Positions 1 through 64,000 of a stretch of 64,000 nt of DNA are shown piece by piece. Source of the stretch: an uncultured Anaerolineales bacterium. GTDB taxonomy: Bacteria > Chloroflexota > Anaerolineae > CG2-30-64-16. Position numbers and translations under genes: made by a program. Each line of letters starts with the position of its first letter. Positions within the stretch are counted from its first letter, which is position 1. The stretch spans positions 54,820 through 118,819 of the forward strand of contig CAZKEF010000014.1 in the NCBI GenBank assembly GCA_964551735.1, in the 5' to 3' direction. Below the pieces are notes generated by a model. That model was given only the letters and a program-made list of their open reading frames with translations, did no database searches and was not told where the DNA came from.

Positions 1-122
1 CCAGCGCCGCGGCCACATCGGCCAGCTCGTGGTCGAGCGATACCGGCCTTTGAATGCGCGCCAGTTGCCCGGCGGCTTCAAGGACTTGAAGATAGGAGCG
101 TAGATCGTGAATTGCGGGCATG
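1..122 (-). CDS. Partial CDS (N-terminus only; rest lies beyond window start): UbiD-family decarboxylase-like
   Basis: Reverse strand translation MPAIHDLRSYLQVLEAAGQLARIQRPVSLDHELADVAAALA resembles the conserved UbiD N-terminus. A GAGGAAAC Shine-Dalgarno-like motif precedes the ATG at 120-122. Confidence 0.45.
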
Positions 123-325
123 GGTTTCCTCTAACCTGGAACTCAAGTATCCCACCCAGAAGACAGCATCACATGTCACCCTGAGCGGGTCTACAGTTCA
201 ACTCCCGTGACACGCCAAAGCCAGCGAAGGGTCTTGCTGGTCGCGCCGAGATCCTTCGCTGGGATTTCGCCGTAACGAACTTTGAGCAGTTAACCCGCTC
301 AGGATGACGTTATTCATGCCATCGC

Positions 326-1387
326 TCACGGCTTCCCAAATGCCTCAATCGCCTCGGCAATAACCGGCAGGCTGATCCGCCAGCGGTCCAGCGGCACGTT
401 CTCCGAGATCTGGATCTGCAAACGGCCGGTGTGGCCCGCGTCAGCCAGGATTTGGTCGGCCACGGCCCGGATTTCTGCGGGCGGCGCCAGGTGCACCGAT
501 GACGGGAAATTCAGCCACAGCCGCTTCTCGGGCCACATCGCGACCGCTTCGGCCACCGTCGTGTCGCAATCGGGTGTGGGCGTGAAGGAGTCCAGCCCGC
601 CCACCCGGCTGCGGGCGATATCCTTCCACAACGGCTTCAGCATCCCATCCATATGCGAAAAGACGGGGATTCCCCGGTCAGCCAGCATCGCGTCCAACTC
701 ATCATACAACCGCGCGCAGTATTTGCGGAAGCGCGCCGGACCGATGGCCGAGGCCGTGATGTTGTCCACCATGACGATGAACGGCGCCGGTGAGCGCCGG
801 GCGATCTCGAAGGTCTGCCGGGCGCGGCGCTCCAGCAGCTCCAGCGTGTGCTCGACATGCTCGGGCCAGTCGGCCAGATGATACGCCAGCGGCTCCAGCC
901 CCACCCATTCGATCCAGAGCTGCTGCCACGGCGTGCGCTCGATCTCGGTCTTGGGGATGCCGTCGTCGCCCAGCTCGGCGCAGTCGCGGTAGTACTGATC
1001 GTAGTTGTCCAGGATGACCGCGTCCTCCAGGTAGCTCCACAGCCGCTCGTAATCCTCCCGCGTCTCGATGAAGTGCTTGCGCGCCACCGAGCTGTCGAAG
1101 GCCGGCTCGAAGGCGCGCAGCTCGGTCAGCTCGCCGGCCGGCGTGTGGATGACGTTGCGCTCCCACTTCGCGCCGCCCTCGAAGAAGATCTCGCTCTCGC
1201 GGCGGCAGTGCGGCGTCTCAGCACGGAAGATCGAGCAGAAGCGGATGCGCCCGATGTTGCCGCGGCCGAGCACTGCGCGCACTTCGTCGTAGGGCAGCAG
1301 GATCTCGTACATGGCAAAGGGCACGCGGTCGTGCTCGCGGCCCTGGATAACGGCGAGCATCCGCTGGCGCATGGTCATGCTGTACAA
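326..1387 (-). CDS. URO-D-like (uroporphyrinogen decarboxylase / MtaA-CmuA methyltransferase superfamily) protein, paralog 1
   Basis: 353-aa ORF with the URO-D/TIM-barrel family pattern shared with 5 other ORFs in the window. Carries HMDG instead of the H-x-C motif. Confidence 0.65.
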   Translation of the reverse strand: MYSMTMRQRMLAVIQGREHDRVPFAMYEILLPYDEVRAVLGRGNIGRIRFCSIFRAETPHCRRESEIFFEGGAKWERNVIHTPAGELTELRAFEPAFDSSVARKHFIETREDYERLWSYLEDAVILDNYDQYYRDCAELGDDGIPKTEIERTPWQQLWIEWVGLEPLAYHLADWPEHVEHTLELLERRARQTFEIARRSPAPFIVMVDNITASAIGPARFRKYCARLYDELDAMLADRGIPVFSHMDGMLKPLWKDIARSRVGGLDSFTPTPDCDTTVAEAVAMWPEKRLWLNFPSSVHLAPPAEIRAVADQILADAGHTGRLQIQISENVPLDRWRISLPVIAEAIEAFGKP

Positions 1388-1414
1388 GGTAGTGCGTTCT
1401 CCTCTGGCAAGAGT

Positions 1415-1482
1415 CCTGGAATCGAGGCTTCAGCCGGTTATGTGCTCCGCCCAGAGAGACCGGCTAAAGCCTCGATTCCGGA
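1415..1482. repeat. REP-like palindromic interspersed element, family A (core GAATCGAGGCTTYAGCCGG ... CCGGCTRAAGCCTCGATTC)
   Basis: Near-identical copies at 11695-11757, 11782-11847, 12880-12948 and 28835-28897, plus a half-copy at 41929-41956. Confidence 0.7.
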
Positions 1483-2678
1483 TGATTTCCGGCCGCTTCG
1501 TTCAGTTCCGCCACCAGCCGCGCCAGCGCCGCCCCGCCGATGCCCCGTGCCGCGGCCGCCTGGCTGATCGGCTCCCAGAACGGCACGGGGCTGTCCGCAC
1601 ACGGGATGCCGTAACGCTCGAAGACTGCCCGCGTCCCCGGCCAGGCCTCGGCCACGAACACCGTGGACATGGTGGGCGTCACCTCTCCCCCTGCCCCCTC
1701 TCCTGCCAGGCGAGGGAGTACCGCTCCGCCCCCTTCCCTCGCAGGGAAGGGGGATGGGGGGTTAGGTCCCAACACCCGCGTCGCATTCCCGCCCAGGATG
1801 TCCGCCCGCACATCGTCCGGTAGCCCCAGCGCAGCGATCTCCGCCAGGAACGGCCGGAAGTCGGGCTCGGCCTGGCTTCGGGGGTAGAGCCGCAGCGGGT
1901 AGTCGGAGGCGTAGAGCAGCTTGCGGTGATCCACGCAGCGCAGCGCCACGTCGAAGATCTCGTGCGTGCGGTATTGCAGCGGCGACGCGGCGGTGTCGTA
2001 CCACACGTTGCGCAGCGTCCGCCGCACCTCCGGCATCAGCTCGTAGAAGAAGAGCCCACCGCCCCAGTGCGCCAGGATCAGCCGCAGCTCCGGGTAGCGG
2101 CTCGCCAGGCGATAATAATCGCGCAGCGGCGTCGTGGCCTTGCCCGGATAGAAGCCGCCGACCTCCTCGTTGGTGTGCAGGTTGATCGGGATCTCGTAGC
2201 CGATGCACGCCTCGGCCAGGCGCAGAAACGCGGGATCGTCCAGGCGGTAGCCCTGGCCGTAGGGGCCGAGCTCGCCCACGCCGACCATGCCGCCGTCCAG
2301 GCAGCGGGCGAGCTCGTCCAGCGCGGCCTGGCCGGCCAGCGGCTGGAGGATGGCGAACGCGCTCACCCGGTCCGGCCAGCGGCGGATGATTTCGAGCGCT
2401 TCGCTGTTGCGCGCCGCGCAGCCCTCGTGCGACCGGCGATACTCGCCCATCAGCACGACGCGATCCACGCCGGCCGCGTCCATGTGCGCGATCATGCACT
2501 CGGCCGTGGCCCAGCCCTGGAGGCTCTGCCCGCCGGGCCGGGGCGCCAGCATCTGGCCCCAGAACGGCTCGGCCGCGATGAACGCGTCCAGGTCGGCCGC
2601 CAGCGACGGCGGGGTGTAGTGGACGTGTGCGTCAATCAGCATGGTGCCCCTCCACCGGTTCGTCCGGCGCTGATGCAC
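1464..2678 (-). CDS. Amidohydrolase-2 family metal-dependent hydrolase with C-terminal DUF1858-like extension; ORF contains two interspersed palindromic elements
   Basis: The N-terminus has IDAHVH, then the family motifs HTNE, ILAHWGG and YASDYP. The C-terminal ~70 aa FERYGIPCADSPVPFWEPIS resembles DUF1858. A ~110-nt GC-rich palindromic element (1681-1790) is translated in-frame, and the stop codon TAG lies inside a REP-like element (1415-1482). Confidence 0.6.
   Translation of the reverse strand: MHQRRTNRWRGTMLIDAHVHYTPPSLAADLDAFIAAEPFWGQMLAPRPGGQSLQGWATAECMIAHMDAAGVDRVVLMGEYRRSHEGCAARNSEALEIIRRWPDRVSAFAILQPLAGQAALDELARCLDGGMVGVGELGPYGQGYRLDDPAFLRLAEACIGYEIPINLHTNEEVGGFYPGKATTPLRDYYRLASRYPELRLILAHWGGGLFFYELMPEVRRTLRNVWYDTAASPLQYRTHEIFDVALRCVDHRKLLYASDYPLRLYPRSQAEPDFRPFLAEIAALGLPDDVRADILGGNATRVLGPNPPSPFPAREGGGAVLPRLAGEGAGGEVTPTMSTVFVAEAWPGTRAVFERYGIPCADSPVPFWEPISQAAAARGIGGAALARLVAELNEAAGNHPESRL
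1681..1790. repeat. GC-rich double-hairpin element, family E, in-frame inside a CDS
   Basis: ~85% identical to 3878-3990. Contains palindromes CCCTTCCCTCGCAGGGAAGGGG and CTCTCCTGCCAGGCGAGGGAG. Confidence 0.65.
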
Positions 2679-3162
2679 GGGCGCGCGTAACCTTGCGCAG
2701 CGCGACAGCCAGCGAGTCGCCGGGCTGGATGTCCACGTCGGCCAGGATGCGCGTCACGTAGGCTTCGATCTCGTTGAAGCCGCTGGCGCGGGCCACTGAC
2801 ACCCGATGGTTGCCATCGGAGACAAAGTAGACGCTGCCCACCTGAAAGACCTCGATGGGCGGCACCCCGATGAACTCGGCCATGGTCACATCAATCCGCA
2901 CCCAGCGATCCCGATCCACCGCGCCGCGCGGGTGGAAATGCCGCGTGAAATCCTGCGACCGGCCCGTGCTGCCCACGATCCGGTCGAGTGGGATGGACTG
3001 CGGCTGAGGCAGGCGCAACCGGCCGTAGTCGCGCAACGCGGCCATCAGGGTGTTGAACGGCAGCAGGTCGGCCGGCCGGCCCGTCAGGCGCGCGCAGAGA
3101 TCCTCGCGGATCGCTGCCCAGCGAGCTTTGAAAAACAATTGCCGGCCGACGTAAAAGCTCAC
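2632..3162 (-). CDS. Hypothetical protein with ParB/sulfiredoxin-like domain
   Basis: Motif IEVFQVGSVYFVSDGNHRVSVARASG resembles the ParB/Srx DGxHR..A core. Start codon uncertain. Confidence 0.4.
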   Translation of the reverse strand: MSFYVGRQLFFKARWAAIREDLCARLTGRPADLLPFNTLMAALRDYGRLRLPQPQSIPLDRIVGSTGRSQDFTRHFHPRGAVDRDRWVRIDVTMAEFIGVPPIEVFQVGSVYFVSDGNHRVSVARASGFNEIEAYVTRILADVDIQPGDSLAVALRKVTRARASAPDEPVEGHHAD

Positions 3163-3180
3163 TTTGCTCCTGCCTGCATC

Positions 3181-4412
3181 TCACCCAAAAACGGTGCGCA
3201 TCCGCTCGCAGTAATACTGCACATTCTCCCACCGGGCATCTGGCGGGATGCGGTGGTCGGGGCAGGGGATGTAGCCGCCCAGGTCCACCAGTGGCCGGAG
3301 CCGTTCGATCTCGGCGTCAATCGCCGCGTAGTCGTAGGCAAAGACCTTCTTGTCCATGCCACCCACGCCCCGCAGCGCCCGGCCGTACTGCGCCCGCCAC
3401 GGCGCGATGCTGGCGTGCCAGGTGCCGACCTCGATGGGAAACATGGTGTTCACGCCGTTCTCCAGCCAGATCGGCAGCAGCTTATCAATCATACCGTCGC
3501 AGTCCAGCGACACGATGCCGATGCCGTGGTCGTTCAGCAGCCGCGTGATCCGCCGGTAGTGCGGGCCGACCAGCCTGGCAAACAAGCGCGGGTTCACCAG
3601 CGGGCCGTTCTTGAAGCAGATGTCCTCCCAGAAGTGACCGTAGTCGAAGGGGATGCCCGTTGCCAGCACCGCAGTCGTGCCTTGATAGCTCAGCTCGGCC
3701 ACGGTCTCGATCATCTCCTCCAGCAGGGCGGGATCATCCGCGGTCAGATAGCTTAACCCCACCACGCCCAGCCAGTTGCGGATGACGCCGAAGAGGCTGC
3801 CGCACCACAGGCCGCGTGGGAACGAGGGCTCCTCGGCCAGCAGGACCTCCCGGCCGCCCCCGTCGAAGCGCAGGGACCTCACCCCCCTGCCCGCCCTGCG
3901 GGCGTCTCCTGCGAGGAGAGGGGGAATCTGCTCCCCTTCCCTGGCAGGGAGGGGGCTGGGGGGTAGGTGAACCCTTGCGCGCCCTAACCGGCTTTCGGTG
4001 TACCGCAGCCGCGGCCGGAAGATGCGCTCCCACTCGACACGCCCCTTCAGCAGGTGGTCAATCTCCGCCGGGATCGAGACGACGTCATCCTTCTCCAGCA
4101 CGATGGCGCCATCCCTGTCGAGCACGTGCCGCGCGCCATCAGGCAGCTCGGCGACCACGCGGCGGCGGAAGGCGGGCTGCAAGCCCAGGTACGGGCCGAA
4201 GACGCCGCCCCAGCCGAAATCAAAGCCCAGGCGCTCACACAGGGCGCGATCATAGGCGTTGTTATCGTACCAGCCGGCGGCCAGGGTCTTGCTGATGTGC
4301 CCCTCGGCCGCCCACTTCTCCAGCGTCTCGTCCCAGTAGCCGAAATGGACGATCGGCAGCCGGTCGTAGGGCTGATAGTTCAGGATCGCCAACGTCTGCT
4401 CGCGGTTGTTCA
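3181..4412 (-). CDS. URO-D-like family protein, paralog 2, with in-frame palindromic element insertion
   Basis: The likely true start is the internal ATG giving MNNREQTLAILNYQPYDRLPIVHF, a typical URO-D-like N-terminus. The N- and C-terminal halves are family-like, separated by an in-frame GC-rich palindromic element (3878-3990) encoding PPSPLPAREGEQIPPLLAGDARRAGRG. Confidence 0.6.
3878..3990. repeat. GC-rich double-hairpin element, family E, in-frame inside URO-D paralog 2
   Basis: Paired with 1681-1790. Same orientation and same reading frame (PPSP[FL]PAREG). Confidence 0.65.
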
Positions 4413-5975
4413 TCGTATGCTCTCGCTGCTTGCAGTCATCCTGCCCTTGTCTGCGGCAGCGGCGTTGGCGCGAGCCGCGGTCACGTCCGCTGCCATCTGC
4501 TCGACCGTCTTCACGTGCAAACGCGCAGCGCCACGGTAGTCGCGCGTTCGAACTCGCGTGCCATTGCGCTCGGCCTCCGCCAGGCCCGCGGCGGCCTGGG
4601 AAATCTCGGCGGCGTATTGCGGAAGCCATTGGGCCTCTGCGACCAACATCTCATCGGTCATTTGCCAAACCTCCTCCGGGTTGCACACCGCGCCGACCAG
4701 GGGATCGTGTAACATGGCCTGCTTGAGCAGCAGCACATCACCCCGCACCGCGGCCTCCATGCCCATCTCCTGAACGCGCACGCTGGCTGCGCAGGTGGCC
4801 GCACACGCCAGAGGCAAAGCGCCCACCACCGGCATGTTGATGCCGGTCCTGTCCACATAGCCAGGAATCTCGACCACGCACCCGTCAGGCAGGTTGGTGA
4901 TGTGGCCACGGTTGATCACATTGAAATGGCCTCGGTAGATGCGACCGGTCTCCAAGGCCTCGATAATGTAGGAGCCGTGCTCCTCGCTCCGATTGGCTGG
5001 GGTGATCGCGGGCGGCTCCTCGGCCAGCCACTGTGGGAAGTCGGTCTCGAACCAGTGCCGTCCCTCGGAACACACGCGCAGATAGCCGCCGGATTCGCCA
5101 TTGATCCAACTCGAAAGATCGATCCATTGCCCGATCTCTTCCGGCCGCTTCCGGTACCACGGCAGGTATTCGCTCAAGTGGCCGTTAGATTCGGTGCTGT
5201 AGTAGCCGAAGCGTCGCAGGACGTCCACGCGCACCTTCTCGCTCTGCCGGTACTCCGGGTGGCGCCCGAAAAGCTCGGGCAGAAGCGGGATCATGTCCCG
5301 CCCGCGCCATTCCGCTTTGACGAACCAGGTCTGGTGGTTGATGCCGGCGGCGACGACGTCAACCTCGCGGCGGTGCATTTCGTAGTCCGGCGGGATGAGG
5401 CCCTGCTCCTTCGCCCACATCTCCACGCAGCGCGTGATCTGCCAATGCGCGCCCTGCACGCCGTGACACAGCCCCACCGTGGGCACGCCACCGTACCGAT
5501 TGCAGGCCCATGTGTTCATCGCCATCGGGTTCGAGTAATTCAGGAGGAGCGCTCCCGGCTTGGCAACTTCGCGCATATCCCGACAGATGTCGAGCAGCGC
5601 CGGAATGGTGCGCTGCGCATAGAACAGGCCACCAGCACAGATCGTGTCGCCGACGCATTGATCCACCCCGTACTTGAGCGGAATGTCTATGTCGAACTGG
5701 AAGGCCTCCAACCCTCCCTGGCGGATCGTGCAAATCACGTAATCGGCGTCCGCGATGGCCGAGCGGCGCTCCAGCGTGCTGATGATCGTTGCCGGCAGCC
5801 CGTTCGCTCGGATGTCACGTTCGCAAAGCTGGGTTACCATGTCCAGGTTGGCCTGGGAAATGTCCATCAGGGCAAAGGCAGTGTCGGCCAACTCCGGCAC
5901 TGCGAGGATATCACGCATCAAGCGGCGCGTGAAACCGATGGATCCTGCGCCGATCATCGCGATCTTGATGGGCAT
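4410..5975 (-). CDS. Glycoside hydrolase family 4 (NAD/Mn-dependent alpha-glucosidase/alpha-galactosidase type)
   Basis: N-terminal Rossmann motif MPIKIAMIGAGSIGF, 521 aa, and the conserved GH4 core (CHGVQG, NHQTWF). Confidence 0.8.
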   Translation of the reverse strand: MPIKIAMIGAGSIGFTRRLMRDILAVPELADTAFALMDISQANLDMVTQLCERDIRANGLPATIISTLERRSAIADADYVICTIRQGGLEAFQFDIDIPLKYGVDQCVGDTICAGGLFYAQRTIPALLDICRDMREVAKPGALLLNYSNPMAMNTWACNRYGGVPTVGLCHGVQGAHWQITRCVEMWAKEQGLIPPDYEMHRREVDVVAAGINHQTWFVKAEWRGRDMIPLLPELFGRHPEYRQSEKVRVDVLRRFGYYSTESNGHLSEYLPWYRKRPEEIGQWIDLSSWINGESGGYLRVCSEGRHWFETDFPQWLAEEPPAITPANRSEEHGSYIIEALETGRIYRGHFNVINRGHITNLPDGCVVEIPGYVDRTGINMPVVGALPLACAATCAASVRVQEMGMEAAVRGDVLLLKQAMLHDPLVGAVCNPEEVWQMTDEMLVAEAQWLPQYAAEISQAAAGLAEAERNGTRVRTRDYRGAARLHVKTVEQMAADVTAARANAAAADKGRMTASSESIR

Positions 5976-5981
5976 CTGAGT

Positions 5982-7064
5982 TTACTCCTGATATGACCCC
6001 AGCCGCTTCGCCATTTCGACAATCGCGCGAAAAGCGGCCAGGCTGACGCTGGAGGGCACCGAATGATCGGACGAGAAGATGTAGCCGCCCGATTCCTTGA
6101 GCGCCGGCACGAGGCGCTCCATCTCAGGCCGGACGAGCGCCGGATCATCCCACAGCACGGCGTTGATCCCGCCGTGCAGCACCAGATCCTTGCCGAACTC
6201 CCGCTTCAGCGCCAGCGGGTCCATCCCGGCTTTCACTTCCAGCGGATTGAGCGCATCGAGCCCCATCGAGACCAGCTCCGGGACGAACGGGCGGATGTCG
6301 CCGCACGAGTGTAGGTGCGCCTTGATCCCCTTGGCGTGCGCCCAATCAATCGCCCGCTGGTGGAACGGCTTGAGCACCTGCCGGTACTTGCGCAACGAGA
6401 AAAACTGGTGTCCCTTATAGCCCATGTCATCCCACCAGAAGACGCTGTCGAAGCGATACCCCGCGTCCCACACGCGGTCCCAGAGCGCCAGGCTGGTCTC
6501 CAGCATCGTCTCGAAAACATCCATCAGCCAGGCGGGATCTTCGACCAGGTTCATCAGCACGCGCTCCGTGCCCAGCGTCCAGGAATGGGTGACGTCGAAC
6601 CCGAACCAGAGGGCCGCCTGCAGCCAATCCCCGCGCGCCTGCCAGATCGGATAGTTCGCGGCCAGGTACGCCCAATCAATGCGATCAGGGCTGGTCGTGA
6701 TGCGCTTCTTGGCCACCTCCCAGCTCGCCCGATCCACGATGGTGAAATCGAGGAACTCCGGTGTGGAAGCCTCATGCTTCCACTCGCGCATGGTCACGCC
6801 CCAATCGCTGGTGTAGATCCTGTACTCGTCCGTTTCTTCCAGCGTCCGTTTTTCATACTGCGGCGAGCCGTCCACGAAGAGCAGGTTGACGCGGTCAATA
6901 TCGAAGTAATCCTCGAAGTCAACCCCCTCGGGCAGCCCTTCGCCGCGCCAACGCTCAATCGTGGCATGCCACGGCACGTCGGTGATGGGGACGCGGTCCG
7001 CCGCGCGGTGCTCGAACATGCGCGTGAAGCGCTCTTTGGTTGTGAGTTTGGGTTGAATCATCAT
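5982..7064 (-). CDS. URO-D-like family protein, paralog 3 (H-x-C motif present: HLHSCGD)
   Basis: 360-aa ORF, family-like throughout, with an HSC motif. Confidence 0.65.
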   Translation of the reverse strand: MMIQPKLTTKERFTRMFEHRAADRVPITDVPWHATIERWRGEGLPEGVDFEDYFDIDRVNLLFVDGSPQYEKRTLEETDEYRIYTSDWGVTMREWKHEASTPEFLDFTIVDRASWEVAKKRITTSPDRIDWAYLAANYPIWQARGDWLQAALWFGFDVTHSWTLGTERVLMNLVEDPAWLMDVFETMLETSLALWDRVWDAGYRFDSVFWWDDMGYKGHQFFSLRKYRQVLKPFHQRAIDWAHAKGIKAHLHSCGDIRPFVPELVSMGLDALNPLEVKAGMDPLALKREFGKDLVLHGGINAVLWDDPALVRPEMERLVPALKESGGYIFSSDHSVPSSVSLAAFRAIVEMAKRLGSYQE

Positions 7065-8323
7065 GACAGGCCGACCACCCGTCCCTCGCGCCGCGCCTGC
7101 TCGGCTGCAAACACCATCAGGTGCGTCTCCAGCGACTCGGCCGGGCCGGAGAGGATCAGCGACGGGTCGCCCGTGCGCAGCGCGCCGACGAAGTGCGTCA
7201 TCAGCGCCAGGTCTCCGCCGCCGTGGCCGCTCAGAATCGAGCCATCGCTGGCGGTCTCCGCGTCGATCCGTTCCGTCGTGTCGGTCATGAAGTCGTACAC
7301 CTCGATGAACCGCCCGTTGCCGTAGAGCTCCCCGCGCGTCCCGAAGATCCGCGTCTCGCGGTCGCGCTGGCGGTTGAAGGCGGTCATGGTGAAAGAGGCC
7401 GTCGCGCCGCCTTCGAACTGCATGGCGACCACCTGGTGGTCCACCACGTCGTTGTCGCAGGCGTAGACGCAGCGGCCGTACGGCCCCGTGCGCAGCGCGG
7501 CCAGCAGCCCCGCCTCGCTCACGTCCGGCGTCAGCACGTTGAGCGGCCAGCCGGTGATGCCGCGCCGCAGGCCGGTCAGGTAGATGCGCGGCGCCGAGTA
7601 GGGACAGGATGTCTCAACGGCGCAGTCCAGGCAGCGGTCGGCCGCGCCGGCGGGCCGGTTTTCGGGCCGGAAGTGCAGCAGGCTGCCGAAGGAGGAGACG
7701 AGCGTGCAGGGCCGGCCCATGATGTGCCGGAGCCAATCCAGGTCGTGGCACGATTTCGCCAGCAGCATGGAGGACGACTCGGCCTCGTTGCGCCAGTTGC
7801 CGCGCACGAAGGAGTGCGCCTGGTGCCAGAAGCCCACCGGCTCCAGGTGCTGGATGCTGGCGATCTCGCCCAGCCGGCCGGAGTCCACGATCGCCTTGAC
7901 CTTCTTGGTGTAGGCCGTGTAGCGCAGCACGTGACACACCGCGAACATGGCCCCGCTGGCCTGCGCCGCGGCGGCGATCTGCCGGCACTCGGCCGCGGTC
8001 GGCGCCATCGGCTTCTCCAGCAGGATATGGTAGCCGCGCTCCGCGAAAGCGACCGCCGGCTCGGTGTGCAGCGCATCGGGCGTGGCGATGATGACCGCAT
8101 CGGCGAAGCGGGGCTGCGCAGCGGCCTCCCGCCAGTCGGCGTAAACGTTACCGGCCGGGATGCCGTGGCGGGCAGCCAGCGCCGCGCGGTAATGCTCGCG
8201 CGGCTCGGCCACGCCCACCACCTGCGCCTGGTCGGGATGCCAGTGCGCGTACTCGGCGTAGTTGGCCCCGCGGCTGCCGGCGCCAATGATGAGCAATTTG
8301 ATCGGTGACATCAAGATACACTC
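7061..8323 (-). CDS. Gfo/Idh/MocA-family NAD(P)-dependent oxidoreductase (in-frame with upstream GT1, no intervening stop)
   Basis: The internal start MSPIKLLIIGAGSRGANYAEY is preceded by GAAGGAGTG. Gfo/Idh/MocA N-terminal Rossmann fold, and the C-terminal domain is family-like. Confidence 0.65.
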   Translation of the reverse strand, partial: ECILMSPIKLLIIGAGSRGANYAEYAHWHPDQAQVVGVAEPREHYRAALAARHGIPAGNVYADWREAAAQPRFADAVIIATPDALHTEPAVAFAERGYHILLEKPMAPTAAECRQIAAAAQASGAMFAVCHVLRYTAYTKKVKAIVDSGRLGEIASIQHLEPVGFWHQAHSFVRGNWRNEAESSSMLLAKSCHDLDWLRHIMGRPCTLVSSFGSLLHFRPENRPAGAADRCLDCAVETSCPYSAPRIYLTGLRRGITGWPLNVLTPDVSEAGLLAALRTGPYGRCVYACDNDVVDHQVVAMQFEGGATASFTMTAFNRQRDRETRIFGTRGELYGNGRFIEVYDFMTDTTERIDAETASDGSILSGHGGGDLALMTHFVGALRTGDPSLILSGPAESLETHLMVFAAEQARREGRVVGLS

Positions 8324-9598
8324 CTTCTGCAGGCTAGTTTCCACCCGCGCCACCACCGCCACGGCACGGGCGATGCCATCCTCAGCCCGAATCTTGCGCC
8401 CCAAATCGGCCGCGCGCCGGCGCATCTCCGCATCGGTCACGGCCCGGTGAATCGCGGCCGCCAGCCGCTCGGCCGTGAGCTGCTTGCGCGGGATCGGCGC
8501 CGGCCCGACCCCCAGGTCGGCCACGCGGCGGCCCCAGAACGGCTGATCCCCGAAGAAGGGCACGACGACGGACGGCACACCCGCTCGCAGCCCGGCCGCT
8601 GTGGTGCCCGCGCCGCCGTGATGCACCACGGCCGCCATGCGCGGGAAGAGCCAGGCGAAGGGCGCGGTTTCCAGCATGAAGACGGAATCCGGCAGGTCAG
8701 CCACCTGCAAGCCGCCCCAGCCGGCCAGCACCACCGCCCGCTCCCCCGTTTGCCGCAGCGCGTGCACGATCAGGCCGGCGGTTTGGGCCGGGTTGCTGAT
8801 GCTCATGCTGCCGAAGCCGATGTAGACGGGCGGCGGGCCGGACTGCAAAAACGCTGCCAGGGTCGGCGGCGGCGTCCAATCTTCCCCCGCATCCAGGAAC
8901 CAGTAGCCGGTGACGTGTACCTCTGGTCCCCCGTCGTCCGGCGGCGGGATCACGGCCGGGCTGAAGCCGTAGAGCACCGGATGCCGGCAGAAGCGCTCGC
9001 CCCGGAACGGCCCGGCCAGGGGCGACGGCGGCAGTCCCAGCACCTTCTGGCGCACCAGGCGGTCGGCGGCCCGAAACGGCTGCCACATCATCTGCCGCGC
9101 CAGGTGATAGGAAGGACGGTTGAGGGCCCCGCCCAGCCAGGACGGCAGCCCCGGCAGCAGGAAGCTGGGATAGGCGCGGGTCGGCGTGAAGGGGATGTAG
9201 TGCGCCTGGATGAACGCCAGGTCCAGCTTCTCGGCCAGCGCGTAGCCCACGAACAGCCCGCCGACGCCGGCCAGCACCGCGTCCATACCGCGGCAGGCCG
9301 CCAGCCCGCCCTCGGCCAACTCCACCGCGCCCCGCTCCGCCTCCCGCGCCATGCGCGCCAGGATGGCGGCGAAGTTGCCCCGCTCCAGCAGTGCGCTCAT
9401 CTCCTGGCCTTGGGCGACCTGCTGCGAGTCGCCCACAATCGGCCAGAACTCGACCCCGTGCGCCGCGGCCAGGCCGGCGAAGTTGCCGTGCGTCACCAGT
9501 CGCACGGCATGGCCGGCCGCAGCCAACCCCTTGCCCAGCGCCAGATACGGCTCGACGTCGCCGCGGCTGCCCGGCGCAACGATTGCGATACGCATTAT
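8324..9598 (-). CDS. GT1-family UDP-glycosyltransferase (MGT/OleD-like)
   Basis: MRIAIVAPGSRGDVEPYLALGKGLAAAGHAVRLVTH is an N-terminal GT1 motif, and the C-terminal half carries the PSPG-like UDP-sugar motif (HHGGAGTTAAGLRAGVPSVVVPFFGDQPFW). The ORF track joins it to the downstream oxidoreductase as one 907-aa ORF. Confidence 0.65.
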
Positions 9599-9599
9599 G

Positions 9600-11666
9600 T
9601 CACCCTCGCCCTGCAAACAGCGCCAGCAGCGCCGGACCGCGCACGAAGACCGGGATGCGCGCCAGCGGCGCGTCGGCGGTGATGGTGACGCCGCCCACCT
9701 GCGCCGCGCCCGTCCAGGCATCGTACCACACCGCCCCCGCCGCCGCATCATCGTAGGGGCGGGGTTCCCCTGCCCTGGCTGCATCGGCGGTCTGCGGCCG
9801 CGGGCAGGGAGACCCCGCCCCTACGAGCGCCGGCAGGTAGACCGAGCGGCCGGTCGCGCCCTGCCGCAAGACCGGCGCCACCAGCACATCCGGCCCGAAC
9901 ATGAACTGATCCTCGACCTCGTAGCAGGCCGGATCATCGGGGAAGTCGAAGAAGAGCGGCCGCATGGGCGGCGCGCCGGTCGCTGCAGCAGTCGCCATCT
10001 GCGCCAGGATATACGGCTTCAGGCGCTCCCGCAAGAACAACAGGTCGCGGATGATAGCGTAGGCCTCGTCGCCGAACGACCAGGCCTCGTTGGGGCCGCC
10101 GGCGTCCCACCCCACCGTCGGCTGGCGCATCCCGTGCAGCCGGAAGAGCGGGCAGAAGACGCCGTACTGGAACCAGCGCACGATCAGCTCGCGGAAGATC
10201 GGATCGGCCGGATCGCCGCCGTGGAAGCCGCCGATATCGGTCGTCCACCACGGGATGCCGCTGAGGCCGATGTTCAGCCCGGCGCGTACCTGGGCCCGCA
10301 GCGCCTCGAAGGTGGAGGGGATGTCGCCCGACCAGACCGCCGCGCCGTAGCGCTGGCTGCCGGCCCATGCGGAACGGCAGAGGGTCACGACGTCCGCCTC
10401 CCCCTCGGCCTTCATGCCTTCCCAGAACGCCTGCTGGTGCAGCAGCGGGTAGAGGCCGGCCACCTCCAGCCCGTTGCCCAGGTGATAGCGCAGGTTCTCG
10501 TGGTCGGGCGGATAGACCTCCGGCTCGCACGCGTCCAGCCACCAGACCCTGACGCCGTGGCGATAGTAGCCCTCGCGCACGCGCTCCCAGATGAAGCGCC
10601 GCGCCTCCGGGTGGGTGGCGTCGTAGTAGCGCAGGTGCACCGGGCCGTTCGCACCCACATCGGTGAACGCCATGTGGCTGGGCTGGCCGCGCTCGGCGCG
10701 CACCAGCAGGCCACGGCGGTCCATCTCCTCGTAGGTCTCAGCGGCCGGGTTCACTGCGGGCCACACGGACACCATCAGCTTGACCCCCAGGTCGTCCAGC
10801 TCACGCACCATCGCCGCCGGATTGGGCCAGGCGGCCGGATCGAAGCGCCACTCGCCCATGCGGGTCCAATGGAAGAAGTCGGCCACAATCACGTCCAGCG
10901 GCAGGCCGCGGCGGTGATACTCGCGCGCCACGGCGAGCAGTTCCTCCTGGCTGCGGTAACGCAGCTTGCACTGCCAGAAACCGACCGCCCACTCGGGTAG
11001 CACAGGCGCGTGGCCGGTCGCGTCAGCGTAGTGGGTCATGATCTCGGCGCAGGAGCCGGCCGTGACCCAATAATCCAACTGGCGGCTCGCCTCGGCAACC
11101 CAGCGCGTGCCGTTGCAGCCCAGTTCCACCCGGCCGACCGCGGGGTTGTGCCACAGGAAGCCGTAGCCGCGGCTGGAGACCAGGAAGGGGATGCTGACCT
11201 CGGTGTTGCGGTGCCACAGATCCACTACGCAGCCCTTCTGATCCAACAGGCCGTGCTGGTGCTGGCCCAGGCCGTAGAAGCGCTCCCCGACGGCGGGCTG
11301 GAACTCGGCCGAGATGTGGTACAGGTCGCTGCTGGCCGGCTTGAACCCGCGCGCCGGCGGCCGGATGAAGCGCGGCGTTGGCTCGGCCAGCAGCAGCGCG
11401 CCGGTGGCCGTATCGGTAAAGCTGATCTGCCCCTCGACGGTCACGTCGGCGCGCAGCCGGCCAACCCGAATAGTGGCAATCTCCGCCCCGACCGTGATCT
11501 CGGCCGCGACCGGCGCAGGCGCCAGCAGCGCGCCCGGCAGCTCATCGCATACTTCGATGCCCTGGGTGGCGCGCACGCGCAAGCTATCGGCGCCCCACGG
11601 CTCGATGCGCACCGTCTCATGTCCGCCCCGCCACAGGAGGGCGTTTGGTTCGTGTGTAAATGACAT
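9600..11666 (-). CDS. Glycoside hydrolase family 31 (alpha-glucosidase/alpha-xylosidase, YicI-like)
   Basis: GH31 catalytic region WWLDACEPE and a conserved N-terminus MSFTHEPNALLW. The C-terminal region contains an in-frame ~70-nt perfect hairpin element (9752-9825). Start chosen at the internal ATG (11664-11666) just downstream of a REP-like element. Confidence 0.75.
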   Translation of the reverse strand: MSFTHEPNALLWRGGHETVRIEPWGADSLRVRATQGIEVCDELPGALLAPAPVAAEITVGAEIATIRVGRLRADVTVEGQISFTDTATGALLLAEPTPRFIRPPARGFKPASSDLYHISAEFQPAVGERFYGLGQHQHGLLDQKGCVVDLWHRNTEVSIPFLVSSRGYGFLWHNPAVGRVELGCNGTRWVAEASRQLDYWVTAGSCAEIMTHYADATGHAPVLPEWAVGFWQCKLRYRSQEELLAVAREYHRRGLPLDVIVADFFHWTRMGEWRFDPAAWPNPAAMVRELDDLGVKLMVSVWPAVNPAAETYEEMDRRGLLVRAERGQPSHMAFTDVGANGPVHLRYYDATHPEARRFIWERVREGYYRHGVRVWWLDACEPEVYPPDHENLRYHLGNGLEVAGLYPLLHQQAFWEGMKAEGEADVVTLCRSAWAGSQRYGAAVWSGDIPSTFEALRAQVRAGLNIGLSGIPWWTTDIGGFHGGDPADPIFRELIVRWFQYGVFCPLFRLHGMRQPTVGWDAGGPNEAWSFGDEAYAIIRDLLFLRERLKPYILAQMATAAATGAPPMRPLFFDFPDDPACYEVEDQFMFGPDVLVAPVLRQGATGRSVYLPALVGAGSPCPRPQTADAARAGEPRPYDDAAAGAVWYDAWTGAAQVGGVTITADAPLARIPVFVRGPALLALFAGRG
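9752..9825. repeat. ~24-bp-stem perfect hairpin element inside the GH31 C-terminal coding region; its 5' end GTAGGGGCGGG matches family C
   Basis: CGTAGGGGCGGGGTTCCCCTGCCC ... GGGCAGGGAGACCCCGCCCCTACG seen directly. Confidence 0.55.
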
Positions 11667-11694
11667 AGGATTACCCGAGATAGGATCATGCTCT

Positions 11695-11847
11695 GGCATC
11701 GAGACTTTAGCCGGTTTGTTGCTCAACGCGAGTGACCGGCTGAAGCCTCCATTCCATCGGATCGCGATGTTGCAGGATTCCTGGATTCGAGGCTTTAGCC
11801 GATTGGACTCGCAACTCAGAGAGACCGGCTGAAGCCTCGAATCCGGG
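11695..11847. repeat. Two tandem family-A REP-like elements immediately upstream of the GH31 start
   Basis: Direct comparison with the other family-A copies. Confidence 0.7.
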
Positions 11848-12981
11848 CTATCTCGTCTCCAGCGCCGCGCGAATCATCGCAAAATACCCCGCATCCGGCA
11901 CGTAATCCGGCACCGAGTTGCCCGTGCCCAGGGCATAGCCGCCGCGGCCGGCCGTGCGTTCCAGCATGGCGCGGGCGCGGGCGTAGACCTGGTCGGGCTC
12001 GGCCCGACAGACGAAGTCCACATCGATCCCGCCGATAATGGCGAAGCGGTCATGGTAGCGTTCATAGGCCTCTTCAACCGGCAGGATGGTGTCCTCGTAA
12101 GAATGGCGGGCATCAATGCCAATGTCGGCCATGTCACCCAGGATGCGCTCGAAGTGCCCGCACGAGTGCAGGATCACTGGCTTGCCGGCCGCGTGGATGG
12201 CCGCGACGATGCGCTTGTGCCACGGGAAGACGTACTGGCGCATCTGACGCGGGGAGAGCATGGTCTGCGTCTTGAAGCCCCAGTCGTCGTTGTCAATGCA
12301 CGCGCCCACGGCGGGATGCGCCGCGGCGATCTCATAGTAGCGCACCAACGTCTCGCCCACGGCCTCGAAGACGCACTCGACCAGGTCCGGGTCGTCGGCC
12401 AGCAGCAGGCAGAGCTTCTCGAAACCCATGATCTCAGTCACATTCTCCAGCACGCCGCCCGGCCCGTAGGCGATCAGCTTCATCCCGTCCGGCATTACCC
12501 CAGCCAGCGCGTCGAAAATACCATAGTCGGCCGCCTCGACATCCGGCCAGCGGTAGGCCTCGTAAGAGGGCCAATCCACGATCAGCCCGCCGGCGTTGAG
12601 CGACACCGTGCGGCCGGTGAAATCGCGGCCGGTGGGGAAATCGAAGCCCGGCACGCGCACGTTGCTGAAATCATAACCGGCGCGGTAATAGGCCTGCAAG
12701 ACCCGGCGCTCGGTGCGATACGGGCTGTCGGGAATGGAAGCCAGCGGCGCCAGCCGCTCGTGCAGCCGGTCGTTGAGGAAGAACTCGAACAGGGTAGGCC
12801 GCGCAGGGACCTCCCGGCGCAGGACGGCCAGCAGGTTGTTGAAATCAGGCCTGGGGGCCGGCAAATCGTACCAGTCATCCTGGAGTCGAGGCTTTAGCCG
12901 ATCTGTCTCCTCAAGGGAAGCAACCGGCTGAAGCCTCGATTCCGGATATTCTGCTGACACACTGGAAACCCCATCAATCAT
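11848..12981 (-). CDS. URO-D-like family protein, paralog 4 (H-x-C: ILHSCGH); N-terminal region reads through a REP-like element
   Basis: GGAGGGG SD 6 nt upstream of the ATG at 12979-12981 (MIDGVSS). Residues PESRLQPVASLEETDRLKPRLQ are encoded by REP element 12880-12948. A downstream in-frame TTG is an alternative start. Confidence 0.6.
   Translation of the reverse strand: MIDGVSSVSAEYPESRLQPVASLEETDRLKPRLQDDWYDLPAPRPDFNNLLAVLRREVPARPTLFEFFLNDRLHERLAPLASIPDSPYRTERRVLQAYYRAGYDFSNVRVPGFDFPTGRDFTGRTVSLNAGGLIVDWPSYEAYRWPDVEAADYGIFDALAGVMPDGMKLIAYGPGGVLENVTEIMGFEKLCLLLADDPDLVECVFEAVGETLVRYYEIAAAHPAVGACIDNDDWGFKTQTMLSPRQMRQYVFPWHKRIVAAIHAAGKPVILHSCGHFERILGDMADIGIDARHSYEDTILPVEEAYERYHDRFAIIGGIDVDFVCRAEPDQVYARARAMLERTAGRGGYALGTGNSVPDYVPDAGYFAMIRAALETR
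12880..12948. repeat. Family-A REP-like element, in-frame within the 5' end of URO-D paralog 4
   Basis: Sequence identity to the other copies. Translated as PESRLQPVASLEETDRLKPRLQ. Confidence 0.65.
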
Positions 12982-14161
12982 GGTAACCCCTCCATGCGCG
13001 GGCAGTCTCATACATCGCCGCCAAGTTGACGGCCGGGGTGCGCGGGGCCAGGTTGTTGGCTTCGCGCAGCACGAACCGCCCGCCCTCGCAAACGCCCGAA
13101 CCCAAGATGCGCGCCGTCTCGGCCCGCACGTCCTCCGGCGATCCATCACGCAGGATCATCACCGTCGGGCCGCCGTGGATCGTCACGTCCGGCCCCAGCT
13201 CGCGGCGGAGGCGGCCGTGATCCACCGGGAAGCCGGTCTCGAAGTCGTTGACGCCCAACTCATCCTTCAACCAACGGAAGTGCCGGGTCGCGTCGCCGCA
13301 CAGGTGGATCTTAACCTGCTCTGCGGTCGTAATACCCGCCTTCAGCTTGCGGTAGACGGGCAACATGAACTCACGCGCCATCTTGACCGAGATCAGTTGC
13401 AGGGCGTCATCGGCGAACCACATAGTATCCGGCGGATCCGGCAGCCCGAAGAAGCGGGCATGGGCGCGCACGCGAGCAATGGTGACTTCGGTGAGGAAGT
13501 CGAGCAGCGTGCGCGCATAGTCCGGGTCCTCGTAGAAGTCAGTGAACAACTCATGACCGCGCAGAGATACAGCCAGCGTCAGCGGGCCGCCGCTCCACCA
13601 GCCGAACGGGTCAACCTGCACCGGCCAACCGCGATACTCCGGCTCACGACGCAACCGCTCCTGCCACCGTTCGAGCATCTCGTGCGCCCGCCGGTACCAG
13701 CCCCTTCGACTTCGCTCAGGACAAGCGCCGGTCAGTGGATCGGGCAGGCCCGCGTCGAACAGCGCGTTCTTGCGATCGCCGGCCAAGATGGGTGGCGTAT
13801 CGGGCACCTGGCCCGGCAGAAAAAGCACCGGTGCGCCCAGATACGCGGCCTCGTCGAAGTTTTGCAGGTCAATCCGCACCAGCCACGCCTCTCGGTTCGG
13901 CGGCATCCCGACCGGATCATCGCAGAAGGGCGCGATGTGCTCGGCCCGCCAGGCCGCCGCGCGTAACTGGAAGTCCAGCATCGTATCGGCGTCCGTGCAA
14001 TAGCGCTCCCAGTCCACCGCACCGCCGGGGTTCACCGCATCGTTGTAGATGAAGAACTGCGTGGCCGTGCCCAGCGCGACCGGCGGCCGGATCGGCGCCC
14101 TCGCGTTGAACGCGTCCCAAACGGCCTGGGCTTCGGCGTTGTGTTCTTCACTGGAAGTCAT
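12974..14161 (-). CDS. URO-D-like family protein, paralog 5 (H-x-C: KIHLCGD, distal Cys SGVCEGG)
   Basis: Start MTSSEEH is preceded by GGAGCATCC. Family-like throughout. Confidence 0.65.
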   Translation of the reverse strand: MTSSEEHNAEAQAVWDAFNARAPIRPPVALGTATQFFIYNDAVNPGGAVDWERYCTDADTMLDFQLRAAAWRAEHIAPFCDDPVGMPPNREAWLVRIDLQNFDEAAYLGAPVLFLPGQVPDTPPILAGDRKNALFDAGLPDPLTGACPERSRRGWYRRAHEMLERWQERLRREPEYRGWPVQVDPFGWWSGGPLTLAVSLRGHELFTDFYEDPDYARTLLDFLTEVTIARVRAHARFFGLPDPPDTMWFADDALQLISVKMAREFMLPVYRKLKAGITTAEQVKIHLCGDATRHFRWLKDELGVNDFETGFPVDHGRLRRELGPDVTIHGGPTVMILRDGSPEDVRAETARILGSGVCEGGRFVLREANNLAPRTPAVNLAAMYETARAWRGYHD

Positions 14162-14275
14162 GGATGCTCCGTGGTGCGTATTGCGTATTACGTACTGCAC
14201 GCTGGCCCGATCTCCCTCGTCCCCCGTGTGTCATCGGTCGTCAGTCATCCGTCGTCGGTCGTCATTCGTCGTCCG

Positions 14276-15370
14276 TCACTCCCCCAACAACCCCTCCGCC
14301 CGAAACGCCTCAACGCACGCTGCGGCCTGCTCAGGGGTCAGGAAGCCGTCGTCACCGGTCAGGCAGAAGACGAAGCCCCTGCCGCCCAGCTCGCGCGCGA
14401 TGGTGAGCGCGCCCTCGGGCGACACGAAGAGCTGGCACAGCTTACCGCCGTCGCGAATGCGCTTCAGCAGCGGCAGCCACTCCTCCGGCGGCGGCGCGCC
14501 GTCGCCGGGGATCCACTGGATGCCCCGCAGCCGCTCGATGGTCAGCAGCATGTCCAGGTGTTTGATCTCGCCCTTGCCGTCCAGGTGGTAGAACGCATAG
14601 TCCAACGCATCACAGCACGCGGTCAGGTCCGGCAGGATCAGCCGCTCGAACATGCGCGGGGAAATCATGTAGGAGAAATCGCTTTGCAGCATGTAGCACG
14701 TGCCCGGCGCCCACAGCGGGCTCCAGCAGGAGGTGCCGCGGTTAGTAGCGGCTACCAGGCGGTGGAACTCATCGTAGTAGCGCAGCCAAAGCGGCGTGAT
14801 CTGCCGCGCCAGGCGGTCCACTTCATCCGGCGCGTCGTATAGATCGAGCAGGAGCTGCTGCGTGTCGCGCAGCGAGGCCAGGATGTCCAGGTTACCGCCC
14901 AGGTCGGTATGGCCGATCACCACGCGATTCCCCCAACGCTCGACTGCGGCGCGCGTGACCGCGGCGACGCGCTCCCACCAGGGGTTCTCCAGCGTGAACG
15001 CCAGGTTCGTCTCGGCCAGCGACGTGATGCCGCTGGGGTAGAACCATGTAGTGCCCTCGGATGCGCCAACGGGTGAGCCGAGAAACGCGGCGATGACGCC
15101 CGGCCCGAAGTTGGGCCACCACTTGGGGAACGCGTCGCCGGCCCACAGCAGCGCATCCATCTCCGCGGCGTAGTGGTCAATCACCGCTTCGGCCGACATG
15201 CTCAGCGGGAACCCGGTGATGTGATCCCACCAGGCACCGCCGCGATCCCGCCGTCGAGCCATGGCCTCGATCACGACCAGCGGCCGATCCAGTTCACCCT
15301 GCCACCAGGCGTTCCAATTGCGTGCGTTGCGAGCCCAATCCTCGTCATTGAATTGCAGGTAATGTTTCAT
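14276..15370 (-). CDS. URO-D-like family protein, paralog 6 (no H-x-C; YHLDG)
   Basis: 364-aa ORF, family-like. Repeat family C element lies in its 5' region (15387-15440). Confidence 0.6.
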   Translation of the reverse strand: MKHYLQFNDEDWARNARNWNAWWQGELDRPLVVIEAMARRRDRGGAWWDHITGFPLSMSAEAVIDHYAAEMDALLWAGDAFPKWWPNFGPGVIAAFLGSPVGASEGTTWFYPSGITSLAETNLAFTLENPWWERVAAVTRAAVERWGNRVVIGHTDLGGNLDILASLRDTQQLLLDLYDAPDEVDRLARQITPLWLRYYDEFHRLVAATNRGTSCWSPLWAPGTCYMLQSDFSYMISPRMFERLILPDLTACCDALDYAFYHLDGKGEIKHLDMLLTIERLRGIQWIPGDGAPPPEEWLPLLKRIRDGGKLCQLFVSPEGALTIARELGGRGFVFCLTGDDGFLTPEQAAACVEAFRAEGLLGE

Positions 15371-15386
15371 CTTGTCAACTCATATG

Positions 15387-15440
15387 TGGTAGGGGCGGGT
15401 CTTGCACGATTAACGCCAATCCGCCTTACCCGGCTGCAGG
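15387..15440. repeat. Family-C interspersed element (TAGGGGCGGGTTTCTGCGCGTTAAC ... CCGCCTTACYCGG)
   Basis: Copies at 24851-24908, 40468-40520 and 54770-54822, all immediately adjacent to gene ends. Confidence 0.6.
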
Positions 15441-15484
15441 ACCATCGCCATAAAAGCTCACTGTTGATGCAGAGCATTCCGTCC

Positions 15485-16498
15485 CTACCCCAACGCTGCT
15501 GGCGCAGGTCCGGAGGTCTCACCCAGCGTGAAACCCGGCGCCAGCAGGATCCCCTCGCTGCTGGACGTGCCTGCCAGGATAGCAAGTAGCATTTCAGCTG
15601 CACGGCGAGATAACTCTTCGGGGCGAACGTCCACGAATGTCGGGTGGAATGGCACGAGATTGCCGATGTTCGACTGGTCATGGCACACGATCGAAAGGTC
15701 GGCCGGGATGCGGCGGCCTGCCGCGGCCGCGGCCTGTGCTGCCCCCCACGCGGCCAGATCGTTCCACACGATCACGCCGGTGGTTTCGGGATGTTCTTGC
15801 AACAAGGCTGCGATGGCCTGCCGCCCTCCCTCCGTAGAAAGGCCACACGGCCAGACCACCGGCGCCAGGCCGTGCGCTGCACAACTGGCGCGATACCCGG
15901 CCAACATGCGCGCGCCGAAGCCGAACTCCGGGTCGTCCTGGTGCAGGCAGGCGACGTGACGGTGGCCCAACCCCACGAGGTGCGCCACGCTCTGCGCCAT
16001 CGCCGCCAGGATGTCAACGTCCACATACGCCAGGCCCGTGTTATCAGCGGTTTGGCCGATCAGCACGAACGGCAAGCCCGCGGCCTGCAAGGCTGCAATG
16101 CGAGGATCCTGTCGGCGCACCTGCATCAGGATGACGCCATCCAGCAGGCCGCTGTGAAAAAACGACGCCAGGCCATCGCCGGCGCGATCGGGCTGGGTCA
16201 GCAGCACGAACGCATAACCCGCCTGGCTGACCGCATTGGCCGCGGCCGAGATGGACCGCATCTCATAGCCGGCGATCTGAGGTGCGTACAACGGATAGAC
16301 AAAGCCGATGGCCCGCGAGCTGCCGGCCGCCAGGCGCTGGGCGATGGGGTTGGGATGGAAGTTAAGTTCAGCGATCGCCTGCTCGATGCGCAGTCGAGTC
16401 TCGGCCGCCACCGGCCGCTTGCCGCTGAGCGCGTGGGATACCGTGCTCTTGGTGACGCCCGCGCGGGCTGCGACATCGGCGATGGTGGCTCGTGCCAT
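15485..16498 (-). CDS. LacI-family transcriptional regulator
   Basis: N-terminal HTH MARATIADVAARAGVTKSTVSHALSG plus a periplasmic-binding-protein-like effector domain. GGGGAAAG SD before the ATG at 16496-16498. Confidence 0.85.
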   Translation of the reverse strand: MARATIADVAARAGVTKSTVSHALSGKRPVAAETRLRIEQAIAELNFHPNPIAQRLAAGSSRAIGFVYPLYAPQIAGYEMRSISAAANAVSQAGYAFVLLTQPDRAGDGLASFFHSGLLDGVILMQVRRQDPRIAALQAAGLPFVLIGQTADNTGLAYVDVDILAAMAQSVAHLVGLGHRHVACLHQDDPEFGFGARMLAGYRASCAAHGLAPVVWPCGLSTEGGRQAIAALLQEHPETTGVIVWNDLAAWGAAQAAAAAGRRIPADLSIVCHDQSNIGNLVPFHPTFVDVRPEELSRRAAEMLLAILAGTSSSEGILLAPGFTLGETSGPAPAALG

Positions 16499-16628
16499 CA
16501 GCTTTCCCCTATACTCAAAACTACCCGAACATGCCGGGCACTGACGGAGTGCCCGACGCGTTGCAGATGCAACCTTCTCCTGTGGATTGTGGCATATATG
16601 AACGGAGAGAATACCAAGTTGGTCTGCG

Positions 16629-16661
16629 CAAACCGGTTTGAGGATAACACAAACCGGTTTG
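16629..16661. promoter_or_regulatory. Two tandem perfect 12-bp palindromes CAAACCGGTTTG (16629-16640 and 16650-16661), candidate LacI-family operators
   Basis: Seen directly in the sequence. The sites are 21 bp apart centre to centre, in the divergent intergenic region between the lacI-like gene and the FabH-like gene. Confidence 0.45.
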
Positions 16662-16796
16662 ACTGTCAAGCGGCAAAAGTGCCTTTTTCCCCAATCCTCA
16701 GGACAGCGCCGAAATGGCGCGCAGAGCGCAACTCTCGCCTACGCCAGGTGTTGTGCCTGCTAAACCGACGTTAACTGTCATAAGGAAGGAAAACCC

Positions 16797-18080
16797 ATGA
16801 ACGAGACACCACGAGACGGAGGATCAGGCCCCCAGCCTATGTCATCGTTCTTCATGCGCTCTGGGGTCCAGGTGGATACGATCCCCATCGGCCCCGGTGT
16901 GCCAATTGGCATCGAGCGCGTCACACATCCTGGCATCGCGATCGGCGGCGCGTATGGCGCATGGGGCGCGGCATATGATAATGCAACGTTGCCAGCGCTG
17001 GTGGAGAAACACCTGGGCCAACCACTGCGGGACGACGAAAGGCTCAACCTGGCCGAGCTAGGGTTCCTCTCACGCCACCACGTGCCGGAGCTGGCAAACG
17101 AAGAACACGTAGCACTGGAAATGGAAGCAGGGACGCGCTACCTGACCGAAGCATGTCGCGCCAGCGGTTGGGACCCGGCTGAGGTGGATGGAGTGCTCCT
17201 GGGCATCACCACACCGGTCGTTCCAGACTTTACGGAGCGTATCGCGGCCAGGGCAGGCATTCCGGAGCGCGCGCTCAAAGTCACCATCCACAAAGCATGC
17301 GACGGCGCTGTGGCCGGCTTGAACCTGGCCCTGAACCCGGAACTAGTGAACGGCAATCTACCCGGCGACAACCTGGCGCAACTTCTGAACGGAAAGAAGG
17401 TGTTGGTGGGCGGCATCGAGGGTCTGAGCCGCGTAATGAAGGCGACCTTCGACCGGCAGGCGCTGCAACTATTCGGTACCGGCGCAGGGGTCTTTGGTGT
17501 CATACCGGGCCGGACTATGCGCTTCCTGGCGGGCGGCGCCCACGAAGCTTACGATGAAGAGGGCATGCTGCAAGTGCGAATGGCCTATCCGCATGCCGGC
17601 CGGCGGAGCCAGGGTGAGTCACTGATCGAGGTGACGCAGACTGGCGCACACAGTTACCGCGTGGCCGGCTTGATGCACGAACCCGCCACCGATTCCGACG
17701 CGGTGATCATGGCCGGACCGATGGGCATGGTCAAGCTGTTCGTGCGGAACGGTGTATCGGCGGTGCGCAGCGTCTATCGGGCGTACCAGGAGCGGTTGGG
17801 CCGTCTATCCATGCCGGGAAAGGAGCTGGCGGTCGCCATCGTGCACCACGCCAACTACAAGATCAACCAGCTCAAGGCGAAACAACTGGAGAAGGAAGGC
17901 ATCAACCTGCCGATGCCCTGGCTGTTGAGCGATTTCGGCAACGTCAGCGCGGCCTCAGCGATGATCGCGTTCCTGCGCAAGCTGCGCGACCTGGCGCCGG
18001 GCGACCACGTGCTGTTCGATGGCTTTGGGGCCGGCACATACTATGACGTGTTGGCGGTTGAGATGGGCGCAGGGGCATGA
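16797..18080 (+). CDS. FabH-like 3-oxoacyl-ACP synthase III family (thiolase fold) protein
   Basis: Catalytic triad context HKACDGAVAGL (Cys), HHANYKIN (His) and FGNVSAAS (Asn), plus the C-terminal GFGAGTYY. AGGAAGGAAA SD before the ATG. Confidence 0.7.
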   Translation: MNETPRDGGSGPQPMSSFFMRSGVQVDTIPIGPGVPIGIERVTHPGIAIGGAYGAWGAAYDNATLPALVEKHLGQPLRDDERLNLAELGFLSRHHVPELANEEHVALEMEAGTRYLTEACRASGWDPAEVDGVLLGITTPVVPDFTERIAARAGIPERALKVTIHKACDGAVAGLNLALNPELVNGNLPGDNLAQLLNGKKVLVGGIEGLSRVMKATFDRQALQLFGTGAGVFGVIPGRTMRFLAGGAHEAYDEEGMLQVRMAYPHAGRRSQGESLIEVTQTGAHSYRVAGLMHEPATDSDAVIMAGPMGMVKLFVRNGVSAVRSVYRAYQERLGRLSMPGKELAVAIVHHANYKINQLKAKQLEKEGINLPMPWLLSDFGNVSAASAMIAFLRKLRDLAPGDHVLFDGFGAGTYYDVLAVEMGAGA

Positions 18081-18094
18081 GCGTGTTGTTAGCA

Positions 18095-18146
18095 ACGACT
18101 TCAGTCAGCCGATAGCTGCAAGGCGACTGAAGTCGCTACTACGAGC
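18095..18146. repeat. Family-B palindromic element (AACGACTTCAGTCR ... CGACTGAAGTCGCTACTACGA)
   Basis: Second copy at 40399-40450. Confidence 0.6.
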
Positions 18147-18158
18147 AAACGTCTTCCC

Positions 18159-20135
18159 TCACCCTCGCCCTGATTGCGCGGCAGCCCCGATCAACACATC
18201 CAACCCCAGGGCCGCCAGCCGCTCCGGCGTCGGGACACCATCCGCTGTCCACCCCATGCGCGCATACCACGTCTGCCGGGCCTGACAAAAGGCTTCTTCG
18301 GTGATCGCAGCGCCGGCCAGCGGGCCTTCGGTGAACGCCTGCATCACCCGGTTGGGCAGCCGGTCGTCCGCGGCGGTCAGCCCTTCGCGCAGGTTGAAGA
18401 CCCGGGACAGTTGCTGGGCCCGCTCACCCACGGCCAGGATATCAGCCAGCCCGTACTCGTGGCCAGTCACGCCGCTGATCGCTTGGGCCAGGTGGGCGTA
18501 GTCGTAAGGGTAAAACATGCACGTAATGGCGCAGTCCTGGAAGTGCTGCCAGTTGACCTCGTGATAGAACAACTCCATCTTCTCCGGACCCAGCGGCTGC
18601 AGCTCTGAGGGTGAGGCGCTGTTGGCCGGCAGCGGCCCGACGGAATACACCGCGTTGACACGCGCCAGACTCTCGCCGGGGCTGCTGTAACTGGTGTCAT
18701 GAATGTTCATCATGTGGTCGGCGCCCACGGGCGCGACCGCGTAGCCGACGCCCAGGGCGTGCTTCAGCCGCGGCTCGTGCATGGGCAGCTCCTGGCCCTT
18801 CACCTCCACGGTGTATGCCTCGGCCCCGCCGCCGATCCACGCCGCCAGACGCCGCGTGCCTTCGGCCATCGGCGCGCCGAAACCGCGGCGGTGGGCGATC
18901 AGGTCCACGGCCTCCACCAGGGCCGCGGCATCGCCCCAGCGCGGCAGGAAGCCGCCGGTGCGCTCCGCGGTCAGCAGGCCGCGCTCGACGCACTCCATGA
19001 CAAACGCGATGGTCATGCCGGTGCTGATGGTGTCCAGCCCCCACCGCGCGCACAGTTCGTTGGCCTTGCACACCGCCACCAGGTCATCCACGCCGCACGC
19101 GCTGCCCAGGCCGCCCAACGTCTCATACTCCGGCCCGCCGTAGACTGGCTCGATGCGTTCCACGGCCGGCGTGGGCGTACGCAGGCCACTCTCGGTCCAC
19201 GCCGCCAGGTGTTCCGGCGTGGCCTCAGCATCATATGCCACAACCTGCTTGCACGAAATGGGGCAGACCTGGCACGAGTCGCGGCCGGTCAGGATCGTGG
19301 TGTGCATCGTTTTGCCGCTGATGGCCGCAGCGCCCGAGAAGCTGGCATCCTGGAAATTGCGGGTGGGCAGGCCGCCAACCCGGTTCAAATAGGTGACGCT
19401 GCCGGGGGTGCCCATCTGCACAGCCCAACCGGAAAGCTCCTTGTAGTTGTCGCCGAGCCATTTGGACACCGGTAGCACACGCTTGCGGTCGGCCACCGGC
19501 ACGTTGCGCGTGCCGCGCACCGCCACCGCCTTCAACCGCTTGCTGCCCATCACCGCGCCCAGGCCGTTGCGGCCGGCCGCCCGGTTGACATCGTGCATCA
19601 CCGCAGCATAGCGCACCCCGTTTTCGCCCGCCACGCCGCACTGAGCCACCCGAATCTTCGCGTCCCCCAGCTCGTCTCGGATGGTCCGCTCGACGTACGC
19701 GGTATCTCGACCCCACAGATAATTGGCGGGCCGAATGGCAACCTCGCCATCGCGGATCCACAGATACACCGGCGCGGCCGCGCGGCCATGCACCACCAGG
19801 GCATCAAAGCCGGTCCGCTTGAATTCGTGGCCCCACCACCCGCCAGCCTCCGAGCTGCCCAGGCCACCGGTGAGCGGGCTCTTGCCGCCCACGCCGTGGC
19901 GGCCGCTGCCGGGCAGGTTGGTCCCTTGCATGACGCCCGGCGCGAAGATCAGCAGGTTATCCGGCCCCAGCGGGTCGGCCCCGGCCGGCAGATCGCGCAA
20001 CAGCAGATACGCGACCAGGCCGCGGCCCCCCACCAACTTGAGATACAGATCATCGGGCGGCGTCTCCACCCAGGTCTTGCCGCTTGTGAGATCGACATGC
20101 AGGATCTTGCCCCACGTACCACCAACCATCATCAT
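18159..20135 (-). CDS. Aldehyde:ferredoxin oxidoreductase (tungsten/molybdopterin AOR family)
   Basis: 658 aa with the AOR N-terminal domain GKILHVDLTSGK, the Cys ligands for the 4Fe-4S cluster and the pterin-binding C-terminal domain. Confidence 0.8.
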   Translation of the reverse strand: MMMVGGTWGKILHVDLTSGKTWVETPPDDLYLKLVGGRGLVAYLLLRDLPAGADPLGPDNLLIFAPGVMQGTNLPGSGRHGVGGKSPLTGGLGSSEAGGWWGHEFKRTGFDALVVHGRAAAPVYLWIRDGEVAIRPANYLWGRDTAYVERTIRDELGDAKIRVAQCGVAGENGVRYAAVMHDVNRAAGRNGLGAVMGSKRLKAVAVRGTRNVPVADRKRVLPVSKWLGDNYKELSGWAVQMGTPGSVTYLNRVGGLPTRNFQDASFSGAAAISGKTMHTTILTGRDSCQVCPISCKQVVAYDAEATPEHLAAWTESGLRTPTPAVERIEPVYGGPEYETLGGLGSACGVDDLVAVCKANELCARWGLDTISTGMTIAFVMECVERGLLTAERTGGFLPRWGDAAALVEAVDLIAHRRGFGAPMAEGTRRLAAWIGGGAEAYTVEVKGQELPMHEPRLKHALGVGYAVAPVGADHMMNIHDTSYSSPGESLARVNAVYSVGPLPANSASPSELQPLGPEKMELFYHEVNWQHFQDCAITCMFYPYDYAHLAQAISGVTGHEYGLADILAVGERAQQLSRVFNLREGLTAADDRLPNRVMQAFTEGPLAGAAITEEAFCQARQTWYARMGWTADGVPTPERLAALGLDVLIGAAAQSGRG

Positions 20136-20155
20136 CGATAGCCTCCCTATCAGGA

Positions 20156-20374
20156 TTAACCCCCGCCGACCGCGGGCAACAGCTCAATCACATCATCATC
20201 TTGCAGCGCTGTCTCCCAACTGGCCAGGCGGCCATTGACCAGGATCATCACACCCGTGCGCAACGACAGGCGCAGCATGCCCACCGCCTCCGCCACGGTG
20301 CGCGCGCCATCCACCGCGGCGGAGGTGACAGCCGGAGCCGGTATCAAGGCATGGCTCTTGACGACAACAGACAT
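20156..20374 (-). CDS. MoaD/ThiS-family sulfur carrier protein (C-terminal GG)
   Basis: Small ORF MSVVVKSHALIP...LLPAVGGG ending in Gly-Gly, directly downstream of the AOR gene. Confidence 0.55.
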   Translation of the reverse strand: MSVVVKSHALIPAPAVTSAAVDGARTVAEAVGMLRLSLRTGVMILVNGRLASWETALQDDDVIELLPAVGGG

Positions 20375-20574
20375 GATTGAAATCCCAGAACAAGGTCTTT
20401 GCACATTGAGAGAACGAACAAATGCTAAGTCTACACCGTCTCACGCACAGGCGCAAACTCTGGCCCCGGCCGGGGCCGATGGGCTCTCTTTGTATCCACC
20501 CCCAAGCCGTTCGCGCATGGGCACGACTTATGCTATACTATCCCCTCGATCACCGGTTCCAACTGGAGGCACCC

Positions 20575-21132
20575 ATGAACATCTTCAACCGTGTGTTGGT
20601 CGTTTTGCTGCTGATCCTGTTGCTGGCCCTGGCGGTGCTGATCGCCATCCTGCCCATCCAGACCGTGCAGGCGGTCGAGGCCGCCATGCGCAACTTCGGC
20701 GCCTTTCTGGCCAACACTGAGACATCGCACCTCTGGCTGTTCGTCATTGCGCGTGTCGCACTGGTGCTGATTGCCCTGGCCGTCATCCTGCCGCTGCTGT
20801 GGGGCGAACTGAAACCGCGGCGGCCCAAGGCGGTCCACGTGCTCACCGAGACGGGCAGCAAAGCCAGCGTCACCACCGACTCAGTGGCCCGGCGGCTAAC
20901 GTGGCATATTGACCAGTTGGCTGACGTCATCTCGGTGACACCCGATGTGACGGCCAGCGGCAAGGCGGTCAACGTCGTGTTGAACCTGGAGACCCAACCG
21001 GAGATTGACGTGCCGATGAAGACCGATGAGGTGGTGCGCGTGGCTCGCGAGGTGATCGTGGAGCGCATGGGCCTTCAACTCGGCAAGGTTGATGTCCGCA
21101 TCAAACATGCGCCCTATCAGGATATTGCGTGA
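20575..21132 (+). CDS. AmaP-like membrane protein (N-terminal TM segments plus Asp23/Gls24-like domain)
   Basis: GGAGG SD before the ATG. Hydrophobic N-terminus MNIFNRVLVVLLLILLLALAVL, then a C-terminal Asp23-like region. Confidence 0.5.
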   Translation: MNIFNRVLVVLLLILLLALAVLIAILPIQTVQAVEAAMRNFGAFLANTETSHLWLFVIARVALVLIALAVILPLLWGELKPRRPKAVHVLTETGSKASVTTDSVARRLTWHIDQLADVISVTPDVTASGKAVNVVLNLETQPEIDVPMKTDEVVRVAREVIVERMGLQLGKVDVRIKHAPYQDIA

Positions 21133-21728
21133 GCACAGCGCTCAATCCATCTCAGCCATCCAGTGACGCAACACCGGCCCCTCAGTCCCCTGAGGCAGTG
21201 GGCCCGGCGCCTCAGGGGACCGCGTTACGCGCCCTGCTGGAAAGCTTGCTCTTCGTCGCGCCCGTGCCCACGCCGGTCGAACGGCTGGCCCAAGTGATCG
21301 GCCTGACAACCGAGCAGATCGAGGCTGCGTTGGCTGACCTGACGGCCGCCTACCTCGCTGAAGATCGCGGGCTCCGGCTGCTGCGCAAAGCGGATCGCGT
21401 CCACCTGACCACCGCGCCCCAGGCCAGCGCGCACATCGAGCGTTTTCTGGGGCTAGATCTGAGCAGCAGGCTCTCCAACGCTGCGCTGGAAACGCTGGCC
21501 GTCATCGCCTACCGGCAGCCGTTGACGCGCGCCCAAATCGAGGCGGTACGCGGGGTCAACTGCGACGGCGTCCTGCGCACCCTCCTGGCCCGCGAACTTA
21601 TCGAACCTGTGGGCCGGTTGGAGCAGGCAGGCAGGCCGATCCTGTACGGCACGACCGTCCAATTCCTCCACTACTTCGGCCTGGAAAGCCTGGAGCGCCT
21701 CCCCCCACTGCCCGCCAGCGAAAGCTGA
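21129..21728 (+). CDS. scpB: Segregation and condensation protein B
   Basis: ScpB winged-helix repeats: LLESLLFVAPVPTPVERLAQVIGLT and ALETLAVIAYRQPLTRAQIEAVRGVNCDGVLRTLLARELIE. Confidence 0.8.
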   Translation: MSTALNPSQPSSDATPAPQSPEAVGPAPQGTALRALLESLLFVAPVPTPVERLAQVIGLTTEQIEAALADLTAAYLAEDRGLRLLRKADRVHLTTAPQASAHIERFLGLDLSSRLSNAALETLAVIAYRQPLTRAQIEAVRGVNCDGVLRTLLARELIEPVGRLEQAGRPILYGTTVQFLHYFGLESLERLPPLPASES

Positions 21729-21775
21729 AAGGTAACACGCCCTTAAACGTAAAACGCGCTACTTACCTTTCAGCC
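21723..21775 (+). terminator. Perfect 12-bp stem hairpin (GCTGAAAGGTAA...TTACCTTTCAGC) starting at the scpB stop codon
   Basis: Inverted repeat seen directly. No downstream U-run. Confidence 0.4.
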
Positions 21776-21844
21776 GTTGTGCGCTAAGCTACTCATGAGA
21801 TCATGAGCCCGGGCTCCGAATCGGGCTCCGCACAGGAGCACCTT

Positions 21845-22612
21845 ATGTCCGAAAATCTGTGGGCACTGCGTGAACAACGGAAATTGAGCGTTGCAATGCT
21901 GGCCGGCCGAGCCGGCCTGCCTATCGGCCTGATCATGGAATACGAATCGGGCCAGCGCAGCATTGACGTGCGACATATCGCGCGGTTGGCACGCGCGTTG
22001 TATGTCGAAGAAACCGCGATCCGCCTGCACTCCGACCCGCGACCGGGCTCAGGCCCCTTGGAGCGGGCGTCGCGTCGCGCAGACGAGCGGCCCTCTCGGC
22101 CGACGGGTGAAACGGCGGAGGCTGCGCCCCCCGCGCAGCGCGAGCGGCCCGCACGCCCCCCCCGGCCTGCCCAGGCCCCGCGGCCACCCTTACCAGCTCG
22201 ACCGAGCCAGATCGCACATCTACAAGACCTGCTGCAGCGGTTGGGACGCAGCCAGGCCGAGCTCGAGGCGCAACTGGGCCAACCGCTCGCTGAGCTGGAT
22301 CGCCTCAGCGCCAGCAGGGCACTGGTCGCGCTGCAAACCGAACTCCGCGAAGGCGCCACACCGAACAGGCATCGCGCCTATCTGCCCGAAGCGGTAGACC
22401 AGTTCGAGCACAAGTACCTGGCGGCCGCGCAAGGGTCCGGCGCTACCCTGCGCTTCAACCTGTTCGACGGCACAACCCTCAGCGGCCAGGTGAGCGGCTA
22501 CGGCCCCTACAGCATAACCGTCCGCCAGTCCGACGGCAGCGAGACTACACTGAACAAGCTAGCGCTGGTCAGCTACACGCGTCCGCCGGGCAGCGAGGAG
22601 CCAACCCCATGA
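21845..22612 (+). CDS. HTH (XRE-like) domain protein with Pro-rich linker and C-terminal Sm/Hfq-like domain
   Basis: N-terminus LREQRKLSVAMLAGRAGLPIGLIMEYESGQRS is HTH-like. The C-terminus LRFNLFDGTTLSGQVSGYGPYSITVRQSDGSETTLNKLALVSY matches the Hfq Sm1/Sm2 pattern. AGGAG SD present. Confidence 0.5.
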   Translation: MSENLWALREQRKLSVAMLAGRAGLPIGLIMEYESGQRSIDVRHIARLARALYVEETAIRLHSDPRPGSGPLERASRRADERPSRPTGETAEAAPPAQRERPARPPRPAQAPRPPLPARPSQIAHLQDLLQRLGRSQAELEAQLGQPLAELDRLSASRALVALQTELREGATPNRHRAYLPEAVDQFEHKYLAAAQGSGATLRFNLFDGTTLSGQVSGYGPYSITVRQSDGSETTLNKLALVSYTRPPGSEEPTP

Positions 22613-23052
22613 GCCTGGGCGACATGCTGCGCGTGCTGCGCGCCAAGCGCGGCGGTATCACACCGCTTGACATCGAGGCTGCCCTGCCCGACCTGCCCAA
22701 AGGCATTTATCGGCAGATAGAGCAGCGCTACCGCGCGGTCGGCGACGACGCGTCCATCCGCCTGCTGGCCGATTTCTACGGCGTGCGGTTCGAAGATCTG
22801 CGTTGGCGGTTGGACTGGCCGCGCAAGGCGTTGAGCCGCGCGCTGGTCCATGCGCAGCAAAACGATCTGCCCATCACCCTACACCTGTGGGACGGCCGGA
22901 CAGTCACGGGGAAAGTCATCTGGTGGGACCTGGGCGCCGCGGCGCTGACCACCGATGAGGGCGAAATCGTGGTGCAGCGGCATGCTGCGGAGCAGTGGGA
23001 GCCGCGCGCGCCGGAAGCAAGCGATGACACGGGCGAGCTAGAGGCGGAATGA
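22609..23052 (+). CDS. Paralogous HTH-like plus Sm/Hfq-like domain protein (ATGA overlap with upstream gene)
   Basis: C-terminus ITLHLWDGRTVTGKVIWWDLGAAALTTDEGEIVVQRHAAEQW has the same Sm-like pattern. 4-nt start/stop overlap. Confidence 0.45.
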   Translation: MSLGDMLRVLRAKRGGITPLDIEAALPDLPKGIYRQIEQRYRAVGDDASIRLLADFYGVRFEDLRWRLDWPRKALSRALVHAQQNDLPITLHLWDGRTVTGKVIWWDLGAAALTTDEGEIVVQRHAAEQWEPRAPEASDDTGELEAE

Positions 23053-23116
23053 GAGCGGGCGGCTGTTGCACGATTGCGAAGCCGCCCGCGGATGCGATGA
23101 CCCTTGCATTATCCGA

Positions 23117-23581
23117 CTAGGGCACCATCGCATCACCCTCGATCCCAGCCACCAAACGCGCCCGCATCGCCTCTGGAATGCGCCGTACCTGGCCGCGCGC
23201 ATCCACCGAGATGTGGCGCGTGCTCCCGCTGACCAGCAATTCGCCATCGGCCGCGCGGCGCACCTCATAGCCAAAATTCATGCCCCGGCTGAGCAGCCCG
23301 GTCAGGCAGGTGGCGACGATCACCTCATCGTCGTAACGCGCCGGACGGTGATAGCGCGCCGCCACCTCCGCCACGGCCAGCGAGACCCCTTCAGCCTCCA
23401 TCTGGCTGTAAGGATAGCCGATAGCGCGCGTGAACGCGCTGCGTCCCTCCTCGAACCACGTAATGTAGGCCGCGTGATGCACCACCCCCATTTGGTCGGT
23501 CTCGAAGAAACGGACACGGAAACGGGTTTCGACGACCAGGTTGTTGTCCGCGTCGCGGTATAGGTGTGCTGGTTCGATCAT
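23117..23581 (-). CDS. Acyl-CoA thioesterase, 4HBT/YbgC family (hotdog fold)
   Basis: RVRFFETDQMGVVHHAAYITWFEEGR is the hotdog thioesterase signature. Confidence 0.75.
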   Translation of the reverse strand: MIEPAHLYRDADNNLVVETRFRVRFFETDQMGVVHHAAYITWFEEGRSAFTRAIGYPYSQMEAEGVSLAVAEVAARYHRPARYDDEVIVATCLTGLLSRGMNFGYEVRRAADGELLVSGSTRHISVDARGQVRRIPEAMRARLVAGIEGDAMVP

Positions 23582-23691
23582 GGCGCCAGGCTCCAGGGTG
23601 GGTTGTGAATTGCATACGCCTTTTCCGCACTTATGGTATTATATTCATCTGATAATCGCAACATCAACCTAATGCGAGGATAGCAGCCGTC

Positions 23692-24852
23692 ATGAATGCC
23701 ATCGTCCTGTCCCCCCATTTTCCGACCAACTTCTACAATTTCGCCGTGGCACTGCGCCGGGCTGGGGTCAACACCCTGGGTATCGCGGATGAGCAATACG
23801 ACAGCCTGCGGCCCGAGCTGCGCGCTGCGCTGTCGGAGTACTACCGCGTGACCAACATGGAGGACTACGACCAGCTTTTCCGCGCGGTCGCGTATTTCAG
23901 CTTCAAGCACGGCAAGATTGACCGCTTCGAGTCGCACAACGAGTATTGGCTGACCACCGAGGCGCGCATCCGCACTGACTTCAACATCCCCGGCATCAGG
24001 ACCGACCAGATCGCCTTCATGAAGCACAAGTCGCTGATGAAGGCGAAGTTCATCGAGGCCGGCGTGCCGGTGGCCCGCGGCCGTGTGGTCCGCTCCTGGG
24101 ACGAGGCGCACGCGCTGCTCGCTGAGACAGGCTATCCCGTGGTGGCCAAGCCGGACAGCGGCGTGGGGGCGGCGCATACTTACCGCATTGACAACGACGC
24201 CGCGCTGGCTCACTTCTTCGCCACCAAGCCGCCGATCGACTACATCATGGAAGAATTCATCCGGGGCGTGATCTATTCATTCGATGGGCTGGCCGGGCAC
24301 GACAGCGAACCGATCTTTTGGACCTCCCACGTGTTCGCCCAGGGGATCATGGAGACGGTGAACGAGGATCACGACCTCCACTACTACTCGCTGCGCCAAC
24401 TGCCGGCCGACCTGGAAGATGCCGGCAAGCGCACCGTGCGGGCGTTCGGCGTGCGTGCACGCTTCTTCCACATCGAGTTCTTCCGCACCCCTGATGGCCG
24501 CATCGTGGCGCTGGAGGTGAACATGCGGCCGCCAGGTGGCTTGAGCATGGACATGTTCAACTACGCCAACGATGCCGACCTGTACCAGGAATGGGCCAAC
24601 CTGATCGCAGGCCAACCCGTGCGCACGGAATACGGCCGGCCCTACCACGTGGCGTTTGCGGGCCGCAAGCAGCACAAGGCCTACCGCCACACCCACGAAG
24701 AGGTCTTGGCCACCCTTGGCGGCATCGTAGCGCACCACGAACCCATGAGCCCCATCTTCGGCCCGGTGATGGGTCACTATGCCTACCTGCTGCGCTCGCC
24801 CGACGAAGGGACGATCCGGGACGCGATCGGGTATGTGTTGGAGTTGGCGTAG
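23692..24852 (+). CDS. ATP-grasp domain protein (carboxylate-amine ligase-like)
   Basis: ATP-grasp core GYPVVAKPDSGVGAAHTY plus a C-terminal ligase-like region. Confidence 0.65.
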   Translation: MNAIVLSPHFPTNFYNFAVALRRAGVNTLGIADEQYDSLRPELRAALSEYYRVTNMEDYDQLFRAVAYFSFKHGKIDRFESHNEYWLTTEARIRTDFNIPGIRTDQIAFMKHKSLMKAKFIEAGVPVARGRVVRSWDEAHALLAETGYPVVAKPDSGVGAAHTYRIDNDAALAHFFATKPPIDYIMEEFIRGVIYSFDGLAGHDSEPIFWTSHVFAQGIMETVNEDHDLHYYSLRQLPADLEDAGKRTVRAFGVRARFFHIEFFRTPDGRIVALEVNMRPPGGLSMDMFNYANDADLYQEWANLIAGQPVRTEYGRPYHVAFAGRKQHKAYRHTHEEVLATLGGIVAHHEPMSPIFGPVMGHYAYLLRSPDEGTIRDAIGYVLELA

Positions 24853-24976
24853 GGGGTAGGGGCGGGTTTTGCCCGGTTAACGCAAGCTCGCCTTACTCGG
24901 CAGCAGCATGATGGCGACAAATTCCCCGTTGACGCGGAGAAATCCGCCCCTACAACTGGTTTTGAACACACTCAAA

Positions 24977-26260
24977 TCAGAACGGCCGCGGGGCACTCCC
25001 GGCCAGATATCCATAACGCGCCTTGAACTCATCGAGGGACAGCCTGGTCTGCATCGCCATGCGGGCCAGCAACAGCGGATCCTGTGCGTGCTGCGGCTTC
25101 AGCCGAATCATGAACCGGTAAGCCGATTGGTAAGTAAAGGAGTCAATATTCACCAGGCGCACCTCGGTGCGGCCCGTCTGCCCGTCCATCATCCGGTCGG
25201 CCGCCAGCGGCACCACCTGGTTGCCCTGCAGCGTGATGGTCGCGTTGCTACCGCCACCCAGCAAAAAGCTGACCGCCGCCTCGCCCAGACTACGGGTGTA
25301 GTCGATGTCGTAGGCGATGGGCGCGGCGCACCTCAGCTCATAACCCAACTCCTTGTCAACGATCTTGGCCTGGACCCCCAGCGCATCCAGATCGGCCTTG
25401 ACCGATCGCTTCAGGATGTCTGCAAAGTTCACTTCGGCCAACCGCACGTGGCCGTGCTCGTCCCGCTCGATCCGCTCCAGCGTTTGCAGATCATCGTGGC
25501 GCAGATACTCCAGGATGCCCTCGGCCACCAGAGCGACCCCGTAAGGCTTGCCCTCGCTCAACCGGCGGATCAGCGACGTGACCAAGATATCCACCACCTC
25601 TTGCAGGCGGATCTCGGCTCCCCGCCACTCTTCGGGGATAATGGTGAGCGTGGCGCCTGAGCTCTTACCGATGCCCAGCGCGAGGTGCCCCGCCTTGCGC
25701 CCCATGGTCACCACCAGGAACCAATGCTGGCCGGTGAGCGCATCCTCCATGAAGTTCATCACCATGCGGGTGCCCAACTCGCGCGCGGTCTCAAAGCCGA
25801 AGGTGGGGATGCCTTCGGGCAGGGGCAAGTCGTTGTCAATAGTCTTAGGGACGTGGACGTAGCGCATTGCCAGGCCCATCTTCTCCTGAGCATAGCTCAC
25901 CACGCGATGGAGCGAGAACGCAGTATCGTCCCCGCCGATGCCAACAAGCAGCGAGATGCCTGCCTCGGTGAGCGCACACACGCAGTTGCGCAGCACCTCG
26001 GTGCTGCGGGTGGGGTTGGCCCGCGAGGTGCGGAGGATCGAACCGCCGTCCAGGTGGATGCGGCTGACATCAGCGATAGTCAGATCCTTGCTCACCAGCT
26101 TACCTTGCATCAGGTGCTTGAACCCATCGTAAATGCCGACCACCCCAAGGCCATTGTTGATCGCTTCGATGGTTGCTGAATGGATAACGCCGTTGATACC
26201 TGGAGCGGGGCCACCACCCACCAAGATGCCAAGGCGGTTAGTCCCTGTTTCGCCTACCAT
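24977..26260 (-). CDS. 6-phosphofructokinase (PfkA family; possibly PPi-dependent)
   Basis: LGILVGGGPAPGINGVI and GIGGDDT PFK motifs. GGAAGGAGAG SD before the ATG at 26258-26260. Confidence 0.8.
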   Translation of the reverse strand: MVGETGTNRLGILVGGGPAPGINGVIHSATIEAINNGLGVVGIYDGFKHLMQGKLVSKDLTIADVSRIHLDGGSILRTSRANPTRSTEVLRNCVCALTEAGISLLVGIGGDDTAFSLHRVVSYAQEKMGLAMRYVHVPKTIDNDLPLPEGIPTFGFETARELGTRMVMNFMEDALTGQHWFLVVTMGRKAGHLALGIGKSSGATLTIIPEEWRGAEIRLQEVVDILVTSLIRRLSEGKPYGVALVAEGILEYLRHDDLQTLERIERDEHGHVRLAEVNFADILKRSVKADLDALGVQAKIVDKELGYELRCAAPIAYDIDYTRSLGEAAVSFLLGGGSNATITLQGNQVVPLAADRMMDGQTGRTEVRLVNIDSFTYQSAYRFMIRLKPQHAQDPLLLARMAMQTRLSLDEFKARYGYLAGSAPRPF

Positions 26261-26592
26261 AAGAGTCTCTCCTTCCCGACGCATCGCCTGCGCGGCACAT
26301 GTATGTGGACATGAACACCTGTGGATTTTAGCGCAAAAACCCGCGCTGTGCCAGAATGCTTCTATCGCGCAAAACCCGGATCTCGCTTTTTCCCAAAACC
26401 GCCGTTTCCGTGTAAACTATCCACATCTGGCATCCTCTCAACAAGCCGGGGGACGCCGGTCTGCGGTCGACGTAAGCTTGCGCAGAGGGGGCCTGCGCTT
26501 CTCGTCGCCCCTTTTTGGCGAGAAGATACCACATCGGGCATCCGATGATATTCCAGCATCCAACACCTAACATCCAGACAAAGGAGTCACCC

Positions 26593-27453
26593 ATGAGCGA
26601 ACAACGCAGAAAAGTCACCCTCCCGGTCCTCTTTGACAAAATGGCAAAGGGCATCCCCCTCACCATGATCACCTGCTACGACTACCCCATGGCCCACCTG
26701 GTAGAACAAGCAGGGATTGACATCGTGCTTGTCGGTGACAGCCTGGGCATGACCATGCTGGGCTTCGACTCGACCCTGCCCGTCACCATGAACGACATGA
26801 TCCGCCATGCGGCTGCAGTGCGCCGCGGCACGCCCAACGGTTGGCTCATCGGGGATATGCCCTACATGAGCTACCAAGCCTCCGACGAGTCGGCCGTGCT
26901 GAACGCGGGCCGCTTCATGGCCGAGGCCGCATGCGACGGCATCAAGCTGGAGGGCGGCCAGGAGGTCTGCTCCCGCGTGCGCGCCATCGTCGCCGCCGGC
27001 ATCCCCGTGATGGGCCATCTGGGGCTCACCCCGCAGAGCGTGTCCAGCCTCGGCGGCTTTCGCCTGCAAGGGAAAAGCGCCAAGCAGGCCAAGAAGATCG
27101 TGGACGACGCCAAGGCGCTTGAGGAAGCCGGCGCGATGGCGATCCTGCTGGAGCTGGTGCCCGACCAGGTGTGCGGCCTGATCACCGAACGGGCCAAGGT
27201 GCCCATCATCAGCCTGGGCAGCGGGCCAAATGCCCACGGCCAACTCTTGATCTTCCATGACATGTTCGGCCTCTATCCGCGCTTCACGCCGAAGATGGCG
27301 AAGCAGTACGCGAACGCGGGCAAAGCCATCGGCGACGGCCTGAAGCAATACGTGGCCGAGGTCACCGGCAGGGTCTTCCCCGAGCCGGAGCGGTATTTCG
27401 GGATCAAGGAAGAGGAGTACGCGGAGTTGCGGCGGCTGGTGGAGCAAGGCTAA
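26593..27453 (+). CDS. panB: 3-methyl-2-oxobutanoate hydroxymethyltransferase
   Basis: LTMITCYDYPMAHLVEQAGIDIVLVGDSLGMTMLG is the PanB signature. AAAGGAG SD. Confidence 0.85.
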   Translation: MSEQRRKVTLPVLFDKMAKGIPLTMITCYDYPMAHLVEQAGIDIVLVGDSLGMTMLGFDSTLPVTMNDMIRHAAAVRRGTPNGWLIGDMPYMSYQASDESAVLNAGRFMAEAACDGIKLEGGQEVCSRVRAIVAAGIPVMGHLGLTPQSVSSLGGFRLQGKSAKQAKKIVDDAKALEEAGAMAILLELVPDQVCGLITERAKVPIISLGSGPNAHGQLLIFHDMFGLYPRFTPKMAKQYANAGKAIGDGLKQYVAEVTGRVFPEPERYFGIKEEEYAELRRLVEQG

Positions 27454-27465
27454 GATTGAGGTTAA

Positions 27466-27499
27466 GGTCAAGGCTAAGGCTGAGCCTTAGCCTTGACCT
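27466..27499 (+). terminator. Perfect 15-bp stem hairpin GGTCAAGGCTAAGGC-tgag-GCCTTAGCCTTGACC after panB
   Basis: Seen directly, 12 nt after the panB stop. No U-run. Confidence 0.45.
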
Positions 27500-27523
27500 C
27501 GAAATCGAAGAGGAGTGAGAAAC

Positions 27524-28804
27524 ATGACCACAAGAGACGACCTGCGCGCACGCCTGCGCATCCCCTATGACCGGCTGGACGCGATCAACGCGGTGCTGCT
27601 GGACCCGGACACGCGCGTGGTCAACGATCTACTAGACGTTGTCACCAAATATGGCACGCCGGAGCAGATCAACGCCAAGGCAGCCAAGGCGCGCGACTTC
27701 GACACCCTGATGACCCGGTTGGCCGAGCACGACTGCCGCTACCTGGATGACCTGATCTGGCTGCAAGGGCAGCGGGACGCTCGCGCGTTCATCAGCGAGG
27801 CCGAGTATCGCCGCATGGTGCTGGGCGACAAGGCCGAGGGGATGACTTTCAAGGATGAGTTCGCGGTCACGCTGGAGATCAGCGCTGCGCAGTATTTCCC
27901 CTGGATCATCGAGCAGGCCAGACAGGCCGTCGCCAACCGCGAGCTGATGCCCGGCCGCTTTATTCGCGTGCGCAAGATGCGCGAGTCGGAGGCGGACTGC
28001 GGCGACATGCTGGCGGTCGCGGCCGCGATGCAGATCATGGGCGCGTCCTACGTCGAGACGCTGGACACCAAAGGCACCGACGGCTCCAACGTGCACCTGG
28101 GCGGACCGGACACCATCACCGGCTATTTCGGCGGCATCGGCCAGCCCAACGAATATGTGCTGAAGTGGGTGGACGAATTCCTGTACTACTTCACTACCTA
28201 CGGCACGCCGCAAGTGCTCAACATCAACCCCGGCACGGTGCTGGCCGGCTATCTGCTCCACAAGCTGGGCATCAACAACGAGTTCAAGATCAGCGTCTAC
28301 ATGGGCAACGACAACCCCTACGCTGCGCTGTGGACCCTGCTGGCCGCCAAGTTGTTCTCCCGCGATGACGGCTCCAGCCCGCTGATCGGCTTTAACTGGA
28401 GCAACTCGGTCAAAAACGAGACCATCGAGATCACCGCGCAGTTCCGCAAAGCGCTGGGCTTTGAAGATGTGGTGCGCTTCGAACACCACATCACCGAAAC
28501 CTACAAACACATCGTGCGCCAGCCGTACAACCGGCGGGCCGAACTAGTGGCGCTGGCCGACCACGTGCCCAACATCTCGGCGAAGCACGAGGGCGGCGAC
28601 CCGGACGTCGAGGTGACGCGGGATCACCCGTCAGACATCCTGGAATACTTTCGCGCCCAGGACGAGATCGAAGCGGCCGGCGACATGCCGCTGCTGCTGC
28701 GGAATTACCTGGACAAACACGAGGCGCTCAACCGCACCGCCCGCGCGCTGACCGAACACGGCCTGAGCTTCATCGCCGCGCCGAAATTGCACCATCGTGG
28801 GTGA
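27524..28804 (+). CDS. Conserved hypothetical protein (no confident family assignment)
   Basis: 427-aa ORF with protein-like composition. GAGGAGTG SD 7 nt before the ATG at 27524. Confidence 0.4.
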   Translation: MTTRDDLRARLRIPYDRLDAINAVLLDPDTRVVNDLLDVVTKYGTPEQINAKAAKARDFDTLMTRLAEHDCRYLDDLIWLQGQRDARAFISEAEYRRMVLGDKAEGMTFKDEFAVTLEISAAQYFPWIIEQARQAVANRELMPGRFIRVRKMRESEADCGDMLAVAAAMQIMGASYVETLDTKGTDGSNVHLGGPDTITGYFGGIGQPNEYVLKWVDEFLYYFTTYGTPQVLNINPGTVLAGYLLHKLGINNEFKISVYMGNDNPYAALWTLLAAKLFSRDDGSSPLIGFNWSNSVKNETIEITAQFRKALGFEDVVRFEHHITETYKHIVRQPYNRRAELVALADHVPNISAKHEGGDPDVEVTRDHPSDILEYFRAQDEIEAAGDMPLLLRNYLDKHEALNRTARALTEHGLSFIAAPKLHHRG

Positions 28805-28834
28805 TGGGAGACTAACGATCTGGGCTTTGCGGTC

Positions 28835-28897
28835 CAGAATCGAGGCTTCAGCCGGTCTTTCAGGGCAACCCAAGCAGCCGGTTGAAGCCTCGACCCC
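28835..28897. repeat. Family-A REP-like element in a convergent intergenic region
   Basis: Sequence identity to the other copies. Confidence 0.65.
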
Positions 28898-28923
28898 CGA
28901 GCGCTATTGCCCCGCAACAACTG

Positions 28924-29958
28924 CTACGGCGCGACCGGCGGCGACCAGCCGCGCGTGGTCCAGGCGTGGGGGATGCCGCGGGCGTCCAGCGCGGCCTCGT
29001 AATCCTTCAAGTTAGCGGCCATCACCACATCCACCCCGGTGCGGATGATGCCATCCGTGGCGTTCATTTCAGCCAGCGCCATCGCCATCCCCTTTTCCGC
29101 CATCAGCTTGATGGTCTGCACCGACAGATAGCCCATGTCGTACTCACGCTGCGCGATGGTGGCGTCAATCACCCCTTCCTTGATGCCGTTGATGGTATCG
29201 GCGTTGGCGTCGAAGCAGACCACTTTGATCCGACCAGCGGCCCGCGCCTCCTTGATCGCCGTGGCCCAGGCCGAGCCGTTGTAGGCGTAGACGCCGAACG
29301 CGCCCGCCAGGTCCGGGTGGGCCGAGATCAGCGAGTTCGCCATCGCCAGCGCCGCGGCCGGATCCGCCTGGTCGTTCAGCGGCGGCAGGGGCACGATGCC
29401 TGTGCCGCCCACCGCATTCAGGAACCCCTCTGTGCGCTGGAGCGCGTTCAGCGCCGTGTCTGAGCCGCGCACGATGCCCACCTTACCGCCCGCGGGCAGC
29501 AGCCGGGCCAGCGTCTCGCCGGCCAGCCGGCCGGCCGCATAATTGTCGGTGCCAATGTAAACGCGGGAGACGCTACCTTCAACCGGCGGCGTGTCCAGGG
29601 TGATCACGATGATCCCGGCAGCCACAGCCTGGCGCATCAACCGCTCCAACGCCCCAGGGTCCGAGGGCGCAATCGCTATGCCGGTCACGCCTTGTGCGAT
29701 GTAGGTCTCCAGGGTCTGGATTTGAGCGGCCACATCCTCTTTGGGCGGCACAAACACGACAGTCTCCACACCCAACTCCCGCCCGGCCGCGATCACCCCC
29801 TGTTGCACGTTCGACCAGTACGGATTCACTGACTTGCCGATCACGACGACCTTGAGGGGATCTGGCGGCCCGCCGGATTGCCCCACCGGCACGCAGCCGG
29901 CCAGCGCCAACGCCACCAGCGCCACCAGAACCCTGTTGAACCACGCGTTCTTGATCAT
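28924..29958 (-). CDS. Sugar ABC transporter substrate-binding lipoprotein (CUT2/ribose-binding-like periplasmic binding protein)
   Basis: Signal peptide with lipobox LALAGC, then a type I PBP fold pattern. Confidence 0.7.
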
Positions 29959-30099
29959 GTCGCCTCCAGGCAGGAATATACCTCACAGGACCGAAATGAT
30001 GCAAGCAACCCAAGCCGGGACGATAACTTGAAGTTGCAGGGAGGACCTTGCTTGCGGTCGGCGGTCAGCGGTTAGCATTTCGGGCCGGCCCGCGCCCGA

Positions 30100-30128
30100 T
30101 TGCCTTTCACCGCTTGACCGACTATAAT
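30100..30128 (+). promoter_or_regulatory. Sigma70-like promoter: TTGCCT, 17-bp spacer, TATAAT, ending 7 nt before the response-regulator ATG (leaderless transcript likely)
   Basis: Hexamers and spacing seen directly. No SD between the -10 element and the ATG at 30136. Confidence 0.45.
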
Positions 30129-30135
30129 ATCGCTC

Positions 30136-31182
30136 ATGACAACCATCCGCGTCCTCCTGGCCGACGACCACGCGGTCGTGCGGTCGGGCATCCGCAACGC
30201 GCTGAACGACCTGCCGGGCCTGGTGGTGGTGGGCGAGGTGGGCGACGGTCGCGCGTTGGGGAGCGCCCTGGAGACGCTGCGGCCCGACCTGCTGCTGATT
30301 GACGTGACCATGCCGGATTTCGAACCGGTCGCGGCCATCCGCCAGATCCGGGCGCGCCACCCCGCGCTGAAGATCCTGATCGTCAGCGCCTACGACGATG
30401 ACGCCTACGTCCAGGGCTTGCTGGGCGTGGGGGTCAACGGCTACCACCTGAAAGATCAGCCACTCAGCGACCTGCGCCTGGCCGTGCAGCGCGTCCTGGC
30501 CGGCGAACGTTGGATCTCCAGCTCGCTCATCAGCAAGCTGCTTCACACTGCTGACGTGCCCGCGGCGGCCGCCTCGCTCACCAGCCGCCAACGCGAGCTC
30601 CTGCGCCTCCTGGTACAGGGTTATGACAATCAAAGCCTGGGCCGCGAGACCGGCCTCAGCGTCAAAACCATCGAAAACCACCTGACGCGCCTGTACCGTC
30701 AACTCAACGTGCAGAGCCGGCTGGAGGCGGTTCACTTTGCCAGCCAGCATCCTGATCTGCTGAGCCCAGTCCAGCCCGCGGCCGAAGGCAACCTAGCAGA
30801 TTTCCTGCCCCAGGGCCGGTTCACCGTGCTGCTGGTAGATGACAACCCGCGCTATCGCAGCCAGTTACAGCGCATGGTCAGCCGGACCAGCCCGCAGGCA
30901 GTGATTCACGAAGCCGGCAACACGGCCGAGGCCCTCCGGCTAGTCGAGCAGACGCAGCCCCAGCTTGTGCTGGTGGACGTGCTCCTGGGAGATGAAGACG
31001 GCATCCGCTGCGCCCGGCGCATCAAGGCGCTGCGGCCTCAAGCACGCATCATGCTGATCAGCGCGTATCCCGACCGGGAGTTCCGCCGCCTGGGCATGGA
31101 GGCTGGCGCCGCGGCTTTCCTGGACAAAAAAGACCTGGACGCGGCCACCGTGCGCCAGATGATCGAGGACATGCTGGCATGA
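30136..31182 (+). CDS. Response regulator with REC, LuxR-type HTH and a second REC domain
   Basis: REC1 has LLADDH, LLIDV and YHLK. The HTH is LTSRQRELLRLLVQGYDNQSLGRETGLSVKTIENHL. REC2 has LLVDDN, LVLVDV and FLDKK. Confidence 0.8.
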   Translation: MTTIRVLLADDHAVVRSGIRNALNDLPGLVVVGEVGDGRALGSALETLRPDLLLIDVTMPDFEPVAAIRQIRARHPALKILIVSAYDDDAYVQGLLGVGVNGYHLKDQPLSDLRLAVQRVLAGERWISSSLISKLLHTADVPAAAASLTSRQRELLRLLVQGYDNQSLGRETGLSVKTIENHLTRLYRQLNVQSRLEAVHFASQHPDLLSPVQPAAEGNLADFLPQGRFTVLLVDDNPRYRSQLQRMVSRTSPQAVIHEAGNTAEALRLVEQTQPQLVLVDVLLGDEDGIRCARRIKALRPQARIMLISAYPDREFRRLGMEAGAAAFLDKKDLDAATVRQMIEDMLA

Positions 31183-32183
31183 AACAGGTGCTTGAAACCA
31201 CCAGACCTGGCCGCACGGGGGGCGCTAAACCGGAAAGGCCCTGGAAACGCCTGGTGAGTGAGCAGCTCTTCATTTCTGTCACCCTCTGCCTGATCGTCTT
31301 CGCCTTTCTTAGCCTCAACACGGCCACCTTCCTCAGCCGCAACAACATGGCCAGCCTGGCCCGGAACTTCTCATGGTTGGCGATCGTAGCGTTCGGCCAG
31401 AGCCTGGTGATCATTATCGGTGGGATTGACCTTTCAGTGGGCGCGACCATGGCACTGGCCGGGCTGGCCGCAGCCCAGGGGATGCAATGGGGGCTGCCCA
31501 TACCGCTCGCCATCTTGCTGGGGCTGCTGGTGGGCGGCGTGATGGGCTGGATCAACGGGATGCTGATCGCGCGCATCCGCCTGCCCGCCTTCATCGCCAC
31601 CCTGGGCACCATGAGCATCGCGCGCGGCGGCGCTTTCGGTCTCACCCAGGGTTGGTCCATCACCAACCTGCCGGAGACATTCCTGCGCCTGGGCCAGGCC
31701 GATGTGACCCTGGGGCCGCTGTCCCTCTCAATGCCTTTCGTGATTGCCCTACTGATCGCGCTCCTGGTCTGGCTGTTGCTGCGCCACACCGTCCTCGGCG
31801 CCGACATCTACGCCATGAGCAGCGGCGAGCGTGCGCTCCGGGCCACGGGCGTCAATGTGGTGCGGTTGAAGGTGGTTGTCTACACCCTATGTGGGTTGCT
31901 GGCGGCCATCGGCGGGCTGCTGATCACGGCACGGCTGGGCGTAGCGGCCCCCGCCGCAGCGGTTGGCTACGAAGTGGACGTCGTCGCGGCCGCGGTCATC
32001 GGCGGCACCAGCCTCTTTGGCGGGGTCGGCAGCACCATGGGCGTGCTGTTGGGCGCAGCCATCATCCAGATGTTGAACAACGGGCTGGTGCTGCTGGGCC
32101 TCCCCACCTATTGGCAAACCGCGGCCATCGGCGCCATGATCCTGATGAGCATCCTGCTGGACTATTGGCGCAGGCGGCAATAA
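31179..32183 (+). CDS. Sugar ABC transporter permease (RbsC/branched-sugar permease family)
   Basis: Multiple TM segments and the family pattern GGIDLSVGATMALAG. ATGA overlap with the response-regulator gene. Confidence 0.8.
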   Translation: MKQVLETTRPGRTGGAKPERPWKRLVSEQLFISVTLCLIVFAFLSLNTATFLSRNNMASLARNFSWLAIVAFGQSLVIIIGGIDLSVGATMALAGLAAAQGMQWGLPIPLAILLGLLVGGVMGWINGMLIARIRLPAFIATLGTMSIARGGAFGLTQGWSITNLPETFLRLGQADVTLGPLSLSMPFVIALLIALLVWLLLRHTVLGADIYAMSSGERALRATGVNVVRLKVVVYTLCGLLAAIGGLLITARLGVAAPAAAVGYEVDVVAAAVIGGTSLFGGVGSTMGVLLGAAIIQMLNNGLVLLGLPTYWQTAAIGAMILMSILLDYWRRRQ

Positions 32184-32195
32184 GGGGCGTCACGC

Positions 32196-33785
32196 ATGGA
32201 ACCGTTGCTGCGAGCCGTCAGCCTCTCCCTCACACTAGGCACGCTGCCGGCGCTCCGCCAGGTGAGCCTGGAGATTTTCCCCGGCGAAGTCGTCGGGCTG
32301 GCGGGCCAGAGCGGCGCCGGCAAGACCGCGCTCGCCATGCTGTTAGCCGGCGCCTATACGCCCACCGCGGGCGAGCTCTACCTGGCCGGCCGGCGGCTGC
32401 GTCCCCCTTTCCGTGCACGGAGCCTGGGCATCGAGGTGATCCACCAGCAGCCCGAAATGGCCGAGGGGTTGGACATCAGCCGCAACCTCTTTTTGGGCAG
32501 CGAGCTCGGCTGGCCGAAGGGAGCCGGCCGCTGGCTCAGGGTTCTGCAGCGCCGCCGGATGGACGAAGAGGCGGCGCACATCCTGGCGCGCCTGGGCATG
32601 TCGTGCCCCTTCCTACACGAGCGGGTGGCAAACCTGTCAAGCGAGCAACGCCAGTTGATCGCCATCGCCCGCGCGCTGACGCGGCCGGCACGGCTTGTCA
32701 TCATTGATGACCCCAGCTTGCTGCTCGGTTATCCCGCCCAACAAAGACTGCTGGGGCTCATCCGCGAGTGGCAACAACAGGGCACAGCCGTGTTCTTTGC
32801 CAGCGACAATGTGGACCTGCTCATGGCCGTGACCGACCGCATCCTGGTGCTGCGCCACGGCCGCTGTGAGGTTGAATTCCGCACCGACGCGGCCACCCGT
32901 GAGAGCATTCTCAGCGCTACGGTCGGCGCAGCCGATCAGCAACAGCTCACCCCCATCATCTGGGCGCTGGACAGTTATTACCGGGCGCGCGAACAGGCCG
33001 AAAAGCTGCACCAGCGGCAGGCGTTGTTGAAGCACGAGTTGAGCGCTGACGGCGAAGTGGATCGCCAACTCATTGACCACCTGGCCGATCAGATCACCGC
33101 GCTGGATCGCGCCAACCTCGCGCTGCAAGACGCACAGCGGCGGCTGCTGACCGAGTTGGAGCAAGAGCGCAAGCAGTTAGCGCGCGAGATTCATGACCAG
33201 GTGATCCAAGATCTGCTCGGAGTCGGCTACCAACTGGAAGAGCTGGAAGCCGAGGCGGGCGCGACCCCGGTGCTGCGCGCGGAGCTGCAAACCGTGCGTG
33301 ACAGCGTGCGCGAACTGGTGGGCGACCTCCGGCACATCTGCGGCGCGCTGCGGCCGCCGACGATTGACAGCCTGGGCCTGGGCTCGGCGCTGCAATCCTA
33401 CGCGCACGAGTGGCGCAGGCGAACCGGCATCGAGCTGACCCTCAACCTGGACCCCAACCTGGGACGCCTGCCCGAAGCTACCGAGCTCTCCATCTTCCGC
33501 ATCGTGCAAGAAGGGCTCAACAACGTGCGCAAACACGCCGCCGCGACGACGGTGACGATCAGCCTGGCGCATACCTCCCCCCGGCGGCTGATGCTGACCA
33601 TCGCGGATGACGGCCGCGGGCTAGGGGCAGACTTCGACCTGGCTGACCTTTCCACCCAGGGACATTACGGTGTGTTGGGCGTCACCGAGCGGGTGGCGCT
33701 GCTGGGCGGGCAGTGGCGTATCCACAATCGCCCCGAAGGCGGGACGTTGATCCAGGTGGAGATCCCACACCCGCGCGTGAGTTAG
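32196..33785 (+). CDS. Fusion protein: ABC-type nucleotide-binding domain (degenerate motifs), coiled coil, then HisKA_3/HATPase_c sensor histidine kinase
   Basis: Walker A GQSGAGKT and Q-loop HQQ are present. The signature is LSSEQ rather than LSGGQ, Walker B is IIDDP rather than DE, and the H-loop His is missing (FASDN). The kinase half has H-box LAREIHDQ, N-box QEGLNNVRKHA, G1 ADDGRGL and G2 GVLGVTERVALLGG. Confidence 0.75.
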   Translation: MEPLLRAVSLSLTLGTLPALRQVSLEIFPGEVVGLAGQSGAGKTALAMLLAGAYTPTAGELYLAGRRLRPPFRARSLGIEVIHQQPEMAEGLDISRNLFLGSELGWPKGAGRWLRVLQRRRMDEEAAHILARLGMSCPFLHERVANLSSEQRQLIAIARALTRPARLVIIDDPSLLLGYPAQQRLLGLIREWQQQGTAVFFASDNVDLLMAVTDRILVLRHGRCEVEFRTDAATRESILSATVGAADQQQLTPIIWALDSYYRAREQAEKLHQRQALLKHELSADGEVDRQLIDHLADQITALDRANLALQDAQRRLLTELEQERKQLAREIHDQVIQDLLGVGYQLEELEAEAGATPVLRAELQTVRDSVRELVGDLRHICGALRPPTIDSLGLGSALQSYAHEWRRRTGIELTLNLDPNLGRLPEATELSIFRIVQEGLNNVRKHAAATTVTISLAHTSPRRLMLTIADDGRGLGADFDLADLSTQGHYGVLGVTERVALLGGQWRIHNRPEGGTLIQVEIPHPRVS

Positions 33786-33817
33786 GGGATTTCCCCCAGT
33801 GCGGAGGGGGGAAATCC
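33786..33817 (+). terminator. Hairpin GGGATTTCCCCC-agtgcgga-GGGGGGAAATCC immediately after the NBD-HK stop
   Basis: Seen directly. Confidence 0.45.
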
Positions 33818-34011
33818 GATACTGCTGGCGCCATTTACCTGTATCCAAACGGGGTTAGCTGTGGTATACTGGCATTTGTCGTTTATTTCACCCCAATGAC
33901 AACATCGCAGTAAGAACACATGGAGGTGCGCTGCTGACTCAAAACTGCACAGAACATTCCCCACACATTCCATTCACGCATTCCGTTCACTTACCCAAAG
34001 GGAGGATCACA

Positions 34012-36201
34012 GTGAGAACCAATCTGTCACGTTTCATCATGATCGTCGTCGCCCTGGCGATGATCGCCGCATTCCTGACTGGCTGCCCCAGCCCTGCGAC
34101 CCCAGCCCCGGCAACGACCGGCGGCCAGACCGAGGCAGGCAAGGTGCCGGTAGGCATCGTGCTGCCGACCAAGGACGAACCCCGCTGGATCCAGGACCAG
34201 ACCCGCTTCCAGGATGCACTGAAGGCCGCGGGCTACGACGTCCAGATCCTGTTCAGCCAGGGCGATTCCGCCAAAGAGAAGGCCAACGTCGAGGCGCTGA
34301 TCAGCCAGGGCATCCAGGTCTTGGTCATCTGCCCGCATGATGGCACAGCGGCGGCGGCCGCCGCGGATGCTGCCCGCGCTGCGGGCGTGAAGGTCATCTC
34401 CTACGACCGCTTGATCCGCGACACCGACGCGGTAGACTACTACGTCACCTTCGACTCGGTCGCGGTCGGCGAGGCCTGGGGCCAGTACCTGGCCGACATG
34501 GCCGGCGCCACCAAGGGCAACAACCTCTACCTCTACGCCGGCGCGGCTTCCGACAACAACGCCTTCCTCTTCTTCGAGGGTGCCTGGAACAAGCTGCAGC
34601 CCAAGATCGCCGACGGCACCTTCGTCATCAAGAACTCCAGTGAAGCCGTCGCCCTGCAAGGCAAGGCCACGCTGACCCGCGACGAGATGGCCAAGATCAT
34701 CGGCCAGGTCACCACCAACTGGGATTTCGCCGTCGCCAAGAACCTCGCCGAGGCTAACCTCACCGCGGCCAAGCCCGAGGATAAGGGTACCGTCTTCATC
34801 GCCGCGCCCAACGACGGCACCGCCCGCTCCATTGCCGATGCCTTCGCCGCCGACAAGGAAGTCACCAAGTACTACATCACCGGCCAGGACGCCGAGAAAG
34901 CCTCCGTCCAATACATCATTGACGGCAAGCAGTCCATGACCGTCCTCAAGGACGTCCGCACCCTGGTCAGCGACGCCATCACCGCGGCCGTCGCCTACCT
35001 CAAGGGCGGCACGCCTGAGAAGACCACCACCTACAACAACGGCAAGATTGACGTGCCAGCCAAACCGTCCGCCATCGTCACCGTCACCCAGGACAACGTC
35101 AAGGCCGCCATCGTTGACTCCGGCTACTACCCGGCCAGCGACTTCCCGACCCTGGGCGCGGCCGCCCCTGCCCCGACCGGCAAGGTGCCGGTAGGCATCG
35201 TGCTGCCGACCAAGGACGAACCCCGCTGGATCCAGGACCAGACCCGCTTCCAGGATGCACTGAAGGCCGCGGGCTACGACGTCCAGATCCTGTTCAGCCA
35301 GGGCGATTCCGCCAAAGAGAAGGCCAACGTCGAGGCGCTGATCAGCCAGGGCATCCAGGTCTTGGTCATCTGCCCGCATGATGGCACAGCGGCGGCGGCC
35401 GCCGCGGATGCTGCCCGCGCTGCGGGCGTGAAGGTCATCTCCTACGACCGCTTGATCCGCGACACCGACGCGGTAGACTACTACGTCACCTTCGACTCGG
35501 TCGCGGTCGGCGAGGCCTGGGGCCAGTACCTGGCCGACATGGCCGGCGCCACCAAGGGCAACAACCTCTACCTCTACGCCGGCGCGGCTTCCGACAACAA
35601 CGCCTTCCTCTTCTTCGAGGGTGCCTGGAACAAGCTGCAGCCCAAGATCGCCGACGGCACCTTCGTCATCAAGAACTCCAGTGAAGCCGTCGCCCTGCAA
35701 GGCAAGGCCACGCTGACCCGCGACGAGATGGCCAAGATCATCGGCCAGGTCACCACCAACTGGGATTTCGCCGTCGCCAAGAACCTCGCCGAGGCTAACC
35801 TCACCGCGGCCAAGCCCGAGGATAAGGGTACCGTCTTCATCGCCGCGCCCAACGACGGCACCGCCCGCTCCATTGCCGATGCCTTCGCCGCCGACAAGGA
35901 AGTCACCAAGTACTACATCACCGGCCAGGACGCCGAGAAAGCCTCCGTCCAATACATCATTGACGGCAAGCAGTCCATGACCGTCCTCAAGGACGTCCGC
36001 ACCCTGGTCAGCGACGCCATCACCGCGGCCGTCGCCTACCTCAAGGGCGGCACGCCTGAGAAGACCACCACCTACAACAACGGCAAGATTGACGTGCCAG
36101 CCAAACCGTCCGCCATCGTCACCGTCACCCAGGACAACGTCAAGGCCGCCATCGTTGACTCCGGCTACTACCCGGCCAGCGACTTCCCGACCCTGAAGTA
36201 A
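34012..36201 (+). CDS. Sugar ABC substrate-binding lipoprotein with two identical tandem SBP domains (perfect 1041-bp in-frame duplication)
   Basis: GTG start after AAGGGAGG. Signal peptide with lipobox LTGC. Residues ~44-390 and ~391-729 are identical, matching nucleotides 34138-35155 and 35179-36196. Confidence 0.7.
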   Translation: MRTNLSRFIMIVVALAMIAAFLTGCPSPATPAPATTGGQTEAGKVPVGIVLPTKDEPRWIQDQTRFQDALKAAGYDVQILFSQGDSAKEKANVEALISQGIQVLVICPHDGTAAAAAADAARAAGVKVISYDRLIRDTDAVDYYVTFDSVAVGEAWGQYLADMAGATKGNNLYLYAGAASDNNAFLFFEGAWNKLQPKIADGTFVIKNSSEAVALQGKATLTRDEMAKIIGQVTTNWDFAVAKNLAEANLTAAKPEDKGTVFIAAPNDGTARSIADAFAADKEVTKYYITGQDAEKASVQYIIDGKQSMTVLKDVRTLVSDAITAAVAYLKGGTPEKTTTYNNGKIDVPAKPSAIVTVTQDNVKAAIVDSGYYPASDFPTLGAAAPAPTGKVPVGIVLPTKDEPRWIQDQTRFQDALKAAGYDVQILFSQGDSAKEKANVEALISQGIQVLVICPHDGTAAAAAADAARAAGVKVISYDRLIRDTDAVDYYVTFDSVAVGEAWGQYLADMAGATKGNNLYLYAGAASDNNAFLFFEGAWNKLQPKIADGTFVIKNSSEAVALQGKATLTRDEMAKIIGQVTTNWDFAVAKNLAEANLTAAKPEDKGTVFIAAPNDGTARSIADAFAADKEVTKYYITGQDAEKASVQYIIDGKQSMTVLKDVRTLVSDAITAAVAYLKGGTPEKTTTYNNGKIDVPAKPSAIVTVTQDNVKAAIVDSGYYPASDFPTLK
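34138..36196 (+). repeat. Perfect tandem direct repeat, 2 x 1018 bp joined by a 23-bp linker (period 1041 bp = 347 codons)
   Basis: Identical ORF-track entries 34533-34868 and 35574-35909, and identical nucleotide lines offset by 1041 bp. Confidence 0.85.
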
Positions 36202-36300
36202 GCGCCTGTAGCCAGTTCAGCCAGGAATAGTGATGGTGATGCAAGCCATCACTATTCCTGTGTCTTCTCGCCATTTCCTACTTCACCAGGAGATCTTGCC

Positions 36301-38862
36301 ATGCCAAACCAGCCTCCCATCTTGGAGATGAAGCACATTAGCAAATCTTTCCCCGGCGTGAAAGCGTTGAACGACGTGACCTTTCAAGTCGCCGCGGGTG
36401 AGATTCACTGCCTGGTCGGCGAAAATGGCGCCGGTAAGTCTACACTCATGAAGGTGCTGAGCGGTGTCTACCCCTATGGCATGTACACGGGTGATATCCT
36501 CTTCAACGGGGAAGTGCAGAAGTTTTCCGGCATCAGCGACAGTGAGAGGGTCGGCATTGCCATCATCTATCAGGAGCTGGCGCTGGTCCCTGAGATGACG
36601 GTCTATGAGAACATCTTCCTCGGCAATGAGATCCGAAAAGGCCTGACCATTGATTGGAACGAAACCATCAAGCGGGCGACGGAAGCACTCAAAAAGGTCA
36701 GGCTTGATGTCAACCCCGAGACCAAAGTCAAACATCTGGGCGTGGGCAAGCAGCAACTAATCGAAATTGCCAAGGCGCTGAGCAAGGATGTGAAACTGCT
36801 CATCCTGGATGAGCCGACTGCGGCACTGAACGAGGATGACAGCGAGAACCTGTTGAACCTGATCCGCGAGCTCAAAGGGCACGGCGTCTCGTGCGTCATG
36901 ATTTCGCACAAACTGAAAGAGGTTATCGCCATTGCAGATACGGTCACCGTTCTACGCGATGGCCAGACCATCTGTACGCTGGATGCCCACAAGGGCGAGG
37001 TGTCGGAACATGTGTTGATCAAACACATGGTTGGCCGCGAAATCAACAACATCTATCCGACCAGGCAGCGCAATCCGTTCAAAGCCACTGGGGGCGCCGT
37101 CGAAGCGGCGAAAGCGGCCGGGGTGAAGGTCATTTCGTATGATCGCCTGATCACCAACACCAAAGTCGTGGACTATTTTGTGACCTTTGACAGCATTGCG
37201 GTCGGCGTGCAACAGGCGCGCTACCTGGTTGACCGTGCACAGGGCAAGGGCAACCCGTTGTACCTCTATGCCGGCGCCCCGTCAGACAACAACGCCTTCC
37301 TGTTCCTCCAGGGCGCGTGGGGCGTGTTGCAGCCCAAGATTGCGGATGGCACGTTCGTCATCAAGAATTCGAGCCAGGCCAGTAAGCTCCAGGCAAACGT
37401 CGCGCTGACGCGTGACCAGGCCAGCGCGATCTTCGGACAGATCACCACCAACTGGGATCGCCATACTGCCCACAACCTGGCGCAGTTCAACCTGGCCGGC
37501 GTCACGGCGGCTGATAAGGGCAACGTCTTTGTTCTTGCGCCCAACGATAACACCGCGCGGGCAATCGGCGACGTATTCGCTGCCGATCCGGACGTCAAGA
37601 GCTACGTGATCACCGGTATGGATGCCGAGGAGGCCTCCCTCCCTTACATCCTCGAAGGCAAGCAGTCCATGACCGTTTTCAAGGATGTCCGCACACTGGT
37701 GCAGGCCGCGGTTGACGCGGCGGTCGCCCTGCTTAAGGGTCAGGCGCCCGCGACCAATGGCGTCTTCAACAACGGCGCCATGGACGTCCCGGCATTGCAG
37801 TCTCCGGTCATCGCCGTGGACCAGACGAACGCGAAAGCCATGCTGGTTGACTCTGGTTATTACAAAGTCAGCGATGCGGCCGGCGCGGCCCAGAAGTCCG
37901 CTGTCGCAGGCAACGTTGCCATCGGGGTCGTCCTCCCGACCGCCGACGAGCCGCGCTGGCTCCAGGATCGGGCCCGTTTCCAGGCCGCGTTCAAAGCAGC
38001 CGGGTACAATGCCGAAATCCTGTTTAGCCAGGGCAATGCCGCCAAGGAGAAAGAGAACATCGAGACGCTGGTGGCGAAGGGTATCAAAGTCCTTATCATC
38101 TGTCCGCAGGGCGGCGGCGAAGTGGTGCTCGAGGTCAAGAACTGGAACGCCTACGACCCCGCCGTGGGCCGGGAGATCCTCAAGGATGTAAACTTCAACG
38201 TCAAGAAGGGCGAGATCGTCGGCTTTGCGGGCCTGATGGGGTCCGGCCGCACCGAGCTGGCCTTGAGCCTGTTCGGGAATCCGAAAAACTATCGGACCCG
38301 GGGCGAGATTTACATCCAGGGCACGAAGCAGCACTTCACCCATCCGCACGAGGCTATCGCCGCGGGCATCGCGTATGCGACCGAGGACCGCAAGGCGGCT
38401 GGCCTGATCCTGATCCAGGATGTGAAACAAAACACCACGTTGGCGAACTTGCAGGAGATCGCCCGGCGTGGCGTCGTGGACGGCAATGCCGAGATCAAGG
38501 TGGCGGAAGAATACCGGAGCTCCCTTAACATCAAGACGCCGTCCATCGTGCAAAAGGTGGGCAACCTGAGCGGCGGCAACCAGCAAAAGGTCCAGATTGC
38601 GAAGTGGCTGTTCGTGAAGCCCGACCTGCTCATCCTGGACGAGCCGACGCGCGGCATTGATGTCGGCGCCAAGTATGAGATTTACACCATCATGACCCGG
38701 CTGGTGGAGCAGGGCATGAGCATCATCATGATCTCGTCCGAGTTGCCCGAGGTCCTGGGCATGAGCGATCGCGTGTATATCGTCTCGGCCGGTCGGATCA
38801 CCGGCGAGCTGCCGATCGAGGAAGCGACGCAAGAGAAGATCATGCAACTGGCCACAAGTTAA
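36301..38862 (+). CDS. CUT2-type sugar ABC ATPase (two NBDs, RbsA/XylG-like) with a ~340-aa circularly permuted SBP-like domain inserted between NBD1 and NBD2
   Basis: NBD1 (aa 1-261) and NBD2 (aa ~593-853) are complete: Walker A GENGAGKST and GLMGSGRTEL, signatures LGVGKQQ and LSGGNQQ, Walker B LILDEPT twice. The segment between them (GVKVISYDRLITNTKVVDYFVTFD ... KVLIICPQGG) is ~70% identical to the upstream SBP and is ordered C-half then N-half. Confidence 0.7.
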   Translation: MPNQPPILEMKHISKSFPGVKALNDVTFQVAAGEIHCLVGENGAGKSTLMKVLSGVYPYGMYTGDILFNGEVQKFSGISDSERVGIAIIYQELALVPEMTVYENIFLGNEIRKGLTIDWNETIKRATEALKKVRLDVNPETKVKHLGVGKQQLIEIAKALSKDVKLLILDEPTAALNEDDSENLLNLIRELKGHGVSCVMISHKLKEVIAIADTVTVLRDGQTICTLDAHKGEVSEHVLIKHMVGREINNIYPTRQRNPFKATGGAVEAAKAAGVKVISYDRLITNTKVVDYFVTFDSIAVGVQQARYLVDRAQGKGNPLYLYAGAPSDNNAFLFLQGAWGVLQPKIADGTFVIKNSSQASKLQANVALTRDQASAIFGQITTNWDRHTAHNLAQFNLAGVTAADKGNVFVLAPNDNTARAIGDVFAADPDVKSYVITGMDAEEASLPYILEGKQSMTVFKDVRTLVQAAVDAAVALLKGQAPATNGVFNNGAMDVPALQSPVIAVDQTNAKAMLVDSGYYKVSDAAGAAQKSAVAGNVAIGVVLPTADEPRWLQDRARFQAAFKAAGYNAEILFSQGNAAKEKENIETLVAKGIKVLIICPQGGGEVVLEVKNWNAYDPAVGREILKDVNFNVKKGEIVGFAGLMGSGRTELALSLFGNPKNYRTRGEIYIQGTKQHFTHPHEAIAAGIAYATEDRKAAGLILIQDVKQNTTLANLQEIARRGVVDGNAEIKVAEEYRSSLNIKTPSIVQKVGNLSGGNQQKVQIAKWLFVKPDLLILDEPTRGIDVGAKYEIYTIMTRLVEQGMSIIMISSELPEVLGMSDRVYIVSAGRITGELPIEEATQEKIMQLATS

Positions 38863-38934
38863 GCAGGAACAAGCTCACAGCGGGTGGCGCGATTATCGGC
38901 CCCCGGCAGAATTCATGTTACCAGGAGGATTCCG

Positions 38935-40170
38935 ATGAGTTCACAGCAAGCTAGTCCGGCCCAGGCCAAGGGCGGCACGGCTCAAATGTCGTTCATGCAG
39001 AACCTGCAGAAAATGATCCAGTCGAACATCCGCGACTACGGCATGTATATCGCCCTGGTCGTGATCATGTTGTTCTTCACCTGGCGGACGGACGGCCTGT
39101 TCCTTACGTCGCGGAACATCTCTAACCTGCTGGATCAGACAGGTTACATCGCCGTCATCGCGGTCGGCATGACGCTGGTCATCGTCATCCGGCACATTGA
39201 CCTGTCGGTCGGCTTTCTTTCCGGATTCCTCGCCGCAATAGCGGCTATCCTCATGAAATCCTTTGGCGTGCCCGCCTTTCTCGTCATCCCGCTGGCGTTG
39301 GCGCTCGGCATCGCGGCAGGCGCCTTAACTGCCTTCATGGTGGCGCAACTGGGCATCCCGGCCTTTGTCGCAACCCTGGGCGGGTGGCTGGTCTACCGCG
39401 GGCTCCTGCTGCTCGTCCTGGCGGGCACGGGCACGATCATCATTGACAGTAAGTTCTTCAACGACATCGGTAATGGCTACATTCCCGATATTCCCGGCCT
39501 CAATTTCCTGCCGGAAGTGCATAAGCTGACGCTGATCCTCGGGTTGCTGGCCATCGTCCTGTTCATCTTCAGCCAGATCAACAGCCGCCGCCAGAAGGCC
39601 GCGTACAACTTCGAAGTGCTGCCGATGAACCTGTTCATCCTGAAGCTGGTCTTCCTGGCGGCCGTGCTCGGCGCTGTGACCTGGATCCTGGCGGGCTACA
39701 ACGGCCTCTCCTGGACGGTTGTGATTATGTTGATCGTAGTCGGCATCTATCACTTCATCACCACACAGACCGTGCTGGGCCGGCACATCTATGCGATCGG
39801 CGGCAACCCCGAGGCGGCCCAGTTGAGCGGCATCAACGTTAGGAAGATGACCTACCTGGTTTTCGCCTCGATGGGCATGCTGGCTGCCTTGGGCGGGATC
39901 ATGTTCGCCTCCCGCCTGCGCTCCGCCACGCCGCAAGCCGGCACCCTGTTGGAATTGGATGCCATCGCGGCCGCCTTCATCGGCGGTGCATCCCCTGCCG
40001 GCGGCATCGGCACGATCTTGGGCTCGCTGATCGGCGCGCTGGTCTACATGTCGCTGACCAACGGCATGAACCTGATGGGCACGGATATCGCCCTCCAGTA
40101 CGTCGTCCGCGGCTTGGTGCTGGTGCTGGCGGTAATCTTCGATGTGACGACGCGGCGCGGCAGCAGGTAG
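38935..40170 (+). CDS. Sugar ABC transporter permease (RbsC/XylH/MglC family)
   Basis: AGGAGG SD before the ATG. Ten predicted TM segments and the family pattern. Confidence 0.8.
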   Translation: MSSQQASPAQAKGGTAQMSFMQNLQKMIQSNIRDYGMYIALVVIMLFFTWRTDGLFLTSRNISNLLDQTGYIAVIAVGMTLVIVIRHIDLSVGFLSGFLAAIAAILMKSFGVPAFLVIPLALALGIAAGALTAFMVAQLGIPAFVATLGGWLVYRGLLLLVLAGTGTIIIDSKFFNDIGNGYIPDIPGLNFLPEVHKLTLILGLLAIVLFIFSQINSRRQKAAYNFEVLPMNLFILKLVFLAAVLGAVTWILAGYNGLSWTVVIMLIVVGIYHFITTQTVLGRHIYAIGGNPEAAQLSGINVRKMTYLVFASMGMLAALGGIMFASRLRSATPQAGTLLELDAIAAAFIGGASPAGGIGTILGSLIGALVYMSLTNGMNLMGTDIALQYVVRGLVLVLAVIFDVTTRRGSR

Positions 40171-40299
40171 GCATTCACACCATCGGATAAACCAAGCGAG
40201 GCGGTCTTATCGGCCGCCTCGCTGCGCGTAACGAGGCATCGCCACATAGGTGGATTCAGACCAGTGTCCATGTCGCGGGCGACACAAGCGGAGATGAAA

Positions 40300-40520
40300 A
40301 TGCAACGATCCGCGTTCATCCGCGCTCGTCCGCGTCCGATTTTTGGGTTAGTTTTTCATGCCGCGGGCGACGCCGAGGCTGGTGAGAATGTTCGTAATAA
40401 CGACTTCAGTCGTTCGCCGCGGGCCACGGCGACTGAAGTCGCTACTACGAACCGATCCGTTTTCAGGGCAGGGGCGGGTTTTCTGCGCGCTCATCGGTGG
40501 TCTGCCGTTGCCCCCAACTA
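40300..40520. repeat. Repeat nest in a 390-nt convergent intergenic region: family-D 30-mer (40308-40340; second copy 41879-41913), family B (40399-40450), family C (40468-40520)
   Basis: Direct sequence comparison. Confidence 0.55.
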
Positions 40521-40562
40521 TGCGGGTAACCAGGGTGCGTGGTATTGCCGGCAACCCCGCCC

Positions 40563-41753
40563 CTACTTCACCCACAACTCCCGCTGCGGCTCGCCCAGGT
40601 AGGCCGCGCCGTCCTCCGTCACCAGCACATCCTCCTCCAGGCCGATGTAGCCGTATCCCGGCACGGCCAGCCCAGGCTCCACGGTGTAGACGTGCCCCGC
40701 CTCCAGCAGGCGTTTGGGGGTGTCGCCGTAGCGCTCCCAGAGGGGGCCCAGCAGCGGGCCGCCGTCGTGGGCGTTGCGGCCCAAGCCGTGGCCGGTGGCG
40801 TATTTGTACTCTGGGTAGCCCGCGCCTGTGACCACGCCCCGCGCGGCCGCGTCCACTTCCAGGCCGGTCACGCCCGGCCGCATGGTCGCCACGGCCGCTT
40901 CGACCGCAGCTCGCACTGTGGCGAACCCGCGGCGCACCGGCTCCGGCGGCGCAGCCTCGCCCGACCGCAGCAGGTATACCACCCGCTGGATGTCGGAGCA
41001 ATACGCATCTTGCCGTACACCGAAATCCATGTGGACGATATGGCCCGGCGCCAGCACGATATCGCCCGGTGCACCGTGCCCCACTGCCGAATCCGGCCCC
41101 GAGTTCACCGCGGGGCAGCCGTCATCGTCCCACGCCGCGGCCACGCCCAACTCGGCCATCTGCCGGTGCATGAAGTCGCCCACCTGCCGCTCGGTGACGC
41201 CGGGACGGATGAAGTTGAAGGCCGCCTCATAGATGCGCACCGTCGTCGCCACCGCGGCGCGGATCGCAGCTACCTCGGCCGGTGTCTTGCGCGACCGCAG
41301 CGCGGCGATGATCCCCTCGGCCGAGATCAGCCGGTCGGCGTAGGGTGTGCCGGCCAGGTAACCCTGCAAGAGCTGATGCATCCCGTGAGTAAGACCATCC
41401 GCGTAAACGTCGTCTGTAGAAGTGTTAATCGCTATTTGCGCCGGGTCAAGTTGGGTCAGAACCTCCAGCAATGCTGGACGGATCGCCTCATCATAGGGGA
41501 TGACCATGTCATAGAGCCCTTTGCCCCGCACCGCGTCCGCTTCATAGCGACCGACGATGGCGATGCGCTGGCCGCGGGCCGTGAACATCAGGGCGCTCTG
41601 CCAGGTCAAGGTCTCCGGGCCGAAGATCAACGGCAGCACGGGGTCGGCCTGGGCAGAGGTTTCGCGCACAAACGTCAGCCAGGCGTCAACACCGGCTTTG
41701 TGCAGGATGCCGTTGGCTTGTTGCGCCTTTTCGTGGGTGATGGAAGATGTCAC
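40563..41753 (-). CDS. M24-family metallopeptidase (Xaa-Pro aminopeptidase/creatinase-like)
   Basis: Creatinase-like N-terminal domain plus a pita-bread C-terminal domain with metal ligands in HVYTVEPGLAV and GLEEDVLVTEDG. Confidence 0.7.
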   Translation of the reverse strand: MTSSITHEKAQQANGILHKAGVDAWLTFVRETSAQADPVLPLIFGPETLTWQSALMFTARGQRIAIVGRYEADAVRGKGLYDMVIPYDEAIRPALLEVLTQLDPAQIAINTSTDDVYADGLTHGMHQLLQGYLAGTPYADRLISAEGIIAALRSRKTPAEVAAIRAAVATTVRIYEAAFNFIRPGVTERQVGDFMHRQMAELGVAAAWDDDGCPAVNSGPDSAVGHGAPGDIVLAPGHIVHMDFGVRQDAYCSDIQRVVYLLRSGEAAPPEPVRRGFATVRAAVEAAVATMRPGVTGLEVDAAARGVVTGAGYPEYKYATGHGLGRNAHDGGPLLGPLWERYGDTPKRLLEAGHVYTVEPGLAVPGYGYIGLEEDVLVTEDGAAYLGEPQRELWVK

Positions 41754-41994
41754 GGGTTGCCTCCTGGGAGCAAATGTTGTACGATAGGCGTCGTAAATTG
41801 CTATGCCAGTATATCACAGGTGCTTGATCCATTCTGGATTCAATGCCCGCCTGCAATCCCGTCCAAAGACGAAACTGGGTATCCGCATTCATCCGCGCTC
41901 GTCCGCGTCCAATGCCTGGCGCAGCGCGTGTGACCGGCTGAAGCCTCGTTTTCACATCAACGAGAATGATACCGGTAGCCGATGAGTATCGCTT

Positions 41995-43581
41995 ATGACA
42001 ACACAAACCCATTCTGGTTGCCGGGGCCTGCCGGCCGCCTTTTGGCTGCTCCTGGCCTTCTGGATCCTCGTGCTGGCCGTGGCCGGCGCGGCGACCTATG
42101 GCCTGCTGGCGCTGTACAACAGTGACCGGATCGCGGGCGGCGTCACTGCGCTGGGCCGCGACTTGGGCGGGCGCACCCCTGCGCAGGCAGCGGCGATCCT
42201 GAACGAAACATGGCAGACCCGCCGGATCGGCCTGGATGCGGACGAGCAGGCATGGACCCTGGCCCCTACGCAACTTGGCATGATGCTCGATGCCGAGGCC
42301 ATGGCCCAGGCCGCGTACGCACAAGGCCGCTCGCTGGCCACGGGGCAGGAGGTGCTGCTGACCGGCCGGCGGCTGCTGGCGACCACGAACCTACTGCCGC
42401 TGGCCGTGCCGTCCACTGAGGTGCCGGTCGCCTGGCGCTTTGACCGGGACGCGGCCGCGGCCACCCTGCGCACCCTGGCCGGCCAGGTTGAAGTCCCCGT
42501 GCAGGACGCGGGCGTGCGGGTGACCGCAGGACGCGTGGAAACCACGCCCTCCGCCACCGGCCGCGCGCTGAACATCGCGGCCATGCTGGCAACACTGGAG
42601 ACCTACCCGTGGGAGCGATTAGCCGGAGACCAGGGGGATGCCCAGGCGCGCTTCGAGCTGCCCATCGTCGACCAACCGCCCGCGATCAGCGACGTCAGCG
42701 CGCTGGTGGCCGAAGTACAGCCCCTGCTGGCCAAACCCATCACCTTGCGCATGTACGATGCGATCCGAGACGAGCACACGACCCTGACTGCATCGCCGGA
42801 AGCGTTGGGCGAATGGCTGTCGTTCGCCATCTCCGGCACCGTGGCGTCTGGGCAGACGCTGACGTGGACCGTGAACGAGGAGGCGGTGGCCGCGTTCGTG
42901 CGCGGCCAGAACGAAGCGTTGCCCGACGATAATTATGTCAATGCTCGCATCGCCGTCCCCGCCCTGGTTGAGGCGTTCAAGAACCGCCAGGCCGAAGTGC
43001 GCCTGCTGATGAGCCACGGCGAGCGGGAGCACATCGTCAAGGCTGGGGAGACACTGTCCAGCATCGCGTTCGACTACGGCATGCCCTACCCCTGGATCCA
43101 GGCAGTGAATCAGGGTGTGGGCGATGCGCTGTTCGTGGGCGACCGGCTGCGCATCCCCTCACCGGACGTGCTGCTGCCGTTGCCGGTGGTGGAAGGGAAG
43201 CGGATCGTCGTCAGCCTGAAGGGGCAACGGGTGCTGGTGTACGAAAACGGCCAGCTCAAGTGGGACTGGCCCGCCAGCACCGGCATGGCCGAGAGCCCCA
43301 CATCGCCCGGCGTGTTCCAGGTGCAATCCCACGAGGAGCTGGCGTACGCTGCCAACTGGGACTTGTACATGCCGTGGTTCATGGGCATCTACCGGCCGGT
43401 GCCGGGGCAGGAATTCATGAACGGCTTCCATGGCTTTCCCAGCCGTGACCGCCGGCAGTTCCTTTGGGAGCGCAACCTGGGCGGCCCCATCACCTATGGC
43501 TGCATCCTGATCAGCACCACCAACGCCAAGCTGCTGTACGACTGGGCCGAGGCAGGCGTGGTAGTGGAGATTCGGGAGTGA
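41995..43581 (+). CDS. L,D-transpeptidase (YkuD/ErfK family) with N-terminal TM anchor and LysM domain
   Basis: LysM HIVKAGETLSSIAFDYGMPYPWIQAVN. Catalytic region FHGFP...GGPITYGCILIS. Confidence 0.75.
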   Translation: MTTQTHSGCRGLPAAFWLLLAFWILVLAVAGAATYGLLALYNSDRIAGGVTALGRDLGGRTPAQAAAILNETWQTRRIGLDADEQAWTLAPTQLGMMLDAEAMAQAAYAQGRSLATGQEVLLTGRRLLATTNLLPLAVPSTEVPVAWRFDRDAAAATLRTLAGQVEVPVQDAGVRVTAGRVETTPSATGRALNIAAMLATLETYPWERLAGDQGDAQARFELPIVDQPPAISDVSALVAEVQPLLAKPITLRMYDAIRDEHTTLTASPEALGEWLSFAISGTVASGQTLTWTVNEEAVAAFVRGQNEALPDDNYVNARIAVPALVEAFKNRQAEVRLLMSHGEREHIVKAGETLSSIAFDYGMPYPWIQAVNQGVGDALFVGDRLRIPSPDVLLPLPVVEGKRIVVSLKGQRVLVYENGQLKWDWPASTGMAESPTSPGVFQVQSHEELAYAANWDLYMPWFMGIYRPVPGQEFMNGFHGFPSRDRRQFLWERNLGGPITYGCILISTTNAKLLYDWAEAGVVVEIRE

Positions 43582-43605
43582 ATTTGGCAGGGGAGAGGGG
43601 GAGGA

Positions 43606-43638
43606 GGGGAGACAAGGGGATTGTCTCCTTGTCTCCCC
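43606..43638. terminator. Bidirectional hairpin GGGGAGACAAGG-loop-CCTTGTCTCCCC between convergent genes
   Basis: 12-bp perfect stem seen directly. Confidence 0.5.
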
Positions 43639-43647
43639 ATCTCCTTG

Positions 43648-44499
43648 TCACCCAGTCACCACCGCGATCCCCAACAGCCCCGCGCCCGTGTGCACCGACA
43701 AACCTGCGCTCATCTCGGCGATGATGATCTCAGCGGGACACGGAAGCACAGCCCGCACCTGGGCGGCGAAGGCCTGTGCTTCCTCCGGCACGTTGACGTG
43801 CAGCACGGCCATCCGGCTGATGGGCCGGTCGGCGACCGCCTCGCCGGTCAGCTCGATGACCCGTGCCAACGCCTTGCCGCGTGTTCGGACCTTTTCCAGC
43901 AGGTCGAGCTTGCCATCCCGCAACGTGAGCACCGGCTTGATGCTCAGCAGGTTGCCGAAACCCGCGGCCAGGTGCCCCACCCGGCCGCTCATGGCGAGGT
44001 ACTTCAACGTGGCCAGCGCGCCGTAGATGTGCGCGCGGGCGCCCACATCCTGCGCCGCAGCCACAACTTCCGCGACCGACGCGCCCTGGCGCACTGCTTC
44101 CACCGCGGCCATGGCCATGAACCCCTGCGCCATGGATACGCTCTGGGTATCAACCACCTCGATCTGCCGGCCGGGCAGCAGCTCCTTGGCGGTCACTGCG
44201 GCCTGGTAGGTGGCGCTGATGGCCGAGCTGACACAGAGGCAGATGACCGCATCTGCGCCCTCAGCAAATTCGGCCTCATATGCCTGCAAGAACTGGCCGG
44301 GGCTGGGCGCCGAGGTGGTCGGCAGCTTGCCCTCCCGGTCAATGCGCGCAAACAGCCGCGCGTCGTCGATGTCCACCCCGGTCGCCAGCACCTCCTCGCC
44401 GAAGTGAACGTTGATGGGTACCTGCCGAATACCGTAACGAGCTGCTGTTTCACCGGGCAAACTGGCATCAGTATCAGTGATGATCGCAATAGGCGCCAT
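43648..44499 (-). CDS. DegV-family fatty-acid-binding protein
   Basis: IAIITDTDASLPGE is the DegV N-terminus. 283 aa. Confidence 0.8.
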   Translation of the reverse strand: MAPIAIITDTDASLPGETAARYGIRQVPINVHFGEEVLATGVDIDDARLFARIDREGKLPTTSAPSPGQFLQAYEAEFAEGADAVICLCVSSAISATYQAAVTAKELLPGRQIEVVDTQSVSMAQGFMAMAAVEAVRQGASVAEVVAAAQDVGARAHIYGALATLKYLAMSGRVGHLAAGFGNLLSIKPVLTLRDGKLDLLEKVRTRGKALARVIELTGEAVADRPISRMAVLHVNVPEEAQAFAAQVRAVLPCPAEIIIAEMSAGLSVHTGAGLLGIAVVTG

Positions 44500-44708
44500 G
44501 AGTCCTCCTGTAAATCAAGAATTTGTGGTATAATCGCCCTGTGGCAAATTCATGCGCAAATTATAGCACACACTGGCCCCCAAACGGAACCTTAGGGCTG
44601 GCCCAGCGTCCAAGGAGAGAGCAGACGTCGCAGTTGGGCACAAAGCACCCGAGGAGCTGCGTGAACCAAGGTAAGTTCCGGCGTCTGACATAGCGAAAGG
44701 AGATAGCC

Positions 44709-45671
44709 ATGACAACCCACAAACGAGTCTCTCGGGCAATCCTGCCCGGCGTGCTATTGATCCTGGCCCTGGCCTTTGCGGGCTGCGTCCCCGTGCCGGA
44801 ACAACCTGGCGCGTCGGCGCCCGCAGCCACCGAAACGCCGCTGCCCGCCACCGAGACCCCGGCGCCGCCCCTGGAGCTTCCCACACCAACGACCTGGCTG
44901 CCTGCGCAGAGCGCTATCGAGGCCCTGGCCAGGCAACTCAGCATCGAGCCGTCCCAGGTGCAGTTGGTGTCATCCGAGCCTGCCGAATGGCCCGATGGCT
45001 GCCTGGGCGTAAGCCAGCCCGGGATTATGTGCACCCAGGCCATTGTGCCCGGTTATCGCTTCATCATGCAGGCAAGTGGACAGCAATACGAGGTGCGCAC
45101 TGATCAAACCGGCGCCGCGGCCGTGGTCGTCCCAGCGAAGCAAGCGAAGCCCGGAGACCCACCGGCGGTGATGGCTGCCCGTACGGCAATGGCTGTGCAG
45201 CTCGGCCTGGAACTGGACATGGTGAAGGTGTGGACGGTGGAGCCAATGACCTGGCCGGACGCGTGTCTAGGCGTGCCCCAACCGGATGAGATGTGCGCAC
45301 AGGTGCTGACGCCGGGCTATCGTATCGTGATCGAGGTGAACGGCGTGCGGTACGTGCTCCACACCGACGAGACGGGCGCGCAGGTGCGCGCGGCGCCGGT
45401 AGCCACCGAGGAACCGGCTGTCATCACCATCCTGCGCGACCTCATTGCAGGCCAACTCGGCATCAGCGCCGATGGGGTGCAAGTGATCTCGATTGAAGCT
45501 GTGGAATGGCCGGACGCCTGCCTGGGCGTACAAAGGGCTGACATCGTTTGTGCGCAAGTGGTGACGGCGGGGTACAAGATCGTACTGATAGCTGAAGGCC
45601 AACGCTTCACGTATCACACCGATGCGCCAGGGAACAGCATCCTGTTGGTGGAGGAGATCGTGATCGAGTAG
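44709..45671 (+). CDS. Lipoprotein with three tandem ~85-aa repeat domains (conserved EWPDxCLGV...C.Q...PGYRI...Y..HTD)
   Basis: Lipobox LAFAGC and three internal repeats, each with a Cys pair. AAAGGAG SD. Confidence 0.55.
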   Translation: MTTHKRVSRAILPGVLLILALAFAGCVPVPEQPGASAPAATETPLPATETPAPPLELPTPTTWLPAQSAIEALARQLSIEPSQVQLVSSEPAEWPDGCLGVSQPGIMCTQAIVPGYRFIMQASGQQYEVRTDQTGAAAVVVPAKQAKPGDPPAVMAARTAMAVQLGLELDMVKVWTVEPMTWPDACLGVPQPDEMCAQVLTPGYRIVIEVNGVRYVLHTDETGAQVRAAPVATEEPAVITILRDLIAGQLGISADGVQVISIEAVEWPDACLGVQRADIVCAQVVTAGYKIVLIAEGQRFTYHTDAPGNSILLVEEIVIE

Positions 45672-45699
45672 TGGATCCGGTGAGGTGCGCGGGCGGGCA

Positions 45700-45972
45700 T
45701 CATTCCTTCCTGCCGAGCAACTCCTCCGCCTTTGCCACGTAACGCCGCGCGGTCTCCACGTCGCCGGCCAGCAAATAGCTGGCAGCCAGCCGCGCGGCGC
45801 CGCGCACCTCAGCCGAATGCGTGCCAGCCGAAAAGCGCTCGATGGCGGCACGCAGCAACTGCTTCTCCGTCTGCGTGCGCAAGCTGGGATCTGCCCGGAC
45901 AACGTCACCGTCGTCGGTGACATTATCGGGCAGGCCGCTGCGCTTGTGCCACATGGCCACATCTGACGTCAT
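45700..45972 (-). CDS. Small hypothetical protein (ATGA-coupled to upstream MFS gene)
   Basis: ORF MTSDVAMWHKRSG...AEELLGRKE. The longer 186-aa ORF overlaps the MFS gene and is unlikely to be real. Confidence 0.3.
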   Translation of the reverse strand: MTSDVAMWHKRSGLPDNVTDDGDVVRADPSLRTQTEKQLLRAAIERFSAGTHSAEVRGAARLAASYLLAGDVETARRYVAKAEELLGRKE

Positions 45973-47213
45973 GGGCGCTGCCTTTCCCGCCCGAAGAACA
46001 CCCAATACAAAAAGGTCGAAATCGTATAGAGCACGATGGTCAACATGAACGGCGGCCCGAAGCCATAGCGCACTTGCAGCATGCCGCTGACCGTGGGCGA
46101 GAAGGCCCAGCCGAAATTCCACGACATGCTCACCAGGCTGGCTACCGTGGCGCGGGCCGATGGCTCCACCCTTTCCATGACGAAGGTCTGGTAGACCGGC
46201 CCACTCATGTTCATCAGCGCCACGCGCACCAGGTAGGCCGCGGTGCTGAGCCAGAACCACGGTGCGAAGCCAAGCAGAATCAGGAACGGGATGGAGAGCG
46301 CCTGGGTGACGACCACCAGCCGGATCTTGCCCATGCGGTCGGCCAACGGCGGCGCCAGAAGCAGACCGATGCCCATCGAGAGTGAACCCCAGGCGAACAG
46401 CGTGCCGATCACCGGATCGGGCTGGCGGTAAACCTGGCGGAAGAAGACGTTCATGAACGGCATGATCAGCCCAGCGCCGATGGAAGTGACCAGCATCGGA
46501 AGCACCAGCTTGCTGAGCAGTGCGGGATGTTCGGATGCATACGACAGCGGCGCAAACGCCGAGCGCTCATCCTGGGCCAACCGCGGGGTGCGCAGCAAGG
46601 CCAACGGGATCAGAGCCACCGCGGCCACACTCGCAGTAACCAGCAACGAGCGCCCATAGGCTGCGCTGCTCACGGCGCTAAAGCCGCGCCCGGCCGCCAC
46701 CCAGGTCGGCAGATAGCCGCCCAGCCAGTTGCCCACCGACGCAGAAGCCATCTGTAGGCCCGACCCGAAGCTGAACAAATAGGTGCGCTCATGCTCGGTG
46801 CTGTTTTCCATCAAGAAGGGGCTCATGGTGACCGCGGCCAGGCTCTGCGCCACCCCAAAGACCATGTTCATGGCATACAACATCCCGGCGCCGGGCTGCG
46901 CCACCATGACGACTACGGCCAGGGCTGTAGATCCGCCCGAGACCAGCAACGAGCGTTTACGGCCCAACAGGTCGGCCAGATAGCCCATAGGTAGCGCAAC
47001 CACCAGTGAGGTCAGGCTGTTAGCCGTCACCAGCCGCCCTAATAGCGCCTCATCATAGCCCTGGCTGAGCACGAAGAAATTGAAGAGCAAGCGGAACACG
47101 CCCATTGCCGCGCCGGTCAACACCACGTTAACCAGATAGAGCCGGGCATTGGGGCTGAACGCGCGCAGGCGCGTGCCGTAAGCACGCAAGGCTCGAGCCA
47201 GACGCAGCCCCAT
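45969..47213 (-). CDS. MFS transporter
   Basis: 12 predicted TM segments and the MFS signature region GYLADLLGRKRSLL. Confidence 0.75.
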   Translation of the reverse strand: MGLRLARALRAYGTRLRAFSPNARLYLVNVVLTGAAMGVFRLLFNFFVLSQGYDEALLGRLVTANSLTSLVVALPMGYLADLLGRKRSLLVSGGSTALAVVVMVAQPGAGMLYAMNMVFGVAQSLAAVTMSPFLMENSTEHERTYLFSFGSGLQMASASVGNWLGGYLPTWVAAGRGFSAVSSAAYGRSLLVTASVAAVALIPLALLRTPRLAQDERSAFAPLSYASEHPALLSKLVLPMLVTSIGAGLIMPFMNVFFRQVYRQPDPVIGTLFAWGSLSMGIGLLLAPPLADRMGKIRLVVVTQALSIPFLILLGFAPWFWLSTAAYLVRVALMNMSGPVYQTFVMERVEPSARATVASLVSMSWNFGWAFSPTVSGMLQVRYGFGPPFMLTIVLYTISTFLYWVFFGRERQRP

Positions 47214-47917
47214 CAGGGTTGCTCCAAGGCCTTGACCGGGCCCGTGGGCCTACTGTCAGACCGCTCGGCCACCAACCGTTGACATAGACGCACACCCTCC
47301 ATCGCATCAATAGACCAGTGATCCGCACCCACAAAGCGACACACTTGTTCATCCACCTGGCCGCCCAACAGGATCGGGAGCTGCCGCCCATCCTCCGCCA
47401 TCATAGCCCTGAGCGCGGTAACCGTATCGCGCATGGTGGGGTACGCCGCGGCGATCAGCCCCGACATGCCGATGATATCCGGCAAGAACGCTCGGGCCTC
47501 GGCTACGAAGCGGGCCGGCGCCACATCCACGCCCAGGTCCAGCACGGTAAAGCCGTAACACTGCAACAACATCAACAACAGGTTTTTGCCCAGGTCGTGG
47601 ATGTCTCCTTGGACAGTGCCCAGCAGCACCCGGCCCGAAGTGTGACCCGAAAAGCGCGCCTCGACCGAAGGCATCACGATATCCATTACCTCGCGCAAGA
47701 TCTCTCCGGCCATGATCAGGCCGGAGAGGAAGTAGCGCCGCTGTGCGTACCGCTCACCCACGTCACGCATGCCGACCTGGCACTCCTCAATGATCTGCAA
47801 AGGGTCATCCCCGCGGTCCATGCGCGCCTGCACCATCGCGAGCACTTCCTGTTCGCGCAGATCGGCCAACGCCGCAGCCAGCTCAGCTGCACTTGCCACA
47901 TGTAGATTGTCCGCCAT
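47213..47917 (-). CDS. Corrinoid (cobalamin)-binding protein, MtaC/MtbC-like (B12-binding_2 cap plus B12-binding domain)
   Basis: DxHxxG motif GDIHDLGKN and the B12-binding Rossmann region. 1-nt overlap with the MFS gene. Confidence 0.75.
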   Translation of the reverse strand: MADNLHVASAAELAAALADLREQEVLAMVQARMDRGDDPLQIIEECQVGMRDVGERYAQRRYFLSGLIMAGEILREVMDIVMPSVEARFSGHTSGRVLLGTVQGDIHDLGKNLLLMLLQCYGFTVLDLGVDVAPARFVAEARAFLPDIIGMSGLIAAAYPTMRDTVTALRAMMAEDGRQLPILLGGQVDEQVCRFVGADHWSIDAMEGVRLCQRLVAERSDSRPTGPVKALEQP

Positions 47918-47952
47918 CGTTACTCCCATGCACCCGCCTGGTTGGCCGACCG

Positions 47953-48723
47953 CTACACCCCGACACGGGCGTTGAAGCGGAGGCGATCACCGGGCACAAT
48001 GAACCATCCCCAGCTCACCGGCCGGTCCTCGAAATCATAGAAGACGTGTTCGATGCAAAAGGCGGAGCGGCCTACCGGAACGGCAAGCAGCTTCGACTCT
48101 TCCTCGGTAACCACCGTGGTCTCAATGGTAAGATCCCCCCGCTTGAGCACGGTTTCCCCGTGGCCGTGAAACAGGCCCTGCAAGGTGGTGATGCCCATCT
48201 CCGCCTCAACGATGGGCTGTGTCGGATCGAAGATCAGATACTCGCGATGATACGCGACCGGTTGGCCGTCCCGCGATAACAGACGACGGATGGAGATCAC
48301 CTTATCGTCCATCGGCACACCCAGCCGCTGGCTGACACGCGCGGTTGCTGGCGTCGTGCGCACGGACAGGAAACGCACGACCGTGTTTTCATCGTTGAAG
48401 AGATCCTCCAACGCTTGCAGCCCGAAAGTGGCCCTGCCCAGCACCAGCGGCCGGACGAAGGTGCCGCGGCCGCGCGTCGCGGTCACCAGGCCCTCGTCCA
48501 GCAAGATGTTGATCGCCCGGCGCACGGTCATGGGGCTGACCTCGTACCGCTCGCATAACTGCGCCTCGGACGGCACGCGGTCACCGGGCCGGAGCTCACC
48601 GGATGCGATCTGCTGGCGCAGAATGTGGGCAAGTTGGTAATACGGCGGCTCGAAAGAGTTGCGGTCAATGTTGGCCCCCCGCGCCGATCGGGTGCGGGCA
48701 GCAGGCATCTGGGTTGTCACCAT
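47953..48723 (-). CDS. GntR-family (HutC/FarR subfamily) transcriptional regulator with UTRA effector domain
   Basis: HTH YYQLAHILRQQIASGELRPGDRVPSEAQLCERYEVSPMTVRRAINIL, then a UTRA-like C-terminus. GGAGACAG SD. Confidence 0.8.
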   Translation of the reverse strand: MVTTQMPAARTRSARGANIDRNSFEPPYYQLAHILRQQIASGELRPGDRVPSEAQLCERYEVSPMTVRRAINILLDEGLVTATRGRGTFVRPLVLGRATFGLQALEDLFNDENTVVRFLSVRTTPATARVSQRLGVPMDDKVISIRRLLSRDGQPVAYHREYLIFDPTQPIVEAEMGITTLQGLFHGHGETVLKRGDLTIETTVVTEEESKLLAVPVGRSAFCIEHVFYDFEDRPVSWGWFIVPGDRLRFNARVGV

Positions 48724-48813
48724 ACCGGATCTGTCTCCACGGGCGGCGCGCGCAGCGCGACCACCGGTCTGAACCATGGATTTCAGGGTAACATCATACC
48801 ACGATCTTTCGAT

Positions 48814-48842
48814 TTGACAAGTTCCCTAGGGTATTATATAAT
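48814..48842 (+). promoter_or_regulatory. Perfect-consensus sigma70 promoter TTGACA, 17-bp spacer, TATAAT; the spacer contains palindrome CCCTAGGG
   Basis: Seen directly in an unusually AT-rich patch, in the divergent region between the GntR gene and the MtrH-like gene. Confidence 0.5.
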
Positions 48843-49135
48843 TAACTCAATTCTCAGCCCTGCTGCGACCCACGGAGGTCTGATGTCCCCCCGACTCGCG
48901 CTGATTGACACCGGCCGCGGGGACATGACACATTACCGCGAGGTTGCGCGGCGCCTGGCCGAGCGCTGGGATCTGCGCTCCGAAGAGATCTCCGGCTCGA
49001 ACGCGCTGGTGCGCAAGATGCTATTGGGTCCCTGGGACGACGGCTTCGTGGTGATCCCGCCGGGCGAAGCTATCCGCTACTATCATTTCTTCCCGGCTGC
49101 CGTGGAAGAACCAGCACCCCCAAAGGAAGGGCACA

Positions 49136-49918
49136 ATGAGAATCATCGGCGAGAAAATCAACGGCACCCGCAAAGCGGTGAAACAGGCCGTACTCGACCG
49201 CAACGTCGAGTCCATCCAGAAGCTGGCCGCGGCCGGCTCGACTTGGATCGACGTCAACGCGGGCACTCCAACGGACCGCGAGCCGGACGACCTGGTCTGG
49301 CTCGTGCAGACGGTGCAGGCAGCGGTGACCAAACCACTCTGTCTGGACAGCGCGAACCCGGATGCGCTGGCGGCCGCGCTGCCCCACGTCAAGCAGGCAC
49401 CCCTGATCAACTCCATCAGCGGCGAGACGGCGCGGCTGACCGGCGTGTTGCCGCTGGCTGCGCAGGCCAAAGGCGGGGTCATCGCCCTGGCCATGGACGA
49501 CAAGGGCATCCCTGCGGACACCGAAGGCCGGCTGGCGATCGTGCGCCGGTTGATTGACGAGACGCGCACCGCGGGCATCCCCGATGAGCAGGTCTATGTG
49601 GACCCGTTGGTGATGACCATCGGCGCCAGCGGCAACGCGGCGCGTGTGGCATTGGCCACGGTGCGCGCGGTCGAAGCCGAGTATCCCAAGGTCCACTTCA
49701 CCTCGGGCCTCAGCAACATCTCCTTCGGCCTGCCGGTGCGCACGCTGATCAACCGAGCATTCCTGACGTTGATGTTGGAGGCCGGCCTGGACACGGCTAT
49801 CCTCGACCCGCTGGACCGGGAGCTGCGCAAAGCGCTGCTGGCCGCCGAGGCCACGCTCGGCATTGACAGGCATTGCCTAAACTACACCCGCGCGTACCGC
49901 GCTGGGCTGTTGGAATAA
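49136..49918 (+). CDS. Methyltetrahydrofolate:corrinoid methyltransferase-like pterin-binding protein (MtrH/AcsE family)
   Basis: N-terminus MRIIGEKINGTRKAVKQAV...WIDVNAG is typical of MtrH/AcsE. AAGGAAGGG SD. Confidence 0.7.
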   Translation: MRIIGEKINGTRKAVKQAVLDRNVESIQKLAAAGSTWIDVNAGTPTDREPDDLVWLVQTVQAAVTKPLCLDSANPDALAAALPHVKQAPLINSISGETARLTGVLPLAAQAKGGVIALAMDDKGIPADTEGRLAIVRRLIDETRTAGIPDEQVYVDPLVMTIGASGNAARVALATVRAVEAEYPKVHFTSGLSNISFGLPVRTLINRAFLTLMLEAGLDTAILDPLDRELRKALLAAEATLGIDRHCLNYTRAYRAGLLE

Positions 49919-50145
49919 GACTGGCCCGGCGACTGGAAATCACGGCTACCTTCGCCAAGTCCACCTGCATGGACTGACAATCAGTTGGCGCAGGCCGACT
50001 TCGCAAGGGTGGCCGCGGTTTCAGCCGCCGAGACCCCATCACAAGGGAGGATTTTCATATCGGAGCAACTGAGCAACGCCATCGCCGAAATGGACGAGGA
50101 GGGCGCACTGGCGATGGCCTGGATAAAGGCAAACCCACTCACCCG

Positions 50146-50850
50146 CTACGCCACCCCCGAAGCCACCCCCAGCGCGCCCGATGGGAATGTGAACGCCCAC
50201 CAGGACAGCGCGTACGGCAAGTTTTGCTTACGGACATAATGTGACACCACCAGCAGTGCCATGATGAACCACCATAGGGCGAAGCCCCAGGTCATCAGAA
50301 TGCCCAATTTCGCCAGCGGCGCAAAAGCCTGCGGGTCAACTCCCAGCACCGGGGCAGCCTCAAACAACTGCTGCAGCTTGGACAGATCTACCGCCAAGAT
50401 CGCGGGCGGCGCGATGCCGATGAAGAAGGTGGCGGCGAACCTGCTCATAGGCAGCTCCTCGAAAATGTACCGGTGATAGACGGCCGCGCCCACGAATAGG
50501 AACAGGAAGAATCCCACCCCCAGGCCGATCATAGACAGGCCGAAAATCCACTCCGCCTGGTCCGGGAAGATATGGGCCAACTCAAACCCGGCGATCGGGA
50601 TCAGCAGCTTGGAGACTGGCGGGATATACCAGCCGAAGTTCGCGTGGCCGATCTTGATCCCCTCGTGCCGGTAGATGCGCTCCACGATCACGCAGCCCAT
50701 GCCGAAGATGCTCACTGTGCTGATCAGCCACAGCCAGAAGGCGATCTGATGCGACACCCCCGGCGCGAAGAATAGATCCGGGTATTTGATCAGATCCAGC
50801 GCGATGATAATCAACGAGATCGGCATCGTGGGAAAAAAAACTGGCCGCAA
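50146..50850 (-). CDS. Integral membrane transporter, C-terminal portion (TDT/TehA-like); N-terminal segment separated by an in-frame TGA next to an A8/T8 tract
   Basis: Hydrophobic 234-aa ORF. In the same frame, ~50 hydrophobic codons upstream (VIPLALSFIPAPIVRLVAGMFTVIAAAMFLAFL) end at a TGA five codons before the annotated start. The homopolymer lies at 50829-50836. Confidence 0.4.
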   Translation of the reverse strand: MRPVFFPTMPISLIIIALDLIKYPDLFFAPGVSHQIAFWLWLISTVSIFGMGCVIVERIYRHEGIKIGHANFGWYIPPVSKLLIPIAGFELAHIFPDQAEWIFGLSMIGLGVGFFLFLFVGAAVYHRYIFEELPMSRFAATFFIGIAPPAILAVDLSKLQQLFEAAPVLGVDPQAFAPLAKLGILMTWGFALWWFIMALLVVSHYVRKQNLPYALSWWAFTFPSGALGVASGVA

Positions 50851-51253
50851 CCGGGTGGTTCAGGTCGCCCTGAACCGCAGCCCAATGCTTGATGAGGCGC
50901 CACGTCCACGGCGTAAAAATGCCAGAAACATTGCCGCGGCGATCACCGTGAACATGCCGGCAACCAGCCTGACGATCGGCGCAGGGATGAATGAAAGCGC
51001 CAACGGGATCACCGCAATACATCCTTCGAGGCATGATCTCCGCCTGGTTTACCGCCATACTTATGAAACAAGGAGAAGACCGATGTCCGCACACGGACCC
51101 AACCTGATCCGACGTTTCCCCCTGGCCGCGTTCTTCATCCTGGCCTATGCGTTCAGTTGGGGCCTTTCCCTCTTCACCGCGCCGGGCGCGCTGCCTTCAT
51201 GGTGAAGGCCGGCCCTCTCTTAGGGTATCATGCGCCGGTTGACTTCCATGTAG

Positions 51254-52395
51254 ATGCTTCTGAGCTTTGCTTTGCTGTTGGCTGCGCCAAACCAGGCCGC
51301 GACCACGGACGCGGTGCCAGCCCACTCATGCAGCACTTTCCTGCTGCAAGCCGGTGAGGCGTTCTATGTGGGTCACAATCTGGATGATGACTACAACGTA
51401 CCGGGCACAGTGGTGGTTAACCCGGCCGGCGTGCGCAAGGAGAGCCTGAGTTGGGAGGATGACCTCTACGCCGCCTTTGGCAAGAGCCGCCGCGCGCCGC
51501 GCGTCCGTTGGGTAGCCCAATATGGCTCGATCACCTACAACACGCAGGGCCGCGATTTCATTGACGGCGGGATGAACGAGGCCGGACTGTACGTGGGCGA
51601 GATGACCCTGCGCAGTACGATCCGGCCGCCTCAGGGCAAGCTGCCCAGGATCGAACCGCGGTTGTGGATGCAATACTTGCTGGACAACTTCACCAGCGTG
51701 GATGAGGTCATCACCAGCCTCGAAACCGTTGCGGTCGGCGGGCCGACCACCTGGCACTTCTTCGTCGCTGACCGGCTGGGCGAGACCGCGGCCAGCAAAT
51801 ACTGGAGGGCCAGGTCGTGATCCGGGGCGGCGCAGCGATGCCGGTCAAGGCACTCTGTAACGCGCCCTACGAGGTGGAGTTGGCGAAGCTGACGCAGTTC
51901 GAGGGCTTTGGCGGACACATGCCGTTGGACATGGCAGACAAGGACCCGCAAGCCGATCGCCGCTTCGCCTGGGCTGCGGCGCTGCTGGCCGCCCACTCGG
52001 CCACCGGGGCGCCGGAGCCGGCCGCCTGCGCGTTCGACATCCTGGACGAGCTGGACCTAGGCAACAACCAGTGGCAGGTAGTCTACGATCTCACTCACGG
52101 GAGGATGTATTTCCGTACGGCGCAAGCGCGCCAGGTGCGCCAGGTGGACTTTGCAGCCTTCGACTTCGCCTGTCCCGCGCCGGCGATGATGCTGGACATT
52201 CAGCGCGACCTGGCGGGCGATGTCGCGGACGCGTTCGAACCGTACAGTGAGACGAGCAACCGTGCGTTCATCCGCCGCGCCCTCGCGCCGCTCGACCTGG
52301 GGGTGCCAGCGCCGCTGGCCCAGGCGTTCAAGAGGCTATGGGAGAAACGTCTGTACAATCATACGCACGGCTTCATCTGCACGGTTGAGAAATAA
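51254..52395 (+). pseudogene. Choloylglycine hydrolase/linear amide C-N hydrolase (Ntn hydrolase) family gene split by a frameshift near 51790-51820
   Basis: Signal peptide followed by nucleophile Cys (AHSCSTFLL). Two adjacent ORFs, 51254-51820 and 51817-52395, in different frames together span a family-sized protein. Confidence 0.55.
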
Positions 52396-52417
52396 CCCCC
52401 ATCAAAAGAACCCTTTG

Positions 52418-52446
52418 TTGATCGCTGGGTCAGACCATGTTACAAT
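52418..52446 (+). promoter_or_regulatory. Candidate promoter TTGATC, 17-bp spacer, TACAAT upstream of the Ldh_2 gene
   Basis: Hexamers and spacing seen directly. Confidence 0.35.
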
Positions 52447-52531
52447 GACGCCCTCTTTGACGACTAAAGGATCATCGCCATCTGAGATCAGTTTGCGTCG
52501 CACGACGAGATACTGCTGAGGAAGCCACACC

Positions 52532-53614
52532 ATGAACCCATCAGATCCCTATTTCAAAGTCAACATCGAAGACCTGACCGCTTTCTGCCTGGCTGCGTTG
52601 CGCAAAGTTGGAGTCAACGAAACGGATGCCCAACTGACCGCGGACGCCCTGGTGACCACCGACACGTTGGGCACGTTCACCCATGGCACTCGCCAACTGC
52701 GCGGCCTGATCAAGAACGTGCTCGATGGCCGTCTCGATCCGGCAGCGGCCGAAACAGTGGCCTCGGAAGGGCCGGCCTGGGCCATCTTAGATGCGAATTA
52801 TGCCATGCCGCCTGCGGTGGCCTGTCGCGCCATGCGCCTTGCCATGACGAAAGCGCGGGCCTGCGGCCTGGGTTACGTCGGGGTGCGCCGCACCAGCCAC
52901 TTCGGGGCCGCAGGCTACTACGCGCGCCTGGCCGCGGCCGAGGACATGCTGGGCCTGGCGGTGTGCAATGTGGACCCGGTGATGACTGTCACGGGCGCGG
53001 CCGGCAAGGTCATCGGCACCAATCCCATCGCGTGGGCCGCGCCAGCCGACGAGGAGCAAATGGTATACCTGGACATCGCTACCAGCCGCGTGGCAGCCAC
53101 CAAGGTATTCGCCGCCAAAGCCCTGGGCAAGTCGGTGCCCGACACCTGGCTGATTGATGCCGAGGGCCGGCCCACCACCGATCCCAGCCGCTTTCCGGAG
53201 GAAGGCGCGCTGTTGCCGTTGGCCGATTACAAAGGCTACGGCCTGGCGGTGCTGGTGGAGGTGCTCGGTGGCGTGCTGACCGGCGCTGCATTGTTAAGCG
53301 GCGTCGTGAGCTGGGCCGGCGCGTCGCTGGAACGGGTGAACCAGGGGCACGCGTTCATTGCACTGGACATCGCCGCCATGATGCCGGTGGCCGAGTTCAA
53401 GCAGCGCATGGACGCAGTGGTGCGCGAGCTACGCGCGGCGCCTAAGGCAGCCGGCCACGACCGGGTCTTCGTGCCGGGCGAGAAGGAGTGGGAGCATCGC
53501 GCCCTGGCCCTGGCAAACGGCATCCCACTGCCGCCCGACGTCGCCGCCGGCCTGCGAGGCCTGGGCCAGGATGTCGGCCTCGCGCCCGAGGATTTTGGGT
53601 TGAAGCTGGGGTAA
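52532..53614 (+). CDS. Ldh_2-family malate/L-lactate/sulfolactate-type dehydrogenase
   Basis: Family pattern throughout, e.g. GTFTHGTRQLRG and RTSHFGAAGYY. Confidence 0.75.
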   Translation: MNPSDPYFKVNIEDLTAFCLAALRKVGVNETDAQLTADALVTTDTLGTFTHGTRQLRGLIKNVLDGRLDPAAAETVASEGPAWAILDANYAMPPAVACRAMRLAMTKARACGLGYVGVRRTSHFGAAGYYARLAAAEDMLGLAVCNVDPVMTVTGAAGKVIGTNPIAWAAPADEEQMVYLDIATSRVAATKVFAAKALGKSVPDTWLIDAEGRPTTDPSRFPEEGALLPLADYKGYGLAVLVEVLGGVLTGAALLSGVVSWAGASLERVNQGHAFIALDIAAMMPVAEFKQRMDAVVRELRAAPKAAGHDRVFVPGEKEWEHRALALANGIPLPPDVAAGLRGLGQDVGLAPEDFGLKLG

Positions 53615-53687
53615 TCCTCAACGTGAGAAGGCCCCGCAGGGCCTGACGTCAAGCGGCTGCGGCCGCTTCTCACTTTCAGGCAGGGGT

Positions 53688-54770
53688 GTGCAATCCCTGA
53701 GCCATGAGAACTGCAGGAAGCTTGAAGGAGAGCTAGAATTGGCTACTGAAATTCGCGTCCCTTACGACACACTGGTCGCCACCATCGACCGCACATTGGC
53801 CGCCGAAGGGGTGCCAGAACACGTCCGCCGCATCGAGGCGGCGCTGACAGCCGAGGCCGACCTGTTGGGTGTGCCATCCCACGGGATCCGTATGCTGCCC
53901 CTGATCGTGCAAGGGCTGCGCGATGGTCGTGCTAATGGGGACCCACAGTTGGCATTGACGCGCGACGACCAGGCGGTCTGCGTGTTAGACGGGGACCGCG
54001 GGCTGGGGCGGTACGTAGCGCACCAGGGGATGGAACAGGCCATCGCCCGTGCCCGGCGCTTCGGCGTGGGCCTTTGCGTGGCTCACCGGGTGACGCACTG
54101 GGGTCGCGCCCACGCCTACGCCTGCCAGGCTGCCCGTGCCGGGATGATCGGCATCTGCACCACCAACGCGATCCCCAACATGACCGGCTGGGGTTCTCGA
54201 CAACCGGTGGTGGGCAATAATCCGTTGGGCATCGGTGTACCGCGCGGCGAGGGCCTCGACCCGATGGTGCTGGACATGGCGATGAGCCAGGCTGCCGTAG
54301 GCAAGATCGGCACCTATCTGCGCGAAGGTAAGGCCGCGCCCGAAGGATGGGGCCTCGACGCATCCGGGCAGCCCACCAACGATCCATCGGCGATCCTGGC
54401 CTCGGGCCTGGTACTGCCCATGGGCGAGCACAAAGGGGCCGGGCTGGCGCTGATGATGGAGGTCTTCACCGGCGCGCTGGCCGGCGGATTCCTCAGCTAC
54501 GAGGTGGGCCAGGCAGACAGCACCGGGCTGGATCCCGAGGGCAGCAAGTTCCTACTGGCGATTGATGTCACGCGCTTCATTGACCCGGCGCGCTTCGCCC
54601 AACGCGTGGCCGACCTGCTGGGCTTTGTGGATCAAGGGGTAGGCGCGGATGGGGAGTTCCTCTACCCCGGGCAGCGCGGCTGGCAAACCCGCGACCGCAA
54701 CCTGGTCGAGGGCGTGCCGATCCACCCGCAAATCGTGGAGCAGTTGGCAAAGATCAATGTAACGCTTTAG
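53688..54770 (+). CDS. Ldh_2-family dehydrogenase, tandem paralog
   Basis: Family pattern GVPSHGIRMLP. An alternative TTG start at 53739 is preceded by GAAGGAGAG. Confidence 0.7.
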   Translation: MQSLSHENCRKLEGELELATEIRVPYDTLVATIDRTLAAEGVPEHVRRIEAALTAEADLLGVPSHGIRMLPLIVQGLRDGRANGDPQLALTRDDQAVCVLDGDRGLGRYVAHQGMEQAIARARRFGVGLCVAHRVTHWGRAHAYACQAARAGMIGICTTNAIPNMTGWGSRQPVVGNNPLGIGVPRGEGLDPMVLDMAMSQAAVGKIGTYLREGKAAPEGWGLDASGQPTNDPSAILASGLVLPMGEHKGAGLALMMEVFTGALAGGFLSYEVGQADSTGLDPEGSKFLLAIDVTRFIDPARFAQRVADLLGFVDQGVGADGEFLYPGQRGWQTRDRNLVEGVPIHPQIVEQLAKINVTL

Positions 54771-54882
54771 TAGGGGCGGGTTTCTGCGCGTTAACAGCGG
54801 ACAGCCGTTGCCGCACTGTCGTCAACAACAGGCAGGCGTGCATTAACCGCGGAAGACCCGCCCTATTGAATTGGAGGATTCA

Positions 54883-55872
54883 ATGAAACGCGTTCCCTTC
54901 GGCAGCACCGGCGAACTGGTGTCGGAGTTCTGCCTGGGCACCATGATGTTCGGCGCGCGGTGCGACGAAGCTGAATCCGATCGCATCTTGAGCGCGGCGC
55001 TGGCGCGTGGGGTCAACTTCGTGGACACCGCGGCCATGTATGCGGCGGGCGGCACCGAGGAGATCTTGGGCCGCCTGTTGCGCGGACGCCGGGATCAAGT
55101 CTTCCTCGCCACAAAAGTACATCGGGACCTGGAGCCGGACACCATCCGAACCAGCATCGAAGAGAGCCTGGCGCGGCTGCAGACGGACACTGTGGATCTT
55201 TATTTGCTGCACTGGCCGCTGCCGGGAATGCGTCCCGTGGAAATCATGCAAGCGCTGGACCAGGTGGTGCGCGCAGGCAAGGCGCGCTACGTGGGATGCT
55301 CCAACTTCCCGGCCTGGCTGCTGGCCCACTGCAACGCCATCGCGGCTGCGCACGGTTGGCCGCGGCTGATCAATAACCAGGTGGCCTACAACCTGTTCGA
55401 GCGGGGCATCGAGGTGGAGATCTTGCCCCAGGCCGTGGCCGAGGAAATCGCCATCACCGCGTATCGCCCCTTGGCCGAAGGGGTGCTGGCGGGACGCTAC
55501 CAGGTGGGCGGGCCGTTCCCGTCCGGTGCGCGCGGGGAGAGCAGCGGACCGGTCATTACCTGGCTGGCGCAGCACGGGGCCAGCATCCAGCGGTTCAACC
55601 GCTACGCGGCGGATTTGGGCGTGCCGCCCGCGGCCTTGGCGCTGGCGTGGCTGCGCTACAGCCCCGGCGTGATTTCCGTTATCGTCGGCGCCAGCCGGCT
55701 CGGCCAGTTGGACGACAGCTTCGTTGGCTTCGAGCTTGACCTGACTGAACAACAGTACCAGGAAGTGACCGCGCTCTTTGCCACCGAGGTGTGGGAGGAA
55801 GGCTTGCAGTTGTTCCCTGGCCGCAAATACAACTTCCCGCGGCTGCGGCGGAATCTGGGGCTGCTGAGTTAG
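54883..55872 (+). CDS. Aldo/keto reductase
   Basis: GGAGG SD. AKR motifs GTMMFG, VNFVDTAAMY and LHWP. Confidence 0.85.
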   Translation: MKRVPFGSTGELVSEFCLGTMMFGARCDEAESDRILSAALARGVNFVDTAAMYAAGGTEEILGRLLRGRRDQVFLATKVHRDLEPDTIRTSIEESLARLQTDTVDLYLLHWPLPGMRPVEIMQALDQVVRAGKARYVGCSNFPAWLLAHCNAIAAAHGWPRLINNQVAYNLFERGIEVEILPQAVAEEIAITAYRPLAEGVLAGRYQVGGPFPSGARGESSGPVITWLAQHGASIQRFNRYAADLGVPPAALALAWLRYSPGVISVIVGASRLGQLDDSFVGFELDLTEQQYQEVTALFATEVWEEGLQLFPGRKYNFPRLRRNLGLLS

Positions 55873-55915
55873 AACTCTGCTTCCGCCGGGTCTAAGACCC
55901 GGCGGAAGCAGAATG

Positions 55916-56941
55916 TCACTTTGGTAACCCCCGTAACACCTGATCCATCACCCACGTCGTCCGCGCGCCGGTTTCGCCCGTGCTGGGACAGGCGCCCTGG
56001 TCGGTCAGTGCATCCACCACCGTCTGGATCAACGGCTGCTGCACGTGGGCAGGGTTCTCGATGGCGAACGCCTGTGTCCCCTCCGCAGTGATCAGCGTGA
56101 TCGGCTCCGCGTCGAAGCTGGAGAACGCGATCCGGCCCCGGCTGCCTACGATCTCCGTCACATCCCGGTTGGCCGAGGCGGCGAAGCACCACGCGCCCGC
56201 GCCCGGCACGCCCGACGCGAACTCGAACGCGGCCGTCACCGTGTCCTCGGCCGGGTAGAAGCCGCCGAGGTTGGCCGCCTGGCCGCTGACGCGGCGGATG
56301 GGGCCCAGCACATAGTCCAGGAAATCCAGGGTGTGCGAGCCCATATCCACGAAGCGGCCGCCCCCGGAAATCTCCGGCAGCACGCGCCAGGGCAGGTTCG
56401 CCGGGTCAATGTCCTCCGGCTGCGGCTTCTGTTCCAGCAGCACCGTCACGAAGCGCACCTCGCCGATGGCGCCGGCCTCGATCAGCGCCTTAACTTTGAG
56501 GAAGCGCGGCATGGCACGGCGATAGTAGGCCACGAAGAGCGGCACGCCGGCCCCTCGGCACGCCGCGATCATCTCCTGGCATTCCCCGAAGTTCAGCGCC
56601 ATGGGCTTTTCCACGTAGACCGGCTTACCGGCCTGCGCGCACGCCAGCGTGTAGGCCTTGTGCGAGGACGGCGGGGTCGCGATGTAGACCGCCTCCACTT
56701 GGGGGTCGGCGATCAGGGCCGCCGCGTCGGCGTACCAGCGGGGGACGCCGTGGCGTCGTGCATAGTCCTCGGCCAACGCCGCGTCCCGGCGCATCACGGC
56801 CACCAGCGCGGAGTTGCGCGCCTTCTGAAAGCCTGGGCCGCTTTTCACCTCGGTCACGTTGCCGCAGCCGATCATGCCCCATCGGATGGTTCGCATGGCT
56901 CCTCCTCGTGATAATGTTGTATCAGCAACCCGATCGCTTCC
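55916..56941 (-). CDS. Gfo/Idh/MocA-family oxidoreductase
   Basis: GAGGAGGAG SD before MRTIRWGMIGCGNVTE. The EKP motif VYVEKPMA is present. Confidence 0.75.
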   Translation of the reverse strand, partial: GSDRVADTTLSRGGAMRTIRWGMIGCGNVTEVKSGPGFQKARNSALVAVMRRDAALAEDYARRHGVPRWYADAAALIADPQVEAVYIATPPSSHKAYTLACAQAGKPVYVEKPMALNFGECQEMIAACRGAGVPLFVAYYRRAMPRFLKVKALIEAGAIGEVRFVTVLLEQKPQPEDIDPANLPWRVLPEISGGGRFVDMGSHTLDFLDYVLGPIRRVSGQAANLGGFYPAEDTVTAAFEFASGVPGAGAWCFAASANRDVTEIVGSRGRIAFSSFDAEPITLITAEGTQAFAIENPAHVQQPLIQTVVDALTDQGACPSTGETGARTTWVMDQVLRGLPK

Positions 56942-58341
56942 GCCACCGAGCCGGCCCGGCCCGTGAAGGCCAGCGCCAACGCCAGCAGGCCCAGCAGCGT
57001 GTCCTCGGCGGACGGGCTGAGCCGGCTTCGTCCGGTCGCTTCGGGATGCGGGATGCCGAATCGGTCGCAGATCACCTGCCGCAGCACGTCCATCTTCAGC
57101 GCCAGCCCGCCGGAAAAGACCAGTCGCTCCCAGGCGGCCGCAGGCGACAGGCGCAGGGCGCACGTGTGATAGTTCTCGGCCATGTCCTGGAACGCGGCCC
57201 GGAACAGGTGGCCGACCGTCAGGTTGTCCTCCCGGATGTTGGCGATCTCGCCCCGATCCCCGCGCAGGCTGGCGAAGAAGGCCAGGTTGACTCGCAGCTC
57301 CGTAGGGCCGGTCGCCGCGGCCATGCGCGCAATGGCGCCCCACGGATCGCGCAGCTGCACTCCTTCGGCTTCGGCCAATTCGGTCAGCAGCGCCACCAGT
57401 GTGTTCAGCGCCCGGCCTGCGGGGATGTGAGTAATCAGATTGATGTAGCGGTTATCGAAGAACGGCCGGGTCTGGTAGTCCCCGCGGGCCAGCACCGGGC
57501 TGATCATGCTGGCCTGCGAGCCGGTGGAGATGTTGATGGAAAGCTCCCCCTCTTGCAGCAGCGCGCCGGCCAACGCGCACGCCTGGTCGCCCACGGGCGT
57601 ATAGCAGGGGATTGCGCGGCCGCCCATGTCCAGCCGCCCGACGATCTCGCCGGCCCGGCGGACGCGGGGCCAACGCAAGCGCTCGAACCCCCAGGCCGCC
57701 AGGATATCCTCGAACCAGATCAGCGTTGCCAGGTCCAACGGGCCATGCACCGACGCGTTGGTTGCCTCAACCCCCGGCTCCCCGCGCTCCCGGCACAGGC
57801 TGGCCAGCACGAAATCGGGCAGCGAGGCCGGGATCAGGCCGGGGGCCAGCCGCCCCTCCTCGGCTAGCCGGAAGAGGGCGCAGAATGGCAGGCCCGGGTG
57901 CAGTTCTCCCAGCCGCGCCCGCTGTTGAGCCGAGAGGCGCGCGGCCAACGCATCGAAGTAAGCTCCGCCGCCGGGCCGCGGCGCCAGGCTGCGCTGATCC
58001 CGCCAGGTGATGCAGTTGGAGACTGGTTGCCCGGCCGCGTCGGTCAGCACCAGCCCTTGCATCTGGCTGGTCATCACCAGGCCCGCGGCTTCCGGCGCGT
58101 GCGCCAGCAGGGTGTCAATGAGGCGGCGTGTGGCGCCCAGCACTGCGGCGGGGTCAATCTCGCAGTGCAGCGGCGGCAAGTTGGGCAGCGGGTCGGGGAA
58201 GGGAAGCCGGTGGATGGCATGCAGGCGCAGCCGATCCAGGTCCAGCACCGCGCCTTTGATGAAGGATGTGCCCAGGTCAAGGGCAAGGAATTGGGCGCCG
58301 CAAGAAGCCGGGTTTCTGAGTTCGCTGCTACGCGACAGCAT
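56872..58341 (-). CDS. FGGY-family carbohydrate kinase
   Basis: N-terminus LALDLGTSFIKGAVLD is an ASKHA phosphate-1 motif. C-terminus LVFSGGLALKMDVLRQVICDRFG. Confidence 0.6.
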   Translation of the reverse strand: MLSRSSELRNPASCGAQFLALDLGTSFIKGAVLDLDRLRLHAIHRLPFPDPLPNLPPLHCEIDPAAVLGATRRLIDTLLAHAPEAAGLVMTSQMQGLVLTDAAGQPVSNCITWRDQRSLAPRPGGGAYFDALAARLSAQQRARLGELHPGLPFCALFRLAEEGRLAPGLIPASLPDFVLASLCRERGEPGVEATNASVHGPLDLATLIWFEDILAAWGFERLRWPRVRRAGEIVGRLDMGGRAIPCYTPVGDQACALAGALLQEGELSINISTGSQASMISPVLARGDYQTRPFFDNRYINLITHIPAGRALNTLVALLTELAEAEGVQLRDPWGAIARMAAATGPTELRVNLAFFASLRGDRGEIANIREDNLTVGHLFRAAFQDMAENYHTCALRLSPAAAWERLVFSGGLALKMDVLRQVICDRFGIPHPEATGRSRLSPSAEDTLLGLLALALAFTGRAGSVAEAIGLLIQHYHEEEPCEPSDGA

Positions 58342-59092
58342 CCCGGACCGCTTTCAGCGCCGCGGCGGGGGCGCTCAGCAGGAAGCGGGCGTCGCTGCCC
58401 ATCACCACGAAACGGAAGCCCTGGCGCACGCGCAGCGCGGCCTGTTCGGGGCTGCCGATGTCAATGCCGGGGATCTTGCCCGTGTCTCGGCATGCCTGCA
58501 CCACGCGTTCGAGGGCGCGCGCGTGTTCGTTGTGTTGGGCGGCCTCGCGCGGGTGAAAACCCATCGAAAGCGCCAAGTCGGCCGGGCCCACCATGCAGCC
58601 GTCAATGCCGGGCACGGCCAGGATCGCTTCAGCTTGCGCCACCGCCTCGGCGCTTTCGATCTGCACCGCGACGAAGAGCTGGTCGTTGATCCAATCGGCG
58701 TAATCCGCGCCGTAGGCGACGGCGCGGCCCCAGCCGAAGGAGCGCGTGCCGACCGGCGGGTAGCGGCACGCGGCTGCGACCGCCTGCGCCTCTGCGACGG
58801 TGTCCACCATGGGCACCACGATGCCCAGCACCCCGGCGTCCAGCAGTTGAGCCATGAGGTGATACTGGTTGTTCAGCACCCGGGCCATGGGGGTCGCCGG
58901 CCCCGCGCAAATGGCCGTGAGGCCCGCGACCAGCGAATCGGCGCCCCAGGAGCCGTGCTGGCTGTCCAGCGAAACGAAATCGGCCCCACAATGGCTGAGG
59001 AACTCGGCCGCGACCGGCGAGCCGAGCTTGGCGGCGTAGCCCAGAGCGGGCTCGCCCCGGCGCATTTTTTGGAGGGCGGTGTTGATTTTCAT
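58328..59092 (-). CDS. HpcH/HpaI-family 2-keto-3-deoxy-acid aldolase
   Basis: Family pattern [14 protein letters not shown]...[27 protein letters not shown]. Confidence 0.75.
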
Positions 59093-60108
59093 TTCAGCAC
59101 TCCGGCCAGGCTCAGCTCGGCCGCGCGGTGGCAGGCGACGTAGTGGTTGGGCAGCAGTTCCGTCAGGCCCGGGGTCTCCTGCGTGCAGCGGTCCACCGCG
59201 TAACGGCAGCGCGGGTGAAAATAGCAGCCGGGCGGCGGGTTGGCGGGATCGGCCACACTGCCCTCCAACACGATGCGTTTGGCGCGCAGCCGCGGGTCGG
59301 GTTTGGGCACCGCCGACAGCAGCGCCTCGGTGTAGGGATGCTTGGGCGCGTAGAACAGGTCGTGCGTGGGAGCCATCTCCACCAGGCGGCCCACATACAT
59401 CACCGCGATGCGCTCGCTGATGTGCTTGACCACGCTCAGGTCGTGCGCCACGAAGAGGTAGGTCAGCCCCAGCCCTTCCTGGAGCTCCAGCAGCAGGTTC
59501 AAGATCTGCGCCTGCACCGACACATCCAGCGCGGAGACCGGCTCATCGGCCACCACGAGCCGCGGCCGCAGCGCCAGGGCGCGGGCGATGCCGATGCGCT
59601 GCCGCTGCCCGCCGCTGAACGCGTGGGGGAAGCGGCGCATGTACTCCGGCCGCATGCCTACCAGCTTCAGCAGTTCGGCCACGCGCTCGGTGCGCTCCTC
59701 ACGATCGGTCACGCCATTCACCAGCAGCGGCTCCCCCACGATGTCCAGCAGCGTCATGCGCGGGTTGAGGGACGAGAACGGGTCCTGGAAGATCATCTGC
59801 ATCTGGCGGCGCAGCGGTTTCAGCTCGCTCTGCGATAGGGCAGCCACGTCCACCACTTGCCCCCCCTCGGTGCGGAACAGGATTTGCCCCGCGGTGGGCT
59901 TGACCGCGCGCAGGATGCAGCGCGAAGTGGTCGTCTTGCCGCAGCCGCTCTCGCCCACCAGCGACAGCGTCTCGCCCTGGCGGATGAAGAACGACACGTC
60001 GTCCACCGCCCGCACCTGGCCGACCACTTTCTGCAGGAAGCCCTTGCGGATGGGGAAGAACTTCTGCAGGTTGCGGATCTCGAGAAGAAGGGAGTTTTCT
60101 TGCCTCAC
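59089..60108 (-). CDS. Oligopeptide/dipeptide ABC transporter ATP-binding protein (OppF/DppF-like)
   Basis: Walker [10 protein letters not shown], signature FSGGQRQR, Walker [12 protein letters not shown] and an Opp C-terminal extension. Confidence 0.8.
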
Positions 60109-60133
60109 GATAACTCCGTTTTATTAAGAATAC

Positions 60134-60442
60134 TCAAGCCGGTAAGGCACCTTGCGCCTCCAAGGCTTCGATTTCAGCCCAGATGTCGTCGTGAGAATAG
60201 GTGCGTTCGCCCCGATCTATACGCGCCCGGATGGTGCGTGCTGCACGAGCATCCTCCGCGTCGATCAGCGCGTCATCTACATATTTTTCCAGCGCGGCCC
60301 GCACCACATCCGCCATCCGTTCCCCGCGGAGGGCAGCAACCGCATGTACACGCTTGCGCAGATTCTCAGGCACCCGCACGACCACCTGCACACTTGCCAT
60401 TTGACCCGTATCCATAATTCCATCTCCTGTTACGTATAGCAT
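60134..60442 (-). CDS. Ribbon-helix-helix (CopG/Arc-like) domain protein
   Basis: VRVPENLRKRVHAVAALRGERMADVVRAALEKYV is an RHH motif. It lies between the oppD-like and oppF-like genes. Confidence 0.45.
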   Translation of the reverse strand: MLYVTGDGIMDTGQMASVQVVVRVPENLRKRVHAVAALRGERMADVVRAALEKYVDDALIDAEDARAARTIRARIDRGERTYSHDDIWAEIEALEAQGALPA

Positions 60443-60480
60443 TACAGCAAGCTATACATTACAGCCAATTGAGATTGCTG

Positions 60481-61500
60481 TCAAGCCCTATCGTACAAAA
60501 AGCAGCTTACTGCCCCGCCATCCCCCAGATCGCGCAACGCCGGCTCTGACGCCTCGCAGACCCCGCGGATGCGCTCAGGGCAGCGGGGATGGAAGGGGCA
60601 GCCAGCCGGCCGGTTGTAGGGATGCGGGATCGAGCCGGTGATGGTGTGCAGCTTGACGCGCGTCGCGCCTTCGATGCTGGGGATGGAGCGCAGCAACGCG
60701 CGGGTGTAGGGATGTTTCGGGTGATGGAAGATGGCGTCCACCGGGCCGACTTCGACGACACGCCCCAGGTACATCACCACCACGTTGTCGCACATCTCGG
60801 CCACCACCCCCAGGTTATGGGTGATCAGCATGATCGCCATGTCCCGCTGCTGTTGGAGGTCGCGCAGCAGATCAAGGATTTGGGCCTGGGTGGTGACATC
60901 TAACGCGGTGGTCGGTTCATCCGCGATGAGCAGCCGCGGATCGCACGACAGCGCCACCGCGATCATGGCGCGCTGGCGCAGGCCGCCCGAAAGTTGAAAC
61001 GCGTAGTCATCAATGCGGCGGTCCGGTTTGGGGATGCCCACCTGGTTCAACGACTCGACGGCGCGCTGCCGCGCTTCACGCTTGGAAACGCCCATGTGTA
61101 ACTGCACAGCTTCGATGATCTGGTTGCCGACGGTGTGCACCGGGCTGAAGGAAGTCATCGGCTCCTGGAACACCAGGCCGATCTCGCGGCCGCGCAACGC
61201 GCGCATCTCCGGGCCATCGGGGTGGAGCGTGGTCAAGTCTGTGGCTTTGCCCTGGGCATCGTGCCACAGGATTTGCCCCTCCACGATCCGCCCCGGCTCC
61301 TCGACGATGCGGAGGATCGAGCGTGCGGTGACGCTCTTGCCGCAGCCGGATTCGCCGACGATACCCAACGTCTCACCCTGGGCGATCGCAAACGAAGCGC
61401 CGTCTACAGCTTTGACGATGCCTTCATCCGGGTAGAAGTAGGTTTTCAGATCATGCACATCCAGTAACGGGGTGCGTTTGTCTTGTGTAGCCATATTCAC
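60481..61500 (-). CDS. Oligopeptide/dipeptide ABC transporter ATP-binding protein (OppD/DppD-like)
   Basis: Walker A GESGCGKSV, signature LSGGLRQR, Walker B LIADEPTTALD. Confidence 0.8.
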   Translation of the reverse strand: MNMATQDKRTPLLDVHDLKTYFYPDEGIVKAVDGASFAIAQGETLGIVGESGCGKSVTARSILRIVEEPGRIVEGQILWHDAQGKATDLTTLHPDGPEMRALRGREIGLVFQEPMTSFSPVHTVGNQIIEAVQLHMGVSKREARQRAVESLNQVGIPKPDRRIDDYAFQLSGGLRQRAMIAVALSCDPRLLIADEPTTALDVTTQAQILDLLRDLQQQRDMAIMLITHNLGVVAEMCDNVVVMYLGRVVEVGPVDAIFHHPKHPYTRALLRSIPSIEGATRVKLHTITGSIPHPYNRPAGCPFHPRCPERIRGVCEASEPALRDLGDGGAVSCFLYDRA

Positions 61501-61556
61501 TCACGCCGGACGCCGGGGCTTGCCCCGGTTCACGCAGCAAGCTGCGACGCCCGTTT

Positions 61557-62753
61557 TTATCCATACGGGTCGGCGGCGTCGCGCAGGCCGTCGCCGACAA
61601 AGTTGAAGGCCAGTACGGCAAAAACCACCGGGATCACCGGGATCAGCAGCCACGGCGAGATGGCCAGCGCCTGGATGTTCTGCGCCTGCTCCAGCAGCAC
61701 GCCCCACGAGATGGCGGGCGGCCGCAGGCCCAGCCCCAGGAAGCTGAGGGATGTCTCGCTGATGATCATCGCCGGGATCGCCAGCGTGGTGGCCGCGATG
61801 ATGTGGCTGAGGAAGGAAGGCACCATGTGACGGAAGATGATGCGCATCCGGCCGCAGCCGGCCAGCTCCGCGGCCGTGATGAAGTCCTCCTCGCGCAGCG
61901 TGAGGAAGCGGCCGCGCACCACGCGCGCCAACTCGGTCCAGCCCAGCAGCGAGATGATCAGCGTGATCGCCAGATATATCTGTTGCACCGTCCATTCGCG
62001 CGGCAGTGCAGCGGCCAGGCCCATCCACAGCGGGATAGTGGGGATCGAGCGCAAGATCTCGATCACACGCTGGATGACCGTATCTATCGTGCCGCTGAAA
62101 TAGCCGGAGATGCCGCCCAAGAGCACCCCCAGGAACAAGCTGATCGCGACCGCGGCCAGACCGATGACCAGCGACATCTGCGTGGCGAACATCAAGCGGG
62201 ACCATAGGTCGCGGCCGTTCAGGTCGGTGCCCAGGATGAAGAGGGTTTCCTCGGTTTTGGCGCCCTCCACCCCCAACAGGTGCACATCCATCGGTATGAA
62301 GCCCAGAAGCTTGTACGAGAAGCCCTTGACGAAGAAACGGACGTTGTATTGGGTGTTCAGGTCGGTCTTGTAGATACGCTTGAACGTCACCGGATCGCGC
62401 GCGCCGGAGACGGCGTAGACGTGGGGATCGAGCTTACCTTCCTTGAACCAATGGATCGGCTGCGGTGGCATCAGGCCGCGCTGCGCCTCCGAGAGCTCCG
62501 GGTCGGCGTAGGCCAGGAACGGCGCAAAGACCGCGATCAGGTAGAACAGGATGAGCACGACGGCGCTGATCATAGCGAGGCGGTGCTTACGGAAGCGCCA
62601 CCACATGAGCTGGCCCGCGGTGGCGACCGAGATGCGCTCCTCCGCCTCGGTCATCTGCTCTTCGGGGATCTCGACGAATTCGATGGCGCTGGCGTCACCG
62701 GGCAAATCCGTGGCGCGCTGCTGAATTCGTTGTTGCGGTTGCGGCTCGCTCAT
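61557..62753 (-). CDS. Peptide ABC transporter permease (OppC/DppC-like)
   Basis: TM-rich with the binding-protein-dependent permease EAA-like region. Start assumed at MSEPQPQ. Confidence 0.75.
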   Translation of the reverse strand: MSEPQPQQRIQQRATDLPGDASAIEFVEIPEEQMTEAEERISVATAGQLMWWRFRKHRLAMISAVVLILFYLIAVFAPFLAYADPELSEAQRGLMPPQPIHWFKEGKLDPHVYAVSGARDPVTFKRIYKTDLNTQYNVRFFVKGFSYKLLGFIPMDVHLLGVEGAKTEETLFILGTDLNGRDLWSRLMFATQMSLVIGLAAVAISLFLGVLLGGISGYFSGTIDTVIQRVIEILRSIPTIPLWMGLAAALPREWTVQQIYLAITLIISLLGWTELARVVRGRFLTLREEDFITAAELAGCGRMRIIFRHMVPSFLSHIIAATTLAIPAMIISETSLSFLGLGLRPPAISWGVLLEQAQNIQALAISPWLLIPVIPVVFAVLAFNFVGDGLRDAADPYG

Positions 62754-63742
62754 CAGCGTCTCTCCAGGCGAATGCGCGGATCCACCCACATCAGCAGCAG
62801 ATCGGAAATGAAGGTCCCCACCACGGTCAACACGCCCAGCAGCAGCACGATGGTGCCGGCCAGGAACATATCCTGGGCCACCAGCGCCTTCAGCAGCAGC
62901 GGGCCGACGGTGGGCAGGCTGAGCACCAACGAGACGATGATGCTGCCCGACACGATGTAGGGCAGCAGGTAGCCGATGGTGCTGATGAACGGGTTCAGGG
63001 CCACACGCACCGGGTACTTCATAATGACACGCATCTCCGATAGGCCGCGCGCGCGGGCGGTCATCACGTAGGGCTTGCGCAGTTCATCCAACAGGTTCGA
63101 CCGCATGATGCGGATCATCTGCGCGGTGCCGGAAAGCCCCAGGACGACGGCCGGGATCGGCAGGTGCGCCAGCATGTCCTTGAATTTGACCCAGCTCCAC
63201 GGCGCATCCGCCAGCTCGGCCGAGAAAAGCCCGCCAACGTTAGCGTTGAAGTAGCGGAAGCCGACGTAGAGCACCACTAACGCCAACATGAAACCGGGCA
63301 CCGCCAGGCCGATGAAGCCGATGAAGGTGAAGATGTAGTCGCCGATGGAGTAGCGCCTGACCGCGGAGTAGATGCCGATGGGCAGCGCCAGCGCCCAGGT
63401 GAAGATGACCGCAGCCAGGGAGACGACGATCGTCAGGGTCAGGCGGTCGCCGATCACGTCCTTGACGGGGCGGAGGTATTCCATGGCCATGCCGTAGTTG
63501 CCCCGGACCACCTGCCCGGCCCACTTCAAGTATTGGACATACATGGGCTGGTTCAAGCCGTACTGCTCACGCAGCGCGGCCACCTCGGCCTCGGACACTG
63601 TCGCGCCGCCCGCCGACATCGAGGCGATGTAGGTGGTGACGAAGTCGCCAGGGGGCAGTTGGATGATGGCGAAAGCCAGGATGCTGATGGCGACAATGGT
63701 CACCAGCGCCAGCACCGTGCGGCGTGCGATATAGGCCAGCAT
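62753..63742 (-). CDS. Peptide ABC transporter permease (OppB/DppB-like)
   Basis: GGGGAGG SD before MLAYIARRTV. Family N-terminus and the EAA region. Confidence 0.8.
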   Translation of the reverse strand: MLAYIARRTVLALVTIVAISILAFAIIQLPPGDFVTTYIASMSAGGATVSEAEVAALREQYGLNQPMYVQYLKWAGQVVRGNYGMAMEYLRPVKDVIGDRLTLTIVVSLAAVIFTWALALPIGIYSAVRRYSIGDYIFTFIGFIGLAVPGFMLALVVLYVGFRYFNANVGGLFSAELADAPWSWVKFKDMLAHLPIPAVVLGLSGTAQMIRIMRSNLLDELRKPYVMTARARGLSEMRVIMKYPVRVALNPFISTIGYLLPYIVSGSIIVSLVLSLPTVGPLLLKALVAQDMFLAGTIVLLLGVLTVVGTFISDLLLMWVDPRIRLERR

Positions 63743-63801
63743 GGCGCCTCCCCGTTTTTTGTTTGTGTTTCGGCAGGGTCTGCGACCCCGCCGAAACACA
63801 A

Positions 63802-64000
63802 AGAAGGTTTCTTAGCTCCTGAAGAAGAAGGTCGGCGGCAGCGAGCTGCCCGGCGTGCGGGCGTGCTGCGCGTTCACCTGCCGTTCAGGGACGTTGCCCA
63901 TGTTGTTCTTGACCACGCGCACACCCATGAAGGCGGGCGACTGGCCTACGGTGCCGATGCTCCACTGTTGCTCGCAGATGATGCGCCACAGCTCCTTGCC
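63802..64000 (-). CDS. Partial CDS: C-terminus of a family-5 (OppA-like) substrate-binding protein
   Basis: Reverse translation ends ...GNVPERQVNAQHARTPGSSLPPTFFFRS*. It sits upstream of oppBCDF on the same strand. Confidence 0.45.

Follow-up and report, generated by a model that had tools for sequence, protein, structure and literature searches.

Six URO-D-fold genes in a glycosidase operon of an uncultured Anaerolineales bacterium and a possible route of sugar demethylation

Corrinoid O-demethylases are, to our knowledge, described for aryl methyl ethers only, and alkoxides leave far less readily. Genes for the MT-I component are typically present as multiple paralogs in acetogen and Desulfitobacterium genomes. 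The methanol:corrinoid methyltransferase MtaB is a TIM barrel whose zinc, held by Glu, Cys and Cys, polarises the aliphatic C-O-methyl bond of methanol for Co(I) attack. By analogy, this chemistry is what a sugar O-demethylase would need. The likeness of MtaB to the proteins discussed here is functional only, as it belongs to another protein family and no sequence relationship is claimed. Cobalamin-independent MetE has a His-x-Cys zinc site, polyol dehydrogenases have a His/Cys/Glu zinc site, and HemE needs no metal cofactor. Known members of the uroporphyrinogen decarboxylase (URO-D) superfamily are either porphyrinogen-acetate decarboxylases or methyl/alkyl transferases (PMC10418091). For sugar demethylation, the only route found in the literature is that of marine Bacteroidetes cytochrome P450s, which demethylate 6-O-methyl-galactose (PMC6292453, PMC10033563). 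Like the genes described below, these P450 genes are located beside glycosidases, in polysaccharide-utilisation loci, and their products clear a methyl ether that blocks catabolism. Unlike the proteins described below, they have an unrelated fold and work by O2-dependent monooxygenation, yielding formaldehyde.

The window, meaning the whole stretch of 64,000 nucleotides analysed here, encodes six URO-D-fold proteins (U1 to U6) and no others of this fold. The initial annotation had listed six URO-D-like ORFs, and all are present on the minus strand: U1 (326..1378), U2 (3181..4413), U3 (5982..7064), U4 (11848..12981), U5 (12974..14161) and U6 (14276..15370). The second ORF is real, but its range had been given as 3181-4412, which is out of frame, and the start lies at 4413. 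Membership of all six in the superfamily, also proposed earlier, is upheld. The Pfam URO-D cut-off (PF01208, 23.9 bits) is passed by U1 (31.5 bits), U3 (53.8), U4 (84.9) and U5 (73.1), with matches that span no more than the profile's C-terminal half. At 21.3 bits, U2 falls short of it and is placed through U3, of which it is a full-length homolog (hhalign 100% over 343 columns). U6 yields zero Pfam matches, even at E = 10, and is a member by its URO-D/MtaA fold. U1 matches U2 at 92% and U4 at 90.5% in hhalign. Pairwise identity among the six is at most 28%, so they are not recent paralogs. Against PDB, the U5 profile matches MtaA (3.8e-10), CdmB (7e-10) and UROD (8e-10) almost equally well. 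HemE, MtaA/CmuA and O-demethylase MT-I were all considered as identities for U1 to U6, and each failed the curated thresholds. The start of U4 is ambiguous: its orthologs have ~347 aa, the match to them begins only at residue ~36, and a 75-nt palindromic repeat (12871-12945) lies inside the annotated 5' end. Translation probably begins downstream of 12981.

Twelve minus-strand genes run from the LacI-family regulator (15485..16501; Pfam LacI HTH and Peripla_BP_3/1) to U1. The sole strong sigma-70-like match (16669-16641) lies upstream of the regulator gene. Stop and start codons overlap at the U5/U4, GT1-Gfo/U3 and GH4/U2 junctions, a fourth overlap, between the 176-aa ORF and the Amidohydro_2 gene, holds only if the small ORF starts where assigned, and the other intergenic gaps are mostly short. 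The neighbours noted earlier (GH4, GH31, GT1, Gfo/Idh/MocA and LacI) are borne out, as is the operon linkage of the URO-D-like genes to glycosidases, with GT1 and Gfo forming one ORF. The GH31 alpha-glycosidase (9600..11699; Pfam Glyco_hydro_31, 291 bits) is alpha-xylosidase- or alpha-glucosidase-like and remains under the cut-off of the NCBIfam alpha-xylosidase model at 240 bits. The fused ORF (7061..9595) joins a GT1 glycosyltransferase (residues 1-418) to a Gfo/Idh/MocA oxidoreductase (432-844). The GH4 glycosidase (4410..5975) has both the N- and C-terminal Pfam domains and passes the PRK15076 alpha-galactosidase model of NCBIfam (559 bits, cut-off 486). The 176-aa ORF (2632..3162) has high GC3, no Pfam match and no assigned function. 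The Amidohydro_2 protein (1464..2642; PF04909, 119 bits) is a metal-dependent hydrolase of the lactonase/decarboxylase type, with a C-terminal redox-disulfide-like domain (weak TIGR03980 match). The region is best explained as a single LacI-controlled operon for the intracellular processing of decorated alpha-glycosides.

The motifs HSCGD, HSCGH and HLCGD, singled out by the initial annotation, are found in U3, U4 and U5, and their His and Cys are invariant within each family. In U3 these are His252-Ser-Cys254, accompanied by Glu276 and Asp333-His334 (family alignment A4), and in U4 His272-Ser-Cys274 (84/84 members) with Glu296. For U5, the invariant positions of the family alignment (A5) are limited to H286, C288, G289, D251, R25, G109 and the start Met. 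All three motifs align with the H-I-C zinc ligands of MtaA (4AY7). The Glu of U3 and U4 is located at Cys+22, where the alignment as printed shows the VEEK segment for MtaA. A Glu at this position is presumably a zinc ligand in both MtaA and MetE, and we take the spacing of 22 to be that of MetE. U1, U2 and U6 do lack the full motif, as had been stated. At its position, U1 has His-Met-Asp (SHMDG falling on LHSCG), U6 has His262-x-Asp264, and U2 has Leu-Asp-Cys, with the His lost and the Cys, Glu and Asp-His kept. The suggested His/Cys/Cys site with a distal Cys did not survive. The third MtaA ligand, the Cys of PGCG, falls opposite N355 in U4 (Asn in 84/84), Asn in U5 and His334 in U3; Cys325 of U4 is present in just 64/84 family members, and the distal Cys of U5 is not conserved in its family. 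U3, U4 and U5 may bind zinc.

Apart from this site, the U proteins are distant from MtaA/MtbA, with just 12-16% identity and at most 66 bits against the curated MtaA/CmuA models (TIGR01463; cut-offs 235-600). In the window they have neither a coenzyme M context nor an adjacent corrinoid protein and are placed inside a glycosidase operon. The MT-I enzymes of O-demethylation and dehalogenation (OdmB, VdmB, MtvB and CdmB; PDB 9RUI) belong to the same superfamily and share with the U genes the habit of multiple paralogs per genome. U5 matches the corrinoid-adjacent MT-I proteins of relatives at 98% in hhalign. Unlike the U proteins, MT-I enzymes have 416-440 aa, N-terminal extensions and no His-x-Cys, their genes directly adjoin those for the corrinoid protein, MT-II and activase, and the substrates known for them are methyl halides or aryl methyl ethers rather than sugars. 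Some members contain zinc, and CdmB has none (PMC13222342). H-x-C-G is common in URO-D proteins directly adjoining corrinoid proteins. His-x-Cys is the mark of an MtaA/MetE-type zinc site activating the methyl acceptor and not of corrinoid dependence as such, because MetE has the site, the corrinoid-linked MT-I proteins of the lineage's relatives are without it, and CdmB is zinc-free.

Most related loci (65 of 83) hold a single such URO-D-like gene and only four hold at least five. Chance would hardly place six of them in 15 kb. Locus L003 runs LacI, U6, U5, U4, GH31 and an adjoining U2 ortholog, followed by an ABC sugar transporter. Locus L015 runs Gfo, GH31, a weak U5-like gene, U6 and U4, then five more URO-D genes, and the last gene of this syntenic array encodes a corrinoid protein. 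In these two loci, GH31 orthologs adjoin U4 or fall within the URO-D array; unfused Gfo orthologs occur in L015 and L007. Neighbours of the U families include GH29, GH43, GH2, GH127, GH38, rhamnosidase, FucI and FGGY and PfkB kinases, with AraC, LacI or ROK regulators nearby. Some orthologs are linked to corrinoid genes. In L076, a GH29 fucosidase, a U4-like gene and AraC precede a U3 ortholog (53% identity), which is followed by a corrinoid protein, an MtaA-like URO-D protein with HNCG and a RACo activase. L004 is a one-strand sugar operon in which a U4 ortholog (72% identity) occurs with another URO-D gene and a corrinoid-protein gene, the latter directly adjoining a gene of a different URO-D family and not U4. 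In L141, likewise in a sugar context, a U4-family fragment (48% identity) lies upstream of a corrinoid-protein gene at a distance of 56 bp. In L168, U3-, U2- and U6-like genes occur together with a corrinoid protein, S-methyl_trans and DUF1638. Within 10 kb of 80 U4-family loci, a corrinoid-protein gene was found three times, RACo once and a pterin methyltransferase never. Loci centred on corrinoid proteins have tightly clustered partner genes, and clustering at 38% identity separates their URO-D families from U1 to U6. The sugar operon has no corrinoid protein, activase or MT-II gene within or next to it, and no RACo gene was detected across the whole 64 kb. A search for literature on the U1 to U6 families found none.

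We consider corrinoid-linked sugar demethylation a plausible, unproven function of the operon, with a probability of about 0.4. The earlier proposal of O-methyl-sugar demethylation stands in its fold, glycosidase operon and MtaA-aligned His-x-Cys, is favoured by the ortholog-corrinoid links, and fails in its His/Cys/Cys site and its distant partner locus. The six proteins would be metal-dependent enzymes acting on sugars freed by GH4 and GH31, with MtaA/MtaB-type methyl transfer as the likeliest chemistry of U3, U4 and U5. Zinc on His-x-Cys (and Glu in U3 and U4) might coordinate an oxygen, or else a sulfur, of the substrate sugar, and a cob(I)/methyl-cob(III)amide carrier could then exchange the methyl group with it. 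The outcome would be the removal of O-methyl groups that stand in the way of normal catabolism of the sugar. No gene of the operon encodes the carrier protein, and another part of the genome would have to supply it. U2, with the Cys alone, and U1 and U6, with His-x-Asp, are diverged forms with altered metal sites and may serve other substrates or steps. If true, this would be an uncharacterised anaerobe route for stripping methyl groups off sugars.

Several observations count against demethylation: the operon has no corrinoid partner, few U4 loci have a corrinoid gene, the third Cys is missing, U1, U2 and U6 are without the full site, curated MtaA/CmuA scores are low, the URO-D families next to corrinoid proteins cluster apart from U1 to U6, an alkoxide leaves poorly, and the U4 family occurs in lineages regarded as aerobic. 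It is quite possible that the enzymes work without a corrinoid, each family having adapted the URO-D scaffold to metal-assisted isomerisation, epimerisation, elimination or decarboxylation of unusual sugars. On that reading they would act alongside NAD-dependent oxidation-elimination by GH4 and Gfo/Idh/MocA, with no methyl transfer. Such roles would fit the 77/80 U4 loci without a corrinoid gene within 10 kb, and the further U3 and U6 loci inspected, all of which, except L076, are without one. They would also fit neighbours such as kinases, isomerases (FucI), aldolases, dehydrogenases and AP_endonuc_2 proteins, including an AP_endonuc_2 and URO-D fusion in L003. The His-x-Asp of U1 and U6 is a harder ligand set, as in sugar isomerase-type metal sites, and the His/Cys/Glu site is one shared with polyol dehydrogenases. 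The U4 family reaches groups such as Fimbriimonadaceae, Pirellulales and Tepidisphaerales, which are usually regarded as aerobic. However, such reactions are known for no superfamily member, His-x-Cys-Gly with Glu is the exact alkyl-transfer signature of MtaA/MetE, and it would be left unexplained why U3 and U4 orthologs are linked to corrinoid-protein and RACo genes (L076, L004 and L141). The fallback of the initial annotation, abundant URO-D-family proteins without assigned function, is tenable.

The initial annotation had also pointed to a corrinoid protein and a Pterin_bind methyltransferase at a distance, and both are present. The corrinoid protein (47213..47929, minus strand; B12-binding_2 and B12-binding, GDIHDLGK motif) is an ortholog of CP1 in L084 (79% identical). 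Next to it is a GntR/UTRA regulator (47953..48777, minus strand) in an arrangement repeated in L084-L088. The methyltransferase (49136..49918, plus strand; Pterin_bind, 66 bits) is of the MT-II type, methylcorrinoid:tetrahydrofolate, with 80% nucleotide identity to L084 10001-10795. In relatives whose pterin methyltransferase is at least 90% identical, the GntR, corrinoid protein and MT-II unit is followed by 2-3 further corrinoid-protein and 2-4 MT-I genes. The latter are O-demethylase-type genes, whose products have the motif IPLHRGADGF, lack His-x-Cys and show no significant BLAST similarity to U1-U6. A 60-nt remnant at 50057..50116 (plus strand) corresponds to the first 20 codons of the second corrinoid-protein gene (92% nucleotide identity to L084 10867-10916; tblastn E = 8e-5 against CP2) and diverges beyond that point. 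Because this stump of the first lost gene survives, the locus is a deletion remnant of a classic O-demethylase cluster that lost its own MT-I genes. The corrinoid protein belongs to this separate, truncated methyltransferase locus and not to the sugar operon.

The partnership suggested earlier, in which U1 to U6 pass sugar methyls to this corrinoid protein and the methyltransferase at 49136-49918 hands them to tetrahydrofolate, is therefore unlikely. An intact corrinoid protein and MT-II with no MT-I adjoining would suit it, and corrinoid-linked demethylation in general; the lack of other URO-D-fold genes in the 64 kb would also suit it. Yet the same unit in relatives has its own unrelated MT-I genes, ~32 kb of unrelated genes (ScpB, PFK, PanB, ABC transporters, peptidase and DegV) separate the two loci, and their regulators differ (GntR vs LacI). 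Corrinoid proteins beside U-type genes are of another subtype, 31% identical to that of the window. Quite improbable, too, is a MetE-like, cobalamin-independent transfer in which zinc would activate a hydroxyl or thiol, with folate or another small molecule giving or receiving the methyl directly. The MetE-like His-x-Cys ... Glu spacing, the many loci without corrinoid genes and the IMG label "homocysteine methyltransferase" for the U6 cluster (the source's label only) would agree with it. There is no Pfam Meth_synt match and no folate-related gene in the operon, and methyl ethers give up their methyl group too poorly unless a supernucleophile attacks. Genuine HemE or heme-pathway paralogs are extremely improbable: despite source annotations reading "uroporphyrinogen decarboxylase", PF01208 matches in 4/6 proteins (confined to the C-terminal half of the profile) and a fold similarity to UROD equal to that to MtaA, the hemE model TIGR01464 gives U4 20.6 bits against a cut-off of 303 and the other five nothing, tetrapyrrole genes are absent nearby, six copies occur in a sugar operon, and URO-D structures have no His-x-Cys at the site (ILYASGS in 1j93 opposite ILHSCGH in U4).

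The operon also carries a REP-like palindromic element (1407..1481, no strand; repeat family D3/D4) without an Rfam match. Further copies lie at 11772-11846, at 12871-12945 and, outside the operon, at 28825-28899, and the hairpins reach -40 to -49 kcal/mol (z -4.4 to -5.8).

The six URO-D-like genes (U1 to U6) lie in a densely packed sugar operon, in which every gene from position 16501 to 326 is on the minus strand. The operon opens with a LacI regulator (15485-16501), followed by U6 (14276-15370), U5 (12974-14161), U4 (11848-12981, overlapping U5 by 8 nt), a GH31 glycosidase (9600-11699) and an ORF joining GT1 and Gfo/Idh/MocA domains (7061-9595). Further on lie U3 (5982-7064, 4-nt overlap), an alpha-galactosidase-like GH4 gene (4410-5975), U2 (3181-4413, 4-nt overlap), a 176-aa ORF (2632-3162), an Amidohydro_2 gene (1464-2642) and U1 (326-1378). 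The ORF set of the initial annotation mostly holds, except that the start of the second paralog (4412) was one base off. The window has a G+C content of 65% and belongs to a metagenome-assembled NCBI contig of 144,319 bp, with close relatives labeled as Chloroflexota or Anaerolineae. An aldehyde:ferredoxin oxidoreductase gene at 18159-20135 suggests that the organism is an anaerobe.

Membership of all six proteins in the URO-D / MtaA / MetE TIM-barrel superfamily is established by Pfam, profile-profile comparison and fold, as had been proposed from sequence features. PF01208 matches U1, U3, U4 and U5 above the cut-off, with matches limited to the C-terminal half of the profile. U2 scores 21.3 bits against a cut-off of 23.9, and U6 has no match even at E = 10. 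Both are brought in by hhalign, U2 through U3 (probability 100%) and U6 through U5 (96.5%). Together with U4-U5 (99.3%), U3-U4 and U3-U5 (both 98.9%), U1-U2 (92%) and U1-U4 (90.5%), these links connect U1 to U6 in a single network. AlphaFold models (both pLDDT 86) set against solved structures have MtaA, UROD and MetE as nearest structures, well ahead of generic TIM barrels. Pairwise identity among the six is at most 28%, hence the paralogs are ancient and do not stem from local amplification.

Placement within the superfamily used profile-profile comparison, curated-model cut-offs and family clustering. A tree with MtaA, HemE and the O-demethylase-type methyltransferases (MT-I) would be meaningless because identities are 12-20% and profile E-values to all three are nearly equal. 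No family-level affinity to MT-I or MtaA/CmuA was recovered, leaving a link at the superfamily level. The models for MtaA, MtbA and the MtaA/CmuA family (TIGR01463, NF040654, NF041608) have cut-offs of 235-600 bits, against which U4 reaches at best 66.3, U5 56.1 and U3 25.9 bits, and U1, U2 and U6 score nothing. Membership in MetE (PF01717) was rejected as well, with no Pfam Meth_synt hit among the proteins. The MT-I proteins (OdmB/VdmB/CdmB-like) of five comparison loci (L084-L088) cluster apart from U1-U6, with BLAST E-values of at least 1e-4 and hhalign links only at the superfamily level. Searched against PDB sequences, the U5 family profile retrieves MtaA (3.8e-10), CdmB (7e-10) and plant UROD (8e-10), and the U4 profile retrieves the same proteins at 0.015, 0.37 and 0.11, respectively. 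The U3 profile finds nothing significant among PDB sequences. By these profile scores, the U families appear nearly equidistant from all reference groups. Many members of the U6 family carry the IMG label "5-methyltetrahydrofolate--homocysteine methyltransferase" despite having no Pfam domain.

A metal motif is conserved in part of the set. U3, U4 and U5 carry His-x-Cys as originally described, and both residues are invariant in every family alignment, including 84/84 U4 members from at least eight phyla. HMMER places the motif on the H-I-C of MtaA (4AY7). In U3 (E276) and U4 (E296), the position exactly 22 residues past the Cys is an invariant Glu, which lines up with the VEEK segment of MtaA. 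MetE and MtaA share this spacing, and in them the Glu is a zinc ligand. The proposed His/Cys/Cys site did not stand, as the U families do not conserve MtaA's third ligand, the PGCG Cys after the last strand. That Cys aligns with Asn in U5 (segment EANNL) and corresponds by motif position to N355 in U4 (Asn in 84/84) and His334 in U3 (segment SDHS). The "more distal Cys" is likewise no ligand candidate, being present at C325 in 64/84 U4 members with a hydrophobic residue in 20/84, and not conserved in U5. Paralogs 1, 2 and 6 had been described as lacking the motif. The full site is indeed missing, yet all three proteins hold variants of it. U1 (SHMDG) and U6 (YHLDG, invariant in its family) both have His-x-Asp at the aligned position, and U2 (L-D-C) has lost the His while retaining the Cys, the Glu and an Asp-His. 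The His-x-Cys argues for a predicted zinc site of the alkyl-transfer type. By itself, the motif is no argument for corrinoid dependence, because cobalamin-independent MetE carries it and the corrinoid-linked MT-I proteins of the lineage's relatives are without it. The same follows from CdmB, which contains no zinc (PMC13222342).

The U families are widespread and largely unannotated. At least 283 species genomes across many phyla encode a member of the U4 family, which retains at least 50% identity between phyla. Its range includes Chloroflexota, Planctomycetota, Lentisphaerota, Verrucomicrobiota/Kiritimatiellia, Spirochaetota, Clostridia, Armatimonadota and Aminicenantes. Anaerolinea thermolimosa IMO-1 is among the carriers of a U4 ortholog (L014). 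Word-indexed searches with U3, U4 and U6 return thousands of 90%-identity clusters each, the best 120 hits being at least 56-65% identical, and for U5, clustering at 50% leaves 85 representatives below E = 1e-30. At least four of the six belong to large orphan families. No conserved partner gene was found in 80 U4 loci with 10-kb flanks. The most frequent neighbor is an AraC regulator (9/120 flanking genes), followed by other URO-D genes (6/120), assorted glycosidases (GH2, GH29, GH43, GH127) and sugar-binding proteins. Further U3 loci hold GH38, FGGY kinase, Lar_N, HAD hydrolase, MFS/ROK and URO-D triplets, and further U6 loci hold FucI and GH2. The locus L003 is syntenic with the window, with the order LacI, U6, U5, U4, GH31 and U2, then an ABC sugar transporter, a fusion gene and an FGGY kinase. 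Two other loci have 8 (L015, also with GH31) and 7 (L007) URO-D-fold genes beside Gfo. The tie of the U families to sugar metabolism is robust. The L003 fusion (18554-20926) encodes 790 aa, combining AP_endonuc_2 (a xylose-isomerase-like TIM barrel) with a URO-D domain, and adjoins the FGGY kinase. This fusion might act as a Rosetta stone that ties URO-D-fold proteins to isomerase/lyase chemistry on keto sugars.

Links to corrinoid proteins are sparse among relatives. An MtaC-type corrinoid protein detected by HMM lies within 10 kb in 3/80 U4 loci, and none is in the window operon. Among the same loci, pterin methyltransferases occur in 0/80 and the reductive activase of corrinoid proteins (RACo) in 1/80; a RACo-like match in another locus, L031, was discarded at only 29 bits, probably being a generic ASKHA-fold protein. 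Of the three loci with a corrinoid protein (L004, L076 and L015), L004 has the U4 ortholog nearest to the window's among species genomes (72% identity), in a co-directional operon of GH31-like, enolase-superfamily dehydratase, aldolase, PfkB kinase, HAD hydrolase, DeoC aldolase, the U4 ortholog, a second URO-D, a corrinoid protein, SDR and 2-hydroxyacid dehydrogenase genes. In a goat-colon Clostridia MAG (L076, 8465-16938), a GH29 fucosidase and then a U4-like gene (51% identity) are spaced by 17 bp, with a divergent AraC next. The series continues with a U3 ortholog (53% identity over 352 aa), a corrinoid protein, an MtaA-like URO-D of full length with HNCG, and RACo. This is a complete corrinoid methyltransferase system with a U3-family protein at its head. 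The locus is also a compact candidate for the corrinoid-dependent processing of a (methylated?) fucoside. In L015, which is syntenic with the window, a URO-D (HTCG) and then a corrinoid-protein gene split into two frames close the array. We also collected 80 metagenome loci centered on L004-type corrinoid proteins. Their neighbors include URO-D (10/98), Pterin_bind (6), S-methyl_trans (4), RACo (3), DUF1638 (3) and MTTB (2); the 25 most frequent families comprise no glycosidase. In one locus (L141), a U4-family fragment (48% identity) precedes the corrinoid protein by 56 bp, and in another (L168), U3-like, U2-like (32% identity) and U6-like (37% identity) genes are accompanied by S-methyl_trans and DUF1638. 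At 38% identity, most corrinoid-adjacent URO-D proteins cluster outside the U1-U6 families, and many of them have an H-x-C-G motif. On this evidence, the U-type families are near kin of corrinoid methyltransferases of proven context, occasionally part of such systems and usually alone in sugar loci.

We give a probability of roughly 40% to the reading that U3, U4 and U5 would be zinc-dependent methyl transferases relying on a cobamide carrier encoded elsewhere. The natural substrates might be methylated sugars freed by GH4 and GH31, since the operon holds both glycosidases. MtaB provides a precedent for zinc-assisted Co(I) cleavage of an aliphatic C-O-methyl bond. A broader and rather doubtful extension would make U3, U4 and U5, with their widespread orphan families in Chloroflexota, Planctomycetota, Verrucomicrobiota, Lentisphaerota, Spirochaetota and gut Clostridia, O-demethylases that depend on zinc and a corrinoid and act on aliphatic (sugar) methyl ethers. 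The methyl group would then be handed from the sugar to a corrinoid protein, next to an MtaA-like second methyltransferase and finally to a folate or thiol/sulfide sink. Sugar methyl ethers, which block ordinary catabolism, decorate pectin RG-II, algal galactans and the exopolysaccharides of bacteria and cyanobacteria. If the extension is true, corrinoid O-demethylation would extend past aryl methyl ethers and explain the anaerobic use of 2-O-methyl-fucose or -xylose, 3-O-methyl-hexoses and similar sugars. Cobamide enzymology would gain a new substrate class, gut, digester and sediment communities would have an additional need for cobamides, and polysaccharides would supply C1 units, or precursors of methanethiol and methane, by a new route. 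Such enzymes would be the anaerobic counterpart of P450 sugar demethylases. Literature searches on corrinoid-dependent or anaerobic sugar demethylation, and on these families or other URO-D-family proteins encoded in sugar clusters, returned nothing relevant. The only sugar demethylation route found was the aerobic, oxygen-requiring P450 route (PMC6292453).

There is also a real possibility that the U proteins are corrinoid-independent, sugar-converting enzymes on a URO-D scaffold. This reading would account for the lack of corrinoid genes in 96% of loci, for the His-x-Asp variants and the AP_endonuc_2 fusion, and for the occurrence in lineages regarded as aerobic. Such enzymes have no precedent inside the superfamily. 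Even if they are not methyltransferases, the proteins would represent a large unexplored group of URO-D-fold enzymes in carbohydrate metabolism. The families are large, highly conserved and unannotated members of glycan-utilization loci, with a testable and potentially new function.

The initial annotation had, as one hypothesis, linked the paralogs to a corrinoid protein and an MtrH-like methyltransferase about 30 kb away, a partnership that we find improbable. That locus comprises an MFS transporter (45969-47213), a corrinoid protein with the motif GDIHDLGK (47213-47929), a GntR regulator (47953-48777) and a pterin-binding methyltransferase (MT-II; 49136-49918, plus strand). Five contigs with a pterin methyltransferase of the same 90%-identity cluster were compared. 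In these, the corrinoid protein / GntR / MT-II unit continues with a corrinoid protein, a URO-D (416 aa), a corrinoid protein and two further URO-D proteins (422 and 440 aa). The URO-D proteins are O-demethylase-type MT-I with the motif IPLHRGADGF and no His-x-Cys, and BLAST detects no significant similarity between them and U1-U6. The window locus is the remnant of a classic O-demethylase cluster with deleted MT-I genes, because relatives continue with the corrinoid-protein/MT-I array and the window keeps only a 20-codon stump. This pseudogene stump (50057-50116, plus strand) covers the first 20 codons of a corrinoid-protein gene, with 92% nucleotide identity to L084 10867-10916. Beyond 50116, the sequence diverges into a SLAC1-type gene in opposite orientation. 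With its deletion stump, its own regulator and about 32 kb of unrelated genes separating it from the sugar operon, the locus lends little to a partnership with U1-U6. The intact corrinoid protein and MT-II would, if functional, still need some MT-I. The original observations are mostly borne out, and of their interpretation the sugar link and the His-x-Cys stand, unlike the third Cys and the distant partnership. True HemE function can for practical purposes be excluded, as the HemE model (TIGR01464) gives U4 20.6 bits against an equivalog cut-off of 303 and matches none of the other five, and no heme or cobalamin synthesis genes are among the window ORFs given to Pfam (nearly all long high-GC3 ORFs).

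Several minor features concern the operon itself. The GT1 glycosyltransferase (Rgt/MGT-like) and the Gfo/Idh/MocA oxidoreductase share a single 844-aa minus-strand ORF with no intervening stop codon. Orthologs of the oxidoreductase are free-standing in L015 and L007, and the ORF is either a true fusion or the result of a stop codon lost in assembly. The C-terminus of the Amidohydro_2 protein is extended by about 60 aa that weakly match TIGR03980 (hybrid-cluster-protein-associated redox disulfide domain; 23.7 bits, under the cut-off). About 200 nt downstream of U1, a minus-strand ORF (1 to about 130) begins MPAIHDLRSYLQVLEAAGQLARIQRPV... and runs past the left window edge. Its N-terminus (MPAIHDLRSYLQVLEAAGQL...) presumably resembles a UbiD-family decarboxylase, and the idea of a corrinoid gene immediately past this edge, as in L015, was dropped on recognizing the ORF as UbiD-like. 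An Rfam scan of the window gave no match, hence there is no cobalamin riboswitch in the window, and a terminator scan performed no better than on shuffled sequence. A REP-like palindromic family of about 75 nt is present at 1407-1481, 11772-11846, 12871-12945 and 28825-28899, with half copies at 11721-11756 and 41919-41954. The elements have conserved stems (GGAAUCGAGGCUUCAGCCGG ... CCGGCUGAAGCCUCGAUUCC), variable loops and predicted hairpins of -40 to -49 kcal/mol (z -4.4 to -5.8), and no Rfam match. Three copies sit between operon genes. The copy at 12871-12945 overlaps the annotated 5' end of U4, making its start codon uncertain; U4 orthologs have about 347 aa. Outside the operon, a 729-aa double Peripla_BP_4 gene (34012-36201) contains a perfect (100%) 588-nt direct duplication (34138-34725 and 35179-35766, spacing 1041 nt), which reflects either a recent event within the gene or an error of the assembly. 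A further copy of this repeat, at 74%, lies at 37245-37458.

Follow-up and report, generated by a model that had tools for sequence, protein, structure and literature searches.

Does small palindromic DNA that lies inside protein-coding genes become a tolerated part of the host proteins? The locus examined here raises this question repeatedly. The original prediction held that at least three element types sit inside ORFs with the frame intact, and all five placements that it described are present in the sequence. We call the whole 64 kb stretch of DNA analysed the window. Its GC content is 65%, and the nearest homologs of all host genes come from Anaerolineae/Chloroflexota MAGs. Our analysis makes it likely that the inserts are copies of at least three small, hairpin-forming dispersed repeat families, here named H, E and A, that are tolerated in frame and vertically inherited.

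About 5/20 element copies in the window are intragenic and the rest are intergenic. The majority is found at 3' ends or in gaps separating co-directional genes; from 14 to 64 kb the elements are intergenic, several of them adjoining stop codons. A scan of the whole window against Rfam found no family at gathering score, and full-text literature searches with the element sequences themselves returned nothing.

A repeat dimer inside the GH31 gene

The GH31 alpha-xylosidase-like gene (9600..11666, minus strand) was identified by its Pfam GH31 domains and by a match to PDB 5zn6 (E = 3.8e-205). Ortholog alignment places its start at the ATG at 11666, the N-terminus of the orthologs being MxPF..EPNALLWRGG. 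The gene carries an in-frame insertion of 90 nt (30 aa; 9738..9827, minus strand) encoding LVGAGSPCPRPQTADAARAGEPRPYDDAAA. A hairpin had been predicted at 9752-9825; the hairpin is there, but the insertion is the full 90 nt and not just the 76-nt hairpin. The 90 nt are missing from the syntenic orthologs L001, L003 and L004 (84-87% amino acid identity). Likewise, the solved MeXyl31 (5zn6) lacks the insertion and proceeds directly from residue 633 to 635. The insertion interrupts the Pfam domain Glyco_hydro_31_3rd at profile position 50, in the loop joining two beta strands of the C-terminal domain. The filled site comes from one assembly only.

The insertion consists of two inverted GTAG-tagged REP units and a 26-nt spacer. 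Its hairpin arms, 25 nt each (9751-9775 and 9802-9826), are 92% complementary and fold at -65.8 kcal/mol (z = -6.7 against shuffled controls). The GTAG tetranucleotide stands at the outer end of each unit, both arms read CGTAGGGGCGGGG..., and the unit palindrome, GGGCGGGG-TCT-CCCTGCCC, forms an 8-bp stem that includes one G-T pair. The H unit, GTAGGGGCGGGGTnnCCCnGCCC, occurs in the relative L001 and in >120 genome contigs from many phyla; it is also common as a single hairpin, and similar doublets are found in L008 and L016. The window itself holds one doublet with the GH31 stem and five further GTAGGGGCGG-headed units whose stems differ from it. A candidate 5-nt target-site duplication, CGGCG, flanks the insertion in a low-complexity context and is ambiguous.

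By its structure this insertion is a REP dimer with GTAG tags. Di Nocera et al. (2013, PMC3733652) report that intragenic REP dimers encode 20-30 aa, that GTAG repeats occur in Chloroflexi, that REP ends can give TAG stops, and that linkers, loops and termini are the places of insertion. The GTAG tag, the 8-bp G/C stem, the inverted dimer and the 30 encoded residues all match the GTAG/CGTC-tagged REPs, and TAG-supplying ends and inserts in linkers, loops and termini are found at our locus too. What differs is the host lineage, an Anaerolineae-like MAG, and the sugar and URO-D-like cluster genes, which are not listed in that study. Two inverted REP units with a spacer forming one long hairpin, with multiple copies among genomes and vertical inheritance, also recall the REPIN/RAYT system (Bertels and Rainey 2011, PMC3116915). 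REPINs were described there as extragenic, whereas the GH31 dimer is intragenic.

Family E in a linker and in a beta-turn

Family E is a Y-shaped, GC-rich double hairpin of 85-95 nt with the consensus ACCTAACCCCCCAGCCCCCTTCCCTGCGAGGGAAGGGGGAG ... CCCCTCTCCTTGCAGGAGAGGGGTTGGGGGAGAGGT, outer arms CCTAACCCCCC/GGGGGGTGAGG and no transposase ORF. The window contains two sites and L003 one non-orthologous site, and the core is found, with the same two-hairpin architecture, in >120 metagenome contigs; the family extends over several phyla. The two window copies, E1 and E2, share a common core, orientation and frame (both PPSP[FL]PAREG), as predicted. The predicted right limits, 1790 and 3990, lie ~20 nt too far; when aligned with the family consensus, the elements span 1680-1769 and 3877-3969. 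Fold z-scores against shuffled controls are weaker for this family (-3.0 and -2.5).

E1 (1680..1769, minus strand) encodes PNPPSPFPAREGGGAVLPRLAGEGAGGEV within a 392-aa amidohydrolase ORF (1464..2642, minus strand) made up of an Amidohydro_2 domain (Pfam, residues 15-304) and a conserved C-terminal domain. The C-terminal 68 aa have no Pfam match at E <= 0.01, and the label DUF1858 given to them earlier is thus not reproduced by Pfam. E1 agrees with the metagenome-wide E consensus and occupies the linker that connects the amidohydrolase domain to the ~65-aa C-terminal domain. It is restricted to the clade P0241-P0247, and the linkers of other homologs are unrelated to it, with similar length. 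More than 100 homologs, as distant as ~60% identity, have the same two-domain architecture with a variable linker of 30-40 aa, and E sequence is absent from most. It had been suggested that an element created the fusion of the two domains; we reject this because the two-domain architecture is ancestral.

E2 (3877..3969, minus strand) encodes approximately LPPSPLPAREGEQIPPLLAGDARRAGRGV inside URO-D-like paralog 2 (3181..4413, minus strand; 410 aa), whose ATG overlaps the GH4 stop as ATGA. The insertion measures ~80 nt, or +24 to 27 aa relative to L007 and >100 homologs. Only the window, P0001-P0003 and L004 carry E2; L007 and the homologs of 384-385 aa are without it. Relative to L004, the window copy differs by +9 and -3 nt, and both changes keep the frame. 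An AF2 model of paralog 2 places E2 at a beta-hairpin turn between strands 147-149 and 180-182, with pLDDT ~50 over residues 151-180 against 89.9 overall. In L001 and L003 the E2 hairpins are decaying and the insert itself is retained, which indicates that the element families do not all behave alike.

In a sample of metagenome contigs, 41/105 E copies lie within long open frames, against 23/121 copies of the GTAG REP unit, a crude count because of spurious ORFs in GC-rich contigs; six hosts only are confirmed by Pfam. In other taxa, in-frame copies of the same families lie in a valyl-tRNA synthetase, in the R subunit of a type I restriction system, and in WD40 and TPR-CHAT proteins.

Family A at the ends of genes

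Family-A elements are 65-70 nt long, with arms of 22-24 nt, approximately CCGGAATCGAGGCTTYAGCCGG, that form a 22-24 bp stem around a variable loop; they hold no transposase ORF. The window has six sites, and further sites in L001 and L003-L006 show that the family is abundant in the lineage. Fold z-scores against shuffled controls are -5.6 to -7.8. Two tandem intergenic hairpins (11693-11756 and 11780-11847) separate the paralog-4 stop from the GH31 start; another intergenic copy (28829..28904) lies between convergent genes, and a single arm, a half copy (41919..41954), between divergent genes. The other two sites are at gene ends. In 5/6 window copies one arm has TTTAG and the other TTCAG, so that one strand forms a G-U pair where its complement has a C-A mismatch, which gives the element a defined polarity. 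This asymmetry does not consistently track the transcribed strand: it fits the copy A1 and does not fit A3 or the pair at 11693-11847.

A1 (1415..1481, minus strand) lies over the 3' end of the amidohydrolase ORF and contributes its final five codons, PESRL, and the TAG stop. This stop, at 1464-1466, is within the GCTTTAGCC arm, confirming that a family-A element provides it. The ESRL* tail is common to P0242/L004 only, and the tails of homologs past ELNEA(I/A)G are highly variable.

A3 (12880-12945) lies near the start of URO-D-like paralog 4 (11848..12981, minus strand; 377 aa from the ATG at 12981), which is identical in sequence to the public gene call P0121. It carries GCTTCAGCC in the frame equivalent to the TAG of A1 and is read through, as predicted; the span given for it, 12880-12948, is replaced by the hairpin above within an insertion of 99 nt (12874..12972, minus strand) that follows codon 3 and encodes GVSSVSAEYPESRLQPVASLEETDRLKPRLQD. 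L007 represents the empty site, with ATGCTTGATTGG (MLDW). The site is filled in L005, by 99 nt, and in L006, where changes of -9 and +39 nt each keep the frame. A GGAGG stands upstream of the ATG at 12981, and this ATG overlaps the preceding stop as ATGATTGA; L005, L006 and L007 all share the arrangement, and the D-W residues past the insert are conserved in filled and empty orthologs alike. All three filled orthologs also have an in-frame TTG (Leu of DLPAP) downstream of A3, where the empty-site ortholog has TTA. Translation of paralog 4 could start at this TTG, in which case A3 would be 5' untranslated.

When the window is compared with L005, identity in paralog 4 is 92%, 94% and 68% at codon positions 1, 2 and 3, indicating purifying selection. 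The A3 arms are identical at 41/42 nt among the three orthologous copies (window, L005, L006), against only 68% at third codon positions of the host gene. Conservation so far above the synonymous rate is not what simple neutral hitch-hiking predicts. Flank and loop of A3 are ~65-75% identical between the window and L005 (by-eye count) with many amino acid changes; at the level of these alignments the peptide is not conserved. A candidate 3-nt target-site duplication, GAT, flanks A3 in a low-complexity context and is ambiguous.

Frame preservation, alternatives and significance

All four internal insertions preserve the reading frame, and at least seven later indels within the elements, among them +20 aa in P0247 and +8-9 aa in P0244/P0245 (both in E1), are all multiples of three. 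This pattern of indels suggests that the element segments are probably translated, and the hosts presumably stay functional despite them. Alignment to element-free orthologs, proposed as a check, yielded empty sites for GH31, paralog 2 and paralog 4. The occupied positions (a strand-joining loop, a beta-hairpin turn, a linker between domains, and the far ends of the protein at both the N- and the C-terminus) bear out the expectation of tolerant sites. Two observations named in advance as contrary evidence did not appear: the peptides do not figure in orthologs as ancestral protein sequence, and the elements, far from unique, are multi-copy. We set aside translational bypassing and RNA-level removal of the segments, since neither requires frame preservation, yet every insert and indel preserves the frame.

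We propose that H, E and A elements would be non-coding DNA whose usual home is between genes, often at stop codons, and that an occasional copy would insert into coding DNA. Such a copy would persist only if it added a multiple of three bases, brought no stop in the frame read and fell at a site where the protein tolerates extra disordered peptide, be it a loop at the surface, a beta-turn, a linker between domains or the outermost few codons at either end. It would be transcribed and translated with the host protein as disordered filler rich in G, P, R, E and A, and would then be inherited vertically. Transposition of H would presumably depend on a RAYT-type enzyme.

An alternative is that the elements are kept for a role at the nucleic-acid level, their intragenic presence being tolerated or selected and not a neutral accident. 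They might act in the mRNA, as hairpins that stabilise or process the polycistronic message or pause its translation, or in the DNA, as sites bound by a protein. The conservation of the family-A arms relative to synonymous sites, the TTTAG/TTCAG polarity and the placement of most copies, as for REPs in PMC3733652, would fit such a role. Gene conversion among the copies, or the demands of a transposase, could however account equally well for the conserved arms. The orientation of the G-U pair is not consistently that of the mRNA strand, E2 inserts outlast their decaying hairpins, and the element-free orthologs are evidently functional. We consider this explanation unlikely.

The TTG downstream of A3 bears on another explanation, that the element segments lie outside the mature proteins, with true starts or stops elsewhere or with hosts that are decaying pseudogenes with GC-rich long ORFs. 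Many N-terminal 'intragenic' REPs are indeed annotation artefacts (Di Nocera et al., PMC3733652), and long spurious ORFs are common at 65% GC. Yet the domains of GH31, paralog 2 and the amidohydrolase are conserved on both sides of the inserts in the same frame, paralog 4 is under purifying selection, indels keep the frame, and the ATG over the stop, the Shine-Dalgarno sequence and the D-W after A3 are kept in filled and empty orthologs; on balance we find this account improbable. Repeats can mislead assemblers, and the GH31 insertion is from a single assembly. Even so, it is scarcely credible that the segments are MAG assembly artefacts, or native protein sequence palindromic by chance. They are precisely missing in orthologs, and their nucleotide motifs are met again at unrelated loci and in different phyla. 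Two to seven independent assemblies contain each of E1, E2, A1 and A3, and an erroneous join would not put the GH31 frame and sequence right again both before and after the insert.

The reading we favour, dispersed repeats tolerated in frame, has parallels in known systems. Rickettsia palindromic elements (RPEs) are 100-150 bp, specific to Rickettsia, and each has a conserved encoded peptide (Ogata et al. 2000, 2002, via PMC10969869); nearly half of the copies are intragenic in some families (PMC10969869). The locus resembles them, as the original prediction noted, in having several palindromic families in frame in unrelated metabolic genes, at sites predicted to be compatible with the fold, retained in orthologs. 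The likeness holds for behaviour (multi-copy, in frame, tolerant sites) and not for family membership. The elements here are 65-95 bp, mostly intergenic and in another, free-living phylum, and the peptide is not conserved. Membership in RPE-1 to RPE-10 is not expected, given the Anaerolineae/Chloroflexota homologs of the host genes. Families A and E lack the GTAG or CGTC tag, which separates them from the tagged REPs, and fit MITE traits: terminal inverted repeats, small size and multiple dispersed copies. MITE, ERIC, BOX and Correia elements fuse frames inside genes or at their 5'/3' ends (Delihas 2011, PMC3184786). Our elements share with those MITEs their small size, inverted repeats and non-autonomy, and A1 extends a 3' gene end in the same way; families A and E differ in having no clear target-site duplication.

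In-frame intragenic REPs, MITEs and RPEs have thus already been described, and this Anaerolineae-like case extends a known phenomenon. The locus provides clean natural gene pairs with and without an insert, including a GH31 enzyme for which the structure of a close relative is solved, and a URO-D-like protein with a confident model. These pairs could test how folded enzymes tolerate 25-33 extra residues from selfish hairpin DNA, and how very stable coding-region hairpins (-40 to -66 kcal/mol) affect expression. For annotation, the G/P/E-rich strings PSPLPAREGEG, VGAGSPRP and PESRLQP mark repeat-derived segments and not protein motifs. Three element families have independently colonised one linker, a finding of relevance to the origin of disordered linkers and loops. 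We tentatively suggest that family E is an unnamed repeat family found across bacteria and unusually tolerated in coding DNA, and that particular inter-domain linkers are recurrent landing pads. Different element families may replace one another there, the linker before the C-terminal domain of the amidohydrolase and that of 2-oxoacid dehydrogenase E2 being candidates. If so, family E would be a widespread RPE-like 'coding palindrome', and repeats of this kind would regularly supply new linker and loop sequence, in Chloroflexota as well as in other groups.

In-frame elements in the GH31 and URO-D-like genes

The original prediction held that palindromic elements sit in frame within genes. Our comparisons bear this out: the placements are real in sequence, and orthologs with (filled) and without (empty) the element at the same position were found for GH31 and for URO-D-like paralogs 2 and 4. 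The window has a G+C content of 64.7%, and its genes from 1 to 14 kb lie on the minus strand throughout, in the map order URO-D-like, Amidohydro_2 ORF, 176-aa ORF, URO-D-like paralog 2, GH4, URO-D-like, glycosyltransferase, Gfo/Idh/MocA oxidoreductase, GH31 and two more URO-D-like genes. For each gene tested, the nearest homologs lie in metagenome-assembled genomes (MAGs) of Anaerolineae/Chloroflexota, and two public proteins are 100% identical to window ORFs. Comparison loci, syntenic or partly so, were taken from seven relatives (L001, L003, L004, L005, L006, L007 and L248); relatives of the source MAG include GCA_034433275.1, GCA_034432655.1 and GCA_052746375.1.

The arms of the hairpin in GH31 (family H) are 25 nt long and match at 92% complementarity; it folds at -65.8 kcal/mol (z = -6.7), and the Pfam C-terminal GH31 domain is interrupted precisely at its start. 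The alignment to MeXyl31, a solved alpha-xylosidase (5zn6, E = 3.8e-205), breaks off after VYLP and picks up again at G.W.D.TG; 1 residue separates these motifs in MeXyl31 and 31 in the window protein. Likewise, the syntenic orthologs in L001, L003 (84 and 87% identity) and L004 are exactly 30 residues (90 nt) shorter, with frame and flanks intact on either side. The insert, seen in one assembly only, is clean and recent on the scale of the clade, and lies in a loop between two strands of the distal beta-sandwich domain. Target-site duplication candidates are ambiguous for both the GH31 and the paralog-4 inserts. The L003 GH31 ortholog (L003:7572-9617) carries 8 additional amino acids (PSTGSGQA) in its N-terminal domain, and its C-terminal tail contains GIEASAG, a family-A arm in another frame.

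Family E is a double hairpin whose two copies, one in the amidohydrolase ORF and one in paralog 2, have a core in common, in the same orientation and frame, read as PNPPSPFPAREGG and LPPSPLPAREGE. Its inner hairpins are CCCCCTTCCCT-GCG-AGGGAAGGGGG and CCCCTCTCCT-TGC-AGGAGAGGGG, its outer arms ACCTAACCCCC/GGGGGAGAGGT; the two window copies fold with modest z-scores of -3.0 and -2.5. Both copies had been correctly predicted to be in frame; their right-hand boundaries had been drawn about 20 nt too far relative to the family consensus. Among the best 120 homologs of paralog 2, nearly all are 384-385 aa long, and the extra 24-27 residues occur in only three (85-86% identity), as well as in L004. 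In the DNA of the empty-site ortholog, L007, V-TTNG-R.LRF takes the place of the double hairpin. Within the element, indels of +9, -3 and -3 nt, all in frame, distinguish the four filled genes, and L001 and L003 show decay of the inner hairpins. An AlphaFold2 model of paralog 2 (66 sequences) reached a mean pLDDT of 89.9, falling to ~50 over residues 151-180; in this model the element peptide corresponds to these residues, forming a predicted loop between strands 147-149 and 180-182.

Paralog 4 homologs usually start M.DW..LP.P.PDF, and the empty-site ortholog in L007 reads ATGCTTGATTGG, its ATG overlapping the upstream stop. The genes of the window and L005 carry a 99-nt insertion immediately behind ATGATTGA(T). 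The L006 gene has the same insert minus 9 nt plus a nested 39-nt hairpin, each change in frame; this hairpin (L006:1319-1460), with arms CACCTGCACTTGCG/CGCAGGTGCAAGTG, is nested in the family-A element. The family-A copy at 12880-12945 carries GCTTCAGCC in the frame that gives TAG in the copy at 1415-1481, and the ORF reads through it, as predicted. Filled and empty genes alike retain the ATG, the GGAGG and the D-W after the insert, and the public gene call starts at the same ATG. Translation may instead start downstream of the insert, at a TTG found in frame 8 codons past it in all three filled genes (TTA in L007).

Probable translation of the inserts and constraint on the hairpin arms

We infer that the element segments of these genes are translated. 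Each of the four internal inserts is a multiple of three bases, at least 7 later indels within them keep the frame, and the domains flanking each insert are conserved on either side. The window and L005 copies of paralog 4 share 92%, 94% and 68% of bases at codon positions 1, 2 and 3, a mark of purifying selection on this gene. Predicted junction-spanning peptides include VYLPALVGAGSP, RVHLPPSPLPAR and MIDGVSSVSAEYPESR. In other organisms, Pfam-confirmed proteins hosting in-frame copies of these same families comprise a valyl-tRNA synthetase, a type I restriction R subunit, WD40 and TPR-CHAT proteins. Between the catalytic and the anticodon-binding domain of a Chloroflexota valyl-tRNA synthetase (L018:3593-6421) stands VGAGSPRPEAGSPRPEAGSPRPEA, a GTAG REP unit whose half-stems are repeated, and the restriction R subunit (L095:1978-5013) has VVGAGSPRPGSHRP in its N-terminal domain. 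By a crude count, stop-free frames of at least 60 codons on each side surround 41 of 105 family-E copies and 23 of 121 family-H copies, with 54-58% for random positions on the same contigs. Family E may be a repeat that is broadly tolerated in coding sequence.

Family A consists of arms of 22-24 nt (CCGGAATCGAGGCTTYAGCCGG) around a variable loop of 20-24 nt, occupies six places in the window and folds with z = -5.6 to -7.8 against shuffled sequence. Its density is about one copy per 5-10 kb in the window and its clade relatives, and it was seen only in this Anaerolineae clade, the search covering the window and clade loci. At the orthologous paralog-4 site the arms are identical at 41 of 42 nt across three genomes, as compared to 68% for the gene's synonymous positions, whereas the loop and flank, counted by eye on the sequences, are ~65-75% identical with many amino-acid changes. 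Thus, the arms are constrained and the peptide is not. Simple hitch-hiking does not explain this constraint, which could stem from selection acting on the hairpin, from what a transposase requires or from gene conversion between copies.

Repeated colonisation of the linker in an ancestral amidohydrolase fusion

The amidohydrolase ORF had been proposed to be an element-mediated fusion with a DUF1858 domain. This idea is refuted: more than 100 homologs, with identities as low as ~60% and including Armatimonadota MAGs and a MAG labelled as a Nitrososphaerales archaeon, combine Amidohydro_2 with a conserved C-terminal domain of ~65 aa, which makes the fusion ancestral. The C-terminal domain has no Pfam match, leaving the DUF1858 label unverified. 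The inter-domain linker is variable throughout (30-40 aa). Family E occupies it only in the immediate clade of the window (P0241-P0247), within which further in-frame changes have lengthened it by 20 aa (L003) or 8-9 aa (P0244/P0245). The linker of L248 (1501-2697) contains a family-A hairpin that is read in another frame (SGIEPSGG...KPAKASS), and that of L249 (1356-2717) a CATCCTGAGCG-type hairpin, 198 nt long, which folds at -108 kcal/mol. The window, L248 and L249 are independent colonisations of one linker, and certain linkers may be recurrent landing pads for elements. The tail after ELNEA(I/A)G is hypervariable; in the window and L004 it terminates in ESRL* from a family-A arm, and the copy at 1415-1481 does supply the predicted stop, a TAG within its GCTTTAGCC arm.

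The 2-oxoacid dehydrogenase E2 linker in L001 (15111-15135) contains a GTAG REP unit read as VGAGSPRPSP, in the same frame as that of GH31 (VGAGSPRP), and an E-like segment (PSPLSSQEKGEGAKGV) occupies the same position in L003 (14719-14737); both E2 proteins have QYAIRST-type repeats. The 176-aa ORF of the window (2632-3162, minus), between paralog 2 and the amidohydrolase, is kept in L001, L003 and L248 (165-176 aa) and missing from L004, and has no Pfam match. The glycosyltransferase (GT28/UDPGT-type; 7061-9595, minus) runs without a stop codon, in frame, into the Gfo/Idh/MocA oxidoreductase, which has its own ATG near 8310 and, for it, the Shine-Dalgarno sequence AAGGAG. L004 has them as separate genes, and the 280 nt between them contain an A-like hairpin that bears a nested insert.

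Relation to GTAG REPs and other known repeats

Both arms of the GH31 hairpin open with GTAG, next to which lies an 8-bp G/C stem (GGGCGGGG-TCT-CCCTGCCC). Thus, the element is composed of two inverted GTAG-tagged REP units, and family H has the structure that defines a GTAG REP dimer. Scanning one genome per species located this unit on more than 120 contigs, mostly intergenic and as a single hairpin or doublet, in Chloroflexota, Cyanobacteria, Poribacteria, Planctomycetota, Deltaproteobacteria, Firmicutes and others. Family E matches a very widespread element: its core was found on more than 120 metagenome contigs, and at times it makes up the terminal repeats of MITE-like units ~115 nt long.

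From 14 to 64 kb the elements of the window are intergenic, the usual location of repeats of this sort. REP-like units headed by GTAGGGGCGG adjoin or supply TAG stops at 40563-40566 (-), 54768-54773 (+) and 24850-24859 (+), three genes in all, as literature GTAG REPs do. Further intergenic families are a hairpin GTAGTAGCGACTTCAGTCG (18090-18141, 40390-40452), GTAGGGGCGGGTTTTGCCCGGTTAAC (15389, 24856-24953 and 54770, with an inverted pair at 24856/24953) and a 60-nt arm pair of the CACCCTGAGCGG type (175-308). A perfect 1041-bp tandem duplication (34138-35766, copies 100% identical) falls inside the long ORF at 33859-36201, and a third copy, which has diverged (74% identical), is near 37245. 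The duplication may be that of a domain, or else an artefact of assembly.

The RPEs of Rickettsia are the classic in-frame intragenic palindromic repeats (Ogata et al., via PMC10969869), and fusions of MITE, ERIC and BOX elements with ORFs have been reviewed (PMC3184786). The nearest match is to GTAG/CGTC REPs within genes: GTAG repeats occur in Chloroflexi, dimers encode 20-30 aa, ends give TAG stops, and inserts fall in linkers and loops (PMC3733652). Rfam gave no match for A, E or H in the whole window, and a full-text literature search for their sequences found nothing. Since in-frame intragenic palindromic repeats are established, the present case is known in kind; in this lineage the phenomenon is previously undescribed and is here well documented.

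Follow-up and report, generated by a model that had tools for sequence, protein, structure and literature searches.

An open reading frame in which a GT1 glycosyltransferase (GT) continues without a stop codon into a complete Gfo/Idh/MocA oxidoreductase (Gfo) raises the question of whether the locus encodes one bifunctional enzyme or two genes that have run together. We addressed it in the 64,000-nucleotide stretch of DNA that carries the frame (hereafter the window). The passage of the GT1 frame into a complete Gfo, described in an earlier note on this DNA, is borne out by our reading of the sequence and by the Pfam scan, which places all four domain regions in one frame (Table 1); moreover, the GC3 phase is unbroken over 7125-9435, with no frame switch. 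The note had spoken of a 907-aa ORF, and a minus-strand ORF of this length is indeed listed in the window (9784..7061), but the biologically meaningful fused CDS comprises 844 aa, the remaining 63 N-terminal codons being upstream, non-coding and overlapping the 3' end of the GH31 gene. The GT starts at ATG 9595-9593 (MRIAIVAPGSRGD), so that the start at 9598 proposed earlier lies one codon too far upstream; this ATG is separated by 4 nt from the GH31 stop (TGA 9602-9600). The Gfo starts at ATG 8311-8309 (MSPIKLLIIGAGS), and the sole in-frame stop of the GT–Gfo frame is TGA 7063-7061. The ATG of the downstream URO-D-like gene overlaps this stop as ATGA, indicating translational coupling. The operon is carbohydrate-related (GH31 and GH4 are present according to Pfam), its other junctions are all canonical, and neither an Rfam scan nor a tRNA scan of the window gave any hit.

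Table 1. Features of the GT–Gfo locus; window positions unless residues of the 844-aa fusion are indicated (Pfam residue numbering carries an offset of +1).
Feature	Position	Strand	Basis or remark
GH31 glycoside hydrolase gene, upstream neighbour	9600..11726	-	Pfam Glyco_hydro_31 domains; 5' end set by longest ORF, real start possibly 8-23 codons downstream
GT1 (GT-B fold) CDS, MRIAIV...ARVETSLQ, complete, without own stop	8327..9595	-	Pfam PF03033, PF06722, PF00201
Gfo/Idh/MocA oxidoreductase, 416 aa, complete	7061..8311	-	Pfam PF01408, PF22725, PF02894
URO-D-like gene, downstream neighbour	5982..7064	-	
Window-specific block of ~1.3 kb	8325..9615	-	blastn against L167-L171; absent from all four upstream-reaching relatives
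Junction GTG GAA ACT AGC CTG CAG AAG GAG TGT ATC TTG, before Gfo ATG	8312..8344	-	Sequence
Gfo leader: Shine-Dalgarno AAGGAG (8326-8321) and 9-nt spacer	8312..8326	-	Homology to stand-alone Gfo leaders
Glyco_transf_28	residues 4-144		Pfam
EryCIII-like_C/UDPGT	residues 258-402		Pfam
GFO_IDH_MocA	residues 433-555		Pfam
GFO_IDH_MocA_C	residues 568-843		Pfam

The N-terminal half belongs to CAZy family GT1 (GT-B fold), since both Rossmann-like halves exceed the Pfam gathering thresholds (PF03033, 50.1 bits for a cut-off of 26.2; PF06722, 70.5 for 31.7; PF00201, 35.8 for 19.5). The GSRGD loop, HHGGAGT, the D/E-Q motif and FFGDQPFW are kept, and every invariant column of the family is retained in an alignment that includes the window sequence. 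The best relatives are 68-70% identical at the amino acid level, the top match among 5.8 billion proteins standing at 68%. All of the 45 closest GT orthologues have a stop at this place, -1 to +20 residues from the 'ARVE' position. The GT falls short of the NCBIfam equivalog cut-offs for the rifamycin-inactivating Rgt (145 vs 800), the macrolide GT MGT (78 vs 260) and OleI (40 vs 700). It has the full GT-B architecture in common with the catalytic domain of sterol 3-beta-glucosyltransferase (UGT51/Atg26, PDB 5xvm/5gl5; 237 bits with 5xvm over residues 4-415) and with the vancomycin-type GT1 enzymes GtfA/B/D (96-130 bits); unlike them, it is of the bacterial stand-alone type of ~420 aa, stop-less and joined to an oxidoreductase. 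The link to the sterol enzyme is one of sequence, made of the similarity to 5xvm/5gl5 and of JGI names transferred to relatives. Note that some GT relatives in the databases (P0002, P0008) show visibly frameshifted tails.

The C-terminal half is likewise a recognizable member of its family: its Rossmann and C-terminal alpha/beta domains score above the Pfam thresholds (PF01408, 83.6 bits for a cut-off of 24; PF02894, 48.6 for 22.9; PF22725, 56.6 for 27), and GAGSRG and LLEKP are conserved. It falls into a subfamily with near-invariant cysteines (Cys227/230/236/281/285), all conserved motifs of which are kept; this five-cysteine-cluster subfamily is structurally uncharacterised. The window Gfo shares the Rossmann GxGxxG and EKP motifs with YjhC (6o15), glucuronide 3-dehydrogenase (8tdi), the C-glycoside 3-oxidase DgpA (7xr9), levoglucosan dehydrogenase (6a3f) and 1,5-anhydrofructose reductase (2glx), with scores of 47-69 bits and a likeness mostly within the first 150-220 residues; compared to these characterised enzymes, the subfamily has a C-terminal domain larger by ~100 residues and the Cys cluster. 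The Gfo also lies far below every NCBIfam equivalog cut-off, namely those for IolG (76 vs 355), UDP-GlcNAc 3-dehydrogenase (74 vs 450), levoglucosan dehydrogenase (62 vs 650), BT_2158 glycoside 3-dehydrogenase (38 vs 750) and xylose dehydrogenase Gfo6 (46 vs 350). Thus, a substrate is not transferable from the characterised Gfo enzymes, and the name 'sugar dehydrogenase' previously proposed for this half is not established. The ~190 orthologues, up to 89% identical, are all stand-alone proteins of 414-424 aa, which share the start position (the same Met/Val) with the window Gfo. The neighbours of 48 orthologue loci are heterogeneous (fucosidase, SIS-domain proteins, M20 peptidase, other Gfo genes), and inspection by eye revealed no GT that recurs beside Gfo in these loci.

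The junction itself contains no in-frame stop. It carries an off-frame TAG (8336-8334) and an off-frame TGA (8313-8311, in TGATG) within 25 nt, so that inserting or deleting one base would be enough to recover two normal coupled genes. According to a manual frame analysis, one additional base in the A-run at 8340-8338 yields ...ARVEN-stop, 22 nt ahead of the ATG, and one base fewer yields ...ARVELACRRSVS-stop, overlapping the ATG. The arrangement typical of coupled genes, in which the upstream stop lies within or adjoins the downstream Shine-Dalgarno sequence (SD) or start, is therefore absent from the junction as sequenced and present after a 1-nt correction. Neither does the junction look like a matured linker, from which the internal ribosome-binding site and start would have been lost: AAGGAG, the 9-nt spacer and the ATG are all kept, which confirms the earlier observation that the SD and ATG of the oxidoreductase sit inside the GT frame. 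This leader, translated here as K-E-C-I-L, makes up the last five 'GT' codons (AAG GAG TGT ATC TTG) and matches the leaders of stand-alone Gfo genes in related contigs (GGGAGTGCAGTTTC followed by ATG in L170, AAGGAGATCCACCTCC followed by GTG in L167, GAGGAGACT followed by ATG in L171). The predicted chimera would read ...VETSLQKECILMSPIK... across the junction. We discarded programmed frameshifting or recoding as an explanation, because the junction has neither an in-frame stop to be bypassed nor a slippery heptamer.

The origin of this arrangement becomes apparent from five related metagenome contigs (L167-L171, ~76-92% nucleotide identity), which span Gfo and which were found through a junction-spanning protein query and the contigs encoding its matches, not through the collection scans. 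Four of them reach upstream of Gfo. They display the same operon (URO-D, URO-D, GH31, Gfo, URO-D...) without the GT: in 4/4 cases, the gene that precedes Gfo is either GH31 or one additional URO-D gene, and in none is it a GT. Blastn homology to the relatives, with both flanks covered, extends up to ~9615, five codons before the GH31 stop, and resumes at 8324-8305; the intervening window-specific block (Table 1) consists of a new 5-codon GH31 tail with its stop, the 4-nt spacer and the whole GT1 CDS. The genes on either side find relatives at 75-94% amino acid identity, as against 68% for the best match of the GT: GH31 is 79-81% identical to its counterparts in L168-L171, Gfo 88-89% to the stand-alone proteins of L167-L169 and the downstream URO-D-like protein 89-94% to its orthologues in L168-L170. 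At the nucleotide level, the identities of Gfo are 86-88% between the window and each relative and 83-92% between one relative and another; in this unrooted matrix of a single gene, the window is nested within the relatives, so that a single gain of the GT is most parsimonious. On this sequence comparison, the GT is best described as a lineage-specific insertion and not as a conserved neighbour of Gfo. Altogether, the GH31–Gfo spacer occurs in four states among the compared sequences: empty, filled with a whole URO-D gene, with a 28-codon URO-D remnant, or with the GT1 gene. At the block we saw no transposition or target-site signature, neither inverted-repeat ends nor mobile-element genes, and the sole repeat spanning its boundary (D7, 23 nt, 78%) encodes the N-terminal Gly-loops of the two proteins, IVAPGSRG and IIGAGSRG. 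That the adjacency of GT and Gfo is lineage-specific goes beyond what the earlier note could see from the window.

A fusion established as a bifunctional enzyme should recur with a conserved architecture, and no such recurrence was found. An exhaustive phmmer search over 1.84 billion representatives returned no GT1–Gfo fusion among its best 150 matches, and word-indexed searches of 5.8 billion proteins gave no protein matching both halves. One of these word-indexed searches listed GT matches only and is uninformative on the Gfo half, whose 85-93% relatives it missed. Scans of genomes and metagenomes with the whole fusion gave 160 loci among the matches listed, at no more than 70% identity, none with both halves or with the window neighbourhood; over two collection scans, GT and Gfo were together or adjacent in none of 163 loci among the matches listed. 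Neither the 844-aa fusion nor the adjacent URO-D-like protein had an exact match on look-up, no protein at least 90% identical was found in the protein searches, and literature searches gave no relevant work on GT–Gfo/Idh/MocA fusions or on the URO-D/GH31 cluster. Some matches, L011 among them, seemed to cross the junction but proved to be spurious upstream extensions. The window Gfo subfamily does tolerate N-terminal fusions (P0129, P0134). The closest analogues, P0129 and P0270 (804-807 aa), are uncharacterised GT4–Gfo fusions from marine metagenomes that, like the window ORF, join an N-terminal GT-B to a Gfo from the Cys-cluster subfamily; this Gfo and that of the window are 46% identical across the whole domain. 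Their GT belongs to a different family (Glyco_trans_4_4 and Glycos_transf_1); in contrast to the window junction, theirs is a real linker without SD/ATG (and without Met in P0129), and in contrast to the window singleton, their gene recurs on 15 contigs, monocistronic-looking and in an unrelated context.

If the fusion were a genuine, selected enzyme, its GT1 part would glycosylate a small-molecule acceptor and its Gfo part would oxidise or reduce the substrate or product sugar, with channelling of the intermediate. The integrity of both domains, with all family-invariant residues kept, and the carbohydrate-related operon would suit such an enzyme, and the independent linker-bearing fusion of another GT-B family to the same Gfo subfamily (P0129) hints, in the Rosetta-stone sense, that this type of Gfo can cooperate with glycosyltransferases. 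Against it stand the lack of a second GT1–Gfo example in the searches above, the separation of GT and Gfo in the loci listed and in the four upstream-reaching contigs, the heterogeneous, GT-less neighbourhoods of the Gfo orthologues (by eye), and the near-absence of a linker: what stands in its place is an intact ribosome-binding site with its ATG, which is the mark of two genes and not of a matured fusion. We consequently regard this explanation as improbable. There is a similarly slim chance that the sequence is correct and captures a new bifunctional enzyme at birth, a horizontally acquired GT1 welded by insertion onto a Cys-cluster Gfo; together with the marine GT4–Gfo, it would then suggest that glycosyltransferases and this Gfo subfamily have repeatedly become functional partners and indicate a glycoside or nucleotide-sugar as the substrate of the latter. 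The earlier note had itself taken orthologues that always encode two separate proteins as an argument against a genuine fusion, and this is what the stops of all 45 GT orthologues and the stand-alone Gfo orthologues amount to; its proposal of a bifunctional GT–dehydrogenase thus finds no support, while its other proposal, two coupled genes with the GT stop lost or miscalled, fits these observations and the retained leader.

Whether the stop was miscalled or lost is a separate matter. The two genes might be normal in the organism, a single-base indel in the consensus having taken the GT stop out of frame, most likely at the A-run, where the true sequence would be ...GTG GAA AAC TAG, then 22 nt with the SD, then ATG. 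Errors classically occur at an A-run beside an off-frame TAG, a +1 or -1 correction within 33 nt gives the canonical stop/SD/start layout found at every other junction of the operon, every GT orthologue has its stop here, and such indels are common in assemblies, as seen in the related long-read-style contigs L170 and L171; the tails of P0002 and P0008 are frameshifted as well. However, AAA is a short homopolymer. Furthermore, unlike L170 and L171, the window is otherwise free of frame breaks: 10/10 orthologous genes over ~10 kb are intact in one frame and the GC3 phase track is clean over 64 kb. The per-base indel rate is accordingly low and leaves a small chance that an error would hit this particular 30 nt, which counts against a random indel error. 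We therefore hold an artefact to be possible but rather unlikely.

We favour, with a probability of about 0.55, the view that the fused ORF is a by-product of the lineage-specific insertion, young and unconserved, and that Gfo is probably still made from its own start. The ancestral operon would have been ...URO-D, URO-D, GH31, Gfo, URO-D..., and the Gfo ribosome-binding site would have lain in a short spacer. A GT1 gene from an unsampled donor, to which the nearest relative is 68-70% identical, would have landed in this spacer, with its own Shine-Dalgarno sequence and ATG immediately behind the GH31 stop and with no 3' stop codon, so that the GT frame would run through the retained Gfo leader into the Gfo ATG. 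If the stop is truly missing from the DNA of the organism, ribosomes starting at the GT would yield the 844-aa chimera, the intact SD and ATG would probably still permit separate initiation of the 416-aa Gfo, so that both products would be made, and both domains may be active. Fusion of adjacent genes by stop-codon loss or frameshift is a general phenomenon in operons, and the window resembles it in that two coupled same-strand genes have become one ORF in a single lineage, with the internal SD/ATG kept and no linker. It differs in that the gene upstream has itself been inserted recently; the fusion may thus be as old as that event and not stem from a later point mutation.

The GT1–Gfo ORF is a singleton, nothing suggests that the fusion has been selected for, and one single-base indel separates it from two ordinary coupled genes. 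It should not spread through annotation as a 'bifunctional glycosyltransferase/oxidoreductase' family. If the fusion were nevertheless real and active, it would provide, with GT4–Gfo, a weak functional lead for the large and widespread five-cysteine-cluster subfamily. The insertion scenario would show how an imprecise insertion can directly give rise to a fusion, and the GH31–Gfo spacer is a tidy illustration of how newly arriving genes can land in an operon spacer.

The GT1 glycosyltransferase (GT) and the Gfo/Idh/MocA oxidoreductase (Gfo) share a single uninterrupted ORF, 907 aa long from its first ATG according to the ORF listing. The earlier note's claim of one stop-less GT–Gfo frame is borne out by the sequence, by Pfam, which places Glyco_transf_28 and EryCIII-like_C/UDPGT in the first half and the GFO_IDH_MocA N- and C-domains in the second, all above gathering thresholds and in the same frame, and by a GC3 phase unbroken over 7125–9435. 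Its extent needs correction: reading of the DNA places the true GT start at an ATG (MRIAIVAPGSRGD) preceded by GAGGG, 4 nt downstream of the GH31 stop TGA (9602–9600), and the 63 codons 5' of it merely overlap the 3' end of GH31; therefore, the meaningful fused CDS comprises 844 aa and begins at 9595 rather than 9598. Its first in-frame stop overlaps the ATG of the next gene as ATGA.

At the junction, the coding strand (8344 down to 8303) reads GTG GAA ACT AGC CTG CAG AAG GAG TGT ATC TTG/ATG TCA CCG, with no in-frame stop. The Shine-Dalgarno (SD) sequence and ATG noticed earlier inside the GT frame are indeed present, a strong AAGGAG lying 9 nt 5' of the Gfo ATG (MSPIKLLIIGAGS). Stops occur off frame, TAG (8336–8334) in one frame and TGA (8313–8311), which overlaps the Gfo ATG as TGATG, in the other. 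Alignment with relatives shows a complete GT domain and no linker between it and Gfo. All of the 45 closest GT orthologues have a stop, −1 to about +20 residues from the "ARVE" position, and Gfo orthologues start exactly at the position of the Gfo start here, with Met or Val. The last five "GT" codons, AAG GAG TGT ATC TTG, correspond by homology to the untranslated leader sequences of stand-alone Gfo genes (see table); it is therefore the ribosome-binding site of Gfo that the GT frame reads through here. Contig L167 carries the closest Gfo relative (89% aa) and, apart from that gene, only 62 nt upstream, too little to show what precedes the gene or whether its ORF is likewise open; these 62 nt contain a stop in none of the three frames, the Gfo frame included. 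The N-terminal Gly-loops of GT and Gfo (IVAPGSRG and IIGAGSRG) form a 23-nt direct repeat, 1293 nt apart, with an exact core of 11 nt (GGCAGCCGCGG); it probably reflects motif convergence and could serve as microhomology for GT deletion.

Coordinates of the features discussed (window positions unless a contig is named)
Feature	Position	Strand	Remark
Fused GT–Gfo ORF	9784–7061	minus	
GT start ATG	9595–9593		
Gfo SD AAGGAG	8326–8321		
Gfo start ATG	8311–8309		
Stop TGA of fused ORF	7063–7061		
Gly-loop repeat copies	9561–9583; 8268–8290		
Gfo Cys cluster	7457–7633		
GH4 glycoside hydrolase gene	4410–5975	minus	second window-specific block, about 5989–4420
URO-D/GH31/Gfo/Amidohydro_2 cluster	326–15370	minus	
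Segment before Gfo GTG	L167:1–62		leader AAGGAGATCCACCTCC/GTG
Gfo leader	L170		GGGAGTGCAGTTTC/ATG
Gfo leader	L171		GAGGAGACT/ATG
GH31–Gfo spacer	L169:5897–6000		URO-D remnant
URO-D gene	L168:4859–6001		
MerB-family gene	L001:7517–7969		
MerB fragment	L170:7470–7721		
P0129 (804 aa)	L164–L166:5001–7415		GT4–Gfo fusion
L170, L171	ENA ERZ25039459 contig_7120, contig_19372		frame breaks in most cluster genes

Four metagenome contigs (L168–L171) show synteny with the window along more than 10 kb, at about 76–92% nt identity. They share the order LacI, orf364, URO-D, URO-D, GH31, Gfo, URO-D, orf391, ..., Amidohydro_2, URO-D, UbiD; the window and these contigs have in common a conserved cluster of four to five URO-D-like paralogues, GH31, Gfo and Amidohydro_2, to which the LacI regulator and UbiD are added in the relatives. 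We found no paper on this cluster. The operon context in the window (GH31, GH4, Amidohydro_2, five URO-D-like paralogues), with LacI in relatives, points to catabolism of some glycoside. GT is absent from all four contigs, as is GH4, whose tail extends about 94 aa past the Pfam GH4_C domain. Homology between the window and its relatives runs through GH31 to about 9615, is lost over about 9615–8325 and returns 0–13 nt before the Gfo ATG; the block missing in the relatives consists of the GT gene and a new five-codon tail and stop of GH31 (...ALLALFAGRG-stop in the window versus ...ALLALFQA/QS-stop). The GH31-to-Gfo gap measures 104 nt in L169, 72 nt in L170 and 7 nt in L171, while L168 carries a URO-D gene there. 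The L169 spacer contains a 28-codon in-frame URO-D remnant (start and 3' end, MNHHLQAVTLFENILAMYEAAGEYGSF-stop) where L168 has the whole gene. With four states among the sequences compared (window GT, L168 URO-D, L169 remnant, short L170/L171 spacers), this spacer is a rearrangement hot spot.

By Gfo nt identity, the window (86–88% to each of L167–L171) is nested among these contigs (83–92% mutually; Kouleothrix MAG, 75%), so parsimony favours one GT gain over several losses. Because the nearest GT relative among the matches listed reaches 68–70%, against 75–94% aa for relatives of the flanking genes, GT may well have been acquired from outside the sampled clade. The GC3 of GT (0.89) is in line with that of its neighbours, so composition adds no signal. 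Immediately upstream of P0001, the closest GT relative among the matches listed, is a gene of the MerB family, and a MerB fragment lies just downstream of the L170 Gfo; this may be coincidence or the trace of a shared mobile cassette.

An exhaustive phmmer search of 1.84 billion cluster representatives returned no protein with both halves among the best 150 matches (at least 340 bits), each covering one half. A junction-spanning query (GT C-domain and Gfo Rossmann domain) gave no match to both parts; it retrieved stand-alone Gfo proteins of 416–424 aa, 84–93% identical across the queried part, and those of L167–L169 are 88–89% identical to the window's Gfo over their full length. A word-indexed search with the whole protein (845-aa query) matched GT alone (best 68%) and nothing with both halves, but it returned N-terminal-half matches only and missed Gfo relatives 85–93% identical. 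Similarly, the two genes lay together within the flanks in none of the at least 160 loci listed from GTDB species genomes and JGI metagenomes, a list that did not include the syntenic loci. Negatives from a two-domain query in a word-indexed search or from such scans are unreliable. The closest real analogue is P0129, which with P0270 (804–807 aa) joins a GT4-type glycosyltransferase (Glyco_trans_4_4 and Glycos_transf_1) to a Gfo from the subfamily that the window's Gfo belongs to (46% identity); its junction, in contrast, has a real linker and no Met. This type occurs on 15 marine contigs, TARA ocean assemblies among them, and we found no literature on it. Judging from these proteins, a GT-B enzyme and this Gfo subfamily have been fused independently at least once, yet neither with GT1 nor in the window's lineage.

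We favor the view that the fusion is real but accidental and young (probability roughly 0.55). The mechanism is the ordinary fusion of adjacent genes by an absent stop; what sets this case apart is an upstream partner that was itself only recently inserted. A consensus error removing the GT stop is less probable; in its favour, GT/Gfo is the sole stop-less junction, an A-run lies directly beside the off-frame TAG, and a one-base change in either direction mends the frame. An additional A in the run 8340–8338 would give ...ARVEN-TAG, then 22 nt including the SD, then the Gfo ATG; loss of one base would give ...ARVELACRRSVS-TGA overlapping this ATG; both are textbook coupled-gene layouts. Several observations oppose such an error. 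Across about 10 kb, each of the ten window genes with an L168/L169 orthologue has one unbroken frame, the 64-kb GC3 track has no visible frame switch, and the remaining junctions follow canonical layouts: GH31 TGA, 4 nt and ATG; Gfo/URO-D ATGA; and those of GH4, which unlike GT is cleanly bounded (upstream URO-D TAA, 6 nt and ATG; GH4 TGA overlapping the next ATG as ATGA). Unlike the window, L170 and L171 break frame repeatedly (orf364, both URO-D genes, GH31, Gfo), which looks typical of unpolished long-read assemblies; database proteins derived from them are fragments (e.g. P0275, 263 aa).

A selected bifunctional enzyme is improbable. GT–Gfo is not an established bifunctional family, the architecture being unconserved and the junction unmatured, and the earlier suggestion of a genuine bifunctional fusion found no support in the orthologue comparison or the searches. 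The main consequence is annotation caution.

The operon is probably transcribed as one tightly coupled message. As sequenced, ribosomes on GT would fail to terminate and pass through K-E-C-I-L into Gfo, producing a 92-kDa chimera; a separate 46-kDa Gfo would probably also be started from its own intact SD and ATG. Since all family-invariant residues are kept in both halves (GSRGD, HHGGAGT and FFGDQPFW in GT; GAGxRG, LLEKP, SCHDxD, GHGGGD and the Cys227/230/236/281/285 cluster in Gfo) and N-terminal additions occur in other members of this Gfo subfamily, both parts of the chimera are plausibly active. The GT1 enzymes that GT resembles are of the sterol/flavonoid type (237 bits to UGT51), but it scores below all NCBIfam equivalog cut-offs; Gfo is far from every curated equivalog. 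Its best PDB match reaches 69 bits, mainly over the Rossmann part, and no solved structure covers the Cys-cluster region. This cluster (C227-x2-C230-x5-C236 ... C281-x3-C285) is 93–100% conserved in 140 sequences, which suggests a metal or Fe-S site; a true chimera would offer a small functional hint for this subfamily.
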